Part shown: positions 1 through 64,000 of the stretch, in pieces
Numbering within the stretch: position 1 is the first letter of the stretch
Layout of the letters: every line of letters begins with the position of its first letter
NCBI GenBank assembly: GCA_963708255.1
Contig: CAVPSE010000005.1
Coordinates: forward strand, 182,347 to 246,346
DNA length: 64,000 nucleotides
Reading direction: 5' to 3'
Source of the DNA: an uncultured Thermoplasmata archaeon
GTDB lineage: Archaea > Thermoplasmatota > Thermoplasmata > Lutacidiplasmatales > UBA184
The notes under the pieces: generated by a model
Databases searched by the model: none
Seen by the model: the letters and a program-made list of their open reading frames with translations, nothing else
Told to the model about the DNA's origin: nothing
Position numbers and translations under genes: made by a program

Positions 1-2641
1 TCGGCCGTCAGGACCCCCTCCGCCACCAGGGACGCGACCCACTCCGTGACCTCCTCGGGGGTCGGCGGTGGTCCGGGGAACCGATCCGAAAGCTCGTCGA
101 GGGTCCTCCCCACTTCGGGGTCGGCGCGGGCGAGGACGTGGGCCCGGCCCTCGGAGAGCCGATGGAGCTCCTCCTCGGTCGCCGGCGACAGTTCGCCGGG
201 CCTCGGCCCGGCGCCCGAGTCGCCAGGGCGCCGGCGGCGCGCGATCGCCATCGCTGCGAGCCATAGCCCCGCGACCGTCCCGACGAGCGCCAGCACCTCC
301 CACCACGGGAACGGGGGGGCCGCGGCGGGCACGGCCACCGTCAGCAGCGGCACCGCATCCTCCTCGTAGCTGACGTTCACGGTCCCGGCGGACCCGGAGA
401 GCGCGGTGAAGTTGACCCAGACCGTGGAACCGTCCGGGTCCGGATCGGACCGCCGTGACGTTCGAGCTCGACAGGGACCCGAAGCTCTCCCGGGTCACGA
501 GGAAGCCTCCCGTGATGTTGTCATCGAAGGCGTCCGTGATCCGGTAGAGCGCGGCGGTGCCCCGGGGGTCGCCGACGACCTGGGTGGGGTCCCAGAGTTT
601 GAGGAGATGGACGTTCGGGATGACCTCCAGGGTCGTGCCGGGGGACTCCGGAAGGACCGGAAGCTCACCGCTCAAGGACAGGCCGAACGAACCGTCCCCC
701 GCGACGGTGACGTTGAGGAAGAGGTGACCCAACGACCAGTCGTTCGGCGCGATCATGAACGTCCCGTTCGGTCCGGCCGGGGCGGGGCCCGCGGAGCCGT
801 TCACCCACGCGCCTCGTGCCGGCCCCGACCCGACGGAGGTGACCGTCAGGAGCTCCTGGGCCTGGTAGGACGGCGTGGTGACGCCGGGTCCATCCGAAGC
901 GACCCACTCGAGCTCGTACGGCTCGCCGGCGGCCACGGTGCCATCCCCGCCGCCCCGGACCAGTTCGACCTCGGCCGCATCGCCCGGGACGATGAGGGCA
1001 GGGAACTCGACGGCCTCCCGGGTGCCGAGACGGTCCACGAGCTCGAGGCTCACGTTCGCCCAACCGAGCGCCGCCGGGGCGTACCAGTAGTACATCGTGC
1101 CGTCGGTCCCGACCGTGCCTTCCATCAGGGTCGTGCCGCCGGTGGTGTTCCACCAGTAGCTCAGAGGCAATGCCCCGCCCCGGACGGAGGCCGTAAGGCC
1201 GTATGATCCCCCCAGCGACCCCGGATTGAGAGCGCCCGAGGAGATCCAGGTCGCGTTCATCATGGAATAGATCTCGACCGGCACGGCGACGGAGACGTTC
1301 GCCCCGGTGCCATCCGCGACGGTGACCCCGGCGTTGTAGGAGCCGGCGCTCCCCCACTCCACCTGGAACGGGTAGGCCGGACCGGGGCCGGTGTCGCAGA
1401 ACTCGCGGCCGTTCCCGCTCGACAGGCACGCGGGACCGAGCGGAGGCGTTCCCGTCGACCCCGCGACGTCGACCGTCACCGTCGTCGGCGTGCCGACATA
1501 GGCGACGACCGGCGATGGGGAGACACTGAACGCGGGGGAAGGGGCGACGGTGAGCGACGGAAATGTCCAGGAAGCGAACGAGTAGCCGTTGGTGAGCACC
1601 GCCGAGGGCTGCACCACCCCCGTGGAGTTGTAGACGACCGACGTCGTGCAGTCGACGAACTCCGTCCCCCCGTTGGTACCGTTCTCCACGCAGGGGGCCA
1701 ATACCGAGCGGGTCCCGACCCCCACGAAGATCTGGGCGGAATACGGGTAGCCGATGGCCCCGCTGCCAACGAGATCGAACCGGGCCGCCACCCCGACGTC
1801 CAGGGAGGTCGGGCGCACCGAACCGTCGGTGGCGGAGGTCGCGACCGCATCGAGGATGAGGTCGGCCGCGGGCGCGGACTCCGCGGTGCCGTTGAACGTT
1901 CCGTTCACCCAGAGGGCGAGGGCGCCCGGGTCAGCGATGCTGGCCTTGATCGTGAGGTTCGGGGAGCCGATCCCCGAGACGACGTTCCAGCCGTACCCCG
2001 TCAGGTGCCAGTCGTAGGAGACCGAGGCCGGTGACGGAGAGCCGTCGCCGGCCTCGGGGGTTGCGCGGATGACCGTCGGGGCATCCGTGCTGAGGGTGGC
2101 GCGGCCCGGCGGATCGAGGGCGACGGTCGAGAGCGCGTAGACGTAGGACACTGTCACGGCGGGGCCGTCCACCGAACTTGTGACGAAGTACCCGGCGGGG
2201 ATGGACCCGGCGACGGAGAAGTTGAGCGGTGCCAGCGGGCCGGCGTAGAACGTGCAGGACGCCCGGTTGCAGCCTGACGCGGGCACGACCGCCGGGATCG
2301 AGAATCCACCCAGGCCATCGGTGACCCCGCTCGCCCGGGTCCTGGACACAGGTGACCGTCGAGGGTCCTCCCAGAGGAGAGTAGTTCTCCCGGACGAAGT
2401 AGGAGAACGCGACCGTCCGGCCGCCCACCGCGGGCAGCGGCGCGGGTCCGCCATCGACGAGGAGGGACCCCGAGAAGTTCGAGGGAAGCGCCAACCCCGA
2501 GCAGGGGGTGGCGGCGGCCGGACCCGCCCCGATTCCGTGCGGGGACAGGTCCCCTACCGCGTCCGCGGCGGGGGCGGCGGCGGTAAGCGCTAGGCTCGCC
2601 GCCAGCAGGGCCACGATCTTCAATCGGGTGGGCGCGAGCAA
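1..2641 (-). CDS. Large secreted surface protein (signal peptide at N-terminus, Asn-glycosylation-rich beta-rich body, C-terminal TM anchor plus cytoplasmic tail); runs off the left window edge and is interrupted by at least two apparent frameshifts
   Basis: Reverse-strand translation is clean protein across 1-2641. It starts MLAPTRLKIVALLAASLALTAAAPAADA at 2641. The listed ORF 1931..2641 turns into R-rich junk after about 100 aa, while a different frame continues as real protein (AVTVSYVYALSTVALDPPGR, GLTASVRGGALPLSYWWNTT). Near the left end a TM-like WWEVLALVGTVAGLWLAAMAIARRRR is followed by an acidic tail. Plus-strand ORFs 406..1206 and 665..1429(-) look like antisense or out-of-frame junk. 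Confidence 0.5.
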
Positions 2642-2767
2642 CCGTCTCTCCCGGGGACGTTCGGCCCCCGGTCCGACAATCCACCGGGGTCCCCCCCTTT
2701 AATCGTGGCGAATCGAGGGCGCTCGGGGTCGAACGATGAACGATGACCGAGAGCGCCTAATCCCCGG

Positions 2768-3706
2768 GTGCCTGCGTGCGGCGTGCGTCGGATCCCCCGC
2801 CGGTTCACGGCCGCGGACCGTGTGGTCACCTACCTGACGCCTCCGAGGCTGAGTTCCCTTCCCCAGGAGCGCGGGCAGCTGGAGTACTCCTCCCGGTCCA
2901 TGGTGTTTCGGGACGACGGACGCTCCCTACGACGGGTCTGGGGACCGCCCGACGACCCGTGGGCCGTCGGGGTCGAGGAGGCCGGCGCACGATGGCGGAT
3001 CACCGCCTGGGGGCGGGATGCCCCGGAGGCCCGGGACGCCGTCCGATCGATGTTCGCGCTCGAAGATCCGTTGGAGGAGTTCTACCGGCAGGTCCGGGCC
3101 GAGCCTATCCTCCGGGGGACCGAGCGGCGGTTCCGCGGCCTCCGACTCCCGAGGGACCCCAGCCTGTACGAGGCAATCCTTCACGCCATCCTCGGCCAAC
3201 AGCTGAGCGTGGCCGCCGCCCACACGATCAAGCGGCGTCTCACGGAACGGACCGGGGCCTTTCTGAACGTGGAAGGAGTGGACCTACCGAGGGTTCCGTC
3301 CCCCGCCGAGATCGCCGAGCTGGGATTCGACGGCCTACGGTCGGTCGGGGCCAGCGGCGCGAAGGCCCGCTCTCTGCTGGCGCTTGCTGAACGGTGGGCT
3401 TCGGGCGCCCTCGATCCGAAGGGGCTTTACTCAGGCGATCCGGAGGCCGCGATCGAGCGGCTCGATCAGGAGCCAGGCGTGGGGCGTTGGACCGCGGAGA
3501 ATGCCCTCCTTCGGGGGATCGGCCGCCGCGACCTGTTCGTGGCCGGGGACCTCGGCCTGAGAGTGGCGCTGGACCGGTACGGCGCAGTGCCGCGCGCAGC
3601 CCCGGAGGAGGTGGCCCGATCCTGGGGGGAACGGTGGTACCCCGGATGGGGAAGTTACGCGACGCTCTACCTGTGGCGACGGCTGGTCACCGACCGGCCC
3701 GGCTAG
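2768..3706 (+). CDS. alkA: DNA-3-methyladenine glycosylase II / HhH-GPD base-excision glycosylase (AlkA-like)
   Basis: 312-aa ORF with a helix-hairpin-helix GPD region (LDQEPGVGRWTAENALLRGIGRRDLFVAGDLGL), a catalytic Asp context, and an AlkA-like N-terminal domain. Confidence 0.7.
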   Translation: MPACGVRRIPRRFTAADRVVTYLTPPRLSSLPQERGQLEYSSRSMVFRDDGRSLRRVWGPPDDPWAVGVEEAGARWRITAWGRDAPEARDAVRSMFALEDPLEEFYRQVRAEPILRGTERRFRGLRLPRDPSLYEAILHAILGQQLSVAAAHTIKRRLTERTGAFLNVEGVDLPRVPSPAEIAELGFDGLRSVGASGAKARSLLALAERWASGALDPKGLYSGDPEAAIERLDQEPGVGRWTAENALLRGIGRRDLFVAGDLGLRVALDRYGAVPRAAPEEVARSWGERWYPGWGSYATLYLWRRLVTDRPG

Positions 3707-3945
3707 CGTCGGCCCGCGGTCCGGACCCGCCATATCGCCGAGCAAGACGCGGCGTACGACTTCGTTACGCCGGCCCCGCATGTTTGTCGGTGTTCCGGCC
3801 CACCATCCTTATCCACCTCGGGACGGACAGAGCCTACCAACCGTCGTGACGCGGGTGGGAGTCGCCAGGGCACTTGGGGTGAGACCCCAGGGTCGGCCGG
3901 ATCGGAACCGACCGGCCCCGCCAATCCTCGCCGTCGGGACAGCGA

Positions 3946-6086
3946 GTGCGAACTAGGATGGCAGAGACCGAGGAACAGCCGCGGGGCGGCTCCCAGGTGC
4001 GAACCGCGCGGCTAGGTCTCTTCGTCCTGATCGTAGGGGTCACGCTCGTGACCGTGCTGGGCGCCATGAGCCCATCCCATTCGGCCGGCCCGCAGGCCGC
4101 CGGCCCCGGGCGAATCCCCGGGGTCACGTCGTTTAGCCCCAACCCCCTCTCGGTCGGGGGCCTGACGACCACGATCTCGGACTCGCTCCAGCTTGGGATC
4201 TCGGACAATCCCCACACGATCTGCGCCTTCGGGGCCGATTCGTGCCCCGCCGGGGTCGGGCTCTCGCGCGTCACGCTTTCTGCCGCCGCGGGGAGCTCAG
4301 GAGTGCTCGCCTGGCCGAACGTCGAGATCGCCTTCGTGATCGAGACCACCGCGTACGACGGGGTGTACGATCCGACCGCCAGCGATCCGGGGCTGGACCC
4401 CTGCGCCGGCGCGGCCGCGGGCTCCGGTATCGTCTGCGAGGAATCGAACGGGGTTCCGTTCTTCGTCGCGAACGCGCAGCTCATCGCCAACTCGATCTCC
4501 GCGGCGAACCCTCACAGCCAGGTGTCGTTCGCGATGGTCGACTACTTCGCCAACATCAACAACTGGGACGACGGCGACGGGGCCGAGTACCACGTCGACA
4601 TCCCCCAGTTCATCCCGTCCTCCCAGTTCGGCCAGGCCGTGAAGTCGACGTTCCAGGCGACCGTGCTCAACGGTAACTGGTCTACGGCGACTCGGACCTG
4701 TCTGACAACCAGCTCACCGCGTCGACGATCACCGCGATGTACGGGACGATCATGGGATCGGGCCTGGACTGGACGAACGACACCCACCACGTGATCGTCT
4801 GGATGGGCTCTACGGCCCCGAGGGACCCGAACTATCCGGAGGACTACTGCGTGGCACCCGACGACCAGTTCTACGCGTACGAAGGGTGCACCGGGTCCAC
4901 CTGCGAGCCGTCGTACCAGTTCCCGACGGGGTCGAGCCCGCAGTGCGAGGGTTGGGTCAAGAGCCAGGATGGCAACGCGACCCACTCGATCGCAGCGCTC
5001 GCCAAGACCTCCCCGTCGTGCACCGGGTCGGTCGGGGGGGTCTGCACCGTGGATGCGATCGACTACTACGACACCCCGACCGATTATGAGAGCCAAGGGT
5101 GGCCCAGCGGCGCTCACAACGGCGGACCGGGCGGGTCGGCCGTGGTCCAGGACGCCTCCCACATCATTCTCGCAGGGTGTGACATCGCAGCTGCGACGGG
5201 AGGGACCTGGGACGGCCCCGCCTGGGCCTCCTGCCCCGATGGAGAGGCGGGAACGCTCCAGTACGTCCCCCACGGGTCGTACTCCTCCCCCAGCACGTCG
5301 AACCCCACGCTGTTCAACGCGCTTCGGCAGGTCGGGTTCGGGCCGGTCCTGGAGACCCAGGTGGCGTCGGGCTCCAATCACCCGATCTTCTCCTTCGTGC
5401 CGTTCGGCAACATCGCCCCCGCTCCGGCCAGCGAGCTGCAGGCGACGGCCTCGTGCGTCCGCAACGGGATCGACCTCCGGACCTGCCAGACGGAGCCCAC
5501 CCTGGTGAACTTCGATGGAGTGAGCTACCTGGGGTGGAACTGGTCCACCAACTCGACGTCGAATGTGATGTTCCTCGGCGACTACTGGACGGCGTCGTTC
5601 AACATCATCGCCAATGGCCCGCCGTACGCCTCCGTGCCGATCGACGCCTGCACGACCACGGACTGCAAGGCGGGCGGTAGCGGGGCGATCAACGGTCTGT
5701 ACTCGTGGGCGTCGTACGTGCCGTACACGAACAACACGGTGATCACGGAGTCGTTCCCGCTCGCCCAGGTGACGGTCCAGCTGACACCCGCGGCGACCTC
5801 GCCTCCGAACGTGCCGCCGGCCCCACCGCCCGCGCCGCCTCCGTTCCCGATCCTGGCGCCATCGCCGCTGCCGGTGGTTCAGCAGATCGGGGTGGGCAAC
5901 AGCGTCGGAGTGGCGAACGTCTCGCTGCAGGCGACGGCCGCCGGGTTCTTGGGCGCAGGGTTCACGACGATCAGCATCAAGAACCGGCCCGTGGCGATGA
6001 AGGTCGCCGCGAAATCCGGTACGTTCCGGTCGGCGTTCGACAAGGAAGTCGGCAAGGGCGACACCGGCATCGGCCGGTTCGAGTAG
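3946..6086 (+). pseudogene. Secreted Cys-rich vWA-like surface protein, tandem paralog copy 1, broken by a 1-nt deletion near 4690 (ORFs 3946..4794 and 4737..6086 are the two halves)
   Basis: About 90% nucleotide similarity by eye to 6519..8648 along the whole length. Copy 1 reads aactggtctacggcgac where copy 2 reads aactggtactacggcgac. N-terminal signal anchor; vWA-like beta-alpha pattern (VAFVIETT.YDG, SFAMVDYFAN, HVIVWMGSTAP); Pro-rich linker and a conserved C-terminal domain. Confidence 0.6.
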
Positions 6087-6518
6087 TCGAGAACTGAGAT
6101 CCGACAGGAGCGCCGTCCGGTTGGTGCCGCGCGCCGGGCCCCGAAGGTCCAGCGATACGGCACATCTGGGACGGGCCAGTCCGACGGGGACATAGGGGAG
6201 CCCTCGTCACGGGAGGTCGAGGGTCTGTTCCGACCGGCAAGATATCCGGGCTGACAGCGCCAGCCAGCGATTCCCTCCATCCGGTAGGCCGGTTTCGCCC
6301 ACCGGGTAATGACGTACGACTCGTTTACGGTGAGGTTTTCCTCTCGTTCAGTGTTCCGGCGCCCTACGCTTATCCCCCTTGGAACCCAGGAAGCCCCCAG
6401 GTGTCGTGAGGCTCGTGGTGATCACCGCGGAGCTCGGGAGGGGGACGTCGAGCGCGTCACCTCCGGCGCGATTCGGATCCCATTCCCTCGGTGCACGAGG
6501 GTGGGCAGGGGAACATAG

Positions 6519-8648
6519 ATGGAGATGAGGGAGGACGTTACGCCGACCAGTCCCCGAGTCCGGAAACTCCGATTGGGCGTTCTTGCGCTGATCTCCGTCG
6601 TCGTCCTCATCACCGTGCTCGGATCGTTCGGCCCTGTCCACGGGACCCCCACGAGGGCCGGTGGCTCCGCTACGATCGCCGGCGCCAGCCCATTCGCTTC
6701 GAACGCTCTTTCCGTCAGCGGGCTCACCACGTCGATCTCGGATTCGCTCCAGCTAGGGATATCGGACAACCCCCACACCATCTGCGCTTTCGGTGAGAAC
6801 TCATGCCCGGCCGGCGTCGGCCTCTCCCGTGTTACCTTGTCCGCCGCGGCGGGGAGCGCGGGCGTCCTCAGCTGGCCCAACGTCGAGGTCGCCTTCGTGA
6901 TCGAGACCACCTCGTACGACGGGGTCTACGACCCTACCGCGGCTGACCCGGGGGGGGATATGTGCGCGAACGCGGCGATCGGGACTGCGACGCTCTGCGA
7001 GGAATCCAACGGGGTTCCGTTCTTCGTCGCGAACGCGCAGCTCATCGCCAACTCGATCTCCGCGGCGAACCCCCACAGCCAGGTGTCGTTCGCGATGGTC
7101 GACTACTTTGCCAACATCAACAACTGGGACGACGGCGACGGGGCGGAGTACCACGTCGACATCCCCCAGTTCATTCCCTCCTCCCAGTTCGGCCAGGCGG
7201 TCAAGTCGACGTTCCAGGCAACCGTCCTCAACGGGAACTGGTACTACGGCGACTCGGACATGTCGGACAACCAGATCACCTCCTCGTCGATCACCGCGAT
7301 GTATGGGACCATCGTCGGGTCGGGGCTGGACTGGACGAACGACACCCACCACGTGATCGTCTGGATGGGATCGACCGCGCCCCGCGACCCGAACTACCCC
7401 GAGGACCATTGCGTCTCACCCGAGGACCAGAACTCGGCGTACTTTGGGTGCATGGGCGCGACGTGCGAGCCGTCGTACCAGTTCCCGACAGGGGCGAGCC
7501 CGCAGTGCGAAGGGTGGGTCAGGAGCCAGGACGGCAACCCGACCCACTCGATCGCGGAGCTCGCCAAGACCGCTCCCTCGTGCACGGGATCCGTCGGAGG
7601 CGTCTGCACGGTGGATGCGATCGACTACTACAACACCCCGACCGACTACCAGAGTCAGGGGTGGCCACTGGGCCGCACGAACGGTGGGCCGGGCGGTACC
7701 GCCGTCGTCGAGGACGTGTCCCAGATCATCCTGGCCGGATGTGACATCGCGGGAGCGACCGGTGGCACGTGGGACGGCCCTGCGTGGGCCTCCTGCCCCA
7801 ATGGGCAGGCCGGTACGCTCCAGTACGTTCCCCATGGGTCGTATTCCGCCCCGGGCACCACCAACCCGAGCTTGTTCAACGCGCTCCGCCAGGTCGGGTT
7901 CGGCCCGGTGCTGGAGACCCAGGTGGCATCGGGCTCCGACCGACCGATCTTCTCGTTCGTGCCTTTCGGTAACATCGTGCCGGCACCCGCGAGCGAGCTC
8001 CAGGCGACCGCCTCGTGCGTCCGGAGCGGGATCGACCTCCGGAGCTGCCAGACGGAACCCAGTGTCGTCAACCTCGACGGCGTGACCTACCTCGGGTGGA
8101 ACTGGTCGACCAACTCGACGTCGAACGTGATGTACCTGGGGGACTACTGGACCGCCTCGTTCAATATCATCGCCAACGGCCCGCCGTACTCGACGGTGCC
8201 GGTGGACGCGTGTACGACGACGCCCTGCGAGGCCGGTGGGAGCGGGGCCATCAACGGCCTCTACTCGTCCGCCTCGTTCGTGCCATACACGAACAACACG
8301 GTGCTCACGGAGTCGTTCCCGCTCGCGCAAGTGACCGTGCAGCTGACGCCCACGGCGACATCACCTCCGACCGTGCCGCCGGCTCCACCGCCGGTCCCGC
8401 CCCCATTCCCGATCCTGGCCCCGTCGCCGCTGCCGGTCGTGCAGCAGATCGGCGTGGGCAACAGCGTGGGGGTGGCGAACCTGTCGCTGCAGGCGACGGC
8501 CGCCGGGTTCCTGGGCGCCGGGTTCATGACGATCAGCATCAAGAACCGGCCCGTGGCGATGAAGGTCGCGGCGAAGTCCGGCACGTTCAGGTCGGCGTTC
8601 GACACGGAAGCTGGCGAGGGCGATACCGGCATCGGGCGGTTCGAGTAA
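6519..8648 (+). CDS. Secreted Cys-rich vWA-like surface protein, tandem paralog copy 2 (intact, 709 aa)
   Basis: Uninterrupted ORF. N-terminal hydrophobic anchor, many Cys and N-x-S/T sites, a PPAPPPVPPPFPILAP linker, and C-terminal ...GFLGAGFMTISIKNRPVAMKVAAK...GIGRFE. About 150 bp of upstream sequence is also duplicated. Confidence 0.75.
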   Translation: MEMREDVTPTSPRVRKLRLGVLALISVVVLITVLGSFGPVHGTPTRAGGSATIAGASPFASNALSVSGLTTSISDSLQLGISDNPHTICAFGENSCPAGVGLSRVTLSAAAGSAGVLSWPNVEVAFVIETTSYDGVYDPTAADPGGDMCANAAIGTATLCEESNGVPFFVANAQLIANSISAANPHSQVSFAMVDYFANINNWDDGDGAEYHVDIPQFIPSSQFGQAVKSTFQATVLNGNWYYGDSDMSDNQITSSSITAMYGTIVGSGLDWTNDTHHVIVWMGSTAPRDPNYPEDHCVSPEDQNSAYFGCMGATCEPSYQFPTGASPQCEGWVRSQDGNPTHSIAELAKTAPSCTGSVGGVCTVDAIDYYNTPTDYQSQGWPLGRTNGGPGGTAVVEDVSQIILAGCDIAGATGGTWDGPAWASCPNGQAGTLQYVPHGSYSAPGTTNPSLFNALRQVGFGPVLETQVASGSDRPIFSFVPFGNIVPAPASELQATASCVRSGIDLRSCQTEPSVVNLDGVTYLGWNWSTNSTSNVMYLGDYWTASFNIIANGPPYSTVPVDACTTTPCEAGGSGAINGLYSSASFVPYTNNTVLTESFPLAQVTVQLTPTATSPPTVPPAPPPVPPPFPILAPSPLPVVQQIGVGNSVGVANLSLQATAAGFLGAGFMTISIKNRPVAMKVAAKSGTFRSAFDTEAGEGDTGIGRFE

Positions 8649-8818
8649 GCCGGAGATCCGGGCCGCCTGCACAGGGGGCGCTGTCAGAGAGACCGCTCTC
8701 GCCTCCGCCGGGCCTACAGGGCGATACGCCAGCCCGTCCTAGGGAGGGTGCAGCCGGGGGGAGGAACGCCCCCCTCGATAGGGAGAGCACCCGACCGTCG
8801 ACCCGGGGGACAGGCCCA

Positions 8819-9376
8819 TCAGTCGACCTGTGGGTGAGTCCGGTCCCCATGCTCGCCGCCGCGCAACGGGAGTCGGGCCTCGACGTGGTGAACCGGGCCC
8901 CCACGTCCCAGGACGCTCGATTTCAGGAGGAGCTCGGTCACCCGGGTCGTCCCGAACGGCGTTTCCGAGAAGCGGGTCCGCAGAACATGGGCCAGCGCGG
9001 CGTCCTTCGGTGACCGGACCCTGAGAACGGTAAGGTGGGCCACGAACGGCCGGTCCTCCACAGGGAGCCCGTGCGATCGGGCCACGGCCACCAGCCGGTC
9101 GTGCAGGCGGGCGAGCTCCGCGGTGCCCTCGGCGATGCCGACGAACACGACTCGCGGCCGTTCGTCGGAAGGGAACGCACCCAGCCCGTGGAGGCGCAGC
9201 TCGAAGGGGGGCTCGGACTCCACCGCGCGCGCGAACGAAGCTCCCAGCGGGGCCGCGGCAGCGGCCTCGATATCACCGAGGAAGAGCAGGGTAAGGTGGC
9301 TCGGGGCTCCCTCCCCAGGCGTCCGGATGCCGGGGAGCTCCGGGGTCGGCAGCTCGACGGCGACGAACGCTCGCAC
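8819..9376 (-). CDS. thpR: RNA 2',3'-cyclic phosphodiesterase (2H phosphoesterase, ThpR/LigT family)
   Basis: Two H-x-T-x motifs (HLTLLFLG and HLTVLRV) in a roughly 185-aa protein. Overlaps the stop of the upstream ATPase gene by about 20 nt. Confidence 0.8.
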   Translation of the reverse strand: MRAFVAVELPTPELPGIRTPGEGAPSHLTLLFLGDIEAAAAAPLGASFARAVESEPPFELRLHGLGAFPSDERPRVVFVGIAEGTAELARLHDRLVAVARSHGLPVEDRPFVAHLTVLRVRSPKDAALAHVLRTRFSETPFGTTRVTELLLKSSVLGRGGPVHHVEARLPLRGGEHGDRTHPQVD

Positions 9377-9394
9377 GACACCGTGAGACCGCCG

Positions 9395-11982
9395 TCACCG
9401 ATGAAGTCGGCCGTCCGGTCCCCGCCGGGCCGCCTTCGGGAGGGTCCAGACACCGGCCCGGCCGGGATAGGCGCCGGCAGCCTCCAGCACCGCTCGGACC
9501 CGGCGGGCCCGGGCCCCGTCGGCGACCAGGAAGAGCACGAACGCCCCCACCCGCTCCCCTTTCGACAGCCCGCGCCGGATCCGCTCGGGCCGAAGGGCTC
9601 CGGACACCTCGGCCTCCACATGCACGTCCCGGCCACGAAAGTAGCGCCACCCCCACTCCCCCCGGTGGCGCTCCAGCGCGTCGTAGAGTTCGCCGGGGGA
9701 GCGCGTCTCCTCGGGAAGCTCGGCGATGCGGACCCGCGCGTCGGGGAGCCGCGTGTCGAACCTCCCCTGCCGGATCGGCTCCAACCGGAGCCCGTGACGC
9801 GCGAAGATCCGCGCGGCCTCCACCACGAGCGCACGATGCTCCGAGCTTTCGGTCGCCGCCCCGGTCGGCGCTCCGATCCCCAGGATCCGCGCGCCGGCTG
9901 GCGTGATCCCGAGACGGCCGTCGTGGGCCTCGAGCCATCCCCGCCGGAGAAGCCGTCCGGTCCGAGCCACGGTCCGGTCCGCGGAGTCCACCGCCGCCGC
10001 CGCGCTCTCGACCCACGGGAGGGGATGGCCACGTTCCTGGGCTCCCCAGACCTCGAAGAGCACCTGGTCATCCTCGCCCGGGAGCCACGGTTCCTCCGGA
10101 TCGACCGGACCCACCGTGGCGCGGGTCGACGCAGTGAGGGATTCCCATGCCCCTCGGGGGGACGAGGGCAACGGTCGGGTGGAGACGAGCCGGGCGGGCA
10201 CTCCGGGGGTGGCGGCGAGGGCGTGACCGACCGGAAGAACCGGGAGCCACCGGCGGGCCTCGGCGTCCGAAAGCCCGATCCATGCGCCAGTGGTTCGCGC
10301 CGCCGCGGCGGGGACCCGGAACAGGACGTGCGAACCGGCTGCCCCGGCGGCCGCGGCGCGCAGTTCGGTCGACCATCGCTCCGGGTACTGGGTCGCCAGG
10401 AGGAGCGACACGCCGAACTTGCGACCTTCGCCCAGGATCTCTGAGACGAGCCGGGGGGAGAACGCATGGGCCTCGTCGAGGACGAAGAGGCATTCCGGGG
10501 CCCCGGCACCCCCGGCCGGCGGACCGCCGCGAGGTACGCCCGGGTCGCGAGCAGCGTCGCCGCGAAGGTGCTCGCTTCCGGACCCAGGGTCCGGAACGGG
10601 ATCCGGACCAGCAGGGAGCCCCCGGTCGAAAGCCAGGGACCGAGCTCCACGCCGCCGCTGGGCGGGGCGAGAAGATCGCGCAGCCGCTCCGACAACAGGA
10701 CCTTGGTGACGCGGGAGGCCGCCGGCCACAGGAACTCCGGGCTCCGCCGTTCGATCGCCGGCAGCTCCTCGAGGAACCGGGCGAGCTCCGGTCGACGTGT
10801 GGTGAGGCGTGCCGCCTCCCGCCGCCGCGGGTCCGTCAGGAGCTCGGCGAGGTCCGAGAGATCTCCCCCTCCTCGAGGGTGAGCCGGACGAACGTGTCGA
10901 ACAGCCGTTCCAGCCGGAACCCCCAGTACACCTCCGAGCCCTCCACCGAGAGCCGTTTGAGCGCCGCCACGAGCTCCTGGGCCTCGCTCTCGCCATCGGC
11001 GTCGGGAGCCAGGATCCTCACGCCGGTCCGGGTGCCGGCCGCTCCCTCGACGTCGACGGCTGCGACCTTCCCGTGAGGCATCCCCGCGAGGAGTGCCGAT
11101 GTCGCCGGGGCCAGGTCGCCGTGGATGTCGAAGAGGACCACGCTCCGTCCCGTTCGAAGCCGCTCGGCCGCGACGGACGCGAGCATCGAGGTCTTCCCGC
11201 TGCCGCTCGCGCCCACGACGACCGTGTGCAATCGGAGGTCGGCGTCACGGGGGAACGGAGGCGCCGGGGGTCCCGGGACGGCGGAGGCGGCCCGGGCCGG
11301 AGGCACCATCACGGGTCCGCGTGCGCAAAGACCGGGCAGTGTCCCTCTCTCCCAGGCCCGCCGGGCTCGCCATCCGTCGGCCACTCGCCGGGGGCGGATC
11401 GGAACCGCCGCGGACCGGCCGAGCAGCTCCGCCACCGGCACGGCGGCCGCGAGGAGCCGGCCCCCGAGTTCGTGGGCCGGTGACGGCGACCCGGACGCGG
11501 GCCCACACTCGCAGACCCTCCGGCCCCCCGGGGAACCAGTGCCACTGGGCCGACGACCCCGTCTGTTCATCGAACCGTTCGCCGACCGGGCGAAACGGGG
11601 GGGTGCTCGCGGTCCCGGCGGGATCGGTCGTTCGCCGGCCCTCGTCGACGGGGAGGGGGTTCGCTCTCGCGGGGGTGGGGAGGCCTTCGAGCACGGCGTA
11701 CGCGACGATCTCGCCGCCCCTCCGAACTACCCGGGGAAGGGCGACGGACCGGCGCAGGGTTCCCGGGAGCCCTTCGGCCGCGGAGACGATCAACATCGCC
11801 CCCTCCGGCGTGGCCGGGACGAGGAAGGGCGAGGGGGTCCCCGCGTGTCGCTCGATGAGGAGGCCGAGTCCGGTGGGCGCGAACGCCATCCGGCTGGCCA
11901 CCCGATCCAGGAACTCGGCCGCCCAGGCGCTCCCGGCGGTCCGGAACTCGTAGACGGGGAGGCCCGATCCCGCGGCCCCCAT
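9395..11982 (-). CDS. HerA/FtsK-like P-loop ATPase (DUF87/AAA_10 type) with an extra C-terminal domain of about 200 aa; broken by at least two frame changes, near 10860 and 10490, the latter in a G/C run
   Basis: Walker A VVVGASGSGKTSMLAS (in ORF 10836..11570). Walker B and Arg-finger region CLFVLDEAHAF...LGEGRKFGVSLLLATQYP (in ORF 9395..10996). An intermediate segment is in the frame of ORF 8938..10695. N-terminal barrel-like domain in ORF 11245..12117 (MGAAGSGLPVYEF...). The start ATG overlaps the TGA of the upstream small gene. Confidence 0.6.
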
Positions 11983-12317
11983 CACCGGCACCGTCCTCTC
12001 AGCTCGAGGATCTCCGCCTCGAGCTGACGGAGCCGGCTCCGCCGGGCGTACTCCAGCAGGGTCGAGGTACCGAGGGTCCTCCGTACGGGGTGATCGCCCT
12101 CCCAGAGACGGAGGCACCAGAGCTCCCGCCCGTCAGGGAGCCGGTACAGGGTCGCCCACGGTTGGTACGCACCCGCGATCGGGACGCGGAGGCGTCCTAC
12201 CCGGACGACGCGGTACGGCGCGCCGGAGCGCGGCGCCGTTCCCGAACGGCTGGCGTGGTCGGCGATGGCGAACGGAACGGGTTCCCAGGTCGGTGTAACG
12301 GGGCGCGTACGCGCCAT
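11982..12317 (-). CDS. Small hypothetical protein (111 aa), translationally coupled to the HerA-like ATPase
   Basis: ORF with protein-like composition (YRLPDGRELWCLRLWEGDHPVRRTLGTSTLLEYARR). Its stop TGA overlaps the ATG of the downstream gene by one nucleotide. Confidence 0.4.
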   Translation of the reverse strand: MARTRPVTPTWEPVPFAIADHASRSGTAPRSGAPYRVVRVGRLRVPIAGAYQPWATLYRLPDGRELWCLRLWEGDHPVRRTLGTSTLLEYARRSRLRQLEAEILELRGRCR

Positions 12318-12983
12318 AGAGAACTCCCGGGACCCCCGGCCGCGGCACCAGCGACCTGGGGTCCCCTCGCGGGTCGGGGGCGTCGGGCACGAGCCCGATC
12401 ACCCAGGTCGTCGGGACCCCGGGGATGCCCGGCGGGAGCACCGCCGCCCGGGGTCGGTCAGCCCGTCCGAAGGACGGGGAAGGTCTCCTCCAAGCCTGCC
12501 GGGGCCGCGGGAGCGCTCTAGTTGAAAGCGCTCAGGCTCGCGGTGCCGTCGGGAGGGTCCCCGCCCTCACCGTGCCGGCGTCGGGGGTCGGTTCGGTCCT
12601 CGGAGCGCCGGGGGGCCGATGGATCGGCGGGTCCGGTCTCCGGGGGCCGTGGCGTTCGGGGCGACGCGCGGTGTCGGGTTCCTTCGACCGGTCGAGATCG
12701 ACGGGGTCGAAGCAACGGGGAACCAGCGTGGGCCCGTTCTGATACGCCGAGCCGATCGGCCCGGGGGGATGGAGGCCGAGGCCCTCACTGAACGATGAAA
12801 GGTGGGGTCTCGAGCACGAAGGGGGAAGGGATGGAAGACCCCGCCGCACGCCAGGGACGCGGTGCCGTCCCTCTAGGCGATGTGAGCGGGGTCTTCCGGG
12901 GTGGTTGCAGACCAACAGTGGGTATCCGGGGTATTTGAACGCCGGATCGGGGGGTGGTGAAACACCCCCTCGTGAGGGCGTTG

Positions 12984-13460
12984 CTAATGCGCCCGGCGGA
13001 CCGAATCGTCCACCACGATGCGGGGGAGCTCGCCCTGGATCGCGGGGGTGCGCGAGCCGGGTCGCTCGGAGTCGGCTGCCCGAAGCCGCGGTGTAAGGTA
13101 CCTCTCACCCCAGAGACGTAGCTCCCGGGCCGCCGGCCCGAGGCCCGTTCCCATCTCGGTCAGGGAGTAGACGACCACGAAGGGACGCGTGCTGACCACG
13201 TTCCGTTGGACGACGCCGGAGCCCTCCAGGAACTTGAGGGTCGCGCTGAGCGTCTTCGCGTTCAGGCGCGGGTTGGACTTCAACAGTTCACTGAACCGCT
13301 GAGGGCCTTCAAGGAGCCGGTGGATGATGGCCAGACGCCACTCGGTACCGATCACGCCGACCGCGGCAATGACGGGGCACAGGGCCCGTCCCTTCGCCTC
13401 GCACGGTTCGTCCTTGGAGTGCAGAGTGAGGGCGGTTCGCCTCGACGGAGAGGGCTGCAT
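12984..13460 (-). CDS. HxlR-family (MarR-like) transcriptional regulator
   Basis: CPVIAAVGVIGTEWRLAIIHRLLEGPQRFSELLKSNPRLNAKTLSATLKFLEGSGVV...PFVVVYSLTEMG is the HxlR/DUF24 winged-helix signature. Confidence 0.8.
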   Translation of the reverse strand: MQPSPSRRTALTLHSKDEPCEAKGRALCPVIAAVGVIGTEWRLAIIHRLLEGPQRFSELLKSNPRLNAKTLSATLKFLEGSGVVQRNVVSTRPFVVVYSLTEMGTGLGPAARELRLWGERYLTPRLRAADSERPGSRTPAIQGELPRIVVDDSVRRAH

Positions 13461-13553
13461 GGGTCGCCTTATTGCTCACATGGAGGCGCGTATATTAAGG
13501 CTTACGGTGGGTAACCGAGTTACCAAGGGTAAGTAGGTGCCACCTGACCGTCG

Positions 13554-14225
13554 GTGGGGCCTCCATCGTTCCCGTGGCCGGCAAATGGTTTTGGCTCCGT
13601 TCGGCTGCGTATCGACAGCATGCATCGAACCGGGACCGACCTCACGGTCGAGCGAGAGGTCGAGGACGACCTCGGGGTGCGCCGACGCTACCGGATCTCG
13701 GCCCGGTTCGAGCCGGGCGCGGGCGAACCCGCCCCCGGGCCGGAGGAGACCGCCCGCCTTCTCGCGGGGCTCTCCGGCGAGCTCGATGCGGCGCTCTCGG
13801 CGGGACCGATCCCCGGAGCCGCCGTGCGGCCGGACCGCTCCGTGGCGGAGCTCGTCGAGGTGTACCATCCTCGACAGGTGGAGCTGGTGGAGCTGCTCCT
13901 CGCCGAGGGAGAGCTCACCCGGGGCGAGTCCGCGCGTCTTCGAGAGTATCTCTCGACCGGCGGGGCGCCGACGCCGCCGGTCCCCGAGATCGGGGGCGTC
14001 CCGCCCACCGAGCGGCCCCTCGCCGCCGCCCCCCTCTCTCAGGACCGGACGTCGAGCTCGGTGCGCCCGGTCGATGAGCTGGTGCGGTTGTACCGGATCG
14101 AGTCCCTGAAGCAGGCGGGCGCGGTCCGCGGCCGTCGTCAGATATCCTACGAGGAGTACATGGCCCTCAAGCGCCACTTCGGCTCGGCCGAGACGGTCGC
14201 GTCCAACGAGCCTCCGCGGTCCTAG
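13554..14225 (+). CDS. Hypothetical protein
   Basis: The plus-strand ORF has ordinary protein composition, while the overlapping minus ORF 13476..14231 is R/G junk. An internal Met at about 13620 may be the true start. An AT-rich patch (tatattaagg) lies in the divergent intergenic region. Confidence 0.4.
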   Translation: MGPPSFPWPANGFGSVRLRIDSMHRTGTDLTVEREVEDDLGVRRRYRISARFEPGAGEPAPGPEETARLLAGLSGELDAALSAGPIPGAAVRPDRSVAELVEVYHPRQVELVELLLAEGELTRGESARLREYLSTGGAPTPPVPEIGGVPPTERPLAAAPLSQDRTSSSVRPVDELVRLYRIESLKQAGAVRGRRQISYEEYMALKRHFGSAETVASNEPPRS

Positions 14226-14374
14226 CGCCATCGCCGCCGCTGCGCGCGAGGCCGAGATCTCCGGCCCCCGCCTCTCTCACGACGAGATGGCGGCGGGCGG
14301 GCATCTGCCTCCGGGGAGCGCCGTCGCTGCGCGAAACCTCCAAGACGACCCGGCCGATCGGGGGAGAGACGAGC

Positions 14375-15336
14375 ATGCGGTTCCGGACGTACGACGAGCT
14401 GACCCCCTCGATGGAGGTCGACCGTTCGCTCCTCCACCTCGCCGCGTTCAACGGGGTCTTCGCCCGTCGTTCTGTCGACATCTGGCGCCGCCGGGCGAAG
14501 GCGTTCGCCGAGTACGTCGGGCTGTTCGCCGAGGAACGCGGGCGCCTGGTCGGACAGATGTTCGTGCTCCGGATCGCGCTCACGCTCCCGAGCGGGCGGG
14601 AGACCGTGACCGGCATCGCCGGCGTCGGGACCCGGCCGGACCGGGGCGGCACGGGGGTCGCCCGGCGGCTCCTCACGGAAGCGCATCACCGCGAGAAAGA
14701 GGCCGGGATCCGGGTACTCGACCCTATGGACGAACCGGTCGTGGGGGGCGCATCGGCTGTACGAGAAGCTGGGATACCGGGACGTCTACTCCTCGCCGTG
14801 GGCGGTCCATGCCCCGCTCGATCCGTTGCCCCGGAAGCCCCGTGGGGCCTGACCCCGGCCGGCGCGCGGACCTCCCCGATATGGAGAAGCTCCATGCGAA
14901 GCAGGCCGAGGGACGCCTCGGGTTCGTCCGGGAGCCGAACGGCTACTTTTCGGCCTGGGTGGCCGCCGGCGATCTGGATCCCGCCCACGACCTCGTGGTG
15001 GTCCGTGGTGGGGGACGCGTTCAGGGGTACGCGCACATGGAGGTCTCGAAGCCCCGCGTGATCTGTGGCGAGATCGTGGCGAGCTCCTCGGCGGTCCGCC
15101 GGGCGCTGGTCCGGGAGGTGGAACGCCGAGCCGGCCGCCGGCCGTTCGCGTTCCAGATGACCCCCGTGACCGACACGCCCGAGCTCTTCCGGGGGAGCGG
15201 GTTCTCCAACTCTCCCCAGGGGTGGTACGTGTTCATGGCGAGCGCCCTCCGGCGCGCGTGGTCCCCACGGGCCGCGATCTCGGAGCTCGGAACCCAGGAC
15301 CGTCGGTTCCTCTGCCTCTCCGGGGATCGGTTCTAG
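14375..15336 (+). CDS. GNAT N-acetyltransferase with C-terminal SCP2-like domain (Eis-like); frameshifted in a GGGGGG run near 14750 and again near 14850
   Basis: GNAT motif GIAGVGTRPDRGGTGVARRLL and ...RLYEKLGYRD in a third frame. C-terminal domain MEKLHAKQAEGRLGFVREPNGYF...VICGEIVASSSAVRRAL in ORF 14287..15336. Confidence 0.6.
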
Positions 15337-15377
15337 CGCGCGCCACCGGCTCCCGGCCGATCCCGGGCAACGTCCGC

Positions 15378-16634
15378 CTAGAATGCGAGCCGGCGCAGGG
15401 CCGGGATCGTGGTCAGGGCGACGATGCCGATCGCGGCGAAGGAGACGGCCAGCGCGAGCGCGACCGGGAGCAGGGCGAACGCGGCGACCGCGACCCCGAT
15501 CAAGGCCGCCCCGGCCGCCCGGGCCGACCCCCGGAACAGGTACGTGTTCCCGAGAGTACGCCCGATGAGCCCCGGGGGGGTCGCGGCCTGGAGCAGCACG
15601 AGCAGGGTCGTGTAGAATGCGACGTCCACGAACCCCACGAAGAACCAGGCGGCGAGACTGAGCCCGAGCGACGGGGCTGCGGCCACCGCCGCGAGGACGA
15701 GCACTCCTTCGAGGGCCGTCGCCCCGGCGAGGATCATCCCCACCGAGCGCCGGGGCGAGAGAGCCCCGAGCGCGAAGCTGCCGGCGACGCCCCCGACCGC
15801 GAAGGCGGTGAACAGGAGACCGTACGATCGGAGCGGGTCCGCGAAGCTCCGATCGGCGACCAGGGCCACGAGGACCGGGGCGGTGCCGCTCAGGATCCCC
15901 TGCACCGCGGAGAAGCCGACCAGGGTCCGCATCGGGGGTGACCGGCTCGTCGACAGGTAATTCCACCCTTCCCGGAACTCGTCGGAGAAACCGGTCGACG
16001 CCGGCCGGACGAGCCGTGCCTGGAGCGGGACGGCCAGGACCGCCCCCAGGAGGTTGAACGCCCCATAGAGGAGCATGCCGTCGGCCGGGCCCACCACGAT
16101 GAGGAGCGCCGCCCCGACGGCGAACCCGGCGATCTGGTTGCCGCCCGAGACGGCTCCGGAGAGACCGTTGGCGGCGAACAGGTCCCCGGGGGCGACGATC
16201 CGGGTCGGCGTGGCGTTGAGCGCGGTCCACGTGAAGTCCCACAGAAGGGAGATCGCCGCCACGATGGCCAGCAGCAGCAGGGGGGTGAGGCGGCCATCGC
16301 CGGCCAGGACCCCCAGAAGGAGCGCGAGTCCCCCCTGCAACGGGTAGCCGATCAGCAGGATGGTGCGGAGGTTGGTGACCCGGTCGACGAACGGGGCCAC
16401 CGCGAAGGTCAGGGCGTAGATCCCGAACTCCAGACCTACGACGATCCCGGTGAACTGGGCGCTCCCGCTGATCTGCAGAGCGAGCCAGATGACCGCTACC
16501 GCGTAGACCGAGTAGCCGGTTTCGCCGGCCGCCAGGGAGAGGAAGTACGAACGGAACGACCGGTTCCGCAGCAGCGGACCGAACCGGCCCACCCCGGCGG
16601 CTCGACGGCCCGCCCCGGCAGCTGGGTCGGCCAC
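15378..16634 (-). CDS. MFS transporter
   Basis: 418-aa uninterrupted ORF with about 12 hydrophobic helices, typical of the major facilitator superfamily. Confidence 0.85.
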   Translation of the reverse strand: MADPAAGAGRRAAGVGRFGPLLRNRSFRSYFLSLAAGETGYSVYAVAVIWLALQISGSAQFTGIVVGLEFGIYALTFAVAPFVDRVTNLRTILLIGYPLQGGLALLLGVLAGDGRLTPLLLLAIVAAISLLWDFTWTALNATPTRIVAPGDLFAANGLSGAVSGGNQIAGFAVGAALLIVVGPADGMLLYGAFNLLGAVLAVPLQARLVRPASTGFSDEFREGWNYLSTSRSPPMRTLVGFSAVQGILSGTAPVLVALVADRSFADPLRSYGLLFTAFAVGGVAGSFALGALSPRRSVGMILAGATALEGVLVLAAVAAAPSLGLSLAAWFFVGFVDVAFYTTLLVLLQAATPPGLIGRTLGNTYLFRGSARAAGAALIGVAVAAFALLPVALALAVSFAAIGIVALTTIPALRRLAF

Positions 16635-16640
16635 GATCCC

Positions 16641-17945
16641 CTACGAGGCGGGCGCCCTCGGCACCACGGCCGTGGCGATGGCGCCGACGTCGGTGATCCC
16701 GGGCTGGAGGAGGATCGCGCGGGCCCTCGGGACGGCTCCCGACTCGGAGGAGGCCGCGACGACGCCGCCCGCCGGGGTCCGGTCCCCTTTGGCGGCGCCA
16801 GCGGTCCGGGCGACGCCGATCGTCATGTCGCGCCGGGTGAGCCGCCGGCTCGCCCGGGTCAGGAACTGACCGATGGCGGAGCGTTCGTCGGCGCCCTCGA
16901 GGAGACCGAGACTGAGCGGCGAGAAGGCCACCCACCCGCGCGAGGAGGGGTCCCCGTCGATCTGGATCGCCTCTTCCACCTTGAGGAGGAACCGGTCCGC
17001 CGCTTCCATCGGGGGGAGCGGGTTCGACAGTTCCGCGAGGCGGGGGAGCCAGCGCTTCTCGCCGACGACCTCGGAAGCGTCCCTCAGAGCATCGGCCGGC
17101 TCCGCGACGATCACCGGTCGGTCCACATTGGAGGGTCGGTCGACGGGGCGGGTGGGGTCCGGCAGGAACTGGGAGCGCATCTCCTCCGAGAGCCGGTTCC
17201 ACTCGCCGATCCGTTCGAGGGTCGCTCGCCCCGCTCTCCGCTCCGGCTCCGAGACCGGGACCGTGGGGCCGCCGCCCAGCAGCGCCGCCCCCTCGCCCCG
17301 GTCCACCACGAGGGTGACGACGTTCGCCTTCACCGCATCCGCGAACCGTCCGGCCACGGGACCTCCGGCGGTGAGCCGCGCGATCTGACCTACCTCGGCC
17401 GGGGAGGCACCGGCTCGGGAGAACGACTCCAGGGAGGAGGTCCAGGCCGACGCCCCGTCCCGGGGAGGCGACGCGAGGTAGCCGAACGCGCCGGGCGACA
17501 GGAGGAGGATCAGGAGGTCCCGGTCCGACAGCTCCCGGGCCAGTTCCTGGGCCGAGGCCGCGATCTCGGAGGCGATGGGGGCGCCCGGCCCGGACGCCGG
17601 GACGGTGCGGGAGCGGAACGGCACCTCCGGAGGAAGCTCGTCCGGCCCCACCGAGAATCCTTGGGTCAACCGGCTCCCGAGCGCCTCCGTGACGGCGAGC
17701 GATTGCGAGATGGACGCCCGGCCGAGCGCGAGGAACGCGATCTCCCGGTACCGGGTAATCCGAACGAACCGGTTGCCGATCCGCAGGACTTCGCCATCAC
17801 GTCGCACCGCGGCGCGGGTCAGTCGGTACGCGTCTGCGCCGGCGAGGGCGGCCCGGAACGCGGCCCGGTGGACCGGGTCGGCCTCGTCGGGTCCCGGGAG
17901 CTTCGACGGATCGAACGGCTCCAGAGGGAACGGCGGGGTCGCCAC
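16641..17945 (-). CDS. Glycerate 2-kinase (MOFRL / DUF4147 family)
   Basis: 434-aa ORF with the overall MOFRL-family layout (hydroxypyruvate reductase-like glycerate kinase). Sits immediately upstream of the MFS gene. Confidence 0.7.
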   Translation of the reverse strand: MATPPFPLEPFDPSKLPGPDEADPVHRAAFRAALAGADAYRLTRAAVRRDGEVLRIGNRFVRITRYREIAFLALGRASISQSLAVTEALGSRLTQGFSVGPDELPPEVPFRSRTVPASGPGAPIASEIAASAQELARELSDRDLLILLLSPGAFGYLASPPRDGASAWTSSLESFSRAGASPAEVGQIARLTAGGPVAGRFADAVKANVVTLVVDRGEGAALLGGGPTVPVSEPERRAGRATLERIGEWNRLSEEMRSQFLPDPTRPVDRPSNVDRPVIVAEPADALRDASEVVGEKRWLPRLAELSNPLPPMEAADRFLLKVEEAIQIDGDPSSRGWVAFSPLSLGLLEGADERSAIGQFLTRASRRLTRRDMTIGVARTAGAAKGDRTPAGGVVAASSESGAVPRARAILLQPGITDVGAIATAVVPRAPAS

Positions 17946-17999
17946 GATGAGGCGAGGGGGGCGGGGCTAATACTCCGTCGCCGGGGCGTCAGCCGAGGC

Positions 18000-19158
18000 T
18001 CAGCCGCTCCGCGGCGGCCGCGGGGCGGGGGCCGAGGAACGGCCCGGACCGAACAGGGTCGGGTCGAGGTCGCTCTTCTCGCCCAGCACCGCCCGGGCGA
18101 CGCGGCGGGTCGACGCCGGCGCGAGCATGAACCCGTGGCCCGCGAACCCGTTGGCGTGCACGAAACCGGGGAGCCGAGGGTCCTCGCCGATCACCGGGAG
18201 GCCGTCGGGGGTGTCGTCGTAGAACCCGGACCATGCCCGAAGGACCCCGATCCGGCCCAGGCGCGGGACGAGGCCCGTCAAGGCCCGGGCCATGGAGGTG
18301 AGGAACTCCGGGGAGCTCGGCATCCCGAGGCGGGTGCCCGGGGGCGGGTGGAGCGTGAGCCCCCCGACGATCTCGCCCCGCAGGGTCTGGCTGAAGTACA
18401 GGCCGTCGGAGGGTCCGGACCACCATCGGGTCCAGGAACGGTTTCATCGGCTCGGTGGCCAGGATCTCGTGCCGGCTCGCGACGTTGGGGGCCTCGAGCC
18501 CGGCCATCCGGCTGACGTCGCCGGACCACCCGCCGGCCGCGTTGACGACGATGTCGGCCCGGAGGGGACCTTGAGACGTGTCGACGCCGGCCACTCGGCC
18601 TCCTTCCGTCCGAAGTCCTTTCACCTCCGTACCGAGGAGGACCTCGACGCCCTGCCGACGGACCGCCTCGTAAAGGCCCCAGATCGCAGGGAACGGGTAG
18701 AGCGTCCCATCGGTGCGAAGGAACGTGCCCCCGACGATGCGGTCGATCGAAAGGCACGGCGCGCGCTGGCGGACCTGCTCGGGGTCGAGGACACGGGCCG
18801 GCAGTCCCTCGGCCGCGACGACCCGCTGGACCCCTCGGAGCCGGTCGAGCTCGGCCTCGGTTTCCGCGAGGAAGAGGTAGCCCCCCTGCCGGAACCAGAT
18901 GTTGTAGCCGAACTCCGTCCCGAACCGCCGGTAGTCCTTGACCGACTCCCGGGCGAGACGGACCGTCGCGGCGGTCTCCCACTGCTGCCGGACCCCGCCC
19001 CCGTTCCGCCCCGAGGCCCCGGCGGAGAGGAAGCCCCGGTCCAGCACCACGATCGGCCCGGCGCCGGCCGAGGCCAGGTGATGGGCGGTGTAGAGGCCGA
19101 TGATGCCTCCACCGACGATGGCGATCCGGTAGTCGGAGCGGGAGGGACCGTCGGTCAC
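18000..19158 (-). CDS. FAD-dependent oxidoreductase, SoxB / L-proline dehydrogenase beta-like (DAO family); frameshift near 18425
   Basis: GTG start inside a GTGA overlap with the upstream gene. YRIAIVGGGIIGLYTAHHLA (FAD Rossmann). C-terminal GFYDDTPDGLPVIGEDPRLPGFVHANGFAGHGFMLAPA in ORF 18000..18323. Confidence 0.65.
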
Positions 19159-20800
19159 GGCGTCTCCGGCGGAATCCCGGCGAGCGCCGAGAGCGGGGTC
19201 GGGGTGACCGGGGGCCGCTGGGTGATGTACCCCACCTCCGACGGCGGCCGCCCCTCGAGCTGGCTCAGGAGCAGGATGACGTCGGGGAGGCAGTAGCGAC
19301 CCTGGCAAAGGCCGGTCCCTGCGGCCGTGTACCGCTTGATCACTTCGATCCCCCGGTACCCGCGGTGGGACGCTTCCTCGATCTCCTCCAGGAGCACATC
19401 CTCGCACGGACAGAGCACGAGCTTGCCGCGACCCCGGGGCCGGCCGAGCCACTCCCGATAGTAGCCCTCCAGCTCCCCGGGAACGTCGTCCGCGACGCGG
19501 GGGGGCGCTCCGACGGCGCGACCGAGTCCCCGAGGAGCTCCCGGGCGGCCGCCGCCCCGCTGGAAGGGGACCCGGCCGCGTCGACGAATCCGGCGGAGGT
19601 GCCGGCGGCCCACAATCCGGGAACGGTGGTGGCGCATCCCTGGAGCTCCGGATAGTACGCCCCGCCCGTCGAACGCCAGGCCATGCGGGCCCCTGCCTGG
19701 AAGAACAGCTGTGGGTTCGGGAGTCGCCGGTGCGCCAGGACGATCGCGTCCGCCGGGACGATCGTTGGGACACCCCCCCCGCGGGCCGCGAGGCGGACCG
19801 ACCGGACCCGCCCGCCGCCATGGGCGCCGAGGAGCAAGGTGCGGGGGTAGACGGGCACCCCGAGCCGGGCCGCCCGCTCCGCGACGAGGCCGTGGACCGC
19901 GCCCGGGGCGACCACCGCCTCGACGCGCTCCCCCCACGTGTCGAGAAGCGTTGCGACCCGGGGGCTTCCCCCGACGAGAACGGCGTGGCGGAACGGCGGA
20001 GCGCCCTCGGGGGCGGAGATCGCGAGCGCGCCGTCCGCCGTGAGAACGCCGGGGCGATCGTTGCCAGGGAACATCAGCGGGCCATCGTACCCGCCCGTGA
20101 CCACGAGAACGCGCTTCGCGGAGATGGAGATCCCGACCGTACCGTCCCGCACCGCCAGGGCGCGGAACGGCCGGTCCGGGTCGGGGCGGCCGGGGAGGAA
20201 CGACAGCTCCGTTCCCCCGAGCCACGGGACCCCGGCGACCTTTGGGAGTCCGGGGAATCGTTCGACGACCGTAGGCACGATCCCTCGATCGAGCAGGATG
20301 CGTGCGGCGTCAGAGCCGCTCCGCCCGCCCCCGACGATCAGGACGTCCGTCTCGATCCGCTCCCCGGGCGTAGGGGGAGGGGCCGGCGTGTCCGGGACAC
20401 GACCGTAACCGGCCAGGCGCCGGACGACGCGCTGGTAGAGGGGGGTGAACGCCCGGGGACGCCGGAACCCGTGGGACGTGTCGAGACCGCGGGGGAAGAG
20501 GTGGTCGAGCAGGCCCATCATGTCCCACCGGGGGGATGGCCACGCGTTCTCGGTCCGGATCGCGTCCCCCGGGGAGGGGACGTACCGGCACCCGCGGACA
20601 TTAGGGACGCCGTTCACCCGCACGAGGCAGCCGGTACACTGTCCCGTCCCGCAGAACGGGGCCCGCGGCCGGTGGTATCGGATGGACCGCTGGAGGACCG
20701 GGATCTCCCGGTGCGAGAGGGCCTGGACGAGCGTTTCCCCGGGCGCGGACGCCAGCGGGCGCCCGTCAAAGCGGGCCTCCCGCGGCCTTTCGCTCGCCAT
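19155..20800 (-). CDS. SoxA/HcnAB-like alpha subunit: N-terminal 2Fe-2S domain fused to an FAD/NAD pyridine-nucleotide oxidoreductase with a BFD-like [2Fe-2S] domain; frameshifted between about 19450 and 19700
   Basis: CGTGQCTGCLVRVNG (2Fe-2S). DVLIVGGGRSGSDAARILLDRG (dinucleotide fold). BFD-like LCPCEDV...EVIKRYTAAGTGLCQGRYC in ORF 19155..20225. Confidence 0.6.
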
Positions 20801-20913
20801 GCAGAACGACCGGACGGCACCGGGCGGGCGGCTATTTAGGTCGGTCGGGCCGGCCGTCGGTGGAACCGGTTCCGGAGGGTAGAAGCGACGTGGCGAGGCG
20901 TCGTGCAGGGTAC

Positions 20914-20920
20914 CTATATA
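20914..20920 (+). promoter_or_regulatory. TATA-like box (ctatata) about 30 nt upstream of the AbrB-PhoU paralog 1 start; likely a leaderless or short-leader transcript
   Basis: An AT-rich hexamer in otherwise roughly 70% GC DNA, at the archaeal promoter distance from the ATG at 20950. Confidence 0.4.
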
Positions 20921-20949
20921 GTGTAGGGAGAGGTCCCCAACCCATCCCC

Positions 20950-22026
20950 ATGCGGACCGCCGGCGGATTTCACGGACGACGCATCCAGAAGACCGGCGGC
21001 TCGACGTTCATCATCTCTCTCCCCAAGAGCTGGGTGACAGGCCGGGGCCTTCGCCCGGGGGATGTCCTGTTCTTCGCCCCCCGGTCGGACGGGTCTCTCA
21101 CGGTCTACCCCGAGGAGGGCAGCCGCACGGAAGACCTCCGCCGGACCGTCGAGGTCTCCAACGAGATGGAGGAGGACCACCTCTTCCGCCGGCTGGTGGC
21201 GGAGTACATCGCCGGCGCCCCGCTGCTGGAGGTCCGGACCCCCGGGCGGATGAACGCCCGCACCCGGGACGTGGTCCGGAGCTTCACGCAACGGATGATC
21301 GGCCCCGAGATCCTCGAGGAGACCGCGGACGCGGTGGTCCTCCAGGACGTGGTCGGCTCGAACCCTCTGCCGATCCCGTCGGTCATCCGACGGATGCACC
21401 AGATGGTCCGCGCGATGCAGTCCGACGCCATGGCGGCGTTCCGGGCCCAGGACGGCTCCATCGCCAAGGATGTGGTCGAGCGGGACTGGGAGGTGGACCG
21501 GTTGCACTGGTTCGTCCAGAAGCAGGTCACGACCGCCCTCCGGGACGCCCGGACCCTGGCCTCCCTCGGGCTCACCCTTCCGGAGTGCGCCACCTACCTG
21601 CTCGCCTCCCGGGTCCTCGAGCGGATCGCCGACCACGCGGTCCGGATCGCGGAGACGGTCCAGATCCTCGACAACGAGAAGCTTCCGGCCGGGCTCGTCG
21701 ACTCCCTCGACCGGCTGGCGGCCTCGGCCGCCCAGACCCTGAGCGATGCGGTGGACGCCCTGGAGACGAAGGACATCGACCGCGCGAACAAGGTCGTCGA
21801 CGACGCGAAGCGAGTGGTGAAGGAGAGGGAGAAGATCCTTCGCGAGCTCGCCACGAAGCGGGGCCGGATGGCCGTCGGCCTCGCCTACGTTCTGGAGAGC
21901 CTCGAGCGGAGCGCATCGTACGCGAGCGACCTCGCCGAGATCGCGATCAACCACGCGGTCTCCAACCGGGCCGAACCGCCCATGGCACCCGTGCCGACCG
22001 GCAAGGCGGCCAAGGCCGCGGCCTAG
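20950..22026 (+). CDS. AbrB/SpoVT-domain plus PhoU-domain regulator (archaeal PhoU-like phosphate-signalling regulator), paralog 1
   Basis: N-terminal swapped-hairpin RIQKTGGSTFIISLPKSWVTGRGLRPGDVL, followed by two PhoU-like helical repeats (…RVLERIADHAVRIAE…, …ESLERSASYASDLAEIA…). Confidence 0.75.
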   Translation: MRTAGGFHGRRIQKTGGSTFIISLPKSWVTGRGLRPGDVLFFAPRSDGSLTVYPEEGSRTEDLRRTVEVSNEMEEDHLFRRLVAEYIAGAPLLEVRTPGRMNARTRDVVRSFTQRMIGPEILEETADAVVLQDVVGSNPLPIPSVIRRMHQMVRAMQSDAMAAFRAQDGSIAKDVVERDWEVDRLHWFVQKQVTTALRDARTLASLGLTLPECATYLLASRVLERIADHAVRIAETVQILDNEKLPAGLVDSLDRLAASAAQTLSDAVDALETKDIDRANKVVDDAKRVVKEREKILRELATKRGRMAVGLAYVLESLERSASYASDLAEIAINHAVSNRAEPPMAPVPTGKAAKAAA

Positions 22027-23174
22027 AAATCCACCGGGCTCCCGGCCGCGGCGGCGCGAAGGAGAAGCCCTGCCTCCGCGGCGGAGGGGACCCGCGGGTT
22101 CGACGTGATCCCTGACATCCGAAGCGCGCGTGCGACGACCACGTCGAGCTTCCCCTCCAGCGAGGAGGTCGGGATGCCCGCGTCCCGCAGGGTCTTCGGG
22201 AGCCCCGCGGCCTCGGTGGCCGAGCGGAGCGCCCCGGAGAGGGCGTACCGGTTCTGGACCAGCGCCACGCCCAGGGTCGGTCCGAGCGCGGCGTACCGGT
22301 CCCGGGCCGAGGGGAAGTTGAACTCGACGACCGGGGGGAGCAACGGGGCCGCGAGGCGGGCGTGAGGGACGGCGAACTCCGTCGACAGGGCGTGGGCGAG
22401 CGCGTGGGTGAGACCCACCTGGGCGTTCGATGCGGCGATCCCGGCCTGGGTCGACGCGTAGAGCAACGACTCTCGGAGATCGTCATCGGGCTTCCGACCG
22501 AGACGGGTAAGTCCGGGTACGCCGACCGAGAGGGCGGCGCGGGCGTGGGCGTCCGAGAAGGGGTTCGCCCACTCCGAGACCGCGGCCTCCAGGGCGTGGG
22601 AGATGGCATCGGCGGTGGTCTCCGCGGCGACCCTCGCGGGGAGGCTCGTCAGGAACGATGGGTCCACGATCGCCCAGTCCGGCACCAGCTCCCGGGAGGC
22701 GACCTCGAGGAACCCCCCGTCGTCGCCGTGCAGGTGAGCGACCCAGCTTCCCTCGCTCCCGCTCCCGTGCGTGGTGGGGACCGCCGCGAACCGGCTTCGC
22801 TCTCGGAGGGAGAGAGAGGTGAGGGGGGTGATCGACTCCCACGCGAGGTCGGGGTGCGACCCCCGGATCCAGAGCGCCTTGGCCGTATCGATGGTGCTCC
22901 CCCCTCCGATCGCGACGATCCAATCGGGCGTCGAGGAGCGGGCCGCCGGCACGAGCGCCTCCACGGTCCGGACCGTGGGCTCTCCAGGAGGGATCGTCAA
23001 CACCTCGACCGAACCGTCCATCTTCCGCAGCTCCTCGACCGCGCGGACCCCGGCCGGGGTGGGGGCGACCCCAGGGTCGAGGATCGCCAACGTCCGTCGC
23101 GCGTCGAGCGCGCTCAGCTGCTGGACGGCCCCGGGACCGAGGGCGATCCGCGGGGTGGTGAAGAATCCGAGCAT
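22023..23174 (-). CDS. Iron-containing alcohol dehydrogenase family (Fe-ADH / glycerol dehydrogenase-like) oxidoreductase
   Basis: DWIVAIGGGSTIDTAKA nucleotide-binding motif. 383 aa. The overall Fe-ADH architecture also covers archaeal G1P dehydrogenase relatives. Confidence 0.7.
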   Translation of the reverse strand: MLGFFTTPRIALGPGAVQQLSALDARRTLAILDPGVAPTPAGVRAVEELRKMDGSVEVLTIPPGEPTVRTVEALVPAARSSTPDWIVAIGGGSTIDTAKALWIRGSHPDLAWESITPLTSLSLRERSRFAAVPTTHGSGSEGSWVAHLHGDDGGFLEVASRELVPDWAIVDPSFLTSLPARVAAETTADAISHALEAAVSEWANPFSDAHARAALSVGVPGLTRLGRKPDDDLRESLLYASTQAGIAASNAQVGLTHALAHALSTEFAVPHARLAAPLLPPVVEFNFPSARDRYAALGPTLGVALVQNRYALSGALRSATEAAGLPKTLRDAGIPTSSLEGKLDVVVARALRMSGITSNPRVPSAAEAGLLLRAAAAGSPVDF

Positions 23175-23193
23175 CGGTCCCCCGGCGATGGGT

Positions 23194-23584
23194 CTACTCG
23201 GGGGCCGCGGGACCCTGCCGGCAGCGCGGGCAGGCCCCGGTCAGAGAGAACGCTACCAGGTCCACCGACCACCCGTCCGGCGCGGACCGGGAGATCGCCT
23301 CGAGCCGAAGCTCCTCGTCGGTCTCCAAGGCGAGGGCCGCGATCCGCCCGCAGTTCCGGCAGACGATGTGCGCGTGGGGCCTCTCCGCCAACAGCGGACG
23401 AGGGCCGTCCGAGCGGACCGGACGGGCCGGTTCCCGCGGGGGGACCGGCTTCGCCCGGCGCCGGGGACGCGGTGGGAGGGTCTTTCGCGACCGACGTGGG
23501 GAGGGCACGTCGTCTCCGACGGAGCCCCCGTATTTGAGATGGCGGCGGGCGCCCCCGAACGTAAGCGAACGGTGAAATTCCATC
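23194..23584 (-). CDS. Fur-family C-terminal (metal-binding/dimerisation) domain ORF; the N-terminal wHTH is not recognisable (truncated or frameshifted)
   Basis: HAHIVCRNCGRI (HxHxxCxxCG) and GACPRCR (CxxC) at the C-terminus of the frame in ORF 23194..24351. The preceding 60 aa are R/P-rich and low-complexity. Confidence 0.35.
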
Positions 23585-23610
23585 GAGGTCGTGATCCACC
23601 GGAGGGAGCG

Positions 23611-23940
23611 ATGGCGGTCCGACCCGTTCGGCTGGACCTCGTGATGGCCGAGTGGTGTCCGCACTGCTATCCATTGTCCACCGAGCAGGCGAAGCTGCTC
23701 GCCAAGGATCTCGATGTACCCCTTCGGGTCCTCGACATCGATCAGCGTGAGCAGGAGCTGGTGGCGGATGATCTCGTCCGACGGTACGGCGACTGGACCG
23801 AGGACTACCTGATCCCCCAGGTGTTCCTTACCCTCGACGACGGCCGGGTCGTGCACCTCCTGACGGGGACGCCGGGCAGCGTCGCGGCCACGGGGCGCTC
23901 CTGGGAGCGGGTCCGGGCCGAGCTCGCTCGCCCGGCCTGA
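23611..23940 (+). CDS. Thioredoxin-fold / glutaredoxin-like small redox protein (CPHC active site)
   Basis: MAVRPVRLDLVMAEWCPHCY... (109 aa). A ggaggga SD-like stretch lies 4 nt upstream of the ATG. The C-terminal part of ORF 22771..23940 is the only part that is not antisense to the ADH. Confidence 0.6.
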   Translation: MAVRPVRLDLVMAEWCPHCYPLSTEQAKLLAKDLDVPLRVLDIDQREQELVADDLVRRYGDWTEDYLIPQVFLTLDDGRVVHLLTGTPGSVAATGRSWERVRAELARPA

Positions 23941-23949
23941 TCGGTCCGG

Positions 23950-25133
23950 GACGCTAGGCGGACGGCGCCGCGGCGGGGATCGGTGGCCCGGACGGGGCGG
24001 GGGGCTCGGACCGGCGCGTCGCCCCGGATCCGTTCGATCCGGGCGGCGATCGCCCGGTCGAGCCCGACCTGGGCGATGTCCTGGGCGTACGCCGCCGTGC
24101 GGTCGATGGACTGGAGAACCAGCCCCAGGGACGCGGAGGCGAGGGGGGAGAGCTCCGGGGCACCGTCGCGGACCAGGAAGCTCTCGGTGAGCGTCGCGTG
24201 GGCGGCCAGGAGCGCTTCGCCCGTATCGATGAGGTCGTTGGCCCGGTCCACCTCCGGGTGCTCGGTCACCTCGAACGCGCTCGCCAGGTACTCCACGGCC
24301 TGTCGGTGGTAGGCCCTCAGGGCGGCGGTCACGGCCTCCGGCACCGGGCACTCGGCGAGGCGGGCCGCGTTCTCACCAAGGATGACCGCGTGGTCCCCGA
24401 CCCGCTCCAGGGCCCGGGCGAGCAGCAGAGGAGAGAGCGGGTCGTGCCGGGGGGCCGGTTCCCCCTCCCCGAGGTGGTGTGGGTCGAGGCGGAGCACGAG
24501 CGTCCGCTCCACGAGCCAGGCCTGGCGATCCACCTCGTCGTCCCGCTGGGCGAGGCTCCCGAGATCGGCGTGCTGGCGGAGGTCCAGGAACCCGCCGGCG
24601 GTCGTCTGCATCTCATGGACGAGCTGGAACATCCGGCGGAGCAGGAGGGGTGGGGCCAGGTCGGGTCCCGCGGTGATGTCCCGGAGGACGAGCACCTCGC
24701 CTTCGTCGCTCACGACCTCCGGCTGGACCGCCCGGCGTCCGAACATGCGGGCGATGCTACGGGTCTCGGCCGTGATCCCGCCGGGTTCCAGCAGGACGAC
24801 GTCCGTGGCGCCGCCGAGGTACGCGGCCACGAGCTGGCGGAACAGGTGCTCGGGCGGGGTGTTCGGCGGGACCGCTATCGTGCAGGTGTCCCGGTCGGCC
24901 TCGGCCAAGGGGGCCCGGACCAGCAGCGCCCCGTCCTGCAGGGTCTTCAGTTCCACAGGGCTTCCCGGCGCCAGGCCGCGTTCACCGACCCAGGACTTGG
25001 GGAGCACAACGCCCACCGTCACCGAGCCCATTCGCTGGAGGCGCCGCGGCGTGTTCGTCGATCCGTCGGCCCCGCGATCGGGGGCCGGGCGCCGCCCCGA
25101 GGCGGCCGTTCCCTTCTTTCCCTTCGTTGTCAT
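23950..25133 (-). CDS. AbrB/SpoVT-domain plus PhoU-domain regulator, paralog 2 (the C-terminal tail of the listed ORF is probably out of frame)
   Basis: MGSVTVGVVLPKSWVGERGLAPGSPVEL (AbrB-like) followed by PhoU-like repeats (ARALERVGDHAVILGE, QSIDRTAAYAQDIAQ). The last roughly 60 aa of ORF 23805..25133 are R-rich junk. Confidence 0.65.
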
Positions 25134-25157
25134 CGGAGGGAAGATGTCCGAGGACGG

Positions 25158-25165
25158 ATATATAG
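25158..25165 (-). promoter_or_regulatory. TATA box (tatatat) about 25 nt upstream of the paralog 2 start (leaderless mRNA); flanked by a direct repeat ATAGACT x2
   Basis: An AT-rich island ggatatatagcgattggatttagaatATAGACTtagcaATAGACTatagg inside GC-rich DNA, immediately 5' of the ATG at 25133. Confidence 0.45.
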
Positions 25166-25229
25166 CGATTGGATTTAGAATATAGACTTAGCAATAGACT
25201 ATAGGTTACACGTGCCCGCCAGCCCGGGC

Positions 25230-26060
25230 TCACTCGACCTTGAGGTAGCGGCTCGCGACGAGGGTCCCTCCGACGAGCATCACCGCGGCGAACACGGCGA
25301 GGTAGCCGAGGTAGGCCCAATCGGCGACGCCGTTGACGAGGATCCCGCGTCCGAACAGCGCCGAGTAGCCGACGGGGTTCCAGTTGGCGATGTCCTGCAT
25401 CCAAGTCGGATAGTTCGCGGAGGGGAACAGCGCCCCGCTCGCGAACATCAGTGGCATGGTGATGAAGTTCGAGATGACGCCGGGGGTCTGCCAATCGGTG
25501 CTGGAGGCCGTCACGGCGAGGAAGAACGCCGAGAAACCGATGCCCAGGAACAGAGGCCGAGGATCCAGTCCGACCCACATCAGCGGGTCCCCCTCGAAGC
25601 GGACCCCGAAGACGTACGCCGCGGCGACCATGACGGGGATCTGGACCAACCCCCGGGTCGCGGAGCCGAGCGCCTTGGTGAGGTAGACGGTCGCCTTGCT
25701 CGTCGGGGTCAGCAGGATGCGCTTCATGAAACCGAACCGCTTGTCCTGGATCGTGCTCATGGAGCCGAACATCCCGATGGAGAGCATCGAGGTGCTCAGG
25801 ACCCCGGGCAGTAGGAACTGGAGGTAGCCCGTCCCGGGGGGCGCGTGGAGCAGCTGCGTCCAGCTAGGCGACCGGGACGTTGGCGAAGCTGCTCCCGAAG
25901 AAGGCGAGCCACATGAACGGCTGGACCAGGGTGATGACCAGGACCCAGGGGTTCCGGAACGTCTTCGACGACCTCGCGGGCGTAGAGGCCGATAGAACTG
26001 GCTCCCCTGGGCGACCCAGTCGCCGTGCCCGGTGCTCGGAGCGGTAGCGGGCAGCGCCAC
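25230..26060 (-). CDS. ABC-2 type exporter permease (the N-terminal part of the listed ORF is out of frame)
   Basis: C-terminal 200 aa have the ABC-2 membrane pattern (LQFLLPGVLSTSMLSIGMFGSMSTIQDKRFGFMKRILLTPTSK...). The first 60 aa of the ORF are R/S junk. Confidence 0.6.
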   Translation of the reverse strand: MALPATAPSTGHGDWVAQGSQFYRPLRPRGRRRRSGTPGSWSSPWSSRSCGSPSSGAASPTSRSPSWTQLLHAPPGTGYLQFLLPGVLSTSMLSIGMFGSMSTIQDKRFGFMKRILLTPTSKATVYLTKALGSATRGLVQIPVMVAAAYVFGVRFEGDPLMWVGLDPRPLFLGIGFSAFFLAVTASSTDWQTPGVISNFITMPLMFASGALFPSANYPTWMQDIANWNPVGYSALFGRGILVNGVADWAYLGYLAVFAAVMLVGGTLVASRYLKVE

Positions 26061-26089
26061 GATTCGGTCGTCCGGGTGCTCATTGTCGC

Positions 26090-27075
26090 GCCCTCCGCAC
26101 GTTCATGTAGAACTTCCGGAAATCGTGGACGTCGCTCGCCGGCCTGGTCGATCTGCTTGCCGGTCATGTCCATGAAGACCGATTCCAGGCTCGGCTTCTC
26201 GACGTTCAGGCGGCGGATCCGGTCGGTCCCTGACCAGCTGGAACAGCTGCGGGAGGACCTCCTCGGCAGCTGCTCACCTTGAGGATCCAGGCCTTTCCCT
26301 GGCTCCGGACCTCGAGACCCCGGGGATCGCCCGGAGCAACGCCTCGTCGATCCCGTCGGCGAGGTCTCGAGCTCGATGAAGTCGGCCTTCACCCGGGACT
26401 TGAGCTCGCCGGGGGAGCCCGTGGCGATGAACTTGCCCGTGGTCGATGATCGAGATCTGGTCGCAGAGGGCGTCGGCCTCCTCGATGTAGTGGGAGGTGA
26501 GCAGGACCGTGACGCCGAACTCCCTGTTGACGCCGGTGATGAGCTCCCAGAGCATCCGTCGGGTGCTCGCATCGAGGCCGATCGTCGGCTCGTCCATGAA
26601 GATCACCTCGGGCTGGTGGAGGAGCGCGAGCGCGATCTCGAGCTTCTTGCGCATCCCGGTGGAGTAGCGCCGAGACCTTGTCGTCCTTCCGGTCGCGTGA
26701 GGTCGAAGTACTGGAGGAGCTCCGTCGCCCGTGTCCTTCCAGTCGGACAGCCGCTGGAGCTTCGCCTGGAGCCAGAGGTTCTCCCACCCGGAGAAGTCGT
26801 CGTCGAGGATCACCTCGGCCGCCACCCAGCCGATCGTTCTCCTTGACGTGCATCGGCTCCGTCCGGACGTCGTACCCCGCGACCGAGGCGTCCCCCGCCG
26901 TGATGTCGCTGAGCCCCGTGAGGAGCTTGATGATGGTCGTCTTCCCGGCGCCGTTGGGGCCGAGGAGCCCGAAGACGCCCCCGACCCGGACGTCCATGTC
27001 CACGTGGTCGACCGCCAGGAGCTTGCCGTACGCTTTGGTGAGGCCGACCGCGCGGATCGCGCTCCCGTCGGTCAC
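26090..27075 (-). CDS. ABC transporter ATP-binding protein (DrrA-like), split across three overlapping ORFs by frameshifts
   Basis: Walker A GLLGPNGAGKTTIIKLL in ORF 26389..27075. Signature and Walker B regions ...KKLEIALALLHQPEVIFMDEPTIGLDA...VLLTSH in ORF 26274..26825. C-terminal ...IATGSPGELKSRVKADFIELE in ORF 25796..26572. Confidence 0.65.
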
Positions 27076-27599
27076 GGGCCCCGCCTGCCCCGCCGCGTGC
27101 GACGCAGCTTCTCCAGCCCCCGCGTCAGCTCGGCCACCGCGTCCGAGCGGAGGTGTCGCCCCTCCGCCGCGTCCGTGGTGGCGCGCTGCAAGTGGAGGGT
27201 TAGGCCATCGATGGACGTTCTCAATCGCACCAGCAGGAAGGCGCCGGGGTCCCCCGCCCCCATGACCTCAGCCCACAGGGCCGTCAGGTCCGGGGTCCCC
27301 GGCCGGGCTGGGGCAGACCGGGCCCGGAGGCGGGCAAGGAGCTGCCTTCCCGGCTCGGTGATAGTGTAGTCCTGGCGACGGCCACGCCGGGTCCGGCGGG
27401 CGAGGTCGCGGCGCACTAAGCGCTGGAGCGCCGGGTACACCGCCCCCGGCCCCGGGCGCCAGGCACCGTCCGTCCTCTCCTCGATGCGTTCGGCGAGCCG
27501 ATAGCCGTAGATCGGTCCTTCGCGCTCCATCAGAGCGAGGGCGTACAGCGTGAGGGCCCCCCGGGCCCTTTCGCCGCTCCGGGGGGGGTTGGGGACCAT
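27072..27599 (-). CDS. PadR-family transcriptional regulator, first gene of a PadR-ABC2 operon
   Basis: LYALALMEREGPIYGYRLAERIEERTDGAWRPGPGAVYPALQRLVRRDL is the PadR wHTH. The start is the internal Met MVPNPPRS of ORF 27072..28286. An AT-rich patch (taaaata) lies about 30 nt upstream. Confidence 0.75.
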   Translation of the reverse strand: MVPNPPRSGERARGALTLYALALMEREGPIYGYRLAERIEERTDGAWRPGPGAVYPALQRLVRRDLARRTRRGRRQDYTITEPGRQLLARLRARSAPARPGTPDLTALWAEVMGAGDPGAFLLVRLRTSIDGLTLHLQRATTDAAEGRHLRSDAVAELTRGLEKLRRTRRGRRGP

Positions 27600-27891
27600 G
27601 CTACCCCCACCGCGGCAGATAGGTATTTTACTATTACGTATGCGATACATGAGGCCCGGCTCCGGTCGCGAGGATATGGTCCCGCCGGGGGCCGGTGTCG
27701 GGGTCCCAGGCAAACGGACGCCGGATCCCAAAGCACGGGATGGGTCCGACATCACCGCGACGTTCGGGCCAGCTCCTTGGCGGATTCCCTGACGCCCTGG
27801 GGCCTCCTCCCATCCAACGCTGACGCGCGTGGGAGGAGGGGACCCGCAGGGAGGTACGCGGGTCCCGGAACGGGTTGTGGAACAGGATCCC

Positions 27892-30775
27892 TCAGTTCTC
27901 GTTCTGGAACTTAGCGGTCCCTGCCGATCCGCCCTGGGCATTCGTCCCGAACACGCCGACGCTGCCCTTGGAGCCAGTGCCGCCGTTCGTCCCGCTGGCG
28001 GCCCGGTGGGAGCCCGCCCCGTCCGTCCCGCCGAGCCCTCCGCTACCGGCGCTGCCGCCGGAGCCCAGGGCACCGCCGATACCGGGACAGGCCGTGCCCG
28101 CGGCGCAGTTGTTGACGCCACCGTTCCCACCGACGATGCTGTTCGCCCCGAAGGTGAGCCCGGAGACCGAGGTGTGGGACCCGTTGAAGATCGCGCCCCC
28201 TTCGCCCGCCCCGCCGTTCCCTCCGGCGCCCGACCCTCCGCCCGTGCCCCCGGTGCCGCCGGTGCCGCCGGAACCTCCGTTGCCACCGACGGCGCCGGAT
28301 CCTACCGTGGTGCCGGATCCCCCGTTCCCGCCGTTGCCGCCGGTGCCTCCGGTCCCGCCGCTGCCGCCGGTGCCAGCGTTGCCGCCGGCCCCCCCGGACG
28401 CGCCGGCACCGCCGACCGCGGAGTTGTACGTGAAGACGTCGGTGGTGAGGGTGAGCGTTCCGGAGCTGAACCAGGCTCCGCCCTCCGCGGTGCCGCCGAC
28501 GCCGCCGGTCCCGCCGAGGCCGCCGGTGCCACCGTTCGAGGTGTTTCCGCCGAAGCTGCCGGAACCACCGGCCCCGACCGGAGCCTCCCTTCCCTCCGGA
28601 GACCCCGCTGCCCCCCGAGCCGCCCGATGTGCCCGGCGCCCGGACCCGCCGGTGCCGCCCGAGCCGCCACCCCCGCCGTACCCGCCCGTGCTGCCGGCCC
28701 CGCCGGTGGCGATACCGAATTGGAAGGTGGAGGCGCGCGAAGAGGCCGTTCCGCTCGCGTAAACGCCTCCGCCCATCCCGCCCCCTCCGGCGCCCGCAGG
28801 TCCGCCGGCCCCGCCGTTACCGCCCAGGCCGCCCGGCGCCCCGGCCGACGTGGGCTGGCCGCCTGCGCCGCCGGCTCCGCCGTTCTCGGCCGGAGAGTTC
28901 GAGCCACCCGAGCCACCGGACCCTCCGAAACCGCCCTGGCCCGCCGCACCGCCCGTCGACCCGAAGATGCCCGAGCCGCCCGGACCTCCGTACCCCCCCG
29001 TGCCTCCGGTCGCCGTGGCCTCGTAGATCAGTGTGTTGTTGAGCCACAGGTGGACGCCACTCGAGTAGACCGCGCCTCCGGTACCCGCCCCGCCGATGCC
29101 GCCACCGCCCCCCGCGCCCGCGGTCCCGGGAGAGCCGGGCTGAGCGGCAGCCCCGCCCGATGCGCCGCTCGCGCCGGCACCCCCGGTCCCACCCGTCCCC
29201 GTCGTGCTGGGAGCACCGTTGCCGCCCGCGCCGCCGCGACCGCCGGTGTCACCGATGCCGCCGTTCCCGCCGGCGCCGCCCTGTTCGCCGCTGCCGCCGC
29301 TGCCGCCGCTACCACCATACACGTGGTTGTACTCGATCGTGCTGTTGAAGATCGTCACCGTTCCGGGTACCTGTAGATCGCACCGCCTCGGCCGGCGCCG
29401 GCCGCGCCGCCCTTGCCACCAGCGCCGCCGGCCCCGCCGGTCGCGCCGTTGGAACCCGCGGAGGCCGCCCCGCCGGCTCCGCCGCTGCCGCCGTTCCCGC
29501 CCGAGCTCGACGGAGTTCCACCGTTCCCGCCACTACCGGCGAGAGCCGCTCCCCGCGCCGCCGCCGCCGCTCCCGCCGAACCAGCCTGTGCCTCCGGACC
29601 CCCCGGTTCCGCCATAGGCGTAGTTACTTTCGAAGAAGGAGCCGGTGACGTTGAGCTTCCCGGTGTTGAACACCGCGCCGCCCTCGCCCACGCCGCCGCC
29701 CCCGGCGACCCCGCCGTTGCCCGCCGCGCCGCCCGCGGCCGACGCGCCGTTCGTGCCGGATGCGCCGCCGGCGCCGCCCCGAGTGCCGGTGGACGGAGTG
29801 CCGCCCATCGCGCCGGAGCCGCCACCTCCGCCGGCCCCGCCCGCCCCACCGGACCCACCGGTGGCGCCCGCTCCCCCCGTGCCGCCGTCGACTTGGTTGG
29901 ACTCGAAGATGGCGTTGGTGAGGACGAGGGTGCCAGCGTTGTAGATGGCACCGCCCTCGGCGGCGCCCCCGGCTCCCCCACTCCCGCCATTGCCGCCGTT
30001 GCCGCCCGTCGCTCCTGCGCCGCCGGCTCCGCCGGCGCCCCCCGCCGAGCTCGATGGGTTGGTGGGGCTCGCGCCGGTGCCTCCGCTCCCGCCGGCACCC
30101 CCGGCCCCGCCGGCCGCCCCGTTGCCCCCGGTCCCGCCGGTGCCACCGACCGCCTGGTTCGAGTAGAAGTTGTCCGAAACGAGGATCACGGTCCCGCTGG
30201 TGATCTGGATGGCGCCGCCCTGGGCTGTGCCTCCGGCCCCGCCGTTGGTACCAGCGCCTCCGGCGCCGCCGGGCAGTGCCGGTACCGCCCGTGCCTCCGG
30301 CCTGGCCGGTGCCCCCAGTCCCGCTACTGCCCGTCGCCCCATTGGAGCCGGTGCTCCCGGCGGTCCCGGTACCTCCCGTGGTGCCGGCCTTCCCGGCGAC
30401 GTGCCCGCTCTCCAGGGTGATGGAGGTGATATTGAGATGGCCGCCCTTGACGAGGAAGAGCTGGCTGGTCGAGCCGCCGGTGAACGTGATTGAGAAACCG
30501 CCCGACGTGATGTTCACCGTCAGGGTCGAGCCGATGGTGACCGCCGAAGTGAAGGTCATCGTGCAGGCGGCGCCGAACGTGACCGTGCCGCCGAGCGCGA
30601 CGTCGCTCTTGAAGGTGGTAAAGGTGCACGGGGAAATGACCGTCCCGGCCGAGTGCCGGAGAGGTGCCGTGTGGCCGGCCGCGGTCGGCAGGACCGCCAC
30701 GAGCAGGAACACCGTCACGAACGCGATCAGACCCCACAGACCCGGCCGTACCTTGGACACCGACAACTCGAACAC
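27892..30775 (-). CDS. Giant Gly-rich surface protein of about 960 aa with repeated GGA[IVW]-[FY]-N...F-x-x-N motifs (Pmp-like, predicted parallel beta-helix), an N-terminal signal peptide, at least four apparent frame changes inside the repeats
   Basis: Minus-strand fragments 29624..31441 (part), 29533..30342, 29355..30146 and 27892..29358 join in order. Repeats include [79 protein letters not shown] and [26 protein letters not shown]. Signal peptide [29 protein letters not shown] follows a GTG at 30775. The plus-strand Pro-rich ORFs are its antisense. Confidence 0.6.
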
Positions 30776-30810
30776 GAAGACCCCCGGTGGCGCTCGCACC
30801 GAATTTCCGC

Positions 30811-30818
30811 TATAAAGA
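30811..30818 (-). promoter_or_regulatory. Archaeal TATA box (TTTATA on the minus strand) about 35 nt upstream of the giant Gly-rich gene start
   Basis: ccgctataaagatatacg is the only AT-rich patch in this GC-rich stretch. Its spacing to the GTG at 30775 fits a TATA-to-TSS-to-start arrangement with a short leader. Confidence 0.4.
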
Positions 30819-30972
30819 TATACGACATTCCGCGACGGTTCGACGACGCTGATATCGGGCACCGACGTGACCGGGCGTCGCATTCCGCGGGTCCCGTTGC
30901 GCTCAGGACCCCGGGTCGAGAACCGCCTAGCTGTCGGCCACCGGCGGGGTCGATTTCTGGGGTCGGGACGAT

Positions 30973-31441
30973 TCAGCCGGGGGGCGGGCGCCGGCTCGCG
31001 CGGAAGTCCTGCTCGAGGGCCCGCGCCAGGTGGCCCCACATCACCCGGAGCTCTTTTTCGAGGACGGGCTTCGGAGGGTTCCTGACGCCGAGAGCAGTGG
31101 CCCGGCGTTCGCCTCGCATCGTGAACTCGGTACCGACCGTCCGGGAGCTCTCGGAGAGCGTAGTCGAGGACCCAGGTCCGGTAGTTGCCGATCGCCACGG
31201 CATGCCACCGGTCAGGGGGATGCAAGCCTACCGTCTGCCGGCTCCACATCCATCCGTCCGGGGTGTCGTCGAGGTCCTCATAGACAACGGTCCGGGCGGT
31301 GCGACGGAGTATCCTGCGCGTGCCCGTTTCCCCCTCGAGCTCGCGGTCCTTTGGGGTGTAGTCGGTGCACCACTCATACGAGAACGCAAGGGGGGCACGA
31401 AAAACGGTGCGGATCCTGTAGACTCTGACGGGGGACGCCAT
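30973..31441 (-). CDS. Small hypothetical protein (possible START/SRPBCC-like fold), with a frame change near 31100
   Basis: N-terminus MASPVRVYRIRTVFRAPLAFSYEWCTDYTPKDRELEGETGTRRILRRTARTVVYEDLDD... in ORF 29624..31441. Plausible C-terminus ...NPPKPVLEKELRVMWGHLARALEQDF in ORF 30973..31203. Confidence 0.35.
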
Positions 31442-31798
31442 GACCGGAGGTCTCCAGGTGCGTCCAGTCTCGAACGAGGCAAATACCTTGAGGGGCCGAT
31501 CGACGGGGGCGTGCTCCTCGGCGACGCGTCCGAGCCATGAAACGGTTGGGTGCGGGATGATGGACCTGAACCGCCGGGTGGGTCGAGTATCGTCGAACTC
31601 GCCAAGGCCCGACGTGACCTATCGGCTCCCGGACGGTCGAGACTCCATCCCATCGATCCGACAGCTCCCCCTGACTGGGACGGACTCTAGGGACTGGCGA
31701 TCGCTGGGCGGAGCGATCCAGGGCGCGATGAGGGAGCCGAACGCCAGGCACTCAGCGCCCGCTCACAAGGTCAAACGGTGTTTGTGGGTCCGGCACTC

Positions 31799-31991
31799 GT
31801 CGGTGCGCCCGGGGTGGCACAGGATGCGGTAGAGGTTCTGTACGGGCGGAATCTGTCACTGCAGGCTCAGGGCAGAGCCATCGAGAGCAGAGGATCGGAC
31901 GTGTCCGCGAACCACAGGGCCTCGGTCGGGCATGGGCGGATTCGTGCCAGTATTTGGACCCTCTGACCCCGACAAGAAGCGAGTAGAAGAG
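31799..31991 (+). repeat. Conserved noncoding element X, copy 1 (about 190 bp), direct repeat of 53741..53930
   Basis: An alignable block (tcggtgcgcccgg.gtggc.cagga.gcggtagaggttctg...cagggcagagcc.tcga..gcagaggatcggac...ccgcgaaccacagggcctcgg...tatttgga.c.tctg.cc..acaagaagcgagtag). Substitutions are scattered and not biased to third codon positions. No credible ORF. Confidence 0.6.
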
Positions 31992-32310
31992 TCCGGCTCA
32001 CCTGTTCTTGCGGGGCTCCCCCCGTCCCATCCTAGTGGCCTGGGCCGGGGTGGTCCGGCGGGATGTCAGACGACGGCGAGAACGAGATCGTGTCGGTGTC
32101 GCCGGGGCCGGATGCGACAACAGCGAGACCCGACCGGGGTGCTCTAAGAAGGGTGGCACCCGCCCGGAGCGCGAACCCGGACCTGCCACGCCCGATGGCC
32201 GGCGTTCCATCGATTAGGGTCGGGGTAGGGCGAGGGTAGGGCCGGGCACGGGCACGAGTGGGACCTGTTTGTGACCTACCCGTAAATGGAGGCGGGCCGG
32301 TCGGGCGCTG

Positions 32311-33465
32311 ATGACGCGACCCGGAACGCTCGCCCTTGTAACGACCGCCGCGCTGCTCATGCTGATCGTGCCCGTCGCCGCCCAGGCCCAATCGGTGCCG
32401 TCCAACACGCCGGCGGCTCACACCCCCGGGAGTTCCGGGGTAAGCGCGGTGTTCACGATGACCGACAATGCGACCGCCAACTCGGTCCTGGCCTACCGGA
32501 TCGCCTCCGGCGGCTCCCTCGTCGCCTATGGAGCGTTCCCGACCCACGGGGCCGGCCTCGGCGCCAGCCTCGCCGACCAGGGGTCCCTGGCCCTCACCGC
32601 CGATCACCAGTGGTTGCTGGTCGTCGACGCGGGCAGCGACCAGGTGTCGGTGTTCCACGTGAACGCACCGGGTTCCTCCCTTCCGCTGCTCACGTACACG
32701 GACCGTGTCGCCTCCGGCGGAGTCCTCCCCGTCAGCATCACGATCCATGGATCCCTGGTGTACGTCCTGAACGACGGGAACTCGACGACGGCCGGCACCA
32801 TCGCCGGCTTCACCCTGAGCAGCTCCGGCCGCTTGGCGGCCCTCGTCGGCTCGTCACTCCCGCTGAGCACCCCCACCCCGACCGGATCGGCCCAGATCTC
32901 GTTCAACCCCGCCGGCACGGTCCTCGCGGTGACCGAGAAGGCCACCAGCGTCATCGACACCTACACGGTGGCGACGACGGGGCTCGCCTCAGGTCCGACC
33001 AGCACAGCCTCGAACGGGAGCACGCCGTACGGCTTCGCGTTCTCGCCGAACGGCAACCTTGTCGTCAGTGATGCCGGCCCGGGCGCCCTCTCCAGCTACA
33101 GCATCTCATCGACGGGCGCCCTGACGGTCGTCAGCGGGACTGTGTTGGACAACCAGTCGGCACCGTGCTGGGTCTCGTTCGCCGAGGGCGGGCGGTACGC
33201 GTACACCACCAACGCCCACAGCAACTCGATCTCGACCTACCAGGTCGCGCGGAACGGGAGCCTGGTGCTCCAGGCGTCCGTCGGCGCCACCACGGGTGCG
33301 GCCCCCACAGATGTCGCTGTGACCACCGGAAGCCAGTACTTCCTCAGCTACGATGCCGGTGCCGGGGAGATCGATGTGTTCTCCCTCGGGACCTCCGGCT
33401 CGCTGACCGAGGTCGCCAGCGTCTATGGCCTGCCGGCCACGGCGGAGGGGCTGGTCGCGTTCTGA
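32311..33465 (+). CDS. Secreted 7-bladed beta-propeller lactonase-family protein (6-phosphogluconolactonase / 3-carboxymuconate cyclase-like)
   Basis: Signal peptide MTRPGTLALVTTAALLMLIVPVAAQA. Repeated blade pattern (SV.HVN..GS, V.V.NDG, VSDAGPGALSSYSIS, TNAHSNSISTYQV, YDAGAGEIDVFSL). Confidence 0.7.
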   Translation: MTRPGTLALVTTAALLMLIVPVAAQAQSVPSNTPAAHTPGSSGVSAVFTMTDNATANSVLAYRIASGGSLVAYGAFPTHGAGLGASLADQGSLALTADHQWLLVVDAGSDQVSVFHVNAPGSSLPLLTYTDRVASGGVLPVSITIHGSLVYVLNDGNSTTAGTIAGFTLSSSGRLAALVGSSLPLSTPTPTGSAQISFNPAGTVLAVTEKATSVIDTYTVATTGLASGPTSTASNGSTPYGFAFSPNGNLVVSDAGPGALSSYSISSTGALTVVSGTVLDNQSAPCWVSFAEGGRYAYTTNAHSNSISTYQVARNGSLVLQASVGATTGAAPTDVAVTTGSQYFLSYDAGAGEIDVFSLGTSGSLTEVASVYGLPATAEGLVAF

Positions 33466-33525
33466 GCGGTGGATGCGCCGGGGGGTGCCCGTGATAAGGG
33501 GCACCTCCCTCGGAAACAGGCCGTG

Positions 33526-33879
33526 ATGAACCCCGCGTTCCGCTCACTGATGTGGTACCTCCTGATCGGGACCCGTGGGGGACCGAACCGTTGGAGGCTG
33601 CTCGAGGAACTGCACCGGTCCCCGGCCAACGCCCACCAGTTGGCCTCGTCGCTCGGCCTCGATTATCGGACCGTCCGGCACCACCTGAGGCTCCTGGAGC
33701 AGAACGGCGTGGTGGCCCGGACCGTCCCCGGGGCGTACGCCCCGCCGTACGAGCTCTCTCCCTACCTGGCGGAGCACTTCGAGCTCGTCCGGGACACCGT
33801 TCGGACCCCTCCGACGCCCCGGGGCCGCCGGGTGCGCTTCCCGGCCGCGGATCGGCGCGGACCGGAGGCGGCACTATGA
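33526..33879 (+). CDS. ArsR-like winged-helix transcriptional regulator
   Basis: MNPAFRSLMWYLLIGTRGGPNRWRLLEELHRSPANAHQLASSLGLDYRTVRHHLRLLEQNGVVARTVPG. Stop-start overlap (TATGA) with the next gene. Confidence 0.55.
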   Translation: MNPAFRSLMWYLLIGTRGGPNRWRLLEELHRSPANAHQLASSLGLDYRTVRHHLRLLEQNGVVARTVPGAYAPPYELSPYLAEHFELVRDTVRTPPTPRGRRVRFPAADRRGPEAAL

Positions 33880-34163
33880 CGAGCGCCCTGATGGAGGCCA
33901 GTATCGTCCTAGGGATCGTCAGCATCGGCCTGGCAGCGGGGCTGTTCGCGCTCTACCGTCGGCTCTACGCCCAGACCCGCAGCCACTTCGGGCTAGCCCT
34001 TCTGGTCTTCGCCGGGGCCTTCGTCGCTCAGAGCGCCCTCACAGTGTTCTCCGACCTGTCGGCGATGCCGCTCATCCCGGATTCGTTCGTCCCGTTCCTC
34101 TTCGGTATCGGGCTGTGCGAGGCCACCGGCCTCGCCGCGATGGTCTGGACCGCCTCGCGATGA
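33876..34163 (+). CDS. Small membrane protein (2-3 TM helices), co-transcribed with the ArsR-like regulator
   Basis: MTSALMEASIVLGIVSIGLAAGLFALYRRL...LLVFAGAFVAQSALTVF...FLFGIGLCEATGLAAMVW. Confidence 0.45.
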   Translation: MTSALMEASIVLGIVSIGLAAGLFALYRRLYAQTRSHFGLALLVFAGAFVAQSALTVFSDLSAMPLIPDSFVPFLFGIGLCEATGLAAMVWTASR

Positions 34164-34372
34164 ACCGGCGAGGTCGGTCCCTTCGCGCGGCGGGCCGCCA
34201 TCCTCGTTCCGGATCACCCACGGCTCCGGCTCTACGTTTCGAGCCCGGGCCGGCGGTGGCCCGGTTCAGCCGACGTCCGTGATGCGAACGCCCGAAAGCT
34301 CGACTCAGCCACGAGGGTGCCGAGCCCGAGTTAGAAGAGTGTCAAGGCAAGAGGCAACCCCCCCTCGGGCGA

Positions 34373-34714
34373 GTGCCACTCGAAGCATCGTGGGGGGTGA
34401 TAAGTGCTTATGAGGGCATAGCTCTGCTAGAGCGTATGGCACTCGCCACATCCGCGCGCCGGGTCGACGTCACCCTCGGCACCACAGAAATTGTGATGGC
34501 GCTGCTCCAGGAAGCCGGGGACCCGGTAAGCCGGAACTGGCTCCTGGAACGGCTGAAAGAGTCTGGTCACACGACCACCCGTGCCCGCCTAAACCGGGCG
34601 TTAGCGTTCTGCCTTGACATGGGCTTGGCGATCGAGGGGTCCAAAGGCATCCAATGGACCCACACGACGAGTCCGAGTCTCCACCGATCCCCTGCGAAGG
34701 GCAAGCGGCTCTGA
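34373..34714 (+). CDS. Small winged-helix-like protein, paralog of 47245..47546
   Basis: ...GDPVSRNWLLERLKESGHTTTRARLNRALAFCLDMGLAIEGSKGIQW aligns with ...DGPVSRNRLLDQLAEWGHSTSRQSLNAAVAFLAADGNVVEGSKGILW. GTG start in the track. Confidence 0.5.
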   Translation: MPLEASWGVISAYEGIALLERMALATSARRVDVTLGTTEIVMALLQEAGDPVSRNWLLERLKESGHTTTRARLNRALAFCLDMGLAIEGSKGIQWTHTTSPSLHRSPAKGKRL

Positions 34715-34772
34715 AGATAGGATCGGTTCGGCACCGGCCGGTACGGTCGAATCGACCGTCGCCCCCGAAAAA

Positions 34773-34954
34773 GTCCGTCCATGTTCAGACCGGGGCCGGC
34801 GTCCGCCCGAGCGGGGCGTGATCCCGGTCCAAGGGCTCGATCCCTCCGGAAGCCGTGCGACCCCGATCCATCTCAGCACGTTGCACCCCCGGTCAAAGCA
34901 GATGAACTGGTTAGATGCGGGGCGAGGGACTTGAACCGTCGGGCGGCTCAAATA
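34773..34954 (-). repeat. att-like repeat A: degenerate copy of the tRNA-Leu 3' end plus trailer (long form, about 180 bp, shares extra upstream homology with repeat G)
   Basis: Minus-strand reading ...GAGCCGCCCGACGGTTCAAGTCCCTCGCCCCGCATCTAACCAGTTCATCTGCTTTG... versus the tRNA ...GGGTTCAAATCCCTCTCCCCGCATCGAACCCATTCATCTAGG. No complementary 5' acceptor strand upstream. Confidence 0.6.
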
Positions 34955-35356
34955 CTGTAGAAAACGCGTTTTGCTGTCCGTCTTCCCGTCCCCACGAAGC
35001 ACCCTCTTCCGAGCTACGGCTCGGATCGCCATTCAGCTACTCCCTCTCGGGGTTCCGATCGCTGAAGCCGCCCGGCCCGATTGGCCCCCGGAGACACCCC
35101 TTCTCGTAGGGATCAACTTGCCCAACGGCAGGCGGAGCCCTACGAGGGTGGGCTCACCCCCCGCAGAAACTCAGGCGCGACCCGCGGGCCTCCCGTCCGC
35201 CCACCCCAAGGTCTACCTGGCACCCCGGACAGCCTTCGGCCCGCTCCCAAAAGGATCCAGCTCCGCCGTGGTCGACCTCGTTGGGGTCGCCATGTCACTT
35301 ACTTGGCACTAACAATTAGGGTTAGGTTTAAATCACTCGCCCAAGTGGACTCCACT

Positions 35357-35788
35357 ATGGAAACCCTCCAGAAGCTGACCCGTCGACAGCTGGAAGCCCT
35401 CCGAGCGGTCGTCGTCAAGGAGACTCCTGAGAAGGGAGTCTCCCTCAAGCTCATCGCCTCCACGATGAAGGTCAGCCCCCCCTCCGCCCTCGCCCATCTC
35501 ACCCCCCTCGAGGAGCTAGGGCTGGTAGAGCGCTATCGGGGGAAGAGTCGCCTCACCGAGCGCGGCCGGGGGACGTGGCTCGAGTACCAGCGTCATCACC
35601 GCGTTGCCGAGACGTTGTTCGGGAACCTGGGCCTAGCTCCGGACGCCAGTTGCTCCGCTGCGCGGGAGATTGACCTTGCGATCTCGCACCGCACCGTGGA
35701 AGACGTCTGCCGGGCTGCCCAGCACCCCGTGACCTGCCCGCACGGCGAGCCCATCCTCCCTTGCCATTCCTCGAACAGAGGAAGCTAG
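35357..35788 (+). CDS. DtxR/MntR-family metal-dependent transcriptional repressor
   Basis: METLQKLTRRQLEALRAVVV... (HTH) plus ...LTERGRGTWLEYQRHHRVAETLFGNLGL...HPVTCPHGEPI, a DtxR-type metal-binding and dimerisation region. Confidence 0.7.
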   Translation: METLQKLTRRQLEALRAVVVKETPEKGVSLKLIASTMKVSPPSALAHLTPLEELGLVERYRGKSRLTERGRGTWLEYQRHHRVAETLFGNLGLAPDASCSAAREIDLAISHRTVEDVCRAAQHPVTCPHGEPILPCHSSNRGS

Positions 35789-35818
35789 CCCGACGGCTCG
35801 ACATAGAGGACTTCGCAA

Positions 35819-36930
35819 ATGCAGAAGTGGACCAAGATCTGGGTCAGCGTAGCGATCGCTCTCGTGCTCGTAGGTGGGGGGGCGTACGCCTTCCTAACCA
35901 GCACGACCCCGACCAACCCGTGCGCCGGGGTCGCGACCGGCTCAACCTCAAGCGGATCCCAGGCCGCAGGAGTCGCCACCGGCCAGCTCGCCACCCCACC
36001 TCCCTCCTCGGTGGCCGCCCAGAAGAAGACGTCGGGCTCGATCCTCAGCCCTGGGGTGCGCACTCCGAGCGGTGGACCCAGAATGGCGACCGGTTCGGGA
36101 GTGATCGAGGTCGTCGCCGCGGAGAACTTCTGGGGAAGCCTCGTGTCCCAGCTCGGTGGGAATGACACCTCCGTCCTGAGCATCGTTTCGGATCCGAACG
36201 CGGACCCCCACGAGTACGAGGCCAACACCTCCGACGCCATCGCGATCACCAATGCCCAGTTCATTATCGTCAATGGGGTGGGGTACGACGATTGGGCCCT
36301 CCAGCTCATCTCGGCCGAAACGACCCCCAACCAGCTCGTCCTGAACGTAGGGGATCTGAACGGGGTCACCGTCGGTGGAGGGGTCGTGAGTGGCAACCCC
36401 CACCAGTGGTACAATCCCCCCTACGTCAACCACACCATCGCCGCGATGTACGCGGATCTCGTGCAGATCGCGCCGTCCGATGCGGCGTACTTCCAGCACA
36501 ACTATGGGGCGCTGAACGCGTCGCTCGCCTCCCTCTACGGAGAGGCCACGAGCATCAAGACGCACTTCGCCGGCACCGTCGTAGCGGCCACCGAGGACAT
36601 CTTCGTGTATCTTGCCAACTTCACGAACCTCGACCTGGTCTCCCCCCGGAGTTCATGGAGGCGGTCGCGGAGGGGAACGATCCGCCGGCCCAGAGCGTCG
36701 TGACGTTCCAGTGTCAGCTGGAGAGCGGGAGCGTCAAGGTGCTGGTGTACAACGAGCAGACCGTGACACCTATCACGATGAGCCTCAAGTCGATCGCGGC
36801 CGAGAACAACGTCACGATCGTGGGGGTTACCGAGACGATCCAGCCTCCCGGCGTGTCGTTCCAGACATGGATGGACGCTCAGTACCTGCAGCTCTACAAC
36901 GCACTGAACGCAGACCAGTTGGGCCAATGA
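35819..36930 (+). CDS. Metal (Zn/Mn/Fe) ABC importer substrate-binding protein, TroA/ZnuA cluster-9 type; frameshift near 36640
   Basis: N-terminal TM/signal MQKWTKIWVSVAIALVLVGG plus a Ser/Thr linker. Core GVIEVVAAENFWGSL...DPHEYEANTSD...NPHQWYNP (TroA-like His/Asp ligands). C-terminus in ORF 36292..36930. Confidence 0.65.
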
Positions 36931-36973
36931 GGGCACGGCATGAGTCCCCAGGGACCTGGGGCACGAGCCCTCG

Positions 36974-37784
36974 ATGGGATGGGTCGCCTTGAGCGGCGAT
37001 CTGGTCATTCAAGCGGATCACCTGGAGGTGGGGTTCCGCGACAAGGTCGTCTGGCGCGACGCCCAGTTCGACGTCCGGCGCGGTGAGTTCGTCGCCGTGA
37101 TCGGCCCGAACGGGGCCGGCAAGACGACGCTGTTCCGGATGCTCCTCGGCCTCCAGCGACCCCTGGCCGGGCTCTCAGGCGTCTTCGGAGGCGTGCCCCG
37201 GCGAGGAAACGACCGGATCGGCTACGTTCCTCAGCGCCACTCCATCGACATCGATACCCACATCGACTGCGAGAGTTTCGTCCGTCTCGGCGTTACCGGG
37301 ACCCGGTGGGGGCCGGGGCTGGCCCGCCGGGAGGAGCGGAAGGCGGCGGCGAGCGCCCTGGAGGCCGTCGGTGCGACCGACCTCGCACCCAAGTGCATCG
37401 GTACCCTTTCCGGCGGGGAGCTCCAGCGGATATTCCTCGCCGAAGCGATGGTGGGGAACCCAGAGATGCTCCTCCTGGACGAACCGCTGTCAAACCTCGA
37501 CATCCGACGGAGCCGTGACCTGGTGGCGCTCGTCTACCGGCTGGTCCGATCCGCGCAACGTGACCACCCTCCTCGTGGCCCACGACATCAACCCCCTGAT
37601 CCAGTGCCTCGACAAGGTGATCTACATCGCCAACGGCCGGGTGGCCACGGGATCACCGGCCACCGTCCTCACTTCGGAGAGCCTGACGGCCCTCTACGGG
37701 GTTCCCGTGGAGGTGCTCCATGACTCTCGGAACAACATCGTGATCGTCGGCGGCGAGGAGAACGTCGGGGGGGAGCACGGATGA
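36974..37784 (+). CDS. Metal ABC importer ATP-binding protein (TroB/ZnuC-like); frameshift near 37540
   Basis: Walker A GPNGAGKTTLFRML; signature LSGGELQRIFLAEA; Walker B LLLDEPLSNLD. C-terminus ...TTLLVAHDINPLIQCLDKVIYIANGRV in ORF 37371..37784. Confidence 0.65.
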
Positions 37785-38687
37785 CGTTCGGGTTCAGCTG
37801 GAACCTCGTCACCGACCTGCGGGTCATGTGGCAGTTCGAGTTCATGCGCAACGCCTTCGAGGCGGGAACGATCATCGCCATCGTCGCAGGGATCATCGGC
37901 TACTTCGTGGTCCTCCGCCGGTCGGCGTTCGCCACGCACGCCCTCGGACATGTGGGGTTCTCGGGGGCTGCCGGCGCGGTCTTCCTCGGAGTGAACCCGG
38001 TCTTTGGGCTGCTAGCGTTCACCATGTCGGGGGCCGCCGGGATGGCCGCTGTTAGGGCGGCGGGCCGCGGCGCGGGACATGGAGATCGGCACGGTCCTCG
38101 CGTTCATGCTGGCCCTCGGGCTCCTCTTCCTGAGCCTGTACAAGGGATTCGCGACGGAGGCGTACTCGATCCTCTTCGGAGAGGTCCTGGGGATCAGCGA
38201 CGCGGGTGTGATCTTCACCCTGGAGGCGAGCGTCGTCGTCCTGGCCGTTCTGCTTCTGATCTACCGCCGCCTGCTCTTCGCTTCCCTCGACGAGGACGTG
38301 GCGGAAGCGAAGGGGCTTCCGATGCTGTCCCTGGGCCTCGCGTTCATGCTCCTGCTGGCGGTGTCGATCTCGATCGCGGTCCAGGTCATCGGCGTTCTGC
38401 TGATCTTCGCGCTGATGGTGACCCCCGCGGCGACGGCCGTTCGACTGACGCGGAGCCCGCTCACGGCGATTCTCGTATCCATCTCCGTCGCGGTCTTCTC
38501 GGTCTGGCTCGGTCTGTCAATCGCCTTCTTCTCGGTCGAGCCGTATCCCGCGAGCTTCTTCATCGTTACGACCTCGTTCCTCCTCTACGTAGCGGTTCGC
38601 GGCGCGGGCGCGCTTCGGGGACGGTTGGTGCCTCGGACGACGCGCGATGTGCATGCCGGCGCGTCGATGGGACGGGGTCCGGATTAG
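37781..38687 (+). CDS. Metal ABC importer permease (TroC/ZnuB-like); frameshift near 38060
   Basis: MTFGFSWNLVTDLRVMWQFEFMRNAFEAGTIIAIVAGIIGYFVVLRR... then ...LAFMLALGLLFLSLYKG...LIFALMVTPAATAVRLT in ORF 38079..38687. Confidence 0.65.
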
Positions 38688-38958
38688 AATCGACGGATGC
38701 CTAGGCCTGGCCCGCCAGCCGGGGACGGTCCGTCGCGGCCGCCGCCCGGGACCGGGAAGAAGCTTCGGGGAGAGGACGGAGGAGGAACCGAACGGCCCCA
38801 TCGGCTCCCCGAGGCCCCGACGGTGCGGGTCTGCCTGCCGTGAGAGATCGCACCTAACGGCGAGGTGCGGACCCACAGTGGGGTGGGCCCCCCTACCTTG
38901 GGCGTTCGGGACATAGGATGCGAACCGCCGGAGTGTTCGAACTCGTCCTACGCCGTGC

Positions 38959-39053
38959 TCAAACCAGATGAAATGGTTGGGTACGGCGAGAGGTATTCGA
39001 ACCGCCCGGCGGTTCAAATATCGTGAAAGGTGGACCTGCCGAAGGGGTCCACC
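38959..39053 (-). repeat. att-like repeat B (tRNA-Leu 3'-end/trailer copy) ending in a strong hairpin between convergent genes
   Basis: ccagatgaaatggttgggtacggcgagaggtattcgaaccgcccggcggttcaaatatcgtgaaagg followed by GGTGGACC-TGCCGAAGG-GGTCCACC. Confidence 0.55.
39029..39053. terminator. Perfect 8-bp stem hairpin between the convergent metal-permease and ClC genes (possible bidirectional terminator)
   Basis: ggtggacctgccgaaggggtccacc sits between the 3' ends of 37781..38687(+) and 39088..40564(-). Confidence 0.35.
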
Positions 39054-39087
39054 GCCAGGCGGTCGGTCATGGGGCGTGGGAGGGGCC

Positions 39088-40564
39088 TCAGTCCGATTCG
39101 AGGTCCGGAGGGTGGAAGAGGCGGGCATACTCTTCGCGATGGGCGGGACTATCAAGGCGGGTGTGGACCTGGGCCCGGTAGAGGTGGTTCTTGCCGGTCG
39201 CGATGTACGCGATGAAGATGGCGATCATGGCGGGCGCGAGTATCTCGTAACTCCCCGTCATCTCGACCGCCATGACAAGGACCGCGAGGGGGGCCTTGGA
39301 AATCCCACCAAAGAAGGTCATCATCCCCACGATCGCGAAGGCGGAGATGGCCCCGACATCGAAGAAGTTCGGCAGGAGCGAGTGGAATGCGGCACCGACG
39401 CTCGCCCCGATCATCGATCCGATCACGACCGAGGTGCCGAACAGGCCCGCGGCTCCCCCACTCCCCACCGTGAGTGATGTCGTGACCATTCGAAGGGGGA
39501 TCGCGACCGCCAAGGCAACCAACCCGAGCGGAACGAGCGCTGTGAGGCCTACTTGGCCCAGCACGACGGCCTGTACGAAACCGTAGCCCACATTTACCGC
39601 GGACAGCGCGGCGAAGTGCCCCTGCCAAGGCAGGAGGAAGTAGACCGCGAGGATCGCGAGCCCGGAGAGCCCGGTACCGACCGCGACCCGTACGGACAGA
39701 GGCCATGGAAGCGCCGCGAACCGTCGATGGGTGCCCCAGAACAGGCGCACAAAGACGACCCCGACCCCGGCGCACAGCAGCCCGAGAAGGACGTAGAACG
39801 GGAGTTGAACGGGATTCCAGTCGAGGTTGGCGGGGGTCCCGAACAGGGTGCCGAAACCGTAGATCGAGGCGTAAATCGAGTAGCTTGCTACCGAAGCGAT
39901 GATCGAAGGCACGAACACCGCGGGTTCGAAATCGCCCGTGTACATGATCTTCGGCCGCGAAGATCGCGCCTCCGAGGGGCGCACGGAAGATCGCACCCAC
40001 TCCGGCTCCGAGGCCCGTGGCAAGTGCAATGCGCCTGTCCCGGTCGCCGAGACGGAGCTGATCGGCCCACCAAGACCCGAACCCGGTGCCGATCTGGGAG
40101 GTTGGCCCCTCGCGTCCTCCGCTTCCACCCGACCCGAGGGTTAGCGCCGAGGCGATCATCTTCAGGATCGGGACTCGGCCACGGATCTCCCCGCCCCGAT
40201 TGTGGAAGGAGTCGATCGTCGCGTCCGTTCCGTGTCCGGCGACCTCGGGCGCCAGATATTGGGCGATCAGGCCGGCCCCGAGGCCCCCAAGCGCCATGAT
40301 GACCGGGAGCAGAAGGATTCGGGGGAAGCTGCTCGACCAGATGACGATCTGGGCCCCCGAGGCCCCCGGGTAGGGATAGCCGATGCCGACGATGTAAGCG
40401 AGGAAGAACTGGGTGGACTCGCTCCAGAGGAAGAAGAACAATGACGCCCCGACGCCCGCCACGATTCCGATCGGAACCGCGACGGCGGCCCAGTGGGCGA
40501 GGTCCCGGGACGCCCCGGACCACCCCGTCTGACTGGCGGTCCGTAGAGCATTCCACAGCCGCAT
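39088..40564 (-). CDS. ClC-family voltage-gated chloride channel / H+-Cl- antiporter; frameshift near 39960
   Basis: GSGGREGP (selectivity filter GSGIP-like) and GGAIFAAE in ORF 39152..40564. C-terminal TM helices ...GTPANLDWNPVQLPFYVLLGLLCAGVGVVFV...GMMTFFGGISKAPLAVLVMAVEMTG in ORF 39088..40128. Confidence 0.65.
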
Positions 40565-40687
40565 GGGCCATTGCCGGTACTCCGAAACAGCTGAGGCGTG
40601 AGGCGAATCGGGAGCTCGATGGAGCCGGAGGCCGATCCGGCGCGTCGGGTGTCGACACGATGTGACTCTCGCAGGTCCCGTGCGGTC

Positions 40688-43258
40688 CTAAGACCCTAGT
40701 GGTTGGCCAGCAGGGAGGTCGAAGCCGTCGAGGACCTTCCCCGGTGGCGCGACGGGAAAAACCATCGCCACGGGTATCGTGCAACGAGGGCTGCTGCCGG
40801 GGACCGACGCATTGTTCTCTGCCTCGCCTGGTCGCTCCACCGGTACGCCCATCGCTTTACGAGGTCCGCGACGAGCATCTCGGTGGCCGCGTACCCCCAG
40901 ATCGCCAGGATACCACAGGGGAGGAACGGCGCTCAGGAGCCAGCCCTCGAAGGCGAGGAGGGATGCGATGAGTTGCGTCCCGAGCACACTGAACACAAGC
41001 AGATTGGCCGGACGGGACCTCCAGAAAGGCCCCTCGGTCCGGGTGAGGAATATGACGAAGTGGCCTGCCACCGAGAGCTTGAGGTAGATCAGCGTCTGGA
41101 GGGCGCCGCCCGAGATGTGGAAAGTGCCGATCGCGAGCAGGAGGAGGAGAAAACTGGAGGCCACCCCCGTGACGCCAATGGAGGTCGCCACTCGCATGAC
41201 GCGTCCCATCCGCCACGAGACCGGTCTGGGGGAGATCGGGGTTCGGTCGTACGCGATCGCCAGGATCGCCCCGTCGTTCAGGAGGGCGATGAGCACGATC
41301 ATGATGGCCGTCACGGGGAAGAACCCGAGCAGGAGGATCGAGAGCGTGATGAACATCAGCAGTCGGATGGTCTCCTCGATCCGGTAGATGGCGTAAGAGG
41401 TCATGCGCGCGAACGTCTGTCGCGCTTGCTGGATCGCCGTCAGAATGACGCCCAGTCCCGGGGCCGTCAGGACGACGGCCGCGGCGGCGCGGGCGGCGTC
41501 CGTCGCCCCCGCGACCGCGATGCCGACATCCGCCTTCTTCAGCGCCGGGGCATCGTTGACCCCGTCCCCGGTCATCCCGACGATGTGGCCCTGCCGTTGG
41601 AGCTCTTCGACGATGGCGTACTTGTGTTCGGGAAAGACCTGGGCGAACACTGTGGCGGATCCGACTAAGCGGGCGCGTCGCTGCGGGTCGGCTTCACGAG
41701 TCCACTCCTCGGGAACCCTGACCTCCCCGACAAGGCCTAGCTGCTTAGCGGTCTCCCGCGCGATCGCAGCCTGGTCGCCCGTGACCATCTTGACTTGGAC
41801 CCCGAGCTCCCGAAGGCCCGCCAGCACCTCCGTCGAGTCAGGGCGGAGCGGATCGAACAGGGGGATAACTCCGAGGTACCGCCATGGGCCATCCCCCTCA
41901 GCCTTGGCGACCCCGAGGGCCCGGAAGCCACGGCGCGCGATCTCCGCCACGGCGTGATCGAGCGCCGCTGTGAGGCTGGCTGTTGACCCAACGAGGGCCA
42001 GGATGGCCTGGGGGGCCCCCTTGCTCACATGGATTCGCCGGCCGTCGGAGGTGCGAACCTCGGCCTCGGTCCGCTTCCGCACCGGGTCGAACGGGTCGAA
42101 CCGGACTCGCTCGATCCCCTCCGCAACGTTGGGGGCCCCCCGGGGCGCCCAGGATGGCGTCATCGATCGGGTCGTGGTCTTCCACCCGGGATGCGAGCAC
42201 GGCAGCCTCCAGCAGCTCGGACCTTGTCGCGTCACCAAGTGGCAATGGGTCCCCGACCGTCAGCTGGTTCTGGGTTAGGGTGCCCGTCTTGTCCGAGCAG
42301 AGCACGTCGACGCCCGGCGAGCTCCTCCAGGGCCTCGAGCCGGCTCACAATGGCCTTTCTGCTGGCGAGGGAGCGGGCGCCCACCGCCATCGTCACGGAG
42401 AGCACGGTCGGCATGGCAACGGGGATGGCCGCGATCGTCAGGACCAGGGCAAACTGCAGCGACGTCAGCAGGTCGACGCCACGGAAGAGCGAGACAGCCT
42501 CGATGACGATCGCGAGCCCGATGGCCAGGGCGATGAGCGTGTCCCCGATCCCTAGGACTGCTCGCTGCAAGTGGCTCACCGAGTGAGCCTCGGCCACGAG
42601 CTGGGCGGTTCGACCGAGGAATGTCCTGGCCCCGATCGCGGTCACGCGAGCCGTACCCTCACCCCGTCGGACGATCGCCCCGGAATACGCCGAGTCTCTC
42701 GGCCCCCGGGTCACGCTCAGCGACTCCCCGGTAAGGGCCGACTGGTCAAGCTCGAGGGTCGCGCCTGGCAGGAGCACGACATCAGCCGGCACGATGTCGC
42801 CCATCCGGAGGCGAACGATGTCGTCGGGGACGAGCTCCCCGGCTCGGGAGGGAGAGCCAGTGGCCGCTCCGTAGGACCCGGGCCTGCGGGGCTAGGTGGG
42901 CCTTCAGCGCGGCGACCGCGTTGCCTGCCTGGTACTCCTCCCAGAATCCAACGACGGCGTTTACGAGCAACAGAGTTAGGATGATCGCAAAATCATCCCA
43001 GTGCTGCAAGATGGCGGCCAGGACCAGGGCTGCTTCGATCATCCAGGGGATCGGCCCCCAGAAGTAGCCCAAGAGACGCCGCCATCCACTCACCTTTCGT
43101 TCAACGACTTCGTTGAACCCTTCCCCGGCCCGCCGAGTGGCGACGTCGGAGGCGGAAAGGCCGAGCGGGCCGGCCGAAACTTTCGGGGGGCGGGTCAAGC
43201 CGGTGGGAGGGGGTGTCGCCGCGCCGCCGGCGGAAGCGGGTTTGCCGTCCCCCGACAC
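40688..43258 (-). CDS. P-type ATPase (plasma-membrane H+/cation ATPase-like, P3A-like); split into four ORF fragments by frame changes
   Basis: N-terminus in 42782..43258 (GFNEVVERKVSGWRRLLGYFWGPIPWMIEAAL). TGES and M4 in 42232..42804. DKTGTLT phosphorylation motif in 41898..42305. MTGDQAAIARETAKQLGL and GDGVNDAPALKKADVGIAVAG in 40688..42238. Confidence 0.6.
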
Positions 43259-43636
43259 GACCTCTCCGGTCCCCCGGGTGAGCCTCTCGCTACCCTGCCC
43301 AGTCCGGACGAGGGGGAGAAGATCGCCCGCTTGCGGGGCGGACTCCGACCGGGGTGCTTAGCGGCGACGGTCGCGAGCGCCGGCCGGACGCCGTTGGCCC
43401 GCTGCCTCGCGGGTCAGCGGCTGAGCGATGGCAGAGGAAGGGTACCCGGGCGCGATCGCACCGTCCCCGCAGGGTGTAGACCCGACTCTTGCGGACGGGC
43501 TCGGAGGAATCATTGAATCGTTGAGATGCCAGACTTCCGACAGTTCAAGTCGAGCGGCCCGCCCGTTGGTGGGGGGTCAGGTACGGGGGCGGAGGAGTCG
43601 AACGGGTCTAGGGCGTCGCGCACGTTCCGCGCCGCG

Positions 43637-43712
43637 CTCAAAGTATATGAAATGGTTAGGTGGGGGGAGAGGTTTTCGAACCGCCCGACGGTTCAGATAT
43701 GGTGGAACGTGG
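43637..43712 (-). repeat. att-like repeat C (tRNA-Leu 3'-end/trailer copy)
   Basis: ctcaaagtatatgaaatggttaggtggggggagaggttttcgaaccgcccgacggttcagatatggtggaacgtgg. Confidence 0.55.
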
Positions 43713-44096
43713 GCACTTCCGGGGCGTTGGTTGGATATCGAATTCCTTGCGACGGTCGCCGCCTCCCCCTCGGAGGCAGTTCCGTTGCCGCCGGCAATCC
43801 GTCCCCTCCAGGCTGGGGTCCTCACGGGCCGGAACCCCGCCCCTCGCACCCACGGCCGCCGCGGGGCCATGGCACCGTGTCGGGGACCGAGGGGGGGTCG
43901 ATCCCCCAGTGCCCAAGCGCGCCCCCACGATCAGCGCTCGCTCACGGGGTTGGACGGGCGGCTCGGGCGACCGTCACACTCGGCGGTCGAGTGACACTTC
44001 CGGGGGTCGGTTATATACCCGGATTCGGCGAGACCATCGACTGTCCTGTTCCGAGCCGGGAGTCCCGGAACACCAGTCCAACGGAACGCTCAGTGA

Positions 44097-46191
44097 AAGA
44101 TGTTCAGGCGGCGTCGTCTGGCGGGGAGCAGCCTAGAGGCCATCGGGCCGGTCCCGCCGTTCCGTGGCTCGGGATTGTGGGGGTCATGGTGGTCGTGGTG
44201 CTGCTCGCAGCGCCGTCAGTGCCTGTCCCCCCCGTCGGTGCCGGCCCCCTCGCCGTGGCGTCCGCTTCATTGGTCGGCGCCTCGCCCTCTGCTCCTGGGG
44301 GCCATCTGGTCTCGTACAGTTCTAGCGTCGACGGGTGGCCGCTCAGCTACGAGGAGTGGCTTCCGACCGGGTACACCTCCGGGAGTTCGTACCCGCTCGC
44401 CGTCTATCTCCATGGGGAGGTCGGCCAGTCCGGGACCTGGGTCCGCGGCGGAGTCGTCTCCGGGCTGATGGCGACCGCGTGGGGCACCACCTTGATCCAG
44501 GCGGCTCGGTCCCACGGCTTCCTCCTCATCGCACTCAACACCAGGACTGGCGACGGGTTCTACGTCAACAGCCCGTTCACTGGGCCCCAACAGACGGACG
44601 TCCTCGACGCGATCGCCCACGAGGAGGAGATCCGCTCGGTGGCGTCCCTCTACCTGGTCGGCGATAGCATGGGGAGCGTCGGTGCACTTCAGATCGCGGA
44701 CCATCTGCCCGGGGCGTTCGCGGGGATCGGCTCCATCGAGGGGTGCACGGACGTTTTCGAGATGCTGCAGTGGCGGAACACGCAGCACCAATCGGGCCCC
44801 GTCGCCCAGACGCTGCAGTCGAGCGGCGGCCAATGGCCCAACGGCAGTGCGGTCGCGGCCGGCCTGTTCTACTATGAAAGCGCGGCCCGCTTCTTTCCCG
44901 GGAACCTGACGAACCTCCGGCTGTACTATGCAGCCGGCGGGCAAGCACGGTCCTGCCCTTCGAACGCCTCCGTGTACGCCTTTCAGCAGGCGAACAACAC
45001 GATCCTTCGCCCGAGCTGCCTCGTGGCCGCGCGGGTCGCGGAGCCGGCCAATTGCACGGGACCGCTCGCGACGCTGTCGGGTAACGAGCCCGGCAGCTAC
45101 CTCTGGCGGTATGATTACGTGGCCAATGGTACGCACAACGGCTCCATCCTCGATGCCGCCGATATGCTGGCTTTCTGGGCGGGGTCGGTCCCGGGAGGCG
45201 TCGTCTGCGGCCTCCCCGGCGCGACCCCGGTGCCGTGCGCGCGGCCTGGGGTCGCCACCAGCCCATTCACGACCCAGTACTATGACTCCAGCGTCGACGG
45301 GGCGCTCCTCTCGTACTGCGAGTGGCTTCCCTCATCGGTACAGCGCCGCCGAGCGGTACCCTGTCCTTCTCTACCTCCATGGGAAGGGGTATCAAGGGAA
45401 TTCTCTCTACACGGATACCGACGGGGTCACCCTGATCCAGGACGCCCTCGCTGACGGGTTCATCGTCCTATCCTTGAACACCCGAACATCAGGGGGCTTC
45501 TACGTGAACTCCCTCTACACCGGACCGCAGGAGCAGGACGTCCTCGACGCGATCGCGCACGCGAAAACCCTCCGGTCCGTCTCCCAACTGTGGCTCACCG
45601 GAGTGTCGATGGGCACGATGGGCGCCTTCTCACTGGTCGCGCACCACCCCGGCCTGATCCGCGGGATCGGCGTCATCGCATCCTGCTCGGATCTCTATGA
45701 GGTCCAGGCGTACAAGATCGCCACGAACCAGAGCAGTGATTTCGACGACTTCCTCAACACGACCGGCGGCTATCTGGCGAACCAGTCCCTGTCTGCGGCC
45801 GCCGAGACGTACTACCTTTCCTCCTTGCGGTTCTACCCACAGAACTTCTCGCAGGTCCGTATCTACGCCGCGCAGGGCGGTGACGATCTCTCCTGTCCGA
45901 ACAATCCGGCGTTGTGGGGCTACCAGCAGGCGAACAATACGTTCGTCAACTCCACCTGCCTCGTGGCGACCAATCTCTCGGAACCGGCCCAGTGCACCCG
46001 CCCGCTGGCGACCCTGGCGGCCCGAAACCCCGGGAAGTACCAGTTCCGGTACCGTTTACGTCGCGAACGGCACCCACACTTTGGACATCCTGGATCCGGC
46101 CGACATGCTGGCGTACTTCCTCGGTAACGAATCGAACGGGATCTACTTGTCGAGCCCTGGCGGGGTCCCGTATCCATCGGGCCCCGGATAG
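44097..46191 (+). CDS. Secreted protein with two tandem alpha/beta-hydrolase (esterase / PHB-depolymerase-like) domains; frame changes near 45330 and 46050
   Basis: Domain 1: YPLAVYLHGEVGQSG...LYLVGDSMGSVGALQIADHLPG. Domain 2: YPVLLYLHGKGYQGN...LWLTGVSMGTMGAFSLVAHHPG in ORF 44928..46127. The tail ...VYVANGTHTLDILDPADMLAYFLG mirrors ...YDYVANGTHNGSILDAADMLAFWAG of domain 1. Confidence 0.55.
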
Positions 46192-46360
46192 CACTCGCGT
46201 CCGCCCGGGCGGTCACCCCGCTGCCGGCCGGATTCCATCGGCCCTTGATGGAGTCACGCTCCGGGTCGTGCTCCGCGTCGTGCTCGAGGCGCAGGAACGG
46301 GTAGAGGCGGGGAGTGGACTCGCAGGGGGCCATGAACACGTTCCACCCCACGGTCAGGCG

Positions 46361-46427
46361 ATACGAAATGGTTGGAATCCGGGGGGAGGAACTCGAACTG
46401 CCAGTCGGCTCAAATCCCCTCGCGGGG
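46361..46427 (-). repeat. att-like repeat D (diverged tRNA-Leu 3'-end/trailer copy)
   Basis: gatacgaaatggttggaatccggggggaggaactcgaactgccagtcggctcaaatcccctcgcgggg. Confidence 0.45.
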
Positions 46428-46996
46428 ACGGCCTGGAGCACCTGGGCGGTCGGGAGATCCACCCGGTCAGCCGGCCCTCGCCGCTGTACCCGGAGCTCCC
46501 CCTCACCTGTCACCAGCAGAATGTGCTCATCTCTCGGACCGACATAATGATTCAATCATGAGTGCTGCCGATCGGATGTCCAGCATCCCAGCCCACCAGT
46601 CTACCATTGCGCTTCTCCAGCGGCTAAAGCCCAAATCGAAGAACTGGGACGACTTCCTGCTCTCTTCAGGTCGCCTTCTTGGGCACCTTCCCGACGTTCG
46701 TAAGGCACCCTTGGCGGGCGAGCCCTGAGTTGGATGTGGCGCCTCTGAGGGATATGCCCGAGCGCTGGCGTTGGAAGGTGGCCGGCGGTCACCGAGGATC
46801 TACCGCATCGTCCAGGGTTTGCCAGAATTCGAAATGTTCGAGACGCGCTATCAGGTGTACGCTCGACTCCGTCGCTATCTGGCCGGCAAGCCCTGACTCG
46901 TAAGGAGCCGTTCATTGGCGCCGACGCCATGGGTGTAACCAGAGCGGATCTCAGACAACTAGCCCGCGAGGGCTCGGGCACCTTTCACGGCACTCG

Positions 46997-47070
46997 CAAA
47001 GTAGATGAAAGAGTTCGATGCGGGGAGAGGTATTCGAACCGCCCGGCGGTTCAAACATCGCGGGAGGTGG
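46997..47070 (-). repeat. att-like repeat E (tRNA-Leu 3'-end/trailer copy)
   Basis: caaagtagatgaaagagttcgatgcggggagaggtattcgaaccgcccggcggttcaaacatcgcgggaggtgg. Confidence 0.55.
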
Positions 47071-47244
47071 CCCGCGCCGGAGTTTTCTCGCAGGGCCCCC
47101 CGGGAGATCGTCGTCCTAGGTCGGACCGCTTGGAGTGGGCGGTTCCCAACCAAAACCTGCGCAGTCCGCCTCCACCGAGAGACGGCACCACCATCGTGAA
47201 GAGGGGGGGGTATGCGTATATAGGGAGGGTGTGTATGAATGCAT

Positions 47245-47546
47245 CCATGGCGATATCGGCGAGGGCCCCGCGGCCGGTCTTCTCTCGGCCGCGGGCCAAT
47301 CCCACGCTCGAGACGATCGAGTACATCCGAGCCGCCCTTCAGGGGTCCGATGGGCCCGTGAGCCGGAACCGGCTCCTCGATCAGCTCGCGGAATGGGGGC
47401 ATTCAACCTCGCGTCAGAGCCTCAACGCGGCGGTTGCCTTCCTGGCCGCCGACGGAAATGTTGTCGAGGGAAGCAAAGGGATACTCTGGGTTCCCCCGGC
47501 GTCGGCCCAGCTACGTGAGATCATCCTCACCGGCGAGCGGCTCTGA
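47245..47546 (+). CDS. Small winged-helix-like protein, paralog of 34373..34714
   Basis: MNASMAIS...TLETIEYIRAALQGSDGPVSRNRLLDQLAEWGHSTSRQSLNAAVAFLAADGNVVEGSKGILW. A gggaggg SD-like stretch 6 nt upstream of the ATG. Confidence 0.5.
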
Positions 47547-47593
47547 CGCATCCGGGCGCCGAGGAGATCGTTCTCTCCCCGTCGGCGGCCTCG

Positions 47594-47899
47594 GTGCTCC
47601 GGTCTCTGGAAGGCTCCACGACGAAGGACGCAGGCTCGATCGCCCATCGGGTCCACGAGCTTAGGAAGGTGCTTCTGGCCGACTGCCTCCACGGAGAAGT
47701 CGTCAGGAAGCGCTCGATTCCACGCCCACTCCGGGACCGGTACGGGGTCTCGAACCTTTTCGTGGAGGACCTCCCGTCATTCTGGAGACTCCTCTACACG
47801 GTGGTTCATGAGGGCCCCGAGCGGCACGTGGTCGTTCTCGAGATCGTAGACCATCGCGTCTACGACCGCTGGTTTCCGGGAAGAGGACGTGGTCGATAG
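47594..47899 (+). CDS. RelE/ParE-superfamily toxin-like protein
   Basis: ...IPRPLRDRYGVSNLFVEDLPSFWRLLYTVVHEGPERHVVVLEIVDHRVYDRWF matches the RelE/ParE C-terminal pattern (…LYRV…V.VL.I.HRKD.Y). Confidence 0.5.
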   Translation: MLRSLEGSTTKDAGSIAHRVHELRKVLLADCLHGEVVRKRSIPRPLRDRYGVSNLFVEDLPSFWRLLYTVVHEGPERHVVVLEIVDHRVYDRWFPGRGRGR

Positions 47900-48003
47900 C
47901 GCCCTTCGGATCCGAACCTTCTCCCGGCGGCGAAGTTCGCGCCCTGTCCGTGCGGGGGGCCCGCCTCGAGCGTCCTTGGGCTCCTTTCACCTTCCTCGTC
48001 GCG

Positions 48004-48079
48004 CTCAAAGTAAATGAATGGGTTCGATGCGGGGAGAGGGATTCGAACCGCCCGGCGGTTCAAATATCGTGAAGGAAGG
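48004..48079 (-). repeat. att-like repeat F (closest copy of the tRNA-Leu 3'-end/trailer)
   Basis: ctcaaagtaaatgaatgggttcgatgcggggagagggattcgaaccgcccggcggttcaaatatcgtgaaggaagg. The minus strand has ...GGTTCGAATCCCTCTCCCCGCATCGAACCCATTCAT. Confidence 0.6.
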
Positions 48080-48274
48080 CCCATCGAAAGGGTCCGTTGC
48101 GCGGTGTGCCGGGGCGGGCGCAATTGACGGGATCGGGACCCGCGGCCAGGGCGGTCGCGAGAGTCTTTCCCGGTGTACCGCTTAGGGCCTTTCCGGAATA
48201 CGGCAACCAATTCGCTCCTCACGCGCTAGGTGGTCCCAAATCAGCTGTCCGGGGTCCCCCGGTGAAACCGCCGA

Positions 48275-48625
48275 TTAGACTGGACCGACTCGGGAGGCAT
48301 CTTCCTCGGCGAGGGCGGCTCGCAATCGCTTGAGTTTGTCGTAGAACTCGGGAAGTCGGAAGCCGAACCCTATGAAGACCAGGACGGCCCCTCTCCGATA
48401 GAAGACTCCCCGCCAGAGCTCGCCGACGTGGAGTGAGAACAGGCCCTCAGGAGCCACCCGCTGTCGTTGACGCAGTTCCTCGGTGTACCAGCCCCGTGCT
48501 GATGTGACTGGCGAATCGGAGACCGAGAGCTCGCGGAAGGCCGTAATGAAAACGTCCCGCACCTCCGGGGGCAGAGCTAGGAACTCGATGTCCGCCTCGT
48601 CGATGCTCTCGAGGGTGAATGGCAC
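48275..48625 (-). CDS. RelE/ParE-like toxin (type II TA module)
   Basis: ...LFSLHVGELWRGVFYRRGAVLVFIGFGFRLPEFYDKL. The upstream small gene overlaps its start. Confidence 0.45.
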   Translation of the reverse strand: MPFTLESIDEADIEFLALPPEVRDVFITAFRELSVSDSPVTSARGWYTEELRQRQRVAPEGLFSLHVGELWRGVFYRRGAVLVFIGFGFRLPEFYDKLKRLRAALAEEDASRVGPV

Positions 48626-48867
48626 GGCTGGCTCAGTACCGGCTGCGCGCGGCTTTGCGCGATCAGATGCTCGATCGGATGGGACTTCCCCTCCCGGATG
48701 CGCCGGGCCAGCTCAGCTGCCGCCAGTTGGGTCGGGTGGGCCACAAGAAGCCCGCGAATGACCTCGTCGTACGTGGAGCCGCCGGTCTTGAGGCTCTCAA
48801 GGAGCTTCCGCGTCTCGGCTGATACGGTAATTGTGGTAGCCGCCATAGTCCGATCCAATTGACTCAA
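48577..48867 (-). CDS. Putative antitoxin of the adjacent RelE/ParE-like toxin
   Basis: MAATTITVSAETRKLLESLKTGGSTYDEVIRGLLVAHP... is antitoxin-like. The 3' end overlaps the toxin start by about 48 nt. Confidence 0.4.
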   Translation of the reverse strand: MSQLDRTMAATTITVSAETRKLLESLKTGGSTYDEVIRGLLVAHPTQLAAAELARRIREGKSHPIEHLIAQSRAQPVLSQPCHSPSRASTRRTSSS

Positions 48868-48987
48868 TGGCTATCAGCCACTTAACTCTGTCGCGGACCC
48901 GGTCGCGCAAACGCTGGGCTCCCCGACGTCGCCAGGATCGGCTGGGCACCGGCCGCTAGGATTGGATTGACCGTCGCCTCCTAAAGG

Positions 48988-49186
48988 TCCGTCCATGTTC
49001 GGATCGGGGCCAGGGTCCGCCAGTGCGGGGCGTGATTCCGGTCCACGGGCTCGATCATTCCGCAGGCGGTGCGGGACGGACGCGATCCGTCTCAGCACGT
49101 TCCACGCCGCGGTCAAAGCATTTGAAATGGTTAGATGCGGGGGGAGGTACTCAAAACGCCGGGCGGGTCAATAATCGTGGGATACG
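48988..49186 (-). repeat. att-like repeat G (long form; shares about 190 bp with repeat A, including upstream gtccgtccatgttc...ggggcgtgat.ccggtcca.gggctcgatc)
   Basis: Core caaagcatttgaaatggttagatgcggggggaggtactcaaaacgccgggcgggtcaataatcgtgg plus an extended upstream block alignable to 34773..34890. Confidence 0.55.
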
Positions 49187-49319
49187 ACACATCTCGACGT
49201 ACCCTGCCCAGGTATCCGTCGTCGCCGGACACGTTGGCGCCGGGAACCTGTCGGGCCCGGGGGTGGGTCCGTCCGTGGTACCGACGATAGGCCCCCCGGG
49301 CCCTCGCCCTGGGAGGATC

Positions 49320-49790
49320 CTACCCGGGGCAGAATCCTGAGTATTCGGTCGGGTAGAGTTGGATCAACACAAGGTTCAGCGCGTTCACGTCGACGTAACC
49401 TGGCGCCAGGAATCCGTTTTGGTCCGCGTTGGTGTTGATGTTCTGCTGGATGAGGTAGTCGAGACTCGACTGGGGGATACCTGTCGCGTTCGACACCGCA
49501 GGGACCTGCCCGTAGGCGTCCGAGGGGGTGATGTCCGGGTCGACACCTGAGTCGGAAGCCGTGGCGTTCCGGGGTTCGAAGAACTTGGGAGAACTGATGT
49601 TCTCCGCGATAAGCTTCGAGCCGACCTCGGTCCCGTTGCATATCATCGGACTTCCGATGGCCCCATTCGGGTTCTCTACCTGGTCGATGGCGGCCAGCGT
49701 GATCGGATACACTCCCATCAGGAGCACCGCGCAGATCGCGAGCAGGACGACGAGGGGTCGCACGTGCTCAAAGAGCGCCCTAAGCTGCAT
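49320..49790 (-). CDS. kdpC: Potassium-transporting ATPase subunit C
   Basis: N-terminal TM helix followed by ...AENISSPKFFEPRNATASDSGVDPDITPSDAYGQVPAVSNATG..., the KdpC pattern. Immediately downstream of kdpB. Confidence 0.8.
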   Translation of the reverse strand: MQLRALFEHVRPLVVLLAICAVLLMGVYPITLAAIDQVENPNGAIGSPMICNGTEVGSKLIAENISSPKFFEPRNATASDSGVDPDITPSDAYGQVPAVSNATGIPQSSLDYLIQQNINTNADQNGFLAPGYVDVNALNLVLIQLYPTEYSGFCPG

Positions 49791-49793
49791 GGT

Positions 49794-51932
49794 TCAGTGG
49801 ATCACCCAGGTTAGCACGATGTCGAGGGCCTTGATGGCCACGAACGGGAGGACCGCTCCGCCCACCCCATAGATCGCCATGTTGCGGAGGAACGTCCGCT
49901 CCGGGAGTTCCGGGCGGAACCTCACGCCGCGGAATGCGAGTGGGATGAGGGCCGGTATGACGGCAGCGTTGAAGATCATCGTGGCCAGGATCGCGGTCAC
50001 GGGGCTGTGCAGTTGCAGGATGTTGAGCTTCTGCGCGGCCACACTGGCGGGCAGCATCGCGGGGAAGAGCGCGAAGTACTTCGAGACGTCGTTCGTGACG
50101 CTGAACGTTGTGATGGCCCCCCGCGTCATCAACAGCTCCTTGCCCGTCTCGACCACCTTGGTCACTTTGGACGGGTCCGAATCCAGATCGATCATGTTCG
50201 CTGCCTCCCGGGCCGCAGCGGTGCCCGAGTTCATCGCGATCCCGACGTCCGCGATGGCCAGCGCGGGGGCATCGTTCGTCCCGTCCCCCTCGACCCCCAC
50301 GACGTGGGCCTGGGCCTGTTCCTGCTTGACCCGGGTGAGCTTGTCGGCCGGCTTCGCCTGGGCGATCACCTCCGCGATACCTGCCTCGTCGGCGATGACC
50401 CGGGCCGTGATCTCCGTATCGCCCGTGACCATCACGGTGCGGATCCCTGTCGCCTGGACCGCCGCCAAGCGCCCCCGGATCCCGGGCTTCAACTGGTCCC
50501 GGAGGTCGATCAGCCCGACGACCTTGGACCCGACGGCAACGGCCAGCGGAGTGCCACCTTGTCGGGAAATCTCCTGCGACTTCCAGAGCAGCTCGCCCCG
50601 ATTGACCTCGGGGGCGATGGCCAGCACCGCATCGACGGACCCCTTGACGATGCGATCCGGGGCTCCGGATCCTTCGAGTTCGACGAGCTTCTTCCAAACC
50701 GGCCCCCGAGCCACGTCGGCCGAGACCATGGGAAGTTCCGGACGGCGCGCGGGATTCGAACCGAAGTTGGCCAGAAGCTCCACGCCGCTGAGACGGGTCT
50801 CCGCGCTGAAGTCAATGGTCGTTCCGGCCAGGACCCGGGGGGTAAGGGGAAGGGCCAAGCCCCGAGCCGTGGCCACCTCCGCGACGGATCGTCCCTCGGG
50901 GGTCCGGTCCAGCGCCGACGCCAAGAACGCGGCCTGGCCGACGTCCGCCTCAGTAAACCCTTCGAGGGGGATGAACTGCTTGACACTGCGCTGTCCCTGG
51001 GTGATCGTGCCCGTCTTGTCGAGGATGAGCGTGTCGACGTCCCCCGCGGCCTCCACAGCCTTGCCGGACTTGGCGATCACGTTGGCCCGCCCCACGCGCG
51101 TGATGCCCGCGATGCCGATGGCAGGCAGCAGCCCTCCCACGGTCGTCGGCATCAGCGCTACGAGGAAGGAGAGAAGGATGGCGAGGTCCACCACGAAACC
51201 GAGAGAGTCGGCGAGAACGAGGAAGCTTCCCACGACCAGGATGAAGATTCCAGTGAGGCCCACGAGGAGAAGATTGAGGCTGACCTCGTTCGGGGAGCGC
51301 GGTCGGTGGGCTCCCTCGACCAGCTTGATCATGTCGTCGAGGTAGCTGCGACCGGACTCCGCGACGATCCGCATGACCAGCGCATCGGAGGCCAGAGCGG
51401 TCCCTCCGATCAGGGGATCTCCCACTTTCTTCACGACGGGGGCGGACTCGCCCGTCATGAGCGATTCGTCCAAGTACGCGGTGCCTTCGAGGACTACTCC
51501 GTCCCGGGGAACGATTTCCGGGGGCCGGAGCCGCACCACGTCTCCCGGAACGAGGCTCTTGGACGGGACGACGATCACAGTCCCATCCACGACCTTCCTC
51601 GCCAGGACGTCCTGCTCGAGCCGGCGGAGGGAGTCTACACGGGCTTGGCCCTGGATCTCGGAGATCGACTCGGCCAGGGTCGCAAACCAAACGGTCAGAA
51701 CGAGGATCAGGGTCAGGGCCACGTAGATCCACTGCGGCTCGGTGGTCAGACCCGCGAAGGCTTCCGGATCGAGGGACATCGCGCCGGTGATCACGGCAGT
51801 GGCCTCGACGATGAGCATGATGAGGTTCGTCCTCAGGAGGTATCGAGGGTCGAGCTTGCGAACGGACTGGACTACGGCCCGTTCGATCTCCCCCCGACCA
51901 AACCCACTTTCCCTCGTCTTGTGGTCCGACAT
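49794..51932 (-). CDS. kdpB: Potassium-transporting P-type ATPase subunit B
   Basis: 712-aa uninterrupted ORF with LDKTGTITQG phosphorylation motif, MVTGDTEITARVIADEAG, GDGTNDAPALA and KdpB-type TM topology. Confidence 0.85.
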   Translation of the reverse strand: MSDHKTRESGFGRGEIERAVVQSVRKLDPRYLLRTNLIMLIVEATAVITGAMSLDPEAFAGLTTEPQWIYVALTLILVLTVWFATLAESISEIQGQARVDSLRRLEQDVLARKVVDGTVIVVPSKSLVPGDVVRLRPPEIVPRDGVVLEGTAYLDESLMTGESAPVVKKVGDPLIGGTALASDALVMRIVAESGRSYLDDMIKLVEGAHRPRSPNEVSLNLLLVGLTGIFILVVGSFLVLADSLGFVVDLAILLSFLVALMPTTVGGLLPAIGIAGITRVGRANVIAKSGKAVEAAGDVDTLILDKTGTITQGQRSVKQFIPLEGFTEADVGQAAFLASALDRTPEGRSVAEVATARGLALPLTPRVLAGTTIDFSAETRLSGVELLANFGSNPARRPELPMVSADVARGPVWKKLVELEGSGAPDRIVKGSVDAVLAIAPEVNRGELLWKSQEISRQGGTPLAVAVGSKVVGLIDLRDQLKPGIRGRLAAVQATGIRTVMVTGDTEITARVIADEAGIAEVIAQAKPADKLTRVKQEQAQAHVVGVEGDGTNDAPALAIADVGIAMNSGTAAAREAANMIDLDSDPSKVTKVVETGKELLMTRGAITTFSVTNDVSKYFALFPAMLPASVAAQKLNILQLHSPVTAILATMIFNAAVIPALIPLAFRGVRFRPELPERTFLRNMAIYGVGGAVLPFVAIKALDIVLTWVIH

Positions 51933-51942
51933 TGTAGTACCT

Positions 51943-53564
51943 CTACCCGAAGATCCCGAGGATCAGGAACGGCAAGAACGCCAGGGCCGTCAGCACGAAT
52001 GTCACTCCGATCAGGGTGAGGGTGAAGGGCCAGCCGTCGGTCCTGATCGGCTCGGGCGTGTCCCGGCGGTCCTTGGTGGCAAAGGACCCGGCGATGCCCA
52101 TCATGAAGACGATGGGAGCGAACCGCCCGACGAGCATGACGATCCCCGTCGACACGTTCCAGAAGGGGGTGTTCGCGACGGTCCCCAGGTAGTCGGATCC
52201 GTTGTTCGCCGATGCCGAGGTGTACTCGTAGAACACTTGGGTGAAACCTCCCGCCCCCGAATGGGGACCGAGGATACCGGCGACGTTCCCGCTACTGTAG
52301 GCGATCGCGGCGGGTACCAGGATCATCAGGGGGTGGATGACGAAGGTCAGGACGGCGAGCTTCACGTCCCACCCTGAGATCTTCATCCCCAGGAACTCGG
52401 GCGTCTTGCCGACCATCAGGCCGACCATGAACAGGGTGAGGAACGCGTAGATGACGAGCGTCATGAACCCGACGCCGGACCCCCTGGGATCGCCTGGACG
52501 AACATGAACGTGAACAGGCTGGCCCCAGTCCTCGGGGAAAGCCCCGAGAGGTACGCATTGGTAGACCCGGTATCGCTGGAGATCGAGAAGAACTGGAACA
52601 GGACGCTGCCGAAACCCCCGAACCGCGTTTCGAGCCCGACGGGTCCGCTCACCGTTGTGAGGGAATACGCCAGGAGGGCCACGAACGGCGCGAGGACGGC
52701 CACCATGAAGGCCCGGCCGCGGCCCCTTCCCACCAGCTCCCCGTACGCGAAAATGAACGCTAGGGGGATGATGAGCATCAGGATGAGATAGACCAGGTCC
52801 GAGATGCCGTTCGGATTGGCGAAGGGGCTCCCCAAGTTCGCCCCATAGTACCCTCCGCCGTTCTGCCCCAGCTCCATGATGGAGTCGAACCCCGCCAGTG
52901 GCCCGACGACGAAGGTCTGGTGACCCCCGCCGATCAGCCCGGTGGTCAGAGTTCCGTTCAGGGTCTGGGGGACCCCGACCGCCATGAGAAGGAGGGCGCT
53001 AACGAAGGAGATCGGTAGCAGGATGGTGACCAACGACCGGAAGAAATCTGCGTAGAAGTTCCCGATCCCCTTTCCCTTCTGGATGAAGGGGCGCAGGAAG
53101 GCGAGTCCGACTGCGATGGCCGAGGCCGGAGCCACGTACTGGTTGAGCATGAGCACCAGCTGGGAGGCGACAGTAAGGGCTTGATCACCGGAGTAGTGCT
53201 GGAGATTCGTGTTCGTGATGAACGAGGCGCTGGTGTTGAAGTTCAGGTCCCACGAGAACGGAAGCAGCCCCCGGGGATTGCCCGGCAGCCACCCCTGGAG
53301 GCCCAGGACGACGTAAGTGAAGATGGCGAAAGCCGCATCGAGGAGCACGAGGGCGATGACATACTCCTTCCAATCCATCGATCTCTTGGGGTCGATGCCC
53401 GCCGCCCGGAACACGAGATTCTCGGCCTTCGAGAGGAAGCCCTCGAATGGACGAGGGGTCCCTCGGATCAGGTGGACCAAGTACCTTCCGAGGTAGTATC
53501 CGAGCAACAGGGTGAGGCCGAGCGCCAGCGCCAGTAGCTCGGCATCCGCTACCCCCTCGATCAT
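51943..53564 (-). CDS. kdpA: Potassium-transporting ATPase subunit A (K+ channel-like subunit); frame change near 52460
   Basis: ORF 52461..53564 (MIEGVADAELLALALGLTLLLGYYLGRYL...NTNLQHYSGDQALT...) continues in ORF 51943..52464 (...MTLVIYAFLTLFMVGLMVGKTPEFLGMKI...). The kdpABC gene order is conserved. Confidence 0.75.
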
Positions 53565-53740
53565 CGTGCTCCTCGGGAACCGTTGGTCCGCGAAGGCGGA
53601 GTCACCCGGTGGGCCCGGGAGTCCGCACGTTCGGCTGCGCCGAAGTGGTCGTCAGCCGGGTCCCACGCCGGGTCCGTCGACCCGGTTGGCATGGCTGCTG
53701 GTGCTGGAATTGCGAACATCGGGCCACCTCGGTCGGCGCT

Positions 53741-53930
53741 AGTCGGTGCGCCCGGAGTGGCGCAGGAGGCGGTAGAGGTTCTGAACGGACGGAATCTGCT
53801 GGAGATTCAGGGCAGAGCCGTCGATGGCAGAGGATCGGACTTCTCCGCGAACCACAGGGCCTCGGACGGGCACGGGTGGATTCACGCACGTATTTGGAAC
53901 CTCTGTCCCTAACAAGAAGCGAGTAGGAGG
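53741..53930 (+). repeat. Conserved noncoding element X, copy 2, between the kdpA start and the tRNA-Leu
   Basis: Alignable base for base with 31799..31991 (same orientation). Lies about 175 nt upstream of the kdpA start on the opposite strand. Confidence 0.6.
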
Positions 53931-54502
53931 TACCGAACCGGTTCGCAGGTGGCGGCGTCACCCTCCTCCACGTCGCTGTCCTTCGTCGTCTTGGGCCCGC
54001 GATAAGTCCGACGATCTCCACGGGAGCCTCCGTTCGCTACACGGCCGACGCGTTCGGTCAACACGGGGGCCCCCGAGGGTCCCCCCGGGCGTCGCAACGT
54101 ATGCTCCCGCGTAAGGTGGCGGGGTCTCTCCACCGGTAGGTTCGTGGCTGCCGCGAGCCCCGGACCCCCCGACGACCGCCGCCGACGGGAATGGGAATCG
54201 GCCCGCCCTCGATCCTGAGTGGCATCTCTCGGGCCGAGCACTCCCGCGACCCAGCCTAACCCCGCCGAGGGAGCCACGTCTCGGCGGAGCGATGCCCCCG
54301 CCCAACCCGTCCCGCCCCGCGGTCACCGGTTCTGCAGTCGGAGCCCGCGTGCAGAGCGCGGAGAGCGAACGCACCTGCCAGGGCCGGGAGGGCTCCCGAC
54401 ACTTGGTGGTCAATGCCGAGGCTGGAAAGGGACCGTAAGACCCGAGGTGTCCGCGGGTCGAACTCGTTCCAAGGGGTTCCCAGCCTAGATGAATGGGTTC
54501 GA

Positions 54503-54587
54503 TGCGGGGAGAGGGATTTGAACCCACGAACTCCTACGAGACCAGACCCTGAATCTGGCGCCTTTGGCCAAGCTGGGCGATCCCCGC
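54503..54587 (-). tRNA. tRNA-Leu (anticodon CAG), class II with long variable arm, no encoded CCA
   Basis: Minus strand GCGGGGA-TC-GCCC...; 7-bp acceptor GCGGGGA/TCCCCGC plus discriminator A; 3-bp D stem; anticodon stem CCAGA/TCTGG with loop TTCAGGG (CAG, G37); about 14-nt variable arm; T arm GTGGG-TTCAAAT-CCCTC. 85 nt. Confidence 0.75.
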
Positions 54588-54643
54588 GCCACGGCGTTGG
54601 AACCGACCGGGCTAATGAGGGTTCCCGGGGAGCTGGGAGCTGC

Positions 54644-55462
54644 CTAGGCGGGCGCCGCGGGCCGGGCGTGATCGTGGGCCTTCTCGGCCGCGAGTACATC
54701 GATCGCCTCGCCGACCGTCGCCTTCTCGTGGACGATCGCCCGGAGGGCCCGGAGCATGGGGACGGGGTGGTCCGACTGCCAGATGTTGCGCCCCATGTCG
54801 ATACCGTGGGCGCCGAGCGCGATCGCATCGTGGGCCAGCTCGAGGGCCGCGCGGTCGCTGTCCAGTTTGGGGCCTCCCGCTACCACCAGGGGGACCGGGC
54901 ACCCTTCGACGACCTTCTCGAAATCGTCGCAGTAGTAGGTCTTCACGAGGTGGGCGCCGAGCTCCGCGGAGACCCGGCAGGCGAGCGCCAGGTACCGTGC
55001 GTCGCGCTTCTCGAGCTCCTTGCCCACGGCCGTGATCGCCATCACCGGCATGCCGGTGTCCTCGCCCTCGCTGACGAGCTGGGCCAGGTTGTTCAGGGAG
55101 GAGTGCTCGTGCGGGGCCCCCACGAAGACGGAGAGGGCCACCGCGGAGCAGTTCAAACGAAGCGCCTCTTTCATGGGGGTGGTGAGGGCCTCGTCGCTCA
55201 GGTCCTCCTTCAGGACGGTGACGCCGCCCGAGACCCGCAGGACGATCGGGACCTGGGCGGTCGGGGGCACGGAGGTGCGAAGGATCCCGCGGGTCACGGC
55301 GAGGGCGTCCGCGTGGGGGATCAACGGCCCGATGGTCGTTCGGGCGTTCTCCAACCGGCGGGTCGGGCCCATGAAGTAGCCGTGGTCGACGGCGAGCATC
55401 ACCGTGTTGCCGTCCCCCGTGGGGAACATCCGCGCGATCCGGTTCGAAAGACCCCAGCTCAT
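54644..55462 (-). CDS. fba: Class I fructose-bisphosphate aldolase, archaeal DhnA type (or the related ADH synthase AroA')
   Basis: 272-aa ORF with MLAVDHGYFMGP..., Schiff-base Lys region ...AHLVKTYY... and ...VVAGGPK...; the DeoC/FbaB archaeal aldolase family layout. Confidence 0.75.
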   Translation of the reverse strand: MSWGLSNRIARMFPTGDGNTVMLAVDHGYFMGPTRRLENARTTIGPLIPHADALAVTRGILRTSVPPTAQVPIVLRVSGGVTVLKEDLSDEALTTPMKEALRLNCSAVALSVFVGAPHEHSSLNNLAQLVSEGEDTGMPVMAITAVGKELEKRDARYLALACRVSAELGAHLVKTYYCDDFEKVVEGCPVPLVVAGGPKLDSDRAALELAHDAIALGAHGIDMGRNIWQSDHPVPMLRALRAIVHEKATVGEAIDVLAAEKAHDHARPAAPA

Positions 55463-55515
55463 GGACTCCTCCGGCGCTCCTCGGGGAACCGGCTCTTAGG
55501 CGTTACCGACGTCCG

Positions 55516-56010
55516 TCATATCGCGCCCTCCCGCTCGGCGGAACGCAGCGTGACGGGGACCCGCGGGTCCTCCTTGACCCGGTTGAGGACGACCTGGGTG
55601 TTCGACCGCTCCACGTACGGGTCCTGGAGGGCACGCTTGACGAACCGGTCGAGGTCCCGGCGGTCGCGGAACCTCCCGATCAGGAGCGCGTCAAAGTCGC
55701 CGGTCACATCGTAGATGGCGTACGCGCGCGGGTCCTTGGCGAGCCGCTCCTCGACCTCCCGGAGCTTCCCCTTCGAGATCCGGATGCCGATGGTCGCCGC
55801 GAGGTCCCAGCCGAGCTGCTCGTCATCGAGGAGCGGGACGTACCCCTTGATCACCCCATCGCGCTCGAGGCGGGCGACCCGGGCGCTGACGGTCGTCGGG
55901 GAGACCTTCAGTCGGTGGGCGAGCTCCCGGTGGCTCCGGCGGGCATCGACGTTGAGCTCCTGGAGGATCGACCGGTCGAGGTCGTCGAGGAGGCTGGACT
56001 TTCGTGGCAT
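55516..56010 (-). CDS. lrp: Lrp/AsnC-family transcriptional regulator
   Basis: LDDLDRSILQELNVDARRSHRELAHRLKVSPTTVSARVARLERDGVIKGY (HTH) plus a RAM domain ...AIYDVTGDFDALLIGRFRDRRDLDRFV. Confidence 0.85.
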   Translation of the reverse strand: MPRKSSLLDDLDRSILQELNVDARRSHRELAHRLKVSPTTVSARVARLERDGVIKGYVPLLDDEQLGWDLAATIGIRISKGKLREVEERLAKDPRAYAIYDVTGDFDALLIGRFRDRRDLDRFVKRALQDPYVERSNTQVVLNRVKEDPRVPVTLRSAEREGAI

Positions 56011-56128
56011 GTATCGATAAACAACGGGACAGAAATAAAGGGTATCATTCCAAACATGGACATTCGTCCACTATTGTTCGACGAGGGTTGAAGTACCCCC
56101 AAGAGGTCGGGGAGCTGGGGGAGCTCGA

Positions 56129-57609
56129 TTGGCAGTAGCGGGAGGGCGAGGCAGCGTCGCACAGCAGGAAGCTCGAGGGGCCGAGGCGCTGGCCGCGGAT
56201 CAAGTCGGAGGGACTGCGCTGGGTGGAGCTGTTCTACACGGACCTCTCGGCGGGTTCAATCACATCCACGTGCCCTCGGCGACCCTCGACGCCGACTCGT
56301 TCGTCTCGGGCGTTCCGAAGCTGGACGGTTCCTCCGTCCGCGGGTTCCGTGAGATCTTCGAGTCCGACATGATCCTCGCTTCCCGACCCCGTCTACGTTC
56401 GGCGTGATGCCGTGGGGCGCCAGGAGCACGGCGGCACGGCGCGGTTCATCTGCGACATCCTGGTGGGCGCAAGCAAGGAAGCGTACGGCCACGACCCCCG
56501 GGGGATCGCCCGGCGGACGGTCGACGTGCTCGGCTCGGGCCGGGTACGACCGGTCCTACTGGGGCCCGGAGGTCGAGTTCTTCGTCTTTGATTCGGTGAA
56601 GCTGGTCCCCTCCGCGAACGCCGTCCGGGACGCCTGGGGCGGCGCCGGCTACCTCATCGACAGCGCCGAGGCCCCGTGGAACCTCTCTGACGGCCACGGG
56701 TCGATCCGGTTCAAGGAAGGGTACCACCGGAGCGCCCCGTCCGATATCCTGGAGGGAATGCGTTCCGAGATGTGCAACATCCTCGCCGACAGCTTCCACA
56801 TCACCATGGACGCCCACCACCATGAGGTGGCGACGGCGGGCCAGGGGGAGATCAACATCCGGTTCGACGATCTCATCCCGGCCGCCGACCACGTGCAGGA
56901 CGTCCACTACGTGATCAAGAACGTCGCCGCGCGGCACGGGAAGGTCGCCTCGTTCATGCCGAAACCGGTCTTCGGCGACAACGGGATCGGGATGCACATG
57001 AACCAGTCGATCTGGACCGGGGGCCACAACGCGTTCTACGACGCCACGGACCCGTATGCCGAGGTCAGCCAGACCTGCCGGTACTATGTCGGGGGGCTCC
57101 TGGACCACGCCCGGGCCCTCTGCGCCATCACCAACCCGACCACCAACTCCTACCGTCGGCTGGTCCCGGGTACGAGGCGCCCGTGTTCATCGCGTGGAGC
57201 CGGGCCGAACCGATCGGCGAACGTCCGGATCCCGTTCTACCACCGGGGTCGCCCGGACGTGAAGCGGGTGGAGTACCCGGACCCCGGACTCGGCCGCGAA
57301 CATCTACCTCACCGAGGCGGCCCTCGCCCTCGCCGGGCTCGATGGGATCCGCCGGAAGATCGAACCGCCACCCCCTGTCGACCACGACATCTACAAGCTG
57401 AGCCCCGCCCGGCGGAAGGAGCTGGGGATCCGGGAGCTCCCCGGTTCGCTCGGCGAGGCGCTCGAGGCGCTCTCCTCGGACGACAGCTTCCTGAGGGAAG
57501 TGTTCGGCTCCTCGGTCCTCGACGTCTGGCACGAGCTCAAGCGCGAGGAACAGCTCCAGGTGAACCTGCGGCCCCACCCGTACGAGTTCTACCGGTACCT
57601 CGACGTATA
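56129..57609 (+). CDS. glnA: Glutamine synthetase type I; several frame changes, including inside the N-terminal domain and after the NSYRRLVPG motif
   Basis: N-terminal ...IHVPSATLDADSFVSGVPKLDGSSVRGFREIFESDMIL (ORF 56129..56407). Core GPEVEFFVFD...MPKPVFGDNGIGMHMNQS...NSYRRLVPG (ORF 56404..58134). C-terminus continues out of frame (…RIPFYHRGRPDVKRVEY…, then ...ELGIRELPGSLGEALEAL...HPYEFYRYLDV*). Confidence 0.7.
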
Positions 57610-57649
57610 GTCGGGGCACCCGGCCTCGGGCGTAGGCGGGGGACAGGGG

Positions 57650-59194
57650 ATGCGGCCTCCGGAGCCACGGCTTTGGCAGAACGGGGTCATCCTCGGCCCA
57701 AGCATCGCCGAGGCCCTCTACGCCGAAGAGGGCCGGGTCCTCGCCGTCGGGTCGATCTCCGAGGTGCTCCGCTCGGTCCCGACAGGCGCCGAAAGAGTGG
57801 ACCTCGGAGGCCGCTGCGTCATTCCCGGACTGGTCGACTGCCACCTCCACGTCGCCGCCTCGGTCCGGGCGGAAGCCTCGGTGGACCTCTCGGGGGCCCG
57901 GACCGTGCCCGAGCTGTTGGGGACCATCGAACTGTACCTGGCCCACCACCCGGGCCCCGTTCTCGGCGGAGGGTGGGACCAGGAACGGCTCGAGGAGCGG
58001 CGCATGCCCAGCCGAACCGACCTCGATCGGCTCCCCACCGACCAGCCGGTGATACTCTACCGGCGCTGCGGCCACGTGGCCGTGCTCAACTCGGCCGCCC
58101 TCGACGCCGCCGGGCTCCGGGACGCCACCCCTGATCCGCCGGACGGTACCTTCGGCCGCTCGGAGGGATCGTTGGACGGACGGCTGTTCGATGGCGCCAT
58201 GGCGGTCCTCCCGGCCCTGGAGGACCGATGGTTCCCCCTGGAGCCCCACGCAGTTCGCCGTTGGTTCGAGGAGGAGGCGTCGGTGGGGGTCACGGCCCTC
58301 GGGGCCATGAGCGCCGAACCGGAGGAGCTGAGGAGCCTGGGTGACGCTCTCGGCGTGGGCCTCCCGATCGTGAAGGTGGGCGCGTATCTTCGGGCGTCGT
58401 GGCTGGGGGAGTTCGCGGCCCTGCGCCGGGAACTGGACGGGGCCTCCCTGCGAGTCAACGGAGCGAAGGTGATGTCGGACGGCTCGTTGGGGGCCCGGAC
58501 CGCCTGGCTTTCCGAGCCCTACGAGGACGCGACGGGTACCTCGGGCACCTCCCTCCTCGGGCCCGGAGAGCTCGAACAGGTCCTTCGCGAAGCCGCGAAG
58601 CTCGGCGCTGCCACCGCGATCCATGCGATCGGGGACCGAGCCTTCCGAGGGGTCCTGGACGCGATAGAAAGGGTCCCCGACCGCGGGGTCGTCCGGATCG
58701 AGCATGCCTCCCTGGCCCTCCCCGAGCTGATCGAACGTGCCGCCACACTTCGTCTCCCCATCGCCGTCCAGCCCTCGTTCGTGCCCAGCGACCGATGGAT
58801 CCCCGACCGGCTCGGGGCGAGCCGGGGCCGGTGGGCCTACCCGTTCCAGAGCATGCTCGAGCGAGGGATCCGGTTGGGAGGGTCCAGCGATGCCCCGATC
58901 GAGTCCCGGGACCCGTGGGAAGGGATCGCGGCGGCGATCTCGCCGGAGGCCGGCCGGTCCGAGAACCTCACCGCTCAGCAGGCCTTGGAGCTGTACACGA
59001 GCGGGTCGAGCTATCTGATGGGAGAGGACGGCGGAGGGACCCTCGCCCCGGGGACCCCGGCCGACCTGGTGGTCCTCCGGGCTCCCCGGTGGCCGGAGGC
59101 GGCGCTGCTCGGACGCTCCCAGGTGGAAGCGACGTATCTGGGGGGCGGCGCCACGTTCGTATCGTCGGGCTTCCGAGCCTCGCAGGGGCTATGA
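57650..59194 (+). CDS. Metal-dependent amidohydrolase-family protein (Amidohydro_3 / YtcJ-like)
   Basis: 514-aa uninterrupted ORF. GLVDCHLHV (metal-binding HxH), ...AIHAIGDRA..., ...GSSDAPIE... Confidence 0.75.
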   Translation: MRPPEPRLWQNGVILGPSIAEALYAEEGRVLAVGSISEVLRSVPTGAERVDLGGRCVIPGLVDCHLHVAASVRAEASVDLSGARTVPELLGTIELYLAHHPGPVLGGGWDQERLEERRMPSRTDLDRLPTDQPVILYRRCGHVAVLNSAALDAAGLRDATPDPPDGTFGRSEGSLDGRLFDGAMAVLPALEDRWFPLEPHAVRRWFEEEASVGVTALGAMSAEPEELRSLGDALGVGLPIVKVGAYLRASWLGEFAALRRELDGASLRVNGAKVMSDGSLGARTAWLSEPYEDATGTSGTSLLGPGELEQVLREAAKLGAATAIHAIGDRAFRGVLDAIERVPDRGVVRIEHASLALPELIERAATLRLPIAVQPSFVPSDRWIPDRLGASRGRWAYPFQSMLERGIRLGGSSDAPIESRDPWEGIAAAISPEAGRSENLTAQQALELYTSGSSYLMGEDGGGTLAPGTPADLVVLRAPRWPEAALLGRSQVEATYLGGGATFVSSGFRASQGL

Positions 59195-59216
59195 ACGGCT
59201 GACACTCCCGGGCGCG

Positions 59217-59891
59217 ATGGCCGAGCCGGCACGCGTCCCGACCCAGCGGTCCTTCTCTCCGACGATGCGGGTGGACGCGTTGATCTCCGACTGGCGCGCC
59301 GAGCTCGCCGGCGTCGGCGGGAGCGCCGAGGAACAGGAGAGGGGACTGTTCGCCCGGGCGTTCGACGAGTACCTCGAGGGTGACTACGGGTTCGGGCTCT
59401 GGTGCTGGCACGAGTGCGACCGCCTTACCAACGCGTTCAACGGCAGCGTTCGCGAGGTGACGCGGGTGCTGGGTCCGGGGAAGTACGTCGGGTTCAGCCA
59501 CCGGCGGGCGCTCGCCGAGGCCGTCCCGGTCGACCGGATCTACCGGCCCCGGAAGGGCGACATGAGCACTCCACGGACCGACGCCTTCGTGCTCCCCCAC
59601 TACCAGGTCCTGTGCGTCTACCTGGTCCGGGCCCGGGGCGGCGACCCGAAGGCGAAGGCGCAGCTCGACATCGCGATGGGCGAGCTCGAGGATCGCCGCC
59701 GGGCCGACCCGTTCCTGCGCCATTTCGAGACGTTCCGACGGCTCCTGGAGCGCCCGGCGGCCGGCCCCGATCCCCCCGGGACGGGATCCAGCGCTCCCGC
59801 CCCGACCGCCCCTCCGGACACGGCGCCGGTGCCGGACCCGCCCGCCCCTGCGCGGCCCCCTCGGCGCAAGGCGCCGGCCAAGAACTCATAG
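59217..59891 (+). CDS. Hypothetical protein with Pro-rich C-terminal tail
   Basis: 224-aa ORF with ordinary composition in the first 180 aa (…YGFGLWCWHECDRLTNAFNGSVREVTRVLGPGKYVGFSHRRAL…). No recognisable motif. Confidence 0.4.
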   Translation: MAEPARVPTQRSFSPTMRVDALISDWRAELAGVGGSAEEQERGLFARAFDEYLEGDYGFGLWCWHECDRLTNAFNGSVREVTRVLGPGKYVGFSHRRALAEAVPVDRIYRPRKGDMSTPRTDAFVLPHYQVLCVYLVRARGGDPKAKAQLDIAMGELEDRRRADPFLRHFETFRRLLERPAAGPDPPGTGSSAPAPTAPPDTAPVPDPPAPARPPRRKAPAKNS

Positions 59892-59924
59892 ACCGCCGGT
59901 CGCTCGCCGCCCCACGACTCGCTG

Positions 59925-60753
59925 GCTCGTCCGTTTCGGGTACGATGGGAGCGGCTTCGCCGGCTGGGCCCGCCAGCCGGGGTTCCGAACGGTCGAAGGG
60001 ACACTTCGCGACGGGGTCCGACGAGCCGGGATCGCCGCCGGCCCCGACGCCGGGACCCCTGACGTCGCGAGCCGCACCGACCGGGGCGTGCACGCCCGGG
60101 GCAATGCCGTCGCCCTCACCTCCGAGCTCGCCGGTCCCGCGCTGCTACGGGCCCTCAATGCGATCGCCCCCGACCTGTACTTCACCCATGCTCGCTCGGT
60201 GCCGTCGTCGTTCCGACCCCGACGCGTGGACCGGCGGTGGTATCGGTATTTCGAGCCCTCCGAGGGGCGGTCCATCGCCCGGTGGAGGACCGCCGCCCGG
60301 CTCCTGACGGGCCCGTTGGACGCCCGATCGTTCGGCCGGGGGTTCCCGGCGGGGACCCCCGCGGTCCGAACCGTCGACCGGATCGAGGTCAGCCCCTTTG
60401 GGGACCTCCTCCAGATCGACGTGGAGGCCCGGTCGTTCGTCTGGGGGATGGTCCGCAAGATCGTCTCCGCCCTGCGCGCCTTCGACCGCGGCGAGCTTTC
60501 CGCCGCCGAGCTGACGGACGGGGCAGCCGGCCGACGGCGACTCGCGCTTCCGCTGGCCGAGCCCGACGGGCTCGTCCTATGGGAGGTGGTCTACCCGGAG
60601 CCGTGGGAGTTCACGACGTCCCACGCCTCGGCCAGTCAGACCCGTGCCAGGGCCGCCGCCCGGCGGCGGCTGCAGGTCCGGGGGGCCGTCCTGGACGCCC
60701 TCGAGGGTATCTCCCCGTCGGTCCCGCGTGGGAACCAGGCGGATGGATTATAG
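59925..60753 (+). CDS. truA: tRNA pseudouridine(38-40) synthase
   Basis: ...LVRFGYDGSGFAGWARQPGFRTVEGTLRDGV...ASRTDRGVHARGNAVAL...RRWYRYF... The N-terminal 55 aa are in a different frame from the listed ORF 60088..60753, so the start codon is not cleanly resolved. Confidence 0.65.
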
Positions 60754-60801
60754 ACCACCTCGGGGTGGTTCCCGCCGGACCGGAGGGTCCTCGAACATGA
60801 A

Positions 60802-61609
60802 GTGGAGCACCACCGCACTGAGCCTCGGAGTCATCGTCATGATGCTCGGCGTACCGGCCGCGGCCGCCTCGGCACCGGTCGCCGCGCACGTCGCGCCGTA
60901 CTTCGCCAACCACGGAGGGCCGATCCGCATGAGCAGCAGCTCCTCGACCAACTGGGCCGGGTACGCGGTCACCGGTCCGCGCGCGAGCGTTACGAGCGTG
61001 GTCGGCTCGTGGACCCAGCCCACGGCGACCTGCAGCGGATCCTCCACCCAGTACGCCGCCTTCTGGGTCGGGATCGACGGCTACACCTCCAGCACGGTGG
61101 AACAGACCGGGACCGACTCGGACTGCTCCCACGGTAGCGCGTCCTACTACGCCTGGTTCGAGTTCTACCCCAGCCCGTCCCGCGTGATCAGCACGGTCAC
61201 CGTCCACGCGGGGGACGTGATCTCCGCCCAGGTCACCTTCTCGACGACCACGCACAAGTTCACCGTCAGCCTGAAGGATGTCACCACGGGTAAGTCGTTC
61301 TCCAAGACGGCCGCCGTGACGTCCGCGAAGCGGACCAGCGCCGAGTGGATCGCCGAGGCGCCCTACTCGGGTGGTATCCTACCCCTCGCCGACTTCGGCA
61401 CGATCAACTTCGGTGTCGACAATACCTCGGTATCGGGGACCAACGACGCCACGATCAGCGGCACGACGGGGGACCTCGGCTCCTTCACGACCTCCGTCTC
61501 GATCAACATGATCGGGGTCTCTAACTCGAGCCTGACGAAGGCGTCCACCTCCGCGATCTCCACCGACGGGACCAGCTTCTCCGTCACGTGGCTGGCGGCG
61601 GGCCCCTAG
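60802..61609 (+). CDS. Secreted peptidase G1 (eqolisin / scytalidoglutamic peptidase-like) family protein
   Basis: Signal peptide MKWSTTALSLGVIVMMLGVPAAAASA. STNWAGYAV...AFWVGIDG...VEQTG (catalytic Gln context)...YYAWFEFYP...SAEWIAEAP (catalytic Glu context). Internal Met of ORF 60644..61609. Confidence 0.6.
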
Positions 61610-61767
61610 GCGAGACCCGTCCCCGCGGCGAACCCTTTCCCTTCCCGGGCGGATTCCCCTAGTTCTTCGGTCATCGGCGATGTACGACGCTCGCGAGCGT
61701 CCCACGCGCCCGTCACTGTCGTACCGGCGACGGACCCTTATGAGGCGGGAGCACGGAACGGGTCTCG

Positions 61768-64000
61768 ATGTCGCGCAGCTTCGCCGCGGTGGGGATCGTC
61801 GCCGTGTTCTTGATCATCGTCGCTTTGGCACCCCTGGCGACCGCTCCCGGGACCTCGGCCGGGATGTCCCCCCTCCAGAGCGTGGCCGTTACCCCCGGTC
61901 TCGGACCGATCACGCCGGCAGTCCAGAACTGCACCTGGGGGGGCTCGGCCTCAACTTCGGGGTCGCCGGCCTTGGCAACACCACGCGTGACGTCGGGCTG
62001 GCGCCGGCGATCGTGAACTTCACCGGCGACGCCGTCGGCGGTCCCGGGAACTACACCTATTCCCTCTCCTACGGGGACGGCACGTTCTCGAACGGCTCCT
62101 ATGTCCAGAACGTTACGGCGACCCAGTGGCTCAATTTCAGCCACCTGTACACACTTCCGGCGTCCTACGATCTCAACATCGAGGTCACCGGCACCTGCAC
62201 CTCCGGCAACAGCTCCGGAACCTTCGGGGCCGGCCAGGGGTTCACCATCCTCGTCGGGGGGCCCGGCGGCTACACACCGGTCACCCTCACCGCGAACGTC
62301 ACGAACGGGACCGTCCCCCTTTCCACCCACCTTCAGGTCGCTATCAATGACAGTCCCGCCAACGCGACGATCCTCTGGACGATCACGAACAACTACGCCC
62401 TCAGCCTGCTGACGTTCACGAACCAAACGAGCCTGAACCTCACCCTGCGCCAGCCCGGGCTCTACTTTCCGTCGGTCAGCGTGATCTACCCGAACTCGAA
62501 CATCGTGTTCGGGATCGGGTACCTGCCCAGCGCCTACATCCTGGTCCAGCCGCTGGTCGATATCGCGATCTCCCAGTCCGCGCCGGTCTCGAACACCTCG
62601 GCGACGACGATCACGTTCTTCGCGAACGCGACCAACCTGACCGGCGGTCCGTACACGGGACCTGGGAACCTCAACTGGAGCTTCCCGAACCCCGGGGGTT
62701 ACTCGAACCTCACCCCGATCGTGGTCCGAACCGGCCCGACCACGGGCTCCGAGGTCACGGAGACGTTCACCGTCGGCTTCCCCGGGCTCAACGCATGGTT
62801 GGGGACCTATGCGACCGCGGCGTTCGTCGACCCCTCGAACACGACCCTCGGGTTGAACTACACCTACTTCACCCTCATCTTCGGGAACTCGACGGGGGGA
62901 GGGACGGGGTTCGGGCTCACCGCCACCGCGAGCCCGTCCGTGGGGGTGGCTCCGTTCGCGACCAACATCACCCTTACATCGAGCCCGAACCCGCTCCCGC
63001 CGCTACCGCCCCCGGTGAACCTGACCGCGGGCTACGAACTGGATCTCTGCATCGCACCCTCGTCCCTGGGCTGGAACAGCACCTGCCCCACGTTCTCGGA
63101 TACGATCGCCAACTGGACCGGCGGTCCCACCGTGGTGCCGGTCACCGGCCTTCCCGCCGGGACCTACCTCGTGGTGGCGAACCTCTGGCAGAGCGGCCCC
63201 AACGGGAGCCGCGTCTTCCTCGCGGCGGGAAACACGACGCTCTCGGTCGGCGTGGGCGGATCGGGGGCGACCCCCTTGACGGCGGTCGCGGCCGGCTCAC
63301 CCCTGAGCGGGACGGCCCCGCTCAGCACGTCGCTGGGCGTCGCAGCGGCCGGGGGAGCGGCGCCGTACGACCTCTCGGTATGCACGGAGGGCCCGCTCTC
63401 GGCTCCGACGGGATCCGCGCCGTGCCACCCCGTGTCGGCGCTCACGGGATGGAACGGATCGTCCGCGTCCATCCCCCTTACCCTCACCGCGTCAGGGTAC
63501 TGACGACGCGGTCGCGACCGTGACCGACTCCGGGAGCAACAGCACCACGGTGTCGGTGACGTTCAACGTGACGGCCACCGCGAACGCGAGCCCGCTCCAG
63601 GTCCACGCCTCCAGTTCGCCGTCCACGCTCGCTCCCGGCTCGTACTCGTTCACCGCCACGATCCAGGGCGGCGTGGCCCCGTACCGACATCCAGTGGGCG
63701 TTCGGGGATGGGACGTACGGCGCCAGCACGTCCGGCGGTACCGTGACGCACGTCTACCAGGCGAGCGGCAGCTACACCGCTACCCTCACGGTGACCGACT
63801 CCCGGGGCGCCGTCCAGACCTCGAGCGTGGGTCCCCTGGTCGTGGTGCTGCCCGCCTCCTCCGGCACGTCGCTCCTCTCCGGAGCTTCGTTGGGGATCAC
63901 CGCCGCCTCGGTGGCGGTCATCCTCGCCTCGCTGGTCGCGATCGCGTACATGGCGCGGACCGCGGCCGAACGGCGACGCACCGACGCGTGGCTCCGGTCC
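61768..64000 (+). CDS. Large N-glycosylation-rich surface protein with PKD domain and C-terminal TM anchor; frame changes near 61930, 63500 and 63680; continues to the window end
   Basis: Signal peptide MSRSFAAVGIVAVFLIIVALAPLATAPG (ORF 61768..62016). The body 61680..63503 is dense in NxT/NxS sites. After 63503 another frame gives ...WAFGDGTYGASTSGGTVTHVYQASGSYTATLTVTDSRGA (PKD) and LGITAASVAVILASLVAIAYMARTAAERRR (TM anchor plus basic tail). Confidence 0.55.

Follow-up and report, generated by a model that had tools for sequence, protein, structure and literature searches.

Tandem paralogs of a predicted vWA-type surface protein gene in a Thermoplasmata archaeon: an old duplication and a probable assembly indel

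Within the window, i.e., the whole 64-kb stretch of DNA that was analysed, a tandem duplication of a gene for a membrane-anchored, Cys-containing surface protein was supported. Two collinear paralogs on the same strand, already noted in the preliminary description, were confirmed at positions 3946/3958..6086 (copy 1) and 6519..8648 (copy 2). The duplication is old rather than recent, and the one-base gap that interrupts copy 1 most likely arose as a consensus indel error in an error-prone assembly.

The pair is flanked by two genes that mark the locus by synteny. The upstream ORF, encoding an HhH-GPD DNA glycosylase (2768..3706, plus strand), shares 87.5% identity with the PF00730 HhH-GPD gene preceding the single family gene at locus L086, and the same order, with the HhH-GPD gene before a single family gene, was observed at locus L087. 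The downstream gene, encoding a LigT-type 2'-5' RNA ligase/cyclic phosphodiesterase (8819..9376, minus strand), shares 70% identity with the PF02834 LigT gene that follows the single family gene at L086. Both L086 and L087 carry one family copy between the HhH-GPD and LigT genes.

Copy 1 consists of two parts on the plus strand. Its 5' part (3958..4681; codons 1–241 plus one base), delimited by tblastn with copy 2, P0002, and P0004, encodes the signal/anchor, the N-terminal β-strands, and the first half of a vWA-like domain. The ORF opens at 3946, while the ATG at 3958 agrees with the starts of the orthologs. In the assembly, this frame continues to a stop at 4794, and the 278-aa product is found in public protein collections as P0122. 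The 3' part (4682..6086; 468 codons and a stop in the -1 frame) shows 87% identity to copy 2 and 91% to P0002, contains no internal stops, and encodes the second half of the vWA-like domain, the β-sandwich, the Pro-rich stalk, and the C-terminal anchor/tail. Copy 2 (6519..8648, plus strand) is an intact ORF of 709 aa (P0001) with an exact match in a public collection.

Similarity between the copies had also been reported for about 150 bp of upstream sequence. This clearly held only for an element of about 35 nt, located on the plus strand at 3790..3824 (GTGTTCCGGCCCACCATCCTTATCCACCTCGGGAC) for copy 1 and at 6351..6385 (GTGTTCCGGCGCCCTACGCTTATCCCCCTTGGAAC) for copy 2, while the other leader sequence aligned poorly. 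The element, with a CTTAT core about 135–170 nt 5' of the ATG, is common to both copies and to the orthologous loci with one copy, L086 and L087, and its invariant columns include CTTAT. It is a putative archaeal promoter or regulatory site.

The copies had been described as highly similar, which proved overstated. By BLAST, nucleotide identity was 85.4% (4172–6085 vs. 6733–8647) with 22 gap openings, and protein identity was 83.5%, with the first ~70 codons reaching just 39%. Overall, dS between the copies was 0.655 (range 0.60–0.66) and dN was 0.103. Since this dS matches the values of 0.62–0.95 obtained when flanking genes of the window were compared with their orthologs in L086, the nearest syntenic genome, the duplication was not recent, contrary to what had been proposed. 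The dS of P0004 was 0.675 against copy 1 and 0.73 against copy 2, and in the neighbor-joining tree, (L087,(c2,(L086,(L001,c1)))), copies 1 and 2 (c1 and c2) did not form a clear sister pair. The duplication dates back approximately to the split of the host lineage from its nearest sequenced relatives.

The single-base deletion reported for copy 1 was confirmed, giving the ORFs 3946..4794 and 4737..6086. Copy 1 reads AACTGGT-CTACGG where copy 2 reads AACTGGTACTACGG, exactly one base fewer, and the alignments place the gap between 4681 and 4682 on the plus strand, with GGT before it and CTAC after it, against GGTACTAC in copy 2. The missing base falls within the conserved loop N-W-Y-Y-G-D-S-D. 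When it was restored, an open frame of 709–713 aa was obtained, with no other lesions. Neither a homopolymer at the gap site nor an X XXY YYZ slippery heptamer within 60 nt of it was found. The dN/dS ratio between the copies was 0.113 upstream of the lesion and 0.118 downstream.

Copy 1 is not the only broken gene in the window. At least 15 further frame breaks were found in conserved genes, including those for KdpA, a CLC channel, a P-type ATPase, ABC transporters, a DAO oxidoreductase, a HerA-like ATPase, and a GNAT protein, and a composition scan of the 64 kb pointed to 21 candidate frame switches. Comparison of the first 16.6 kb with intact L086 genes revealed eight frame breaks (two in g926, one in copy 1, three in HerA, and two in GNAT). 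Pfam profiles crossed from one frame to another for DAO (positions 1–247, then 248–352), ABC_tran (2–52, then 52–136), Voltage_CLC (1–125, then 117–344), ABC-3 (1–77, then 80–252), and KdpA (3–371, then 367–542), and the P-type ATPase gene was divided among at least three ORFs. The HerA-like ATPase gene (9398..11985, minus strand) served as a control of assembly quality: with the intact 864-aa L086 protein as query, tblastn yielded four collinear HSPs in frames -2, -3, -2, and -1, corresponding to four frame segments without internal stops, and the Walker A region matched DUF87/HerA.

The breaks in the window are single-base and of mixed sign, and occur about once per 3–4 kb. C/G homopolymers were present at some of them only, the copy 1 site not being among these. 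The broken genes contained no in-frame stops in 4429 codons, their frame segments were each 60–85% identical to intact orthologs, and those that could be checked were intact in the sister genome. Two published reports (PMC12007338, PMC11017572) describe gene-fragmenting indels as a known product of long-read assemblies, with the same pattern as seen here. The copy 1 gap differs in lying off a homopolymer, the commonest site of such errors, and the platform used for this contig may differ as well. No independent assembly of the same species was present in the searched collections.

Taken as an inactivation, the lesion in copy 1 was most probably misread in the preliminary description, and the assembly error offered there as a fallback is the better reading, because at least 15 further breaks occur in the window, selection is equal on both sides of the gap, and the gap is the sole lesion in copy 1. 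A true pseudogene of very recent origin, in which a real one-base deletion in a redundant paralog has had too little time to be followed by further decay, is a rather unlikely reading of copy 1. The lesion is present in the deposited sequence, the truncated 278-aa product has entered public protein sets, no homopolymer lies at the gap, and loss of a redundant tandem copy would be plausible. However, copy 1 combines a disabling lesion with undiminished constraint and no additional lesion, and its gap is poorly explained by a locus-specific biological event because the other breaks in the window affect housekeeping genes and are likewise free of nonsense codons. In genome L019, the second tandem copy is likewise interrupted by a single-base frame break, some 14 codons away, but that sequence comes from a long-read MAG, and the break is at another site and of opposite sign. 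A genome-wide decay, with copy 1 and the other broken genes all being real pseudogenes, would account for the very high density of breaks. It is nevertheless very improbable, as only indels and no stop codons were observed, every frame segment still resembles its intact orthologs, and the sister genome has conserved, intact versions of the affected transporters and enzymes.

Expression of copy 1 by programmed -1 ribosomal frameshifting at the gap would be consistent with both frames being open and under selection, yet it is hardly conceivable, given the missing slippery heptamer and the presence of NWYYGDSD in one frame in all of the more than 368 relatives examined, including the closest orthologs. 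The tandem arrangement itself could be an artefact, i.e., a mis-joined or falsely expanded repeat, and the single copies at the locus in both sister genomes would fit such an error. This is extremely unlikely, however: the copies differ in about 15% of their nucleotides and throughout the N-terminal 70 codons, so they cannot be one sequence read twice, and tandem pairs recur at other loci in assemblies made by different means. The same divergence, together with these independent pairs, excluded the collapsed repeat that had been considered earlier.

The protein, described here with the residue numbers of copy 2, comprises a signal/anchor helix (13–35), β-strands (70–111), a vWA-like α/β domain (~120–430), a β-sandwich (~430–620), a Pro-rich linker (~612–640), a weakly hydrophobic Gly/Ala segment (~655–675), and a conserved tail ending in GIGRFE (676–709). 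The reported linker was recovered as PPAPPP(V/A)PPPFPILAP. The Gly/Ala segment is borderline for a TM helix (mean hydropathy ~1.37) and is unstructured in the AlphaFold model. The abundance of Cys was borne out, with 16 residues at identical positions in both copies, 14 of them invariant or nearly so throughout the family. In contrast, the many N-glycosylation sites that had been claimed amounted to only 5–6 N-x-S/T sequons.

Searches with the protein gave no sequence matches in Pfam (E ≤ 1), NCBIfam, or the PDB, where a profile search matched no vWA protein. An exhaustive profile search among 1.84 billion proteins returned 226 cluster representatives, all from the family itself, with no tail of vWA proteins beyond these close clusters. 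At least 368 homologs were found, all of them in Thermoplasmata MAGs and all lacking Pfam domains. Judged by these searches, this narrow, uncharacterised family is confined to Thermoplasmata (Lutacidiplasmatales-like soil archaea). Genomes carry 2–6 copies, often in tandem, while L086 and L087 are single-copy at the orthologous locus. Tandem pairs of 68–95% identity were found at at least ten other loci, in SPAdes, MEGAHIT, and long-read assemblies. The earlier suggestion of gene turnover is thereby upheld in the form of paralog turnover. Elsewhere, the family head is fused to PKD or CarboxypepD_reg repeats, and the C-terminal module is likewise found on heads of the Kelch β-propeller type, there with a clearer TM helix and an identical tail. 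In relatives, family genes neighbor a cluster of giant surface proteins and an AAA ATPase.

The AlphaFold model of copy 2 had a pLDDT of 85–95 over residues 70–620, with β-α alternation over 122–420. Foldseek against the PDB gave 78 matches at E ≤ 1e-3. Among the top 50, all were vWA-containing adhesins or integrin β chains, and 48 had a probability of 1.0. For the best matches (SpaC, PitA, RrgA, GBS104, and integrin β subunits), E-values ranged from 5e-11 to 1e-5, while TM-scores were low (0.2–0.46) owing to multi-domain superposition. The vWA-like fold proposed earlier is thus backed by both the model and the structural matches.

The proposal of a non-canonical MIDAS was likewise sustained. 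A VIETT(S/A)YDG motif immediately follows the first strand of the α/β domain, and the MIDAS position reads E129-T130-T131-S132-Y133, with E129 conserved in 48 of 48 sequences, T130 in 46, T131 in 44, and Y133 in 38. A DxSxS motif is absent throughout the protein, and the position after β4 is G-S-T-A-P, not T-D-G. Long Cys-containing insertions occupy residues 130–164 and 285–344. Conserved acidic and hydroxyl residues in the three MIDAS-equivalent loops (E129/T130/T131/D134, D245/D247/D250, and S285/T286/D290) form a candidate metal site. The fold is predicted to combine a vWA-type domain, whose MIDAS is non-canonical (E-T-T-x-Y), with a β-sandwich.

These observations are probably best explained jointly by old tandem paralogs, a surface protein with a binding role, and a frameshift of technical origin. 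The interval between the HhH-GPD and LigT genes is a "satellite" locus housing two tandem paralogs of a Thermoplasmata family of predicted surface proteins. The unit was duplicated long ago, together with the gene's own upstream promoter-like element, and both copies have remained under purifying selection since. The paralogy and its age, the pattern of selection, the synteny, the similarity of fold, and the genome-wide frame breaks were demonstrated, while the membrane topology, the binding function, and the technical origin of the frameshift are deduced. As a type I membrane protein, the product would have a signal/anchor helix followed by an extracellular head, which a Pro-rich stalk would link to a C-terminal membrane segment and a short, conserved cytoplasmic tail. 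In its head, a vWA-type α/β domain would be packed against a disulfide-rich β-sandwich, with E-T-T-x-Y replacing D-x-S-x-S. By analogy with the vWA heads of tip adhesins and integrin β, it may bind a ligand or partner protein at the cell surface. With the one-base gap taken as a consensus indel error, both copies would be functional in the organism.

A wider reading is of fairly low probability: the family may constitute the integrin-β-like ligand-binding subunit of an undescribed envelope/adhesion system in wall-less soil Thermoplasmata. What would be the ancestral family copy belongs to a conserved cluster of five genes, together with a giant glycoprotein (1800–1950 aa), two further anchored glycoproteins, and an ATPase, which is a polytopic membrane-embedded double-AAA protein (CDC48-like). 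If this reading were true, the protein would be a type I receptor whose vWA head bears an unusual E/T/D metal site and is joined through a stalk and a TM segment to a conserved cytoplasmic tail ending in GxGRFE. The double-AAA ATPase could then act on the cytoplasmic tails of family proteins, and satellite or tandem copies, such as the pair in the window, would diversify binding specificity.

When compared with known systems, the best structural matches were the tip adhesins of Gram-positive pili, SpaC (6m48), PitA (7w6b), RrgA (2ww8), and GBS104 (3txa), with Foldseek E-values of 5e-11 to 9e-6. An extracellular vWA-type α/β domain and one or more β-sandwich domains are common to both groups, as is, presumably, a binding role at the cell surface; the isolated C-terminal β-sandwich weakly resembles that of PitA (E 0.086). 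In contrast to the tip adhesins, the present protein is archaeal, shares no detectable sequence similarity with them, and has E-T-T-x-Y instead of DxSxS. It lacks an LPxTG sortase signal, its neighbors in the window being the HhH-GPD and LigT genes, and it would be anchored by its own hydrophobic segments, whereas tip adhesins belong to a sortase-built pilus polymer. The conserved C-terminal tail is not seen in tip pilins. An archaeosortase sorting domain (PGF-CTERM) was not indicated either, with no PGF motif and no NCBIfam matches.

Agreement with the generic vWA superfamily was evident from the alternating β-α topology (122–420) and the Foldseek matches, although no Pfam VWA model was matched at E ≤ 1, DxSxS is absent, and Cys-containing insertions are present. 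Dozens of integrin β chains, in which a βI domain is inserted in the hybrid domain, were matched with a probability of 1.0 and E-values of 1e-7 to 1e-5. The overall layout is analogous to that of integrin β: a signal peptide precedes a vWA-like head with β-strands on both sides (70–111 and from ~468) and many conserved disulfides, and beyond a stalk there would be one C-terminal membrane segment and a short, conserved cytoplasmic tail. In contrast, the residues of MIDAS, ADMIDAS, and SyMBS are not conserved as such, TM-scores did not exceed the range given above, an NPxY motif is absent, Pfam gave no PSI or EGF matches, and the protein is not known to have an α-subunit partner. The resemblance to integrin β may come from the vWA superfamily fold that both share, with no specific homology implied.

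Two same-strand ORF systems were present at 3946..6086 and 6519..8648, and BLASTN aligned 4172-6085 with 6733-8647 at 85.4% identity. In the global alignment the coding body contained one unpaired base: copy 1 read AACTGGT-CTACGG where copy 2 read AACTGGTACTACGG, which placed the gap between positions 4681 and 4682. The gap breaks copy 1 into assembly ORFs 3946..4794 and 4737..6086. With one base added (GGTACTAC) copy 1 became an open frame of 709 aa from the ATG at 3958, the start position of its orthologs, or of 713 aa from the GTG at 3946. The two-copy tandem with a one-base gap, as given in the preliminary description, was confirmed by the ORFs, BLASTN and the global alignment, and no family paralogs beyond these two were found in the window.

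The copies had been described as highly similar, which was overstated: identity was 83.5% for the proteins and 82% for codon-aligned DNA, falling to 39% across the opening ~70 codons, which encode the cytoplasmic stub, the hydrophobic helix and the linker. Cysteines occupied identical positions in both copies at 16 sites, 14 of which were invariant or nearly so across the family. The many N-glycosylation sites reported amounted to only 5–6 N-x-S/T sequons.

Whether copy 1 is inactivated, as had been proposed, was assessed from selection and from the state of other genes in the window. Between the copies, codons 70-245 had a dN/dS of 0.113 and those from 245 to the end one of 0.118, so that purifying selection was equal upstream and downstream of the lesion, and the frameshift was the sole defect of copy 1. 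With intact proteins of a relative's syntenic locus (L086, GCA_037025305.1) as queries, eight frame breaks were detected in the first 16.6 kb: copy 1 had one, a 926-aa gene and a GNAT gene two each, and a HerA-like ATPase gene three. Elsewhere in the window, breaks were detected as Pfam profiles running on from one frame into another, namely DAO (profile positions 1-247, then 248-352), ABC_tran (2-52, then 52-136), Voltage_CLC (1-125, then 117-344), ABC-3 (1-77, then 80-252) and KdpA (3-371, then 367-542); a P-type ATPase was divided among three or more ORFs. Scanning the 64 kb by GC3 frame, without a reference, yielded 21 candidate frame switches. At least 15 single-base breaks were corroborated in conserved genes of the window, with examples at ~436, ~2350, ~10498, ~10867, ~11470, ~14705, ~14830, ~18408, ~26830, ~38046, ~40080, 42140-42840 and ~52540.

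Genuine gene decay is expected to produce nonsense mutations besides indels. In the broken genes, none of 4429 codons was an in-frame stop, and the damage consisted of indels only. This pattern is the signature of consensus indel errors, which are documented for long-read assemblies (PMC12007338, PMC11017572). Because selection was undiminished, frame breaks were widespread and the damage was limited to indels, copy 1 is probably not inactivated, and its frameshift is most likely an error of a low-accuracy assembly. That copy 1 is instead a real and very young pseudogene is improbable; its gap does not lie in a homopolymer, which favors this explanation, but selection downstream of the gap is like that upstream, no other defect has accumulated, and frame breaks are not special to this gene. 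Programmed frameshifting was ruled out for practical purposes, as a slippery heptamer is absent from the site and every relative encodes the region in one frame. A false duplication by the assembly was likewise ruled out by the 15% divergence and by the tandem pairs that many other, independent assemblies contain. Neither form of the frameshift site, with the added base or lacking it, was matched when metagenome contigs were scanned for the exact pattern; no second assembly of the species turned up in the collections searched, and a collection of 5.8 billion proteins contained none more than 87% identical to copy 1.

In the long-read MAG MFD03399.bin.2.1 (L019, 12258-14250), the second copy of a tandem pair of the family carried a one-base insertion (CACTCCTCG-C-TCGATCACG), which lies 14 codons 3′ of the site corresponding to the copy 1 gap. 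Since the site differs from that of the copy 1 gap and the sign is opposite, a frameshift hotspot common to both genes was rejected, and this insertion is probably also an assembly error. Pseudogene or split-gene calls anywhere in the window should be regarded as suspect until the assembly has been polished.

The duplication had been called recent, and this was refuted. Between the copies, dS was 0.655 and dN 0.103 (Nei-Gojobori), compared with dS of 0.62-0.95 for seven flanking orthologs between the window and L086. The two loci share the order HhH-GPD glycosylase, family gene, LigT and HerA-like ATPase, followed by a 111-aa gene, HxlR, a 200-aa gene, GNAT and MFS. At the syntenic locus one family gene was present in L086 (P0004) and one in a JGI contig, L087 (P0005); dS to P0004 was 0.675 for copy 1 and 0.73 for copy 2. 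A third genome encodes the family protein P0002, which matched the copy 1 protein at 87% (91% in the part after the frameshift) and thus more closely than copy 2 did, and the two copies were not sisters in the NJ tree. Judged by dS, the ortholog comparison and the tree, the duplication is about as old as the divergence between this lineage and the closest relatives with sequenced genomes. What looked like a recent duplication with one dead copy is a cautionary case, an old paralog pair combined with a probable consensus error.

The copies were 95-97% identical in a block of codons ~160-245 that ends at the frameshift. Gene conversion in this block was largely rejected, as dS was also low in comparisons with P0002 (0.31-0.48 for either copy against P0002, versus 0.18-0.28 between the copies). 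The block would therefore reflect mainly local constraint, with a minor conversion signal at most.

Upstream similarity had been claimed over about 150 bp. A ~35-nt element, GTGTTCCGGCnCnCnAnnCTTATCCnCCTnGGnAC, was clearly conserved in the upstream alignment at 3790-3824 (copy 1) and 6351-6385 (copy 2), and the remainder of that length was not. The element also precedes single-copy orthologs in two other genomes. Because it contains an invariant CTTAT core ~150 nt 5′ of the ATG and is kept upstream of orthologs, it is probably a promoter or regulatory site of the family gene. Bacterial promoter and terminator scans were uninformative, the host being an archaeon.

The window also contained a sarcosine-oxidase-like cluster (DAO, SO_alpha_A3, 2Fe-2S; 17989-21007, minus strand), a zinc-uptake cluster (ZnuA, ABC ATPase, ABC-3 permease; 35807-38704, plus), a P-type ATPase gene (40688-43357, minus), a kdp operon with split KdpA and a KdpB-like gene at 49794..51962 (49794-53651, minus) and one tRNA (54503-54587, minus). 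A large Gly-rich repeat protein gene (GGxGGxGG; 27892-31441, minus) extended over at least three reading frames; its product has a hydrophobic segment at the N terminus, and arrays of tandem repeats (period 9/18/27/36) occupy 28238-29749. At 28-30 kb, the GC content of 77% and a GC skew of -0.18 are due to this gene.

Of 79 family-gene loci in species-representative genomes, about half had the gene in a conserved five-gene cluster, found at L001 4152-19924 (the P0002 locus) and at ~40 other loci (e.g., L007, L011, L016, L023). Besides the vWA-fold family gene, the cluster encodes a giant anchored glycoprotein of 1800-1950 aa with CarboxypepD_reg-like repeats and 49 sequons, anchored glycoproteins of 682 and 637 aa, both without Pfam domains, and a 1205-aa protein combining a polytopic membrane domain with two CDC48-type AAA domains, 65-79% identical across genomes. 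The cluster may represent an undescribed envelope or adhesion system.

Family loci outside the cluster are satellites. Genomes carried at least 2-5 family loci, and as many as six copies with tandem and partial ones included, as lower bounds from 80 loci kept of 150 matches. Tandem pairs occurred at ten or more loci, and six intact pairs ranged from 64% to 95% identity, the members of the 64% pair lying ~6 kb apart. No cluster partner genes were found in the window, and its pair is a satellite tandem pair, although copies 1 and 2 fell phylogenetically among cluster-derived copies. Recurrent duplication supports the suggested gene turnover as paralog turnover in general; the divergence between the copies was not in a hypervariable head, being concentrated in the N-terminal anchor, the linker and a few loops. 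Separately, P0002 (L001 10001-12130, conserved cluster) and P0004 (L086 10001-12124, HhH-GPD/LigT satellite) differed by a dS of only 0.33, and each stands twice as far from the window copies. This small distance is a hint that, in their lineage, sequence was recently copied or converted between cluster and satellite loci.

At least 368 homologs of the 709-aa protein were found (~700 aa, 50-84% identity), each annotated as hypothetical and none with a Pfam domain; all those with a source name came from Thermoplasmata or Lutacidiplasmatales MAGs. When 1.84 billion cluster representatives were searched exhaustively by HMM, only 226 were recovered at E ≤ 1e-3, 210 of them at E ≤ 1e-10; the family is narrow and sharply bounded, and it is well conserved, at 50-65% identity. 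Sequence-profile searches of Pfam, NCBIfam and PDB gave no match. Surface proteins are not discussed in the Lutacidiplasmatales paper, and no papers tying Thermoplasmata to vWA surface proteins were found. The family and its cluster with a membrane AAA+ ATPase offer an entry point to the cell envelope of these uncultured archaea.

The AlphaFold2 model, run on a 48-sequence alignment, was confident for the ectodomain (pLDDT ~85-95, residues 70-620). It comprised an N-terminal hydrophobic helix (13-35), β-strands (70-111), an alternating β/α domain (122-420) and a β-rich domain (~430-610), with the Pro-rich and C-terminal regions unstructured. Modelled alone, the C-terminal domain reached pLDDT 74 and is predicted to be a generic β-sandwich; it had no significant PDB match, the best being cohesin (E 0.055) and the PitA sandwich (E 0.086).

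Distant members carried the same head fused to PKD or CarboxypepD_reg repeats, and in a separate group the C-terminal module (profile positions ~472-707) was joined to Kelch β-propeller heads. The proteins with Kelch heads were P0243-P0271 (e.g., P0257, P0243 and P0256). In them the end of the module runs from a Pro-rich linker through a hydrophobic helix, here unmistakable, and a basic stretch to the SAF(D/E)...IGR(F/L) tail that the family also has; the equivalent hydrophobic segment in the window proteins was borderline (mean hydropathy ~1.37). This distribution suggests a stalk/anchor/tail cassette common to several surface proteins of these archaea. From the extracellular repeats found as fusion partners, the numerous conserved cysteines, the acidic ectodomain (D+E 56 versus K+R 22) and the clear helix, basic stretch and common tail that end the Kelch-protein module, we infer a type I topology with a signal peptide, extracellular head, stalk, C-terminal membrane anchor and conserved cytoplasmic tail of ~35 aa.

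The vWA-like fold proposed for the head was supported at the fold level by the model and by Foldseek. PDB matches included the vWA pilus tip adhesins SpaC, PitA, RrgA and GBS104 (probability 1.0, E to 5e-11) and dozens of integrin β subunits (probability 1.0, E 1e-7 to 1e-5), with low TM-scores, as expected with multi-domain superposition. The MIDAS position was non-canonical, as had been noted. Whereas canonical vWA domains have D-x-S-x-S after strand β1, the family reads E129 (48/48 sequences), T130, T131, x, Y133, D134 and G135, and after β4 it has G-S-T-A-P in place of T-D-G. Each of the three loops equivalent to those of the MIDAS had conserved acidic residues, among them D245, D247 and D250 of the loop struck by the copy 1 frameshift, and a putative non-canonical cation site in the head is therefore possible. 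The family is a new, unannotated variant, from uncultured soil Thermoplasmata, of the vWA-head surface adhesin/receptor theme, and a starting point for asking how deep integrin-β-like head/stalk/TM/tail architectures reach in archaea.

Follow-up and report, generated by a model that had tools for sequence, protein, structure and literature searches.

We found that a minus-strand operon in the 64-kb window (the whole stretch of DNA analysed, 64,000 nucleotides from an uncultured Thermoplasmata archaeon) is a conserved three-gene unit of soil Thermoplasmata archaea. Its central protein is best read as a soluble, ring-type P-loop DNA motor of the VirD4/TrwB kind with a predicted nuclease-like module at its C-terminus, and the operon may provide the DNA processing that is so far missing from an archaeal system of DNA transfer. 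The features of the locus are as follows.

8819..9376, minus strand: ThpR/LigT RNA 2',3'-cyclic phosphodiesterase gene, 185 aa
9377..9394, minus strand: spacer of 18 nt from the ATPase stop to the ThpR start
9395..11982, minus strand: ATPase-nuclease gene, 862 aa after three single-base corrections
9398..9886, minus strand: predicted PD-(D/E)xK-like (restriction-endonuclease fold) domain
9887..10150, minus strand: helical linker and predicted winged helix-turn-helix
10151..11246, minus strand: P-loop motor with an all-alpha insertion
about 10460-10486, minus strand: Walker B FVLDEAHAF, followed by EGRKFG and ATQYP
10495..10496, minus strand: frame break 3, GG; GGG restores …PGPRECLFVLDEAHAF…
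10865..10869, minus strand: frame break 2, a run of five G; the orthologous reading …LEEGGDLSDL… requires six
about 11190-11213, minus strand: Walker A GASGSGKT
11247..11982, minus strand: N-terminal domain, about aa 1-245
11481, minus strand: frame break 1, one A surplus relative to orthologues, corrected by deleting the A
11982..12317, minus strand: small partner gene, 111 aa

ORF calls at these gene positions agreed with the three co-directional genes described in an earlier note on this DNA. The small upstream gene is tightly coupled to the ATPase gene, as claimed there, and in the TGATG overlap at 11982 one base is common to its TGA and the ATPase ATG. An overlap of about 20 nt proposed for 9376-9395 does not exist, with the ATPase stop lying at 9395-9397 and the GTG of ThpR beginning at 9376. 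The spacer between them contains a GGTG a few bases ahead of that GTG, and its median length in relatives is 25 nt. Rfam searches of the region upstream of the operon gave no match at the gathering threshold or at E <= 1.

As assembled, the ATPase gene is spread over four frames. Where two frame corrections had been proposed, tblastn with intact relatives, the junction sequences and the corrected ORF showed that three are required, and the corrected protein of 862 aa is stop-free and 74% identical end to end to its relative P0001 (859 columns). Three frame breaks within 2.6 kb of the window sequence as given could be taken as the mark of a decaying pseudogene, a reading that we regard as extremely improbable. 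A comparison of the window with an intact relative's genes by tblastn revealed 10 frame breaks across 22 kb, spread over 6 of the 17 genes compared, metabolic genes included, so the breaks are not confined to the ATPase gene. Two of its three breaks lie in G runs, the three single-base edits leave no stop and all invariant motifs intact, and in 78 of 80 loci of related genomes the orthologue is one uninterrupted ORF. Because the breaks are scattered throughout the window we attribute them to assembly indels; the ATPase gene is not a pseudogene.

The motor motifs listed in the earlier note (VVVGASGSGKTS, FVLDEAHAF and GEGRKFGVSLLLATQYP) were all found, their key residues are invariant across the ATPase family, and the assignment to the FtsK/HerA superfamily with an additional C-terminal nuclease-like module held. 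The addition does follow the ATPase core and comprises about 250 residues. Comparison with PDB structures placed the motor nearer to coupling proteins than to HerA, and its nucleotide-binding domain contains an inserted all-alpha domain, as in type-IV coupling proteins. The protein is proposed to form a hexamer and to act on DNA. Its strongest PDB relatives also include the defence or repair translocases DptH, TdpA and HerA, which counts against a coupling role. The barrel-like N-terminal domain expected from the earlier note is not supported: in an AlphaFold2 model of the homologue P0002 strands and helices alternate in residues 11-212, and a HAS-barrel is not predicted. The modelled domain is mixed alpha/beta, starts beta-alpha-beta-beta-alpha-beta and has a disordered loop at about aa 104-135; a profile search of this region against PDB sequences gave no match.

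Classical type-IV coupling proteins (TrwB of R388, VirD4, TraG/TraD, DotL) carry an N-terminal membrane anchor, whereas no transmembrane segment was found in the ATPase described here (Kyte-Doolittle maximum 1.42 in a 19-residue window, with nothing reaching 1.6). The missing anchor speaks against the coupling model, and archaeal relatives encoded in secretion-like clusters also lack one. The protein further differs from the classical coupling proteins by its alpha/beta N-terminal domain of about 245 aa, its C-terminal winged helix and nuclease-like domain, and its location in a core chromosomal locus rather than on a plasmid or ICE. It scored far under the curated cut-offs of TraD/VirD4-like models (TIGR03743, 15.7 vs 366; NF045973, 16.9 vs 250). 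With HerA-NurA it shares the superfamily, the EGRKFG and (T/S)Q motifs and the logic of a translocase plus a nuclease. NCBIfam HerA models nevertheless gave it only 16-28 bits against cut-offs of 800-970 (NF040937, 26.2 vs 800; NF040819, 15.7 vs 970). Its nuclease-like domain is fused and of predicted PD-(D/E)xK fold, whereas NurA has an RNase-H fold, and it has neither a predicted HAS-barrel nor NurA, Mre11 or Rad50 nearby. These three were not found among the relatives' gene calls within 10 kb on either side or, by Pfam, in ten other long ORFs of the window. The earlier statement that this is not a HerA-NurA-Mre11-Rad50 operon stands.

The C-terminal module is predicted to consist of a winged helix and a PD-(D/E)xK-like fold, the predicted structure showing the alpha-beta-beta-beta-alpha-beta core. 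Invariant residues of the nuclease-like domain are E…H, QG, LPD, E-A-E-V, R, R and K. Among them are the PD and the E-A-E, while Glu occupies the lysine position and an invariant Lys lies on the next helix. This corresponds to the less common D…ExE form of the motif, a variant known from BamHI, and counts against the coupling model. The domain is probably of the PD-(D/E)xK endonuclease type and may have nuclease activity. A search with its profile matched only 98 proteins among 1.84 billion, and the matches outside the family were long TraG-D_C / TrwB_AAD_bind / DUF87 ATPases that retain the EH…PD…ExE…K pattern (hhalign 96% and 93%). All three of these with readable context are encoded at the end of archaeal T4SS-like clusters, in the position of the coupling protein, as listed here.

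L089: T4SS_pilin, TrbL_3, TraC-like and DUF8128 ahead of the ATPase
L092: TrbL_3, TraC-like, DUF8128 and a 158-aa gene
L088: PrgI_like/TraC-like, AAA_10 and DUF8128

These ATPases (P0212, P0215 and P0216 of loci L088, L089 and L092) are the sole owners of the nuclease-like domain outside the family, and like the ATPase described here they are DUF87 / TrwB_AAD_bind / TraG-D_C motors without a membrane anchor. Locus L092 also resembles the operon in having a small gene immediately upstream of the ATPase. They differ in length (1000-1400 aa against 862 aa) and in being encoded right after TrbL_3, TraC-like and DUF8128 genes in apparently mobile clusters of 53-56% GC, and the similarity between the nuclease domains is remote (E 1e-5 to 1e-11). 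A search of the archaeal T4SS-like clusters for homologues of the 111-aa protein and of ThpR found none; the coupling model does not account for these conserved partners, and their absence from conjugative clusters counts against it.

A VirB4-type operon was not found within the window. In the closest relatives such an operon encodes a 127-aa two-helix pilin-like protein, a 383-aa protein with seven and a 123-aa protein with three transmembrane helices, a VirB4-like ATPase and a 173-aa protein. Four Lutacidiplasma-type loci encode a VirB4-like ATPase and polytopic membrane proteins that are convergent with, and abut, the ATPase-nuclease gene; this VirB4-like ATPase matched NF045971 at E 1.7e-39, which is well under the model's curated cut-off. 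In an intact close relative carrying P0003, an ATPase 70% identical to the one described here, the VirB4 operon lies on the same contig about 72 kb from the triad, and no other VirD4-like gene was called beside it. For twelve VirB4-like matches the longest contig has the same length as for ATPase-nuclease matches, and co-occurrence of the two was judged only by shared contigs. In most genomes, and probably also in this one, the VirB4-type operon is not adjacent to the ATPase gene, which is a further point against the coupling model. A physical or functional link between the two might nevertheless exist. The connection to type-IV-secretion-like transfer had escaped the earlier note and draws on data from beyond the window.

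The 111-aa protein is basic (pI 11.3). Its variable N-terminus bears an EP[VLI]P-type motif, and about 75 aa form a conserved core (G..R.P.AGPY.PWA.LY..PDGR..W.VRLWE.DR...). Scans against Pfam, NCBIfam, PADLOC and PHROGs gave no match to it, and a 31-sequence profile of the small protein searched against all PDB sequences reached a best E of 0.11. A gene with the 75-aa domain adjoins the ATPase start in 58 of 73 loci. Of the 15 loci that lack the domain, about 9 retain at this position a short ORF that is rich in Pro and Arg and carries an EP[LIF]P-type motif. ThpR is, as had been claimed, a true 2H phosphoesterase, with 108.3 bits to TIGR02258 against a cut-off of 65.7, a Pfam LigT_PEase match at 7.5e-20 and two HxT motifs (HLTL at residue 27, HLTV at residue 114). 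Compared with known ThpR/LigT proteins it is ordinary; what is unusual is its fixed place directly 3' of a coupling-type ATPase (71 of 77 loci).

More than 300 full-length ATPase homologues of about 860 aa each were found, and 143 species-level genomes carry the gene. The family is confined to Lutacidiplasmatales-like Thermoplasmata, and a search of the literature on HerA in Thermoplasmata, on HerA with a 2H phosphoesterase and on MADS yielded no description of it. Synteny around the ATPase gene extends over a block of about 14 kb and was seen in about 80 species-level genomes. Conservation of the triad alone was therefore rejected as proof of a functional link, and independent information on it comes only from the Lutacidiplasma loci and from L086, where the locus is rearranged. 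In L086 the small gene (E 5.7e-11) and ThpR both remain with the ATPase; in the Lutacidiplasma loci the ATPase and the small gene stay paired and ThpR is shifted at least 6 kb away. Co-divergence was measured by all-against-all pairwise identities, since correlating identities to one reference was uninformative, that reference being about equally distant from all others. The pairwise identities of the ATPase correlate with those of glycerate kinase (r 0.85) and SHMT (r 0.69). The gene is core and single-locus, and its inheritance looks vertical. The viral contig collection contained no relatives of the ATPase-nuclease, and tblastn against the plasmid collection yielded only actinomycete coupling proteins of 27% identity, in two records and over the ATPase core only.

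Archaeal conjugative elements have a VirB4/VirD4 pair and no recognisable relaxase (PMC6563490, PMC9905601), and for the Ced system the export ATPase and the DNA-processing enzymes are still open questions (PMC11868833). The Ced/Ted systems of Crenarchaeota are chromosomal, vertically inherited T4SS-like apparatuses, and the same idea is proposed here (PMC9905601, PMC11868833). They comprise a VirB2-like pilin, a VirB6-like channel and a VirB4-like ATPase, to which the operon of the relatives corresponds by topology and by its VirB4 match. A VirD4-like or nuclease-fused component such as the ATPase of this operon is not described for them in these papers (PMC9905601, PMC11868833), and they occur in Crenarchaeota whereas the operon belongs to Thermoplasmata. 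To the CedB/CedD models the ATPase shows P-loop similarity only (25 bits against cut-offs of 600-700). We tentatively propose, at a little under even probability, that the ATPase is the coupling and DNA-processing ATPase of a chromosomal, vertically inherited Ced/Ted-like DNA-transfer system in Lutacidiplasmatales-like Thermoplasmata. The winged helix and the nuclease would bind DNA and then nick or cut it, and the hexameric motor would pump it to a membrane apparatus of VirB4, VirB6-like and pilin-like components whose genes lie elsewhere in the genome. With its gene translationally coupled to that of the ATPase, the small basic protein could serve as an accessory DNA-binding or adaptor factor; ThpR would be co-transcribed with the ATPase. 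Doubtful, though worth stating, is a more specific version in which the winged-helix and PD-(D/E)xK module substitutes for the relaxase in archaeal T4SS-like transfer, the coupling-protein-nuclease has been chromosomally fixed together with a VirB4/VirB6-like/pilin operon for Ced/Ted-like exchange, and the small protein and the 2H phosphoesterase are lineage-specific accessories.

Among other explanations, stand-alone genome maintenance by a one-polypeptide analogue of HerA-NurA, which would process DNA ends or recombination intermediates and have no link to secretion, is unlikely. It would fit a core, single-locus and vertically inherited gene that lies far from the VirB4 operon in most lineages, and the structural relatives include HerA-NurA and D. 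radiodurans HerA. In 53 of 80 loci ThpR has an HhH-GPD DNA glycosylase gene as its neighbour, but this adjacency carries little weight because the entire block is syntenic. Against stand-alone maintenance, the motor resembles coupling proteins more closely than HerA, and the relatives of the nuclease domain with readable context all lie in T4SS-like clusters.

Anti-phage or anti-plasmid defence, in which the ATPase would sense or translocate foreign DNA, the nuclease would be the effector and ThpR would degrade a nucleotide signal or repair collateral RNA damage, seems improbable to us. Defence systems commonly join a nuclease and an NTPase in one protein, DptH, TdpA, HerA-DUF4297 and HerA-Sir2 are among the structural relatives of the ATPase, and mad8 was its best PADLOC match (2e-14, covering most of that model). 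The suggestion of a defence system in the earlier note was nevertheless not borne out: a search of the locus with PADLOC-DB 2.0 matched no complete system, the ATPase core alone resembled mad8 and HerA models, and neither the small protein nor ThpR had any match. The operon differs from DptH (the DndH C-domain), TdpA, HerA-DUF4297 and HerA-Sir2 in lacking their partner genes, with no methyltransferase, phosphorothioation or other such genes adjoining. It lies in a conserved housekeeping block and not in a variable island, the ATPase gene co-diverges with its metabolic neighbours, and the virus and plasmid searches also argue against defence. RNA repair or processing is very improbable; here the ATPase would translocate RNA, the PD-(D/E)xK-like domain would cut it and ThpR would heal 2',3'-cyclic phosphate ends. 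Judged by its model score ThpR is a genuine 2',3'-cyclic phosphodiesterase; it follows the ATPase at a near-constant distance of about 25 nt and in L086 has kept its place beside the small gene and the ATPase, but its displacement in the Lutacidiplasma loci leaves the other two genes together. The close structural relatives of the motor all act on DNA, and the invariant cluster of acidic residues (D, E, E) points to a metal-dependent nuclease; an enzyme of this kind with the PD-(D/E)xK fold would leave 3'-OH ends and not cyclic phosphates.

Among archaeal conjugative plasmids, integrated elements and the Ced/Ted systems there are VirB4- and VirD4-type ATPases, yet no relaxase is recognisable, and the step of cutting and feeding the DNA is open (PMC9905601, PMC6563490, PMC11868833). 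A coupling-type motor with DNA-binding and nuclease-like domains of its own is a testable candidate for this step. This coupling-nuclease type occurs in archaeal T4SS-like clusters and also, fixed in the chromosome, throughout an order of soil archaea that are abundant. Should there be no link to secretion, the family would still represent a translocase-nuclease in a single polypeptide, so far uncharacterised and accompanied by an orphan protein; if the proposal is true, it would indicate chromosomal DNA exchange in uncultured, high-GC Thermoplasmata of acid soils.

In the window we found three co-directional genes on the minus strand that form a compact triad:

12317-11982, minus: small-protein gene, 111-aa ORF (ORF call)
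start 11982, stop 9397-9395, minus: ATPase-nuclease gene (ORF call and tblastn)
9376-8819, minus: ThpR/LigT gene, 185-aa ORF (ORF call and family models)

The stop codon of the small-protein gene and the ATG of the ATPase gene have one base in common, which confirms the TGATG overlap at 11982 described in an earlier note made from the sequence alone. That note had also proposed an overlap of about 20 nt between ATPase and ThpR genes, where the sequence reads …CAT CGG TGA, 18 nt, GTG, and thus contains a short spacer. Its assignment of the downstream gene was correct: this is a genuine ThpR/LigT gene by Pfam (LigT_PEase, 7.5e-20), TIGR02258 (108.3 bits vs a cut-off of 65.7) and motifs, with both HxT motifs found.

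With intact relatives as tblastn queries the ATPase gene of the window fell into four frames, and all junctions between these were single-base events:

11481, minus: one surplus A
10865-10869, minus: G run of five where six are needed
10495-10496, minus: GG where GGG is needed

Three edits, only two of which had been recognized before, restore a stop-free protein of 862 aa with 74% end-to-end identity to P0001, an intact orthologue from a related genome. When the genes of one intact relative were compared with the window by tblastn, 10 frame breaks were seen in 6 of 17 genes, among them genes for two oxidoreductases, an acetyltransferase and a surface protein (examples in region 1-22000: 19475-19505, 18410-18415, 14697-14837, 4680-4683, 436-437 and 2342-2364). 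A pseudogene, in which the broken frames would reflect decay, is very improbable. Because breaks also occur in other genes and the orthologue is a single ORF in 78 of 80 related loci, we read the ATPase breaks as apparent indel errors of the assembly and do not favour gene decay. The frequent breaks across 1-22000 indicate an apparently indel-rich assembly, and ORF-based readings of the window require frame correction.

The homologue search gave over 300 full-length proteins with lengths of about 860 aa, and all named ones came from Thermoplasmata MAGs. A scan with one genome per species yielded 143 genomes carrying the gene, nearly all of them labelled as Thermoplasmata, including Lutacidiplasmatales. 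The GC content of the window fits the ~69% described for the latter (PMC9287336); at 28000-30000 G+C reaches 0.77-0.78 with a strongly negative GC skew (-0.17 to -0.18), and long ORFs overlap on opposite strands (27829-29376, plus; 27892-29358, minus). The family alignment is invariant at residues of both Walker motifs (A and B), at RKF within EGRKFG and at the Q of ATQYP. A full-length AlphaFold2 model (pLDDT 82.8) was made from the intact orthologue P0002. Its N-terminal domain is mixed alpha/beta with no beta-barrel, contrary to the barrel-like domain claimed earlier; the P-loop domain carries a large helical insertion, the motor leads into a helical linker that includes a winged helix, and an alpha/beta domain lies at the terminus. 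These domain identities are well supported. In kind the protein is an FtsK/HerA-superfamily motor with a nuclease-like domain; literature searches did not find a description of this family.

The triad lies in a syntenic clade-wide block of the order SO-alpha / DAO / glycerate kinase / (MFS) / 200-aa gene / HxlR / small / ATPase / ThpR / HhH-GPD / 927-aa gene / SHMT. Of the 73 loci with enough flank, 58 have the small protein's 75-aa core directly against the start of the ATPase gene. ThpR directly follows the ATPase in 71/77 loci, and the spacer between them varies strikingly little (median 25 nt). As the whole block is syntenic, this conservation alone proves little, and the informative cases are the exceptions. 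At L086, a locus of a divergent subfamily, the neighbours differ and small gene, ATPase and LigT are still together; four Lutacidiplasma-type loci keep small gene and ATPase together, with ThpR absent within 6 kb. In about nine of the 15 loci that lack the 75-aa domain, the position is taken by a short ORF, rich in Pro and Arg, which bears an EP[LIF]P-type motif, ends at the ATPase start and encodes some 30-60 aa when read from its last Met:

just upstream of the ATPase start, in L020, L030, L045, L052, L061, L070, L076, L078 and L084: short Pro/Arg-rich ORF instead of the 75-aa domain gene

The motif also occurs in the variable N-terminus of full-length small proteins (EPVPFA in the window) and may be a short linear motif that binds the ATPase. 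Between genomes, pairwise ATPase identities correlate with the identities of glycerate kinase (r 0.85) and of SHMT (r 0.69). No relatives were found in the viral contigs scanned, and the plasmids scanned gave distant ATPase-core matches only. The locus is, by these comparisons, apparently core and vertically inherited, not an island.

The block also contains insertions. Two tandem paralogues of a Pro-rich protein of 707-709 aa (3958-6086 and 6519-8648, plus), the first of them frame-broken, are inserted between ThpR and HhH-GPD, which abut in most related genomes; they had no Pfam matches and are probably surface-exposed. At 14375-15336 (plus) lies a gene for a GNAT-type acetyltransferase, in which the frame is broken twice. 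It was present in the window and its closest relatives and in 0/80 more distant loci, and is apparently an insertion specific to this lineage within the syntenic block.

Shortly past the HxlR gene, ahead of the operon, a stretch of DNA keeps 70-85% identity across about 75 related loci; two features were recognized in it:

12932-12939: TATA-like TTCAAATA
12908-12822, minus: candidate structured small RNA, hairpin of 65-87 nt, starting about 30 nt past the TATA-like element

The latter, a candidate new structured small RNA, would form a long irregular hairpin (fold energy -48.8 kcal/mol, z -5.8) with a conserved single-stranded GCAACCACCCC before and a T/C-rich tract after it. It is kept in about 70 Thermoplasmata loci and had no match in Rfam. 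Over 63 sequences 94% of cells were paired vs 36-53% with partners slid, and compensatory changes occurred at 17/23 pairs. Where gene insertions separate the element from the operon, it stays with HxlR. Directly past the HxlR stop there is a further conserved hairpin or palindrome, AAC-[stem-loop]-GTTTC (about 12955-12983, minus), whose inner stem covaries between genomes (for example GCCCTC/GGGGGT vs GGCTCG/CGAGCC) and which could either terminate HxlR or bind a protein.

A profile of the nuclease-like domain found only 98 matches among 1.84 billion representative proteins, and nearly all of these share the 860-aa architecture. The few outsiders are longer ATPases (1000-1400 aa) that match TraG-D_C, TrwB_AAD_bind and DUF87, and in them the EH…PD…ExE…K pattern is kept (hhalign 96% and 93%). 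All three that lie on contigs long enough to judge take the place of the coupling protein in archaeal T4SS-like clusters:

L089: TBP, T4SS_pilin, DUF8186, TrbL_3, TraC-like, DUF8128, then ATPase
L092: TrbL_3, TraC-like, DUF8128, 158-aa gene, then ATPase
L088: DUF8186, PrgI_like/TraC-like, AAA_10, DUF8128, then ATPase

At the Lutacidiplasma loci ThpR is displaced by a convergent operon encoding a VirB4-like ATPase (NF045971 E 1.7e-39, below the curated cut-off of that model) and polytopic membrane proteins. VirB4-like homologues are widespread in MAGs that have the ATPase-nuclease, and for 12 of them the longest contig is equal in length to that of an ATPase-nuclease match. In the genome of orthologue P0003, an intact close relative whose ATPase is 70% identical, the VirB4-like operon and the triad share a contig at a distance of ~72 kb, with no other VirD4-like gene called beside the operon:

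127-aa protein, two hydrophobic helices with a basic loop between
383-aa protein, 7-TM
123-aa protein, 3-TM
VirB4-like protein
173-aa protein

A conserved chromosomal T4SS-like operon of these Thermoplasmata was seen at L009 (8502-14454), L011, L041, L055 and L090 (5608-12244), with a pilin-like two-helix protein, 7-TM, 2-TM and 3-TM proteins, a VirB4-like ATPase and a protein of 173-182 aa. With 55-78% identity to the query, the VirB4-like protein is more conserved than the coupling-type ATPase. Its gene is absent from the 64-kb window, which fits the position past the window end where collinearity with the P0003 genome would put the operon.

We tentatively favour, as a real possibility somewhat short of probable, that the ATPase-nuclease serves a T4SS-like DNA-transfer system, fixed in the chromosome, as its coupling-type ATPase, with nuclease and winged helix processing DNA, because archaeal conjugative elements typically carry a VirB4/VirD4 pair without a recognisable relaxase (PMC6563490, PMC9905601) and the export ATPase and DNA-processing enzymes of the Ced system are still unknown (PMC11868833). 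The fused winged helix and nuclease-like domain would do DNA recognition and cutting, with the small basic protein as a putative accessory factor. We infer the link to the secretion operon from homology, adjacency in one lineage and shared contigs.

The main rival, a stand-alone repair translocase-nuclease, has the coupling-protein position of the outsiders against it; we consider it rather unlikely. The coupling-ATPase reading does not explain what the small protein and ThpR do. An RNA-repair module with ThpR, which would have the constant ThpR spacing on its side and the Lutacidiplasma-type loci against it, is quite improbable. The defence link suggested earlier is improbable, as PADLOC gave similarity to the ATPase core only (mad8 2e-14, HerA models) and no match for small protein and ThpR. 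Read as a coupling-type ATPase, the ATPase-nuclease is a candidate, open to testing, for the DNA-processing step still missing from the picture of archaeal DNA transfer.

Follow-up and report, generated by a model that had tools for sequence, protein, structure and literature searches.

A Gly-rich, beta-helix-type repeat protein gene of a Thermoplasmata archaeon and the probable origin of its five frame changes

The window, a 64 kb stretch of DNA that was analysed at its full length, carries on its minus strand (30775..27892) a gene for a Gly-rich repeat protein whose reading frame changes five times. The question raised by this locus is whether these changes belong to the organism, as a switch, as gene decay or as a device of expression, or to the assembly. 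We consider it probable that this is a single Thermoplasmata gene for an exported protein of ~960 aa, with a cap domain followed by an eight-rung, beta-helix-type array, and that the indels are consensus errors.

The gene, its repeats and its relatives

After five ±1-nt indels are fixed, translation yields a reconstruction of 957-962 aa, starting at GTG 30775 (alternatives TTG 30766 and GTG 30760) and ending with a TGA stop codon at 27894-27892. Judged by homology the gene is real, because its homologues reach E values down to 1e-67. The initial annotation's proposal of a long minus-strand surface or secreted repeat protein of ~960 aa, with paired GGA(I/V) and FxxN motifs, is thus borne out by a single reconstructed gene with homologues. 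Its reading of the plus-strand Pro-rich ORFs (for example 27875..28762) as antisense also holds, these being GGN codons read from the other strand. The features of the locus are as follows.

30811..30816, minus strand: TTTATA box, candidate archaeal TATA element, in a 14-nt AT-rich patch (GTATATCTTTATAG)
27892..30775, minus strand: whole gene, one ORF once corrected
30674..30775, minus strand: start region and putative N-terminal signal/anchor segment (translation; AF2 helix at aa 13-27)
30371..30661, minus strand: N-terminal cap domain, 97 aa (C..GGTVTF..C...), pLDDT 95-98
30142..30219, minus strand: core 1 (motif match; beta strands in the AF2 model)
29878..29955, minus strand: core 2 (motif match)
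29605..29682, minus strand: core 3 (motif match)
29302..29387, minus strand: core 4, GGAIY and then frame change 3 (translation, comparison with relative L002)
29002..29079, minus strand: core 5, lacking FxxN (motif match)
28696..28773, minus strand: core 6, degenerate (motif match)
28405..28482, minus strand: core 7 (motif match)
28123..28200, minus strand: core 8 (motif match)
27892..28122, minus strand: Gly/Ser/Asn-rich tail at the C-terminus, containing a CxxxxxC pair and closing with ...AKFQNEN (colinear with L002, whose C-terminus reads ...ARYPDHN)

The eight cores match GG[AG][IVW][YFQ]..G.L.L....FxxN.A.GG and lie at aa 187, 275, 366, 465, 568, 670, 767 and 861, recurring every 88-103 aa. 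Canonical FxxN, 17-18 aa after GGA, is present in five of them and IxxN in one. Between each FxxN (plus 3-5 aa) and the next GGA lies a Gly-rich (GGX)n loop of 49-70 aa with 47-59% Gly, in which the GGX register accounts for up to 17 of the 22 triplets of one loop. The DNA of these loops has periods of 9/18/27/36 nt, and the gene as a whole is 77-78% GC with many 9/18/27-nt repeats. The cap domain is the non-repetitive part that defines the family. The C-terminal tail holds no transmembrane segment or sorting signal and matches no Pfam or NCBIfam domain.

The TTTATA box at 30816-30811 lies upstream of GTG 30775, at a distance of exactly 35 nt, and occurs only once in the 64 kb window, where AT-rich boxes are rare and several stand directly upstream of gene starts. 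The intact relative L002 has a similar box, TTTATG, 40 nt upstream of its ATG. The box that had been noted ~35 nt upstream of the start is therefore confirmed, at a sensible distance and with a counterpart in a relative, and it would serve as the promoter of the gene.

In a first homologue search Gly-rich words swamped the result, and among the 8000 candidates scored neither close orthologues nor the window's own fragments were returned. A query with the N-terminal 140 aa gave four partial proteins, with Lutacidiplasmatales and Thermoplasmata MAG proteins among the matches. An exhaustive search with the cap domain found 188 cluster representatives at E<=1e-3, most of them fragments; the domain is 42-48% identical to Thermoplasmata MAG loci. 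Three relatives are informative for the reading frame. L002, on a SPAdes contig of Thermoplasmata archaeon AcS5-58, is an intact ORF of 971 aa, colinear with the reconstruction at 47% identity with few gaps. L001 is uninterrupted for 818 aa, up to the end of its contig. The closest homologue, L003, on a short-read MEGAHIT contig, carries a single frameshift, immediately ahead of a GGAVY core. Downstream of the homologues no synteny is conserved: PadR and an ABC transporter follow in the window, an unrelated gene in L002.

The host is plausibly a Lutacidiplasmatales-like member of the Thermoplasmata. The relatives of the target are from Thermoplasmata or Lutacidiplasmatales MAGs, and the window, at ~69% GC and carrying kdpABC, is in keeping with Lutacidiplasmatales (PMC9287336). 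The genome had been taken for archaeal before, and a DeoC-like protein with a 100% match, all of whose named relatives are "Thermoplasmata archaeon", bears this out; a bacterial origin of the window was considered and rejected. The gene had also been called unusual for archaea, which is not supported, as FxxN/GGA beta-helix proteins are known from Methanobrevibacter (PMC10715098) and relatives occur in several Thermoplasmata MAGs.

Origin of the five frame changes

The earlier count of at least four frame changes, including one after GGAIY at ~29360, agrees with the five found here, that example among them. Three are uncompensated and two form a compensating pair; all are ±1 nt.

30271, minus strand: frame change 1, +1 (ACT GCC C GGC), located in Gly-rich loop 1 (translation; the codon-usage HMM places the switch at 30275)
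29541, minus strand: frame change 2, +1 (GGC TCT C GCC GGT), located in the Gly-rich loop that follows core 3 (translation)
29372-29365 (29368), minus strand: frame change 3, -1, with the 8 nt AGGTACCC just after GGAIY where 9 nt are needed (L002 comparison)
28576..28639, minus strand: frame changes 4 (-1, ~28639) and 5 (+1, extra C at 28576), a compensating pair (L002 alignment)

At frame change 3 nine nucleotides are expected because L002 has three residues at that site (GGSIF-TSR-AATITGTTF). The alternative frame that is read from frame change 4 to frame change 5 can be aligned with L002 (GNGGSGGGGGSGSVSAGNGGGGG), and the alignment with this relative takes in the corrected segment.

Errors in the consensus are the most likely cause of all five. 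The window contains at least 12 single-base frameshifts of the same kind in ordinary genes, mostly at short G/C runs, which were recognised from split Pfam domains.

ABC ATPase: two frameshifts, at ~26840 and ~26440
KdpA: one frameshift, in a G5 run, at ~52480
P-type ATPase: three frameshifts, at ~42840, ~42310 and ~42135
ZnuA, ZnuC and ZnuB: one frameshift each (~36640, ~37550 and ~38050 within znuABC)
Esterase-like gene: two frameshifts
Sarcosine-oxidase-alpha-like gene: one frameshift

G/C runs are present at five of the six frameshifts that were mapped to the base. The initial annotation held that the frame changes cluster within the repeats; this is not supported, in view of these shifts in non-repetitive genes and of an essentially equal G/C-run density (51.7 per kb in the target gene versus 49.5 per kb elsewhere). 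A codon-usage Viterbi model, used in place of a GC3 phase plot that proved too noisy, found one switch in the 2.9-kb target versus ~18 in ~48 kb of other coding DNA; it misses closely spaced compensating indels and recovered one of the five in the target. On the opposing side, counting all five, the target has 1.7 indels per kb versus ~0.3-0.4 per kb detected elsewhere, a comparison biased by the detector's missing compensating pairs in ordinary genes. In kind and rate the indels would be like those in the ordinary genes of the contig, most likely products of an assembly that is prone to indels (long-read-type), and it is the intact protein that the organism most likely makes.

That a surface-type repeat protein, of a class often phase-variable in bacteria, has frame changes in or adjoining its repeats had suggested slipped-strand phase variation, with real indels, heterogeneous in the population, acting as an on/off switch. 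The resemblance to bacterial contingency loci extends to the interruption of the ORF by small indels and goes no further: the gene has no long homopolymer, the longest run being 7 nt, and none of the five indel sites falls at either of the two 7-nt runs. Its tandem periods (TRF) are 3, 6, 9, 12, 18, 27 and 36 nt, plus one weak period-8 row; because all but that row are multiples of 3, slippage by whole units would keep the frame. Three uncompensated breaks and a compensated pair are unlike a switch, the same type of indel is spread over unrelated genes of the window, and the relatives are intact (L002 throughout, L001 as far as its contig goes). We therefore regard phase variation as very improbable, and this lead should be dropped.

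Genuine decay fits some of the same observations. If the target and the other broken genes were pseudogenes accumulating real single-base indels, with the protein lost, frameshifts would be seen in the deposited consensus of many genes, as they are, and the frameshift in L003, from a short-read contig, would be of the same nature. However, every lesion is a ±1-nt indel, and nonsense mutations, deletions and rearrangements are absent; the gene is colinear and nearly gap-free against the intact L002; and the frame-specific codon signal picks up immediately past each shift. Moreover, transporters expected to matter to an acidophile, kdp for example (PMC9287336), are equally affected, and the bias toward G/C runs is a classic signature of sequencing error. 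Loss of the gene in this organism is in our judgement unlikely.

Out-of-frame junctions could also arise by local misassembly of the low-complexity GGN array, through collapsed or mis-joined repeats. Such GC-rich DNA with its many short repeats invites this, and most database relatives are fragments of 100-300 aa that end just past the cap domain, where assemblers evidently break. Against it, core and loop number and spacing match L002 almost residue for residue (957 versus 971 aa), so that nothing is missing from or duplicated in the array, every junction differs by one base, and the defect recurs in non-repetitive genes. We give this explanation little weight for the present gene; in the family more widely, the frameshift in L003 makes real lesions or repeat-driven misassembly possible.

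Programmed ribosomal frameshifting or transcriptional slippage, by which the frame would be restored at expression, has nothing specific in its favour beyond the abutting ORF pieces. Five events of both signs would be required (+1 at 30271, 29541 and 28576; -1 at 29368 and 28639) at sites with no slippery heptamers or long A/T runs, and a dozen unrelated genes would have to behave likewise, which makes this explanation scarcely credible. The frame changes would thus be neither a switch nor programmed, and consensus errors remain our preferred reading.

As it stands, the contig is best regarded as indel-prone, with roughly one frameshift per 3-4 kb, and many gene calls would break; annotation of the deposited sequence would turn the target gene into a pseudogene or into fragments.

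Predicted fold and known counterparts

The protein is predicted to be exported through its N-terminal signal/anchor helix, and a charged n-region followed by a hydrophobic stretch is found at the N-terminus of relatives also. The cap domain would then be followed by eight rungs of beta-helix type, which carry the paired GGA(I/V) and FxxN motifs, and by uniform 50-70-aa (GGX)n inserts at the position of the omega-loop.

The initial annotation had called this a Pmp-like beta-helix. The likeness stands at the level of motif and architecture; membership in the Pmp family does not. PF02415 and TIGR01376 had no match at E<=1 in the window protein or in 27 relatives, there is no autotransporter barrel, and full-length Pfam and NCBIfam scans of the window protein returned no domain. 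A linker-free concatenate of the eight cores scored 11.4 bits (E 0.44) with PF02415, where the cutoff is 20.6, and E 2e-4, sub-threshold, with Beta_helix (PF13229). Outside Chlamydia, FxxN/GGA beta-helix proteins are known from Phycisphaerae and Trichomonas in addition to Methanobrevibacter, and in Pmps a variable omega-loop exits the helix after FxxN and ahead of the following GGA (PMC10715098). The window protein has the same order and spacing of GGA(I/V) and FxxN, and its inserts, at sequence level, fall at the same place; beta-strand rungs are predicted in both, and both are exported or surface proteins, the window protein by prediction. It differs in lacking the Pmp middle region as well as the barrel, and in its archaeal host, which has no outer membrane. 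Its inserts are uniform, with order predicted for them, in contrast to the variable and disordered loops of Pmps, and one rung takes ~95 aa, versus ~27 aa in Pmps, because an insert separates every rung.

An AF2 model of aa 39-411 had a pLDDT of 93.9 and a pTM of 0.82. In Gly loops 1-3 the pLDDT was ~98 and DSSP assigned no helix or strand; the loops may be ordered as polyproline/polyglycine-II-type helices. The best Foldseek match of the model in the PDB was a springtail antifreeze protein built as a bundle of nine PPII helices (7jjv; E 4e-5, 30-34% identity), followed by right-handed beta-helix proteins. Foldseek gave no global fold match: the weak matches were almost all right-handed beta-helices, and all fold matches had TM <0.26.

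Other counterparts share one part or the other of this arrangement. Ordinary right-handed beta-helix repeat proteins (pectate-lyase-like, NosD, rhombotarget A) lack long Gly-rich inserts. The name choice-of-anchor Q is borne by one relative (P0049), and of the 27 relatives scanned one matches that model (NF041518, 3.5e-22), whereas the window protein and L002 match neither it nor PF13229 at E<=1. The GGX-triplet-rich loops, in a very GC-rich gene with a 9-nt DNA period, are like the PGRS domains of mycobacterial PE_PGRS proteins (PMC9436101). Unlike those proteins, the window protein has no PE domain (no Pfam match), no type VII secretion/ESX-5 context and a different N-terminal domain, and its Gly segments are short modules between beta rungs rather than one continuous PGII sandwich domain.

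A rigid extracellular scaffold or adhesin on the cell surface is the likely function, going by the predicted export, by the type of fold and by the domains for surface anchoring or wall degradation in relatives, in which the module is fused to Ig-like, cadherin-like, SLH, CWB2, dockerin, GH24 lysozyme and VanY domains. As to structure, we tentatively raise the idea, about which we are rather doubtful, of a new hybrid fold: a Pmp-type beta-helix spine with its rungs extended by ordered PGII/PPII bundles, the inserts aligned as a flat Gly-rich wall on one face. A literature search on hybrids of beta-helix and polyglycine-II in archaea returned nothing relevant. Were such a fold to exist, it would be an archaeal combination of a PGRS/antifreeze-type PGII sheet with an adhesin-type beta-helix, and its Gly-rich face might attach to a regular surface, for instance that of ice, a mineral, a polysaccharide or the envelope of the cell itself.

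Significance for the family

The family to which this gene belongs is small and unannotated, and most of its members are incomplete, since the Gly-rich array interrupts assemblies made from short reads. Full-length members can be had from few sources, among them polished long-read contigs, of which this one is probably an unpolished example. Should the predicted structure prove correct, the FxxN/GGA rung known from chlamydial Pmps would be able to accommodate polyglycine inserts that are large and ordered, which would be of interest for beta-helix adhesins, for PGRS-type domains and for archaeal cell surfaces.

Reading frame, candidate promoter box and domain order

The Gly-rich reading lies on the minus strand, as the initial annotation had proposed, and frame-by-frame translation followed it from a GTG at 30775 (alternative starts: TTG 30766 and GTG 30760) to a TGA at 27894-27892. 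It is continuous only with frame switches, five of which were mapped, every one of ±1 nt; they include the site that had been picked out beside a GGAIY motif. The changes at ~28639 and 28576 form a mutually compensating pair, and the in-frame and shifted readings between them are 21 residues each. The GC content is about 70% across the window and 77-78% at 28-30 kb, and the plus-strand Pro-rich ORFs, already taken for antisense, are indeed the reverse reading of GGN codons.

Frame changes in the repeat-protein gene
30271, minus strand: extra base, ACT GCC C GGC
29541, minus strand: extra base, TCT C GCC
29372-29365, minus strand: 8 nt AGGTACCC between GGAIY and GTVTIF, one base short of the 9 nt required
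~28639, minus strand: -1 change
28576, minus strand: extra C

The TTTATA box already noted, the sole one in the window, lies at 30816-30811, 35 nt ahead of the GTG. AT-rich boxes are scarce in this sequence and several stand directly 5′ of gene starts; an intact relative in Thermoplasmata archaeon AcS5-58 (locus L002) has TTTATG 40 nt 5′ of its ATG. Since the host is archaeal, the candidate box can reasonably be read as a TATA-type promoter, and we infer that it serves the gene.

Upstream lie 1.4 kb (30870-32302) of weak codon signal; within them a minus-strand ORF from 31441 (MASPVRVYRIRTVFRAPLAFSYEWCTDYTPKDRELEG…) has no Pfam match, and its reading seems to decay past about 110 aa. Immediately 3′ on the minus strand are genes for a PadR-family regulator (27072-27650), an ABC ATPase (26100-27075) and an ABC-2 permease (25230-26102), with a separate AT-rich box at 27623-27629. 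Neither L002 nor a further locus, L003, keeps this gene order beside its homologue.

The reconstructed protein (957-962 aa) begins with a hydrophobic segment, predicted to act in export or anchoring, followed by a 97-aa non-repetitive cap domain and eight cores of the pattern GG[AG][IVW][YFQ]..G.L.L....FxxN.A.GG. One Gly-rich segment precedes core 1 and one follows every core; these loops are 49-70 aa long, contain 47-59% Gly and many GGX triplets. The protein has no C-terminal anchor.

Core repeats
Cores 1-8, minus strand, motif match: aa 187, 275, 366, 465, 568, 670, 767 and 861

Frameshifts along the contig

The frame changes had been thought to cluster inside the repeats. X-masked frame translations were scanned against Pfam to detect domains split across frames. 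The ABC ATPase adjoining the repeat gene is spread over three frames; KdpA has profile positions 3-371 and 367-526 in different frames and is interrupted at a G5 run where G6 is expected; and the N-terminal, E1-E2, DKTGT and hydrolase parts of a P-type ATPase occupy separate frames, which amounts to three shifts. A codon-usage Viterbi model, run as a frame-switch detector, regained all six of these shifts and suggested others, and a second Pfam round on six of its proposals confirmed each one (one shift each in ZnuA, ZnuC, ZnuB and a sarcosine-oxidase-alpha-like gene, and two in a tandem esterase-like gene). At least 12 single-base frameshifts are thus confirmed in about 48 kb of coding DNA outside the repeat gene, with about six candidates besides.

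Frameshifts outside the repeat gene (approximate positions)
Confirmed by split Pfam domains: 19515, 26440, 26840, 36640, 37550, 38050, 42135, 42310, 42840, 45340, 46050, 52480
Genes hit by these 12: sarcosine-oxidase-alpha-like (1), ABC ATPase (2), ZnuA, ZnuC, ZnuB, P-type ATPase (3), esterase-like (2), KdpA
Further candidates from the Viterbi model: near 2348, 10519, 11476, 14754, 39949, 61927

The esterase-like gene (44300-46200, plus strand) is built of two homologous halves in tandem, …YLWRYDYVANGTHNGSILD… and …KYQFRY/VYVANGTHTLDILD…, and is broken by its two frameshifts.

With one and the same detector, the 2.9-kb repeat gene shows one switch and the remaining coding DNA about 0.38 per kb. 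When all five indels are counted the gene appears richer (1.7 per kb), compensating pairs 60-170 nt apart being invisible in ordinary genes; local rates of 1-2 per kb also occur at the ABC ATPase, the P-type ATPase and znuABC. G/C runs are equally dense in the gene and elsewhere (51.7 vs 49.5 per kb), and runs of at least 3 bases mark five of the six outside shifts mapped to the base and four of the five sites in the gene. Of the 12 confirmed outside shifts, most fall at short runs of this kind. The whole contig looks indel-prone, and the proposed clustering does not hold, given the like frameshifts in ordinary genes and the equal run density.

Slipped-strand phase variation, which the repeat array had suggested, is very unlikely: the tandem periods (9, 18, 27 and 36 nt) are multiples of 3, so that slippage by whole units preserves the frame, and the longest homopolymer, of 7 nt, coincides with none of the five sites. 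Programmed frameshifting is likewise very unlikely; genuine gene decay is a possible but less likely source of the indels. The simplest reading is that they are leftover errors of an indel-prone, long-read-type assembly, which fits a contig that crosses the array where short-read assemblies usually stop.

Relatives and host lineage

When one genome per species was scanned with the N-terminal region, two relatives emerged, each in a Thermoplasmata archaeon MAG, and the N-terminal domain matches partial proteins of ‘Candidatus Lutacidiplasmatales archaeon’ and ‘Thermoplasmata archaeon’. The DeoC-family protein encoded at 54647-55462 is matched at 100% on an NCBI/ENA contig of 408,806 bp, its named relatives all being ‘Thermoplasmata archaeon’. 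The genome is therefore archaeal, as it had appeared. Lutacidiplasmatales have about 69% GC and usually carry kdpABC (PMC9287336), and both traits are present here, together with AbrB-PhoU fusions and an Lrp/AsnC regulator.

Two paralogous AbrB/MazE-like and PhoU fusion genes (20605-22026, plus; 23805-25187, minus) bracket an iron-containing alcohol dehydrogenase gene (22023-23240). A sequence of 70-95 nt is present in four direct copies, at 46971-47073, 47980-48082, 49088-49190 and 54455-54524, the fourth overlapping the 3′ part of tRNA-Leu(CAG) (54503-54587, minus strand); kdpABC sits between the third copy and this tRNA, and GC is reduced and coding signal slight at 46.2-49.3 kb. The copies look like att-type remnants of elements integrated in tRNA-Leu, possibly with kdp as cargo.

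The AcS5-58 homologue is an unbroken ORF of 971 aa. It aligns with the reconstructed protein almost without gaps (47% identity), shares the cap domain, core and loop lengths and kind of C-terminus, extends through the stretch read in the shifted frame from change 4 to change 5, and has a three-residue spacer opposite the 8 nt of change 3. A second homologue (L001) is open for 818 aa, to its contig end. The closest, P0001 of L003, has one frameshift directly ahead of a GAGGAVY core, after which reading resumes for about 500 aa. This shift lies at about 2100 of a short-read MEGAHIT contig (ENA ERZ27251255 k141_2881534), just ahead of the GAGGAVYATGEITIF core; the resumed reading includes a separately called 425-aa gene. 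Database proteins with the cap domain are mostly 100-300 aa, several labelled partial. Short-read assemblies apparently break right past the cap, inside the Gly-rich array, so that full-length members are rare in databases.

Comparison with Pmps and predicted structure

Pmp-like character, also claimed initially, stands for the motif architecture and fails for family membership. PF02415, TIGR01376 and other repeat models gave no match at E≤1 to the window protein, the AcS5-58 homologue or 25 other relatives; choice-of-anchor Q was matched by a single relative among those scanned. The eight cores, joined without Gly-rich segments, reached 21.4 bits with Beta_helix PF13229 (E 2e-4; cutoff 25.9) and 11.4 bits with Chlam_PMP (E 0.44; cutoff 20.6). 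With no repeat-model match and joined cores below the cutoffs, Pmp membership is rejected. In Pmps, FxxN packs together with the GGA(I,V,L) that comes after it, at the foot of a variable omega-loop leaving the rung (PMC10715098); here too every Gly-rich segment falls between FxxN and the next GGA, and judged from the motifs the architecture is Pmp-like in this precise sense. Such motifs, which had been considered unusual in archaea, are not new there, having been reported in Methanobrevibacter (PMC10715098). We regard the protein as a modestly new, unannotated variant among the FxxN/GGA beta-helix proteins, one whose polyglycine inserts are uniform.

AlphaFold2, given 36 aligned sequences, modelled the full-length protein with pLDDT 69 and pTM 0.71 (96-98 over the first 400 residues, Gly-rich loops 1-3 included; <50 in loops 4-8), and residues 39-411 with pLDDT 93.9 and pTM 0.82. 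The latter model has three or four short strands per core, and its loops are confident yet neither helix nor strand. The top Foldseek match in the PDB is a springtail antifreeze protein of nine PPII helices (7jjv; E 4e-5, 30-34% identity), followed by right-handed beta-helix proteins (VexL, rhombotarget A, Jun a 1, chondroitinase B, polygalacturonases), all with TM <0.26; BFVD matches are collagen-like and pectate-lyase-type.

In relatives this module is joined to Ig-like, cadherin-like, SLH, CWB2, dockerin, GH24 lysozyme or VanY domains. The protein probably serves outside the cell as a rigid scaffold or adhesin-type protein; the motifs would make its spine and the Gly-rich inserts the exposed face. 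That loop lengths are kept between the window protein and its AcS5-58 homologue at only 47% identity suggests that the loops have a structural role and are not disordered spacers. The point of greatest interest is the possible hybrid fold predicted here.

Follow-up and report, generated by a model that had tools for sequence, protein, structure and literature searches.

What are two similar stretches of about 190 bp, termed X1 and X2 here, that lie about 22 kb apart in the genome of a high-GC Thermoplasmata archaeon? They occur in a contiguous piece of 64,000 nucleotides, the whole of which was analyzed and is referred to as the window. The initial annotation had described them as noncoding direct repeats, and the repeat as such was borne out by a computed alignment, in which the two copies lie on the same strand and share 86.4% identity over 199 aligned positions (27 mismatches; E = 2.8e-58 in a BLAST of the window against itself). 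The single indel is a 3-nt insertion in X1 (TCA, 31856-31858), homology has sharp edges at both ends and a profile search of the window found no copies other than these two. We consider it probable (roughly 0.7) that X represents the front end of a kdpABC operon, comprising the promoter and a small first cistron, sORF1, with X2 residing in its native place, X1 being a partial duplicate and probable relic, and a presumed translation relay leading from sORF1 to kdpA. The features concerned are compiled in Table 1.

Table 1. Features of the two X copies, the kdp operon and the tRNA-Leu array (positions in the window)
Feature	Position	Strand	Basis or remark
X2, kdp-linked copy (promoter block, sORF1, inner hairpin)	53734..53929	-	aligns to X1; orthologues upstream of kdpA
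Conserved block upstream of TATA-like box (possible regulator site)	53898..53929	-	5' end is 5' edge of X
TATA-like box CCAAATAC	53890..53897	-	AAATA in 8/9 copies
CCGAGG, Shine-Dalgarno-like motif	53860..53865	-	4-5 nt before sORF1 start
sORF1, 38 codons + TAG (VVRGEVRSSAIDGSALNLQQIPSVQNLYRLLRHSGRTD-stop)	53739..53855	-	conceptual translation confirmed; conserved in 8/8 kdp loci
Extended hairpin HP1	53723..53761	-	RNAalifold prediction
sORF2, 52 codons, outside X	53561..53719	-	conceptual translation confirmed; TGA overlaps kdpA ATG (ATGA)
Hairpin HP2 (CCGGGUCG-ACG-GACCCGG), inside sORF2, outside X	53668..53685	-	conserved in 8/8 loci
kdpA	51943-53564	-	Pfam KdpA; one net frameshift near 52482 (indels mapped)
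kdpB	49794-51932	-	Pfam E1-E2 ATPase
kdpC	49320-49790	-	Pfam KdpC
kdpABC operon, whole	49320..53564	-	Pfam; nucleotide identity to related operons
X1, second copy: promoter block, TATA-like box (31950-31957), sORF1 remnant, inner hairpin (31792-31809)	31791..31989	-	
sORF1 remnant of X1, GTG at 31915	31796..31915	-	translation VVRGHVRSSALDGSALSLQ-stop-QIPPVQNLYRILCHPGRTDE...
Degenerate tRNA-Leu-3'-end-like (att-like) repeat	31522..31601	-	repeat family D2, alignment A2
tRNA-Leu(CAG), anchor of att-like repeat array	54503..54587	-	ARAGORN and Rfam

Orthologues of X precede kdpA in seven further, related kdp loci from metagenomes (L052, L053, L055, L056/57, L058, L059 and L060; L057 is a second contig with a sequence identical to L056, and the two are counted as one locus). 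Together with the kdp locus of the window they make up the eight loci compared here, which stand for about five or six independent lineages. KdpA from the window is 70-86% identical to its counterparts from the seven loci, and the operon as a whole shares 80-82% nucleotide identity with those of L052, L053 and L055. L052 has its X (nhmmer E 1e-42) immediately ahead of kdpA, and its homology to the window extends without interruption from the 5' boundary of X through to the stop codon of kdpC. All seven loci have X ending about 165 nt before kdpA, and there is one X per kdp operon; the neighbors of the operon differ in each case, with no tRNA-Leu next to kdp and neither tRNA-Leu nor an att-like repeat within 6-8 kb. 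Apart from X1, a profile search of about 230 kb of related DNA yielded no X copy away from kdp. Judged by this conserved position, X2 is the 5' leader and putative promoter of kdpABC in its native place. Since kdpA is frameshifted, this particular genome may lack a working kdp operon altogether. Genes kdpD and kdpE do not occur near the kdp operon in any of the eight archaeal loci.

Read in the direction of transcription, X would consist of a block of about 30 nt, a TATA-like box, a short 5' end bearing a Shine-Dalgarno motif, the 38-codon first cistron sORF1 and a terminal hairpin; X2 would then be followed by sORF2, the stop of which overlaps the kdpA ATG, and by kdpA, kdpB and kdpC. X1, X2 and L052 have their first homologous nucleotide in common (CTACTC...), and in the other clade, too, conservation reaches about 30-35 nt beyond the AAATA box on its upstream side, there with a TCTGACAG-N4-TCTGACGG repeat; the upstream block is a possible regulator site. 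AAATA, the sole AT-rich patch in X, is invariant in alignment A3, from which L060 is excluded; L060 departs from it with AAGTA, reading TCAAGTAG. Counted by hand, the distance from the start of this patch to sORF1 is about 32-42 nt, the mode for AT-rich heptamers in this lineage being 29-32 nt before ATG, and transcription would start about 25 nt after the box. Every copy has a conserved GGAG or GAGG before its (A/G)TG; the GGAG of L060 is only 1 nt away from the ATG and thus cannot serve as a Shine-Dalgarno sequence there.

The description of the block as noncoding does not simply hold, as X encloses a small minus-strand ORF that is conserved in eight genomes. In all eight kdp loci sORF1 has 37-38 codons, with alternating ATG and GTG starts and a fixed TAG; where its length varies, it does so by exactly 3 nt. 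Conservation concerns the C-terminal motif (...P-S-x-x-N-L-K/Y-R...G-R/H-S-L/D), which is predicted to be helical, while the N-terminal half is almost unconstrained; the GAATCT...AGATTC hairpin, correctly noted before as not conserved, falls into this variable half. Values for dN/dS are lowest in frame (0.48-0.70 versus 0.83-1.36 off frame), a figure that is weak, like those for covariation below, because the eight sequences amount to some five or six independent lineages. GC contents at the three codon positions (0.69/0.53/0.81 in all eight copies) resemble those of real genes in the window, and the motif codons of L060 differ from the other copies at synonymous third positions only. When the mismatches between X1 and X2 are re-indexed by hand to the codons of sORF1, they distribute 7/1/6 over positions 1/2/3; second positions are thus spared. 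In start, stop, frame, selection and composition sORF1 therefore resembles a protein-coding small ORF, as far as so small a sample goes, and it is presumably translated into a basic, hydrophilic peptide without a transmembrane stretch, for which SSAIDGSALNLQQIPSVQNLYR is a predicted candidate tryptic peptide. It is essentially absent from annotation, and sORF1 peptides from four genomes did not match any Pfam or NCBIfam entry at E <= 10.

Downstream of X, sORF2 is open in all eight loci (46-54 codons), and in none of them is there a gap between its stop and the kdpA start, the two either overlapping (six times as ATGA) or abutting. Its GC contents are flat over the codon positions (0.69/0.71/0.71), its conservation is restricted to about 17 N-terminal codons and peptides from three genomes had no Pfam or NCBIfam match at E <= 10. 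Hydrophobic runs reach at most about 12 consecutive residues among the loci and are lacking in the window copy. Two hairpins accompany the ORFs. The inner stem of HP1 (53735-53752) spans the sORF1 stop, and in its predicted outer stem the 3' end of sORF1 pairs with GGUGG at 53724-53728, such that HP1, within which X ends, may mask the ribosome-binding motif of sORF2. In the alignment, 86% of cells are paired for HP1 (slid controls: <=44%) with compensatory changes at three pairs; 15-30 of 500 shuffles were equally good, and the inner stem taken alone has uncompensated mismatches. HP2 is paired in 93% of cells, with one compensatory change (U-A to C-G, in L060). In the presumed relay, a ribosome reaching the end of sORF1 would unfold HP1 and thereby expose the GGUGG motif of sORF2, and one reaching the end of sORF2 would start anew at the kdpA ATG, with which the sORF2 stop overlaps. 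Synthesis of the pump would then depend on translation of the leader.

The distant copy presents a different picture. The kdp-leader profile matches X1 at E 2e-38, but its sORF1 is interrupted by an in-frame TGA, which is the 3-nt insertion itself, and the TAG of the other copies is replaced by GAG (31796-31798). With L052 as the outgroup, the conserved C-terminal half has accumulated three nonsynonymous changes plus the stop loss in X1, compared with one nonsynonymous change in X2. Unique substitutions over the whole of X are about equal (10 in X1, 8 in X2), so that faster decay of X1 is visible in the conserved motif only. Neither kdp genes nor remnants thereof were found near X1, and the ORFs of 125 and 141 aa that follow it are not gene-like (GC3 about 0.6, no homologues). 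With the premature TGA, the lost stop and the missing kdp genes, X1 is, as its sequence indicates, a partial duplicate of about 200 bp containing promoter and sORF1 only, and most likely a relic, at most a spare promoter. It may have arisen by a break in the spacer between sORF1 and sORF2, the fragment then inserting at the distal end of the tRNA-Leu island array. Among the three earlier proposals, the one of a conserved leader reused upstream of two minus-strand operons comes nearest to this reading, and its kdpABC part is corroborated by the seven other loci. As to the other part, the downstream ORFs, the intervening att-like repeat and the broken ORF give no hint of an operon led by X1.

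Could X instead be a noncoding cis-regulatory RNA or an sRNA gene, with an incidental open frame and X1 as its second copy? Stops are rare at 69% GC, and we estimate about even odds per lineage for a 38-codon open frame; variability at the codon positions of sORF1 (0.38/0.40/0.48 over its full length) is only mildly coding-like. A hairpin is conserved at the 3' edge of X, as are the nucleotides after the sORF1 stop (TAGCGCC), and X1 retains conserved sequence despite its broken ORF. Furthermore, a leader riboswitch controls kdp in some bacteria lacking kdpDE: Bacillus thuringiensis kdpFABC has a c-di-AMP (ydaO/kimA-type) riboswitch leader (PMC6488665), which resembles the leader studied here in being long and conserved and in having no kdpDE beside the operon. 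The archaeal leader, however, features a coding-like ORF and two simple hairpins rather than a ligand-binding fold, and neither X copy has a relevant Rfam match on either strand, even at E <= 10; at the gathering threshold, tRNA-Leu is the sole Rfam match in the whole window. Folding energies are ordinary (z = -0.8 and -1.4), the RNAalifold covariation term is unfavorable over the whole leader, and the block's N-terminal half is conserved in neither sequence nor structure. An RNA would also leave unexplained the ATG/GTG alternation, the fixed stop, the 3-nt steps, the GC3 excess in all eight loci and the lowest dN/dS being in frame. We regard a regulatory RNA as such, also brought up in the initial annotation, as quite unlikely; X is better described as promoter plus small protein-coding cistron.

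For X1 alone it may be asked whether a kdp-type promoter has been recruited, or a live sORF1 paralogue retained, that now drives transcription toward the gene for a Gly-rich surface protein starting at 31441. X1 lies 350 nt upstream of this gene in the same orientation, its promoter block, TATA-like box, Shine-Dalgarno-like motif, start codon and inner hairpin are intact, and overall it has not diverged faster than X2. We nevertheless consider this unlikely, given the premature stop and the loss of the normal one, an att-like repeat and 350 nt without a gene-like ORF in between, and the usual distance of about 30 nt from TATA-like box to ATG in this lineage; moreover, the homologous Gly-rich gene in L048 follows another gene at a 3-nt gap and lacks X. 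Far less credible still, indeed close to negligible, is that X1 and X2 mark the ends of the island, be it because they terminate a composite mobile element or because they were duplicated during assembly of the 22-kb region. They are in direct orientation near the ends of the tRNA-Leu-like repeat array, within its limits by about 200 nt and 570 nt, and thus do not bracket the region as had been thought. X1 falls inside because a further degenerate att-like repeat (31522-31601) is located to its left, between X1 and the Gly-rich gene (local alignment score of 37 with the repeat at 49107; shuffles 19.5 +/- 2.2). X has no terminal inverted repeats, and the window encodes no integrase, transposase or recombinase. 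Neither the composite-element nor the target-duplication proposal is supported, given this and the single X of the relatives, which sits at kdp away from tRNA-Leu and is missing from their tRNA-Leu island arrays. Apart from the att-like repeats, nothing in the flanks of X1 resembles those of X2, and a divergence of 14% makes a recent duplication unlikely. X was also rejected as a MITE or other small non-autonomous transposon (no terminal inverted repeats; the window has just two copies, and each kdp locus in about 230 kb of related DNA has one) and as the ends of an integrative element (both copies inside the array, no integrase or transposase, a single X at kdp in relatives). The true junction repeats of the array belong to a different, tRNA-Leu-like family, and the X repeats are a false lead for island movement: not being termini, they carry no information on how the 22-kb region moves.

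With X taken as the front end of kdpABC, several known systems offer themselves for comparison. KdpF is a hydrophobic single-pass membrane peptide of about 29 residues; its gene, the first cistron of bacterial and haloarchaeal kdpFABC(Q), resembles sORF1 as a very small ORF at the operon head upstream of kdpA that is often missed by annotation, and sORF1 and sORF2 both occupy this kdpF-like position between promoter and kdpA in all eight loci. In contrast to KdpF, the sORF1 peptide is not hydrophobic, and a second leader ORF separates sORF1 from kdpA. KdpF has been listed among small proteins (PMC10723866). Neither sORF1 nor sORF2 qualifies as KdpF, as there is no match to Potass_KdpF (Pfam) or kdpF (NCBIfam) at E <= 10 and no single hydrophobic transmembrane helix. 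Leader-ORF or translational-coupling control is exemplified by the mgtL and mgtP leaders of Salmonella mgtA and mgtCBR and by ATGA stop-start overlaps. The kdp leader is analogous, and no more than that, in its short ORFs within a long leader, its hairpin over an ORF end with a downstream ribosome-binding motif and its last ORF overlapping the first structural gene by ATGA. It differs in that neither an alternative terminator/antiterminator pair nor a run of regulatory codons was recognized, and in that it stems from an archaeon; to our knowledge, attenuation of the mgtL/mgtP type is not established in archaea.

The two-ORF leader is a candidate for the control of kdp operons without adjacent KdpDE. 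It is tempting, though doubtful, to go further and view sORF1, hairpin and sORF2 as a translational sensor acting in cis, by which archaea without KdpDE would set the level of kdpABC expression. K+, pH or ribosome status would be perceived by the C-terminal peptide motif or the hairpins, and the signal would pass via the unmasked ribosome-binding motif of sORF2 and stop-start coupling into kdpA. We know of no leader-peptide control of a K+ pump described in Archaea. Kdp is thought to aid pH homeostasis in acid-soil Thermoplasmata, i.e. Lutacidiplasmatales-like archaea (PMC9287336). A possible mode of action for sORF1 is suggested by Brb from the brz-brb operon of Halobacterium salinarum, a small basic regulatory protein of archaea (PMC3184054), which is co-transcribed with genes it possibly regulates, as sORF1 would be; the two share no sequence similarity. 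The sORF1 peptides would add a new small-protein family to the archaeal 'dark matter'.

The initial annotation described two roughly 190-bp direct repeats as bracketing an island-like region of the window. The repeat itself is borne out by computed alignment: the two copies of this element X, X1 (31791-31989) and X2 (53734-53929), lie on the same strand and share 86.4% identity over 199 aligned positions, with 27 mismatches and a single 3-nt indel (TCA at 31856-31858), and this alignment revealed no similarity between their flanks. Self-BLAST of the window returned the pair at E = 2.8e-58, and profile searches found no third copy in the 64 kb. A comparison of both copies with Rfam in both orientations, as had been proposed, yielded nothing relevant at the gathering threshold and no match even at E <= 10, and single-sequence folding gave unremarkable energies (z = -0.8 and -1.4). 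A chimeric six-frame translation of both copies found no homologues among 5.8 billion proteins, and words of 20 and 19 nt from the longest invariant block of X, sought as exact matches in genome and metagenome collections, hit 25 and 22 loci, all of them chance matches of ~20-37 nt. An 8-bp inverted repeat in X2 (AGAGGTTC/GAACCTCT) was treated as chance, as it is imperfect in X1 and, by eye on the alignments, missing from the other clade of relatives. A plus-strand ORF over X (LVGAPGVAQ...) was dropped; its stop position is unequal between the copies, its GC3 is ~0.69 by hand count, and the six-frame query against 5.8 billion proteins gave no homologues for it among the frames searched.

Judging by its GC content (69%), its relatives in soil metagenomes and its Kdp genes, we infer that the window belongs to the order Lutacidiplasmatales (PMC9287336); DeoC, which adjoins tRNA-Leu, has close homologues named 'Thermoplasmata archaeon'. 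To the left of the tRNA gene follow at least eight att-like repeats of ~80-105 nt that copy the tRNA 3' end plus ~45 nt downstream, and each of these holds a GAACCGC-CGG-GCGGTTC hairpin. The units between them measure 0.65-5 kb and carry mostly ion-transport genes. Their cargo comprises kdpABC, ZnuABC, a CLC channel, a P-type ATPase whose gene is split, a lactonase and an ArsR-type regulator, and the 64-kb window encodes no integrase. X2 and X1 both reside inside the array, the former 570 nt from tRNA-Leu and the latter ~200 nt from the degenerate repeat at the far end, and the proposed bracketing therefore does not hold. Four tRNA-Leu loci of relatives (L048-L051), reached via DeoC and 78-83% identical in their backbone, have their own arrays of att-like repeats at the same tRNA with other cargo and without X. 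In the window, the repeats and their cargo look like a cassette array. A ~1-kb unit of it (47013-48038) is shared with L048 (85%) and L049-L051 (75%), and a second direct-repeat pair (34719-34951 and 48934-49171; 239 nt, 81% identity) adjoining two att-like repeats is probably shared arm sequence of two related units.

The identity of X became apparent in the kdp loci of relatives, which were obtained via KdpA homologues. L052 (GCA_037024675.1), whose KdpA is 84% identical to that of the window, shows continuous homology to the window that begins at the kdpC stop codon, spans kdpB and kdpA and extends as far as the 5' edge of X; X itself was detected there at nhmmer E = 1e-42. X is also present in L053, L055, L056 (identical in sequence to L057), L058, L059 and L060, at KdpA identities down to 70%, and in the relatives ends ~165 nt before the kdpA start. 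With a profile built from all copies, each scores E = 1e-34 to 1e-48, and a search of ~230 kb of related DNA gave no other copy except X1. The neighbours of the X-carrying kdp operons differ in every locus; neither tRNA-Leu nor an att-like repeat was found beside the relatives' operons in the fetched loci, and neither kdpD nor kdpE near any of these operons. Since X is shared upstream of kdpA amid varying neighbours, X2 belongs to the kdp operon as its conserved 5' module, and X1 is an additional copy. The idea of a mobile element is therefore rejected, there being one X per relative kdp locus, while the suggested conserved leader of kdp is supported and can be refined to a promoter block followed by a putatively structured two-ORF leader. 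An ArsR-type regulator failed as a conserved divergent partner of this leader, the genes sharing only 27-30% family-level similarity. In four relatives kdpC is directly followed by a gene for 146-172 aa without Pfam domain (61-71% identical mutually), which is absent from the window and could encode an accessory subunit or regulator of the archaeal Kdp system.

Features of the tRNA-Leu array, of the kdp leader and of its stray copy (window coordinates unless a relative's locus is named)
Feature	Position	Strand	Remark
tRNA-Leu(CAG)	54503-54587	-	
att-like repeats	49107, 47999, 46990, 46337, 43632, 38953, 34887; 31522		the one at 31522 degenerate
X2 TATA-like box CCAAATAC	53897-53890	-	AAATA in all copies except L060 (AAGTA)
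X2 GGAG/GAGG motif	53865-53860	-	ahead of sORF1
sORF1	GTG 53855 to TAG 53739	-	
sORF1 peptide segment SSAIDGSALNLQQIPSVQNLYR			orthologous peptides in relatives
X2 inner hairpin	53752-53735	-	spans sORF1 stop codon
GGUGG motif	53728-53724	-	outside X
sORF2	ATG 53719 to TGA 53561	-	outside X; overlaps kdpA ATG at 53564 as ATGA
Second hairpin	53685-53668	-	outside X; kdpA after it
X1 TATA-like box	31957-31950	-	
X1 sORF1 start (GTG)	31915	-	
X1 inner hairpin	31809-31792	-	
Post-kdpC gene, L053	12275-12784		
Post-kdpC gene, L055	9026-9466		
Post-kdpC gene, L056	10265-10732		
Post-kdpC gene, L058	7621-8139		

The 5' edge of X, at 53929 in X2 (CTACTC...), falls on the identical nucleotide in X1, X2 and L052, and in the other clade conservation starts similarly, ~30-35 nt upstream of the AT-rich box, as a TCTGACAG-N4-TCTGACGG direct repeat; the edge is thus where a conserved promoter block ends on its upstream side, rather than a scar of transposition. 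Among genes that come first in their operon in this lineage, an AT-rich heptamer most often begins 29-32 nt before the ATG. In X the box begins ~32-42 nt before the next start codon (hand count), a spacing that fits a transcript predicted to begin 0-12 nt upstream of that codon. At the other end, homology between X1 and X2 stops 1-4 nt past the inner hairpin.

The small ORF inside X, sORF1, measures 37-38 codons in each of the eight kdp loci (the window and seven relatives), with lengths differing by exactly 3 nt, ATG or GTG at one aligned position and a fixed TAG stop. Its C-terminal half encodes the motif L-[RQ]-x-[IVLMF]-[PLT]-[SA]-x-x-N-L-[KY]-R-(4)-[PS]-x-G-[RH]-[STD]-[LDP], and the motif codons of L060 differ from the other copies by synonymous third-position changes only (CAA/CAG, AAT/AAC, CGT/CGC, GTT/GTC, TCC/TCG, CTG/CTC). 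For the final 20 codons, pooled pN/pS reaches 0.70 in the sORF1 frame (0.48 within the larger clade) and 0.83-1.36 in the other two. Mean GC1/2/3 amounts to 0.69/0.53/0.81, a pattern present in each of the eight copies and matching that of real genes here such as kdpA (0.60/0.45/0.84). Single-sequence AlphaFold2 renders the motif as a helix (residues 22-34, pLDDT ~88), which is weak evidence. Against coding, the N-terminal half is almost unconstrained, variability across the full ORF has only a mild bias to third positions (0.38/0.40/0.48), and the sample of eight sequences is small. The peptide matches no Pfam or NCBIfam model, KdpF included, and phmmer run exhaustively against 1.84 billion representative proteins gave one relevant match, an over-extended 75-residue call whose last 38 residues are the L052 sORF1, so that sORF1 is essentially unannotated; a second match (16 residues of an 803-aa protein) was taken as spurious. 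We put the probability that sORF1 is translated at roughly 0.7.

sORF2, the second leader ORF, has an uninterrupted frame of 46-54 codons in each of the eight loci. In six of them its stop and the kdpA ATG overlap (ATGA); in the remaining two the stop precedes the ATG by 0-4 nt. Conservation is confined to the first ~17 codons. Given the flat GC1/2/3 (0.69/0.71/0.71), any peptide translated from sORF2 would not be under selection, and frame and end point are what is kept. RNAalifold gave no net covariation support over the whole leader, and the inner stem alone contains uncompensated mismatches. A defined structure, consisting of an outer stem (last sORF1 codons with GGUGG), the inner stem around the stop and the second hairpin, shows standard pairs in 86% of cells versus <=44% with partners slid, and three pairs have compensatory changes; 15-30 of 500 shuffles match it. 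These values are suggestive of a real structure.

In the proposed mechanism, a TBP/TFB promoter would start the transcript at or just before sORF1, ribosomes completing sORF1 would open the hairpin hiding the sORF2 ribosome-binding motif, and those completing sORF2 would re-initiate at the overlapping kdpA ATG, such that kdpABC would be translated only if the leader is. A transcription factor could bind to the conserved upstream block, and the sORF1 peptide might work on the ribosome in cis or, as a small basic protein, in trans. By position, the closest analogue of sORF1 is kdpF, but sORF1 lacks the defining features of KdpF as it matches no model and is not hydrophobic. By logic, regulatory leaders are closest to X. 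Control by a leader ORF and translational coupling occurs in mgtA/mgtCBR, which serve as an analogy only. In Bacillus thuringiensis, which lacks kdpDE, a c-di-AMP riboswitch controls kdpFABC (PMC6488665); X differs in that no Rfam model matches it. X appears to be an archaeal example of a small-ORF leader that precedes a transporter operon, with a putative new peptide family. The putative small gene and the two-ORF leader with its suggested structure, which belong to a K+ pump of ecological relevance in uncultured archaea, are backed by comparative evidence from eight sequences.

X1 retains promoter block, TATA-like box, SD-like motif, GTG and inner hairpin. Through its 3-nt insertion it has acquired an in-frame TGA after codon 19 (31858-31856), the normal stop is now GAG (31798-31796), and homology to X2 breaks off in the sORF1-sORF2 spacer, with neither sORF2 nor the second hairpin nor a kdp fragment found thereafter. 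Nonsynonymous changes within the conserved C-terminal motif number three in X1, which also has the two stop-codon defects, and one in X2. With L052 as outgroup, unique substitutions number 10 in X1, 8 in X2 and 22 in L052; X1 and X2 are sister copies with about equal change, so their duplication is younger than the divergence from the L052 lineage, yet not recent. On these sequence comparisons, the simplest reading is that X1 represents a decaying partial duplicate. With its promoter elements retained, X1 could also, though less probably, serve as a spare promoter directed toward the Gly-rich gene, whose start at 31441 is 350 nt off with an att-like repeat in between; the 125- and 141-codon ORFs downstream of X1 have a GC3 of ~0.6 and no homologues. 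The flanks of X1 and X2 have nothing in common but the att-like repeat family. The idea that X1 is what an internal deletion left of a second kdp cassette gained no support, though these sequences do not speak against it either: those after X1 and after kdpC share the att-like repeat alone, and there are no kdp fragments near X1.

Apart from one net frameshift in kdpA near 52482, further cargo genes are split by frameshifts, namely those for the P-type ATPase (40688-42804), CLC (39088-40564) and an ABC-3 permease (37781-38704), which suggests decay of island cargo, possibly including kdpA. In the backbone, glnA (glutamine synthetase, 56223-57610, plus strand) has ~9 one- or two-nt indels compared with two relatives and is either a pseudogene or locally poorly assembled; its neighbours encoding the amidohydrolase, Lrp and DeoC are intact. 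A view of the frameshifts as uniform assembly errors is not upheld, because the indels are concentrated in glnA and certain island genes beside intact neighbours. Such clustering resembles genuine decay or a local problem of assembly more than it does sequencing error spread uniformly. Hence kdp may be inactive in this particular genome, which would also account for X2 not having evolved more slowly than X1.

Elsewhere in the window, a tandem duplication (4141-6085 and 6702-8647; ~1.95 kb, 85% identity) comprises a ~700-aa gene without Pfam domain. Two paralogues in opposite orientation (20860-22026, plus; 23805-25133, minus) fuse a MazE/AbrB-type antitoxin-like domain to PhoU domains and have a 45-nt inverted repeat in common (21598-21642 and 24384-24428). 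Very Gly-rich ORFs with 9-nt periodic repeats occupy 27892-31441 on the minus strand. Their N-terminus (30976-31435, with a frameshift near 31131) is ~75% identical at the amino acid level to the L048 gene at 20312-20776, and the tandemly duplicated gene shows ~45% amino acid identity to L048 17068-19161, which there adjoins the Gly-rich gene.
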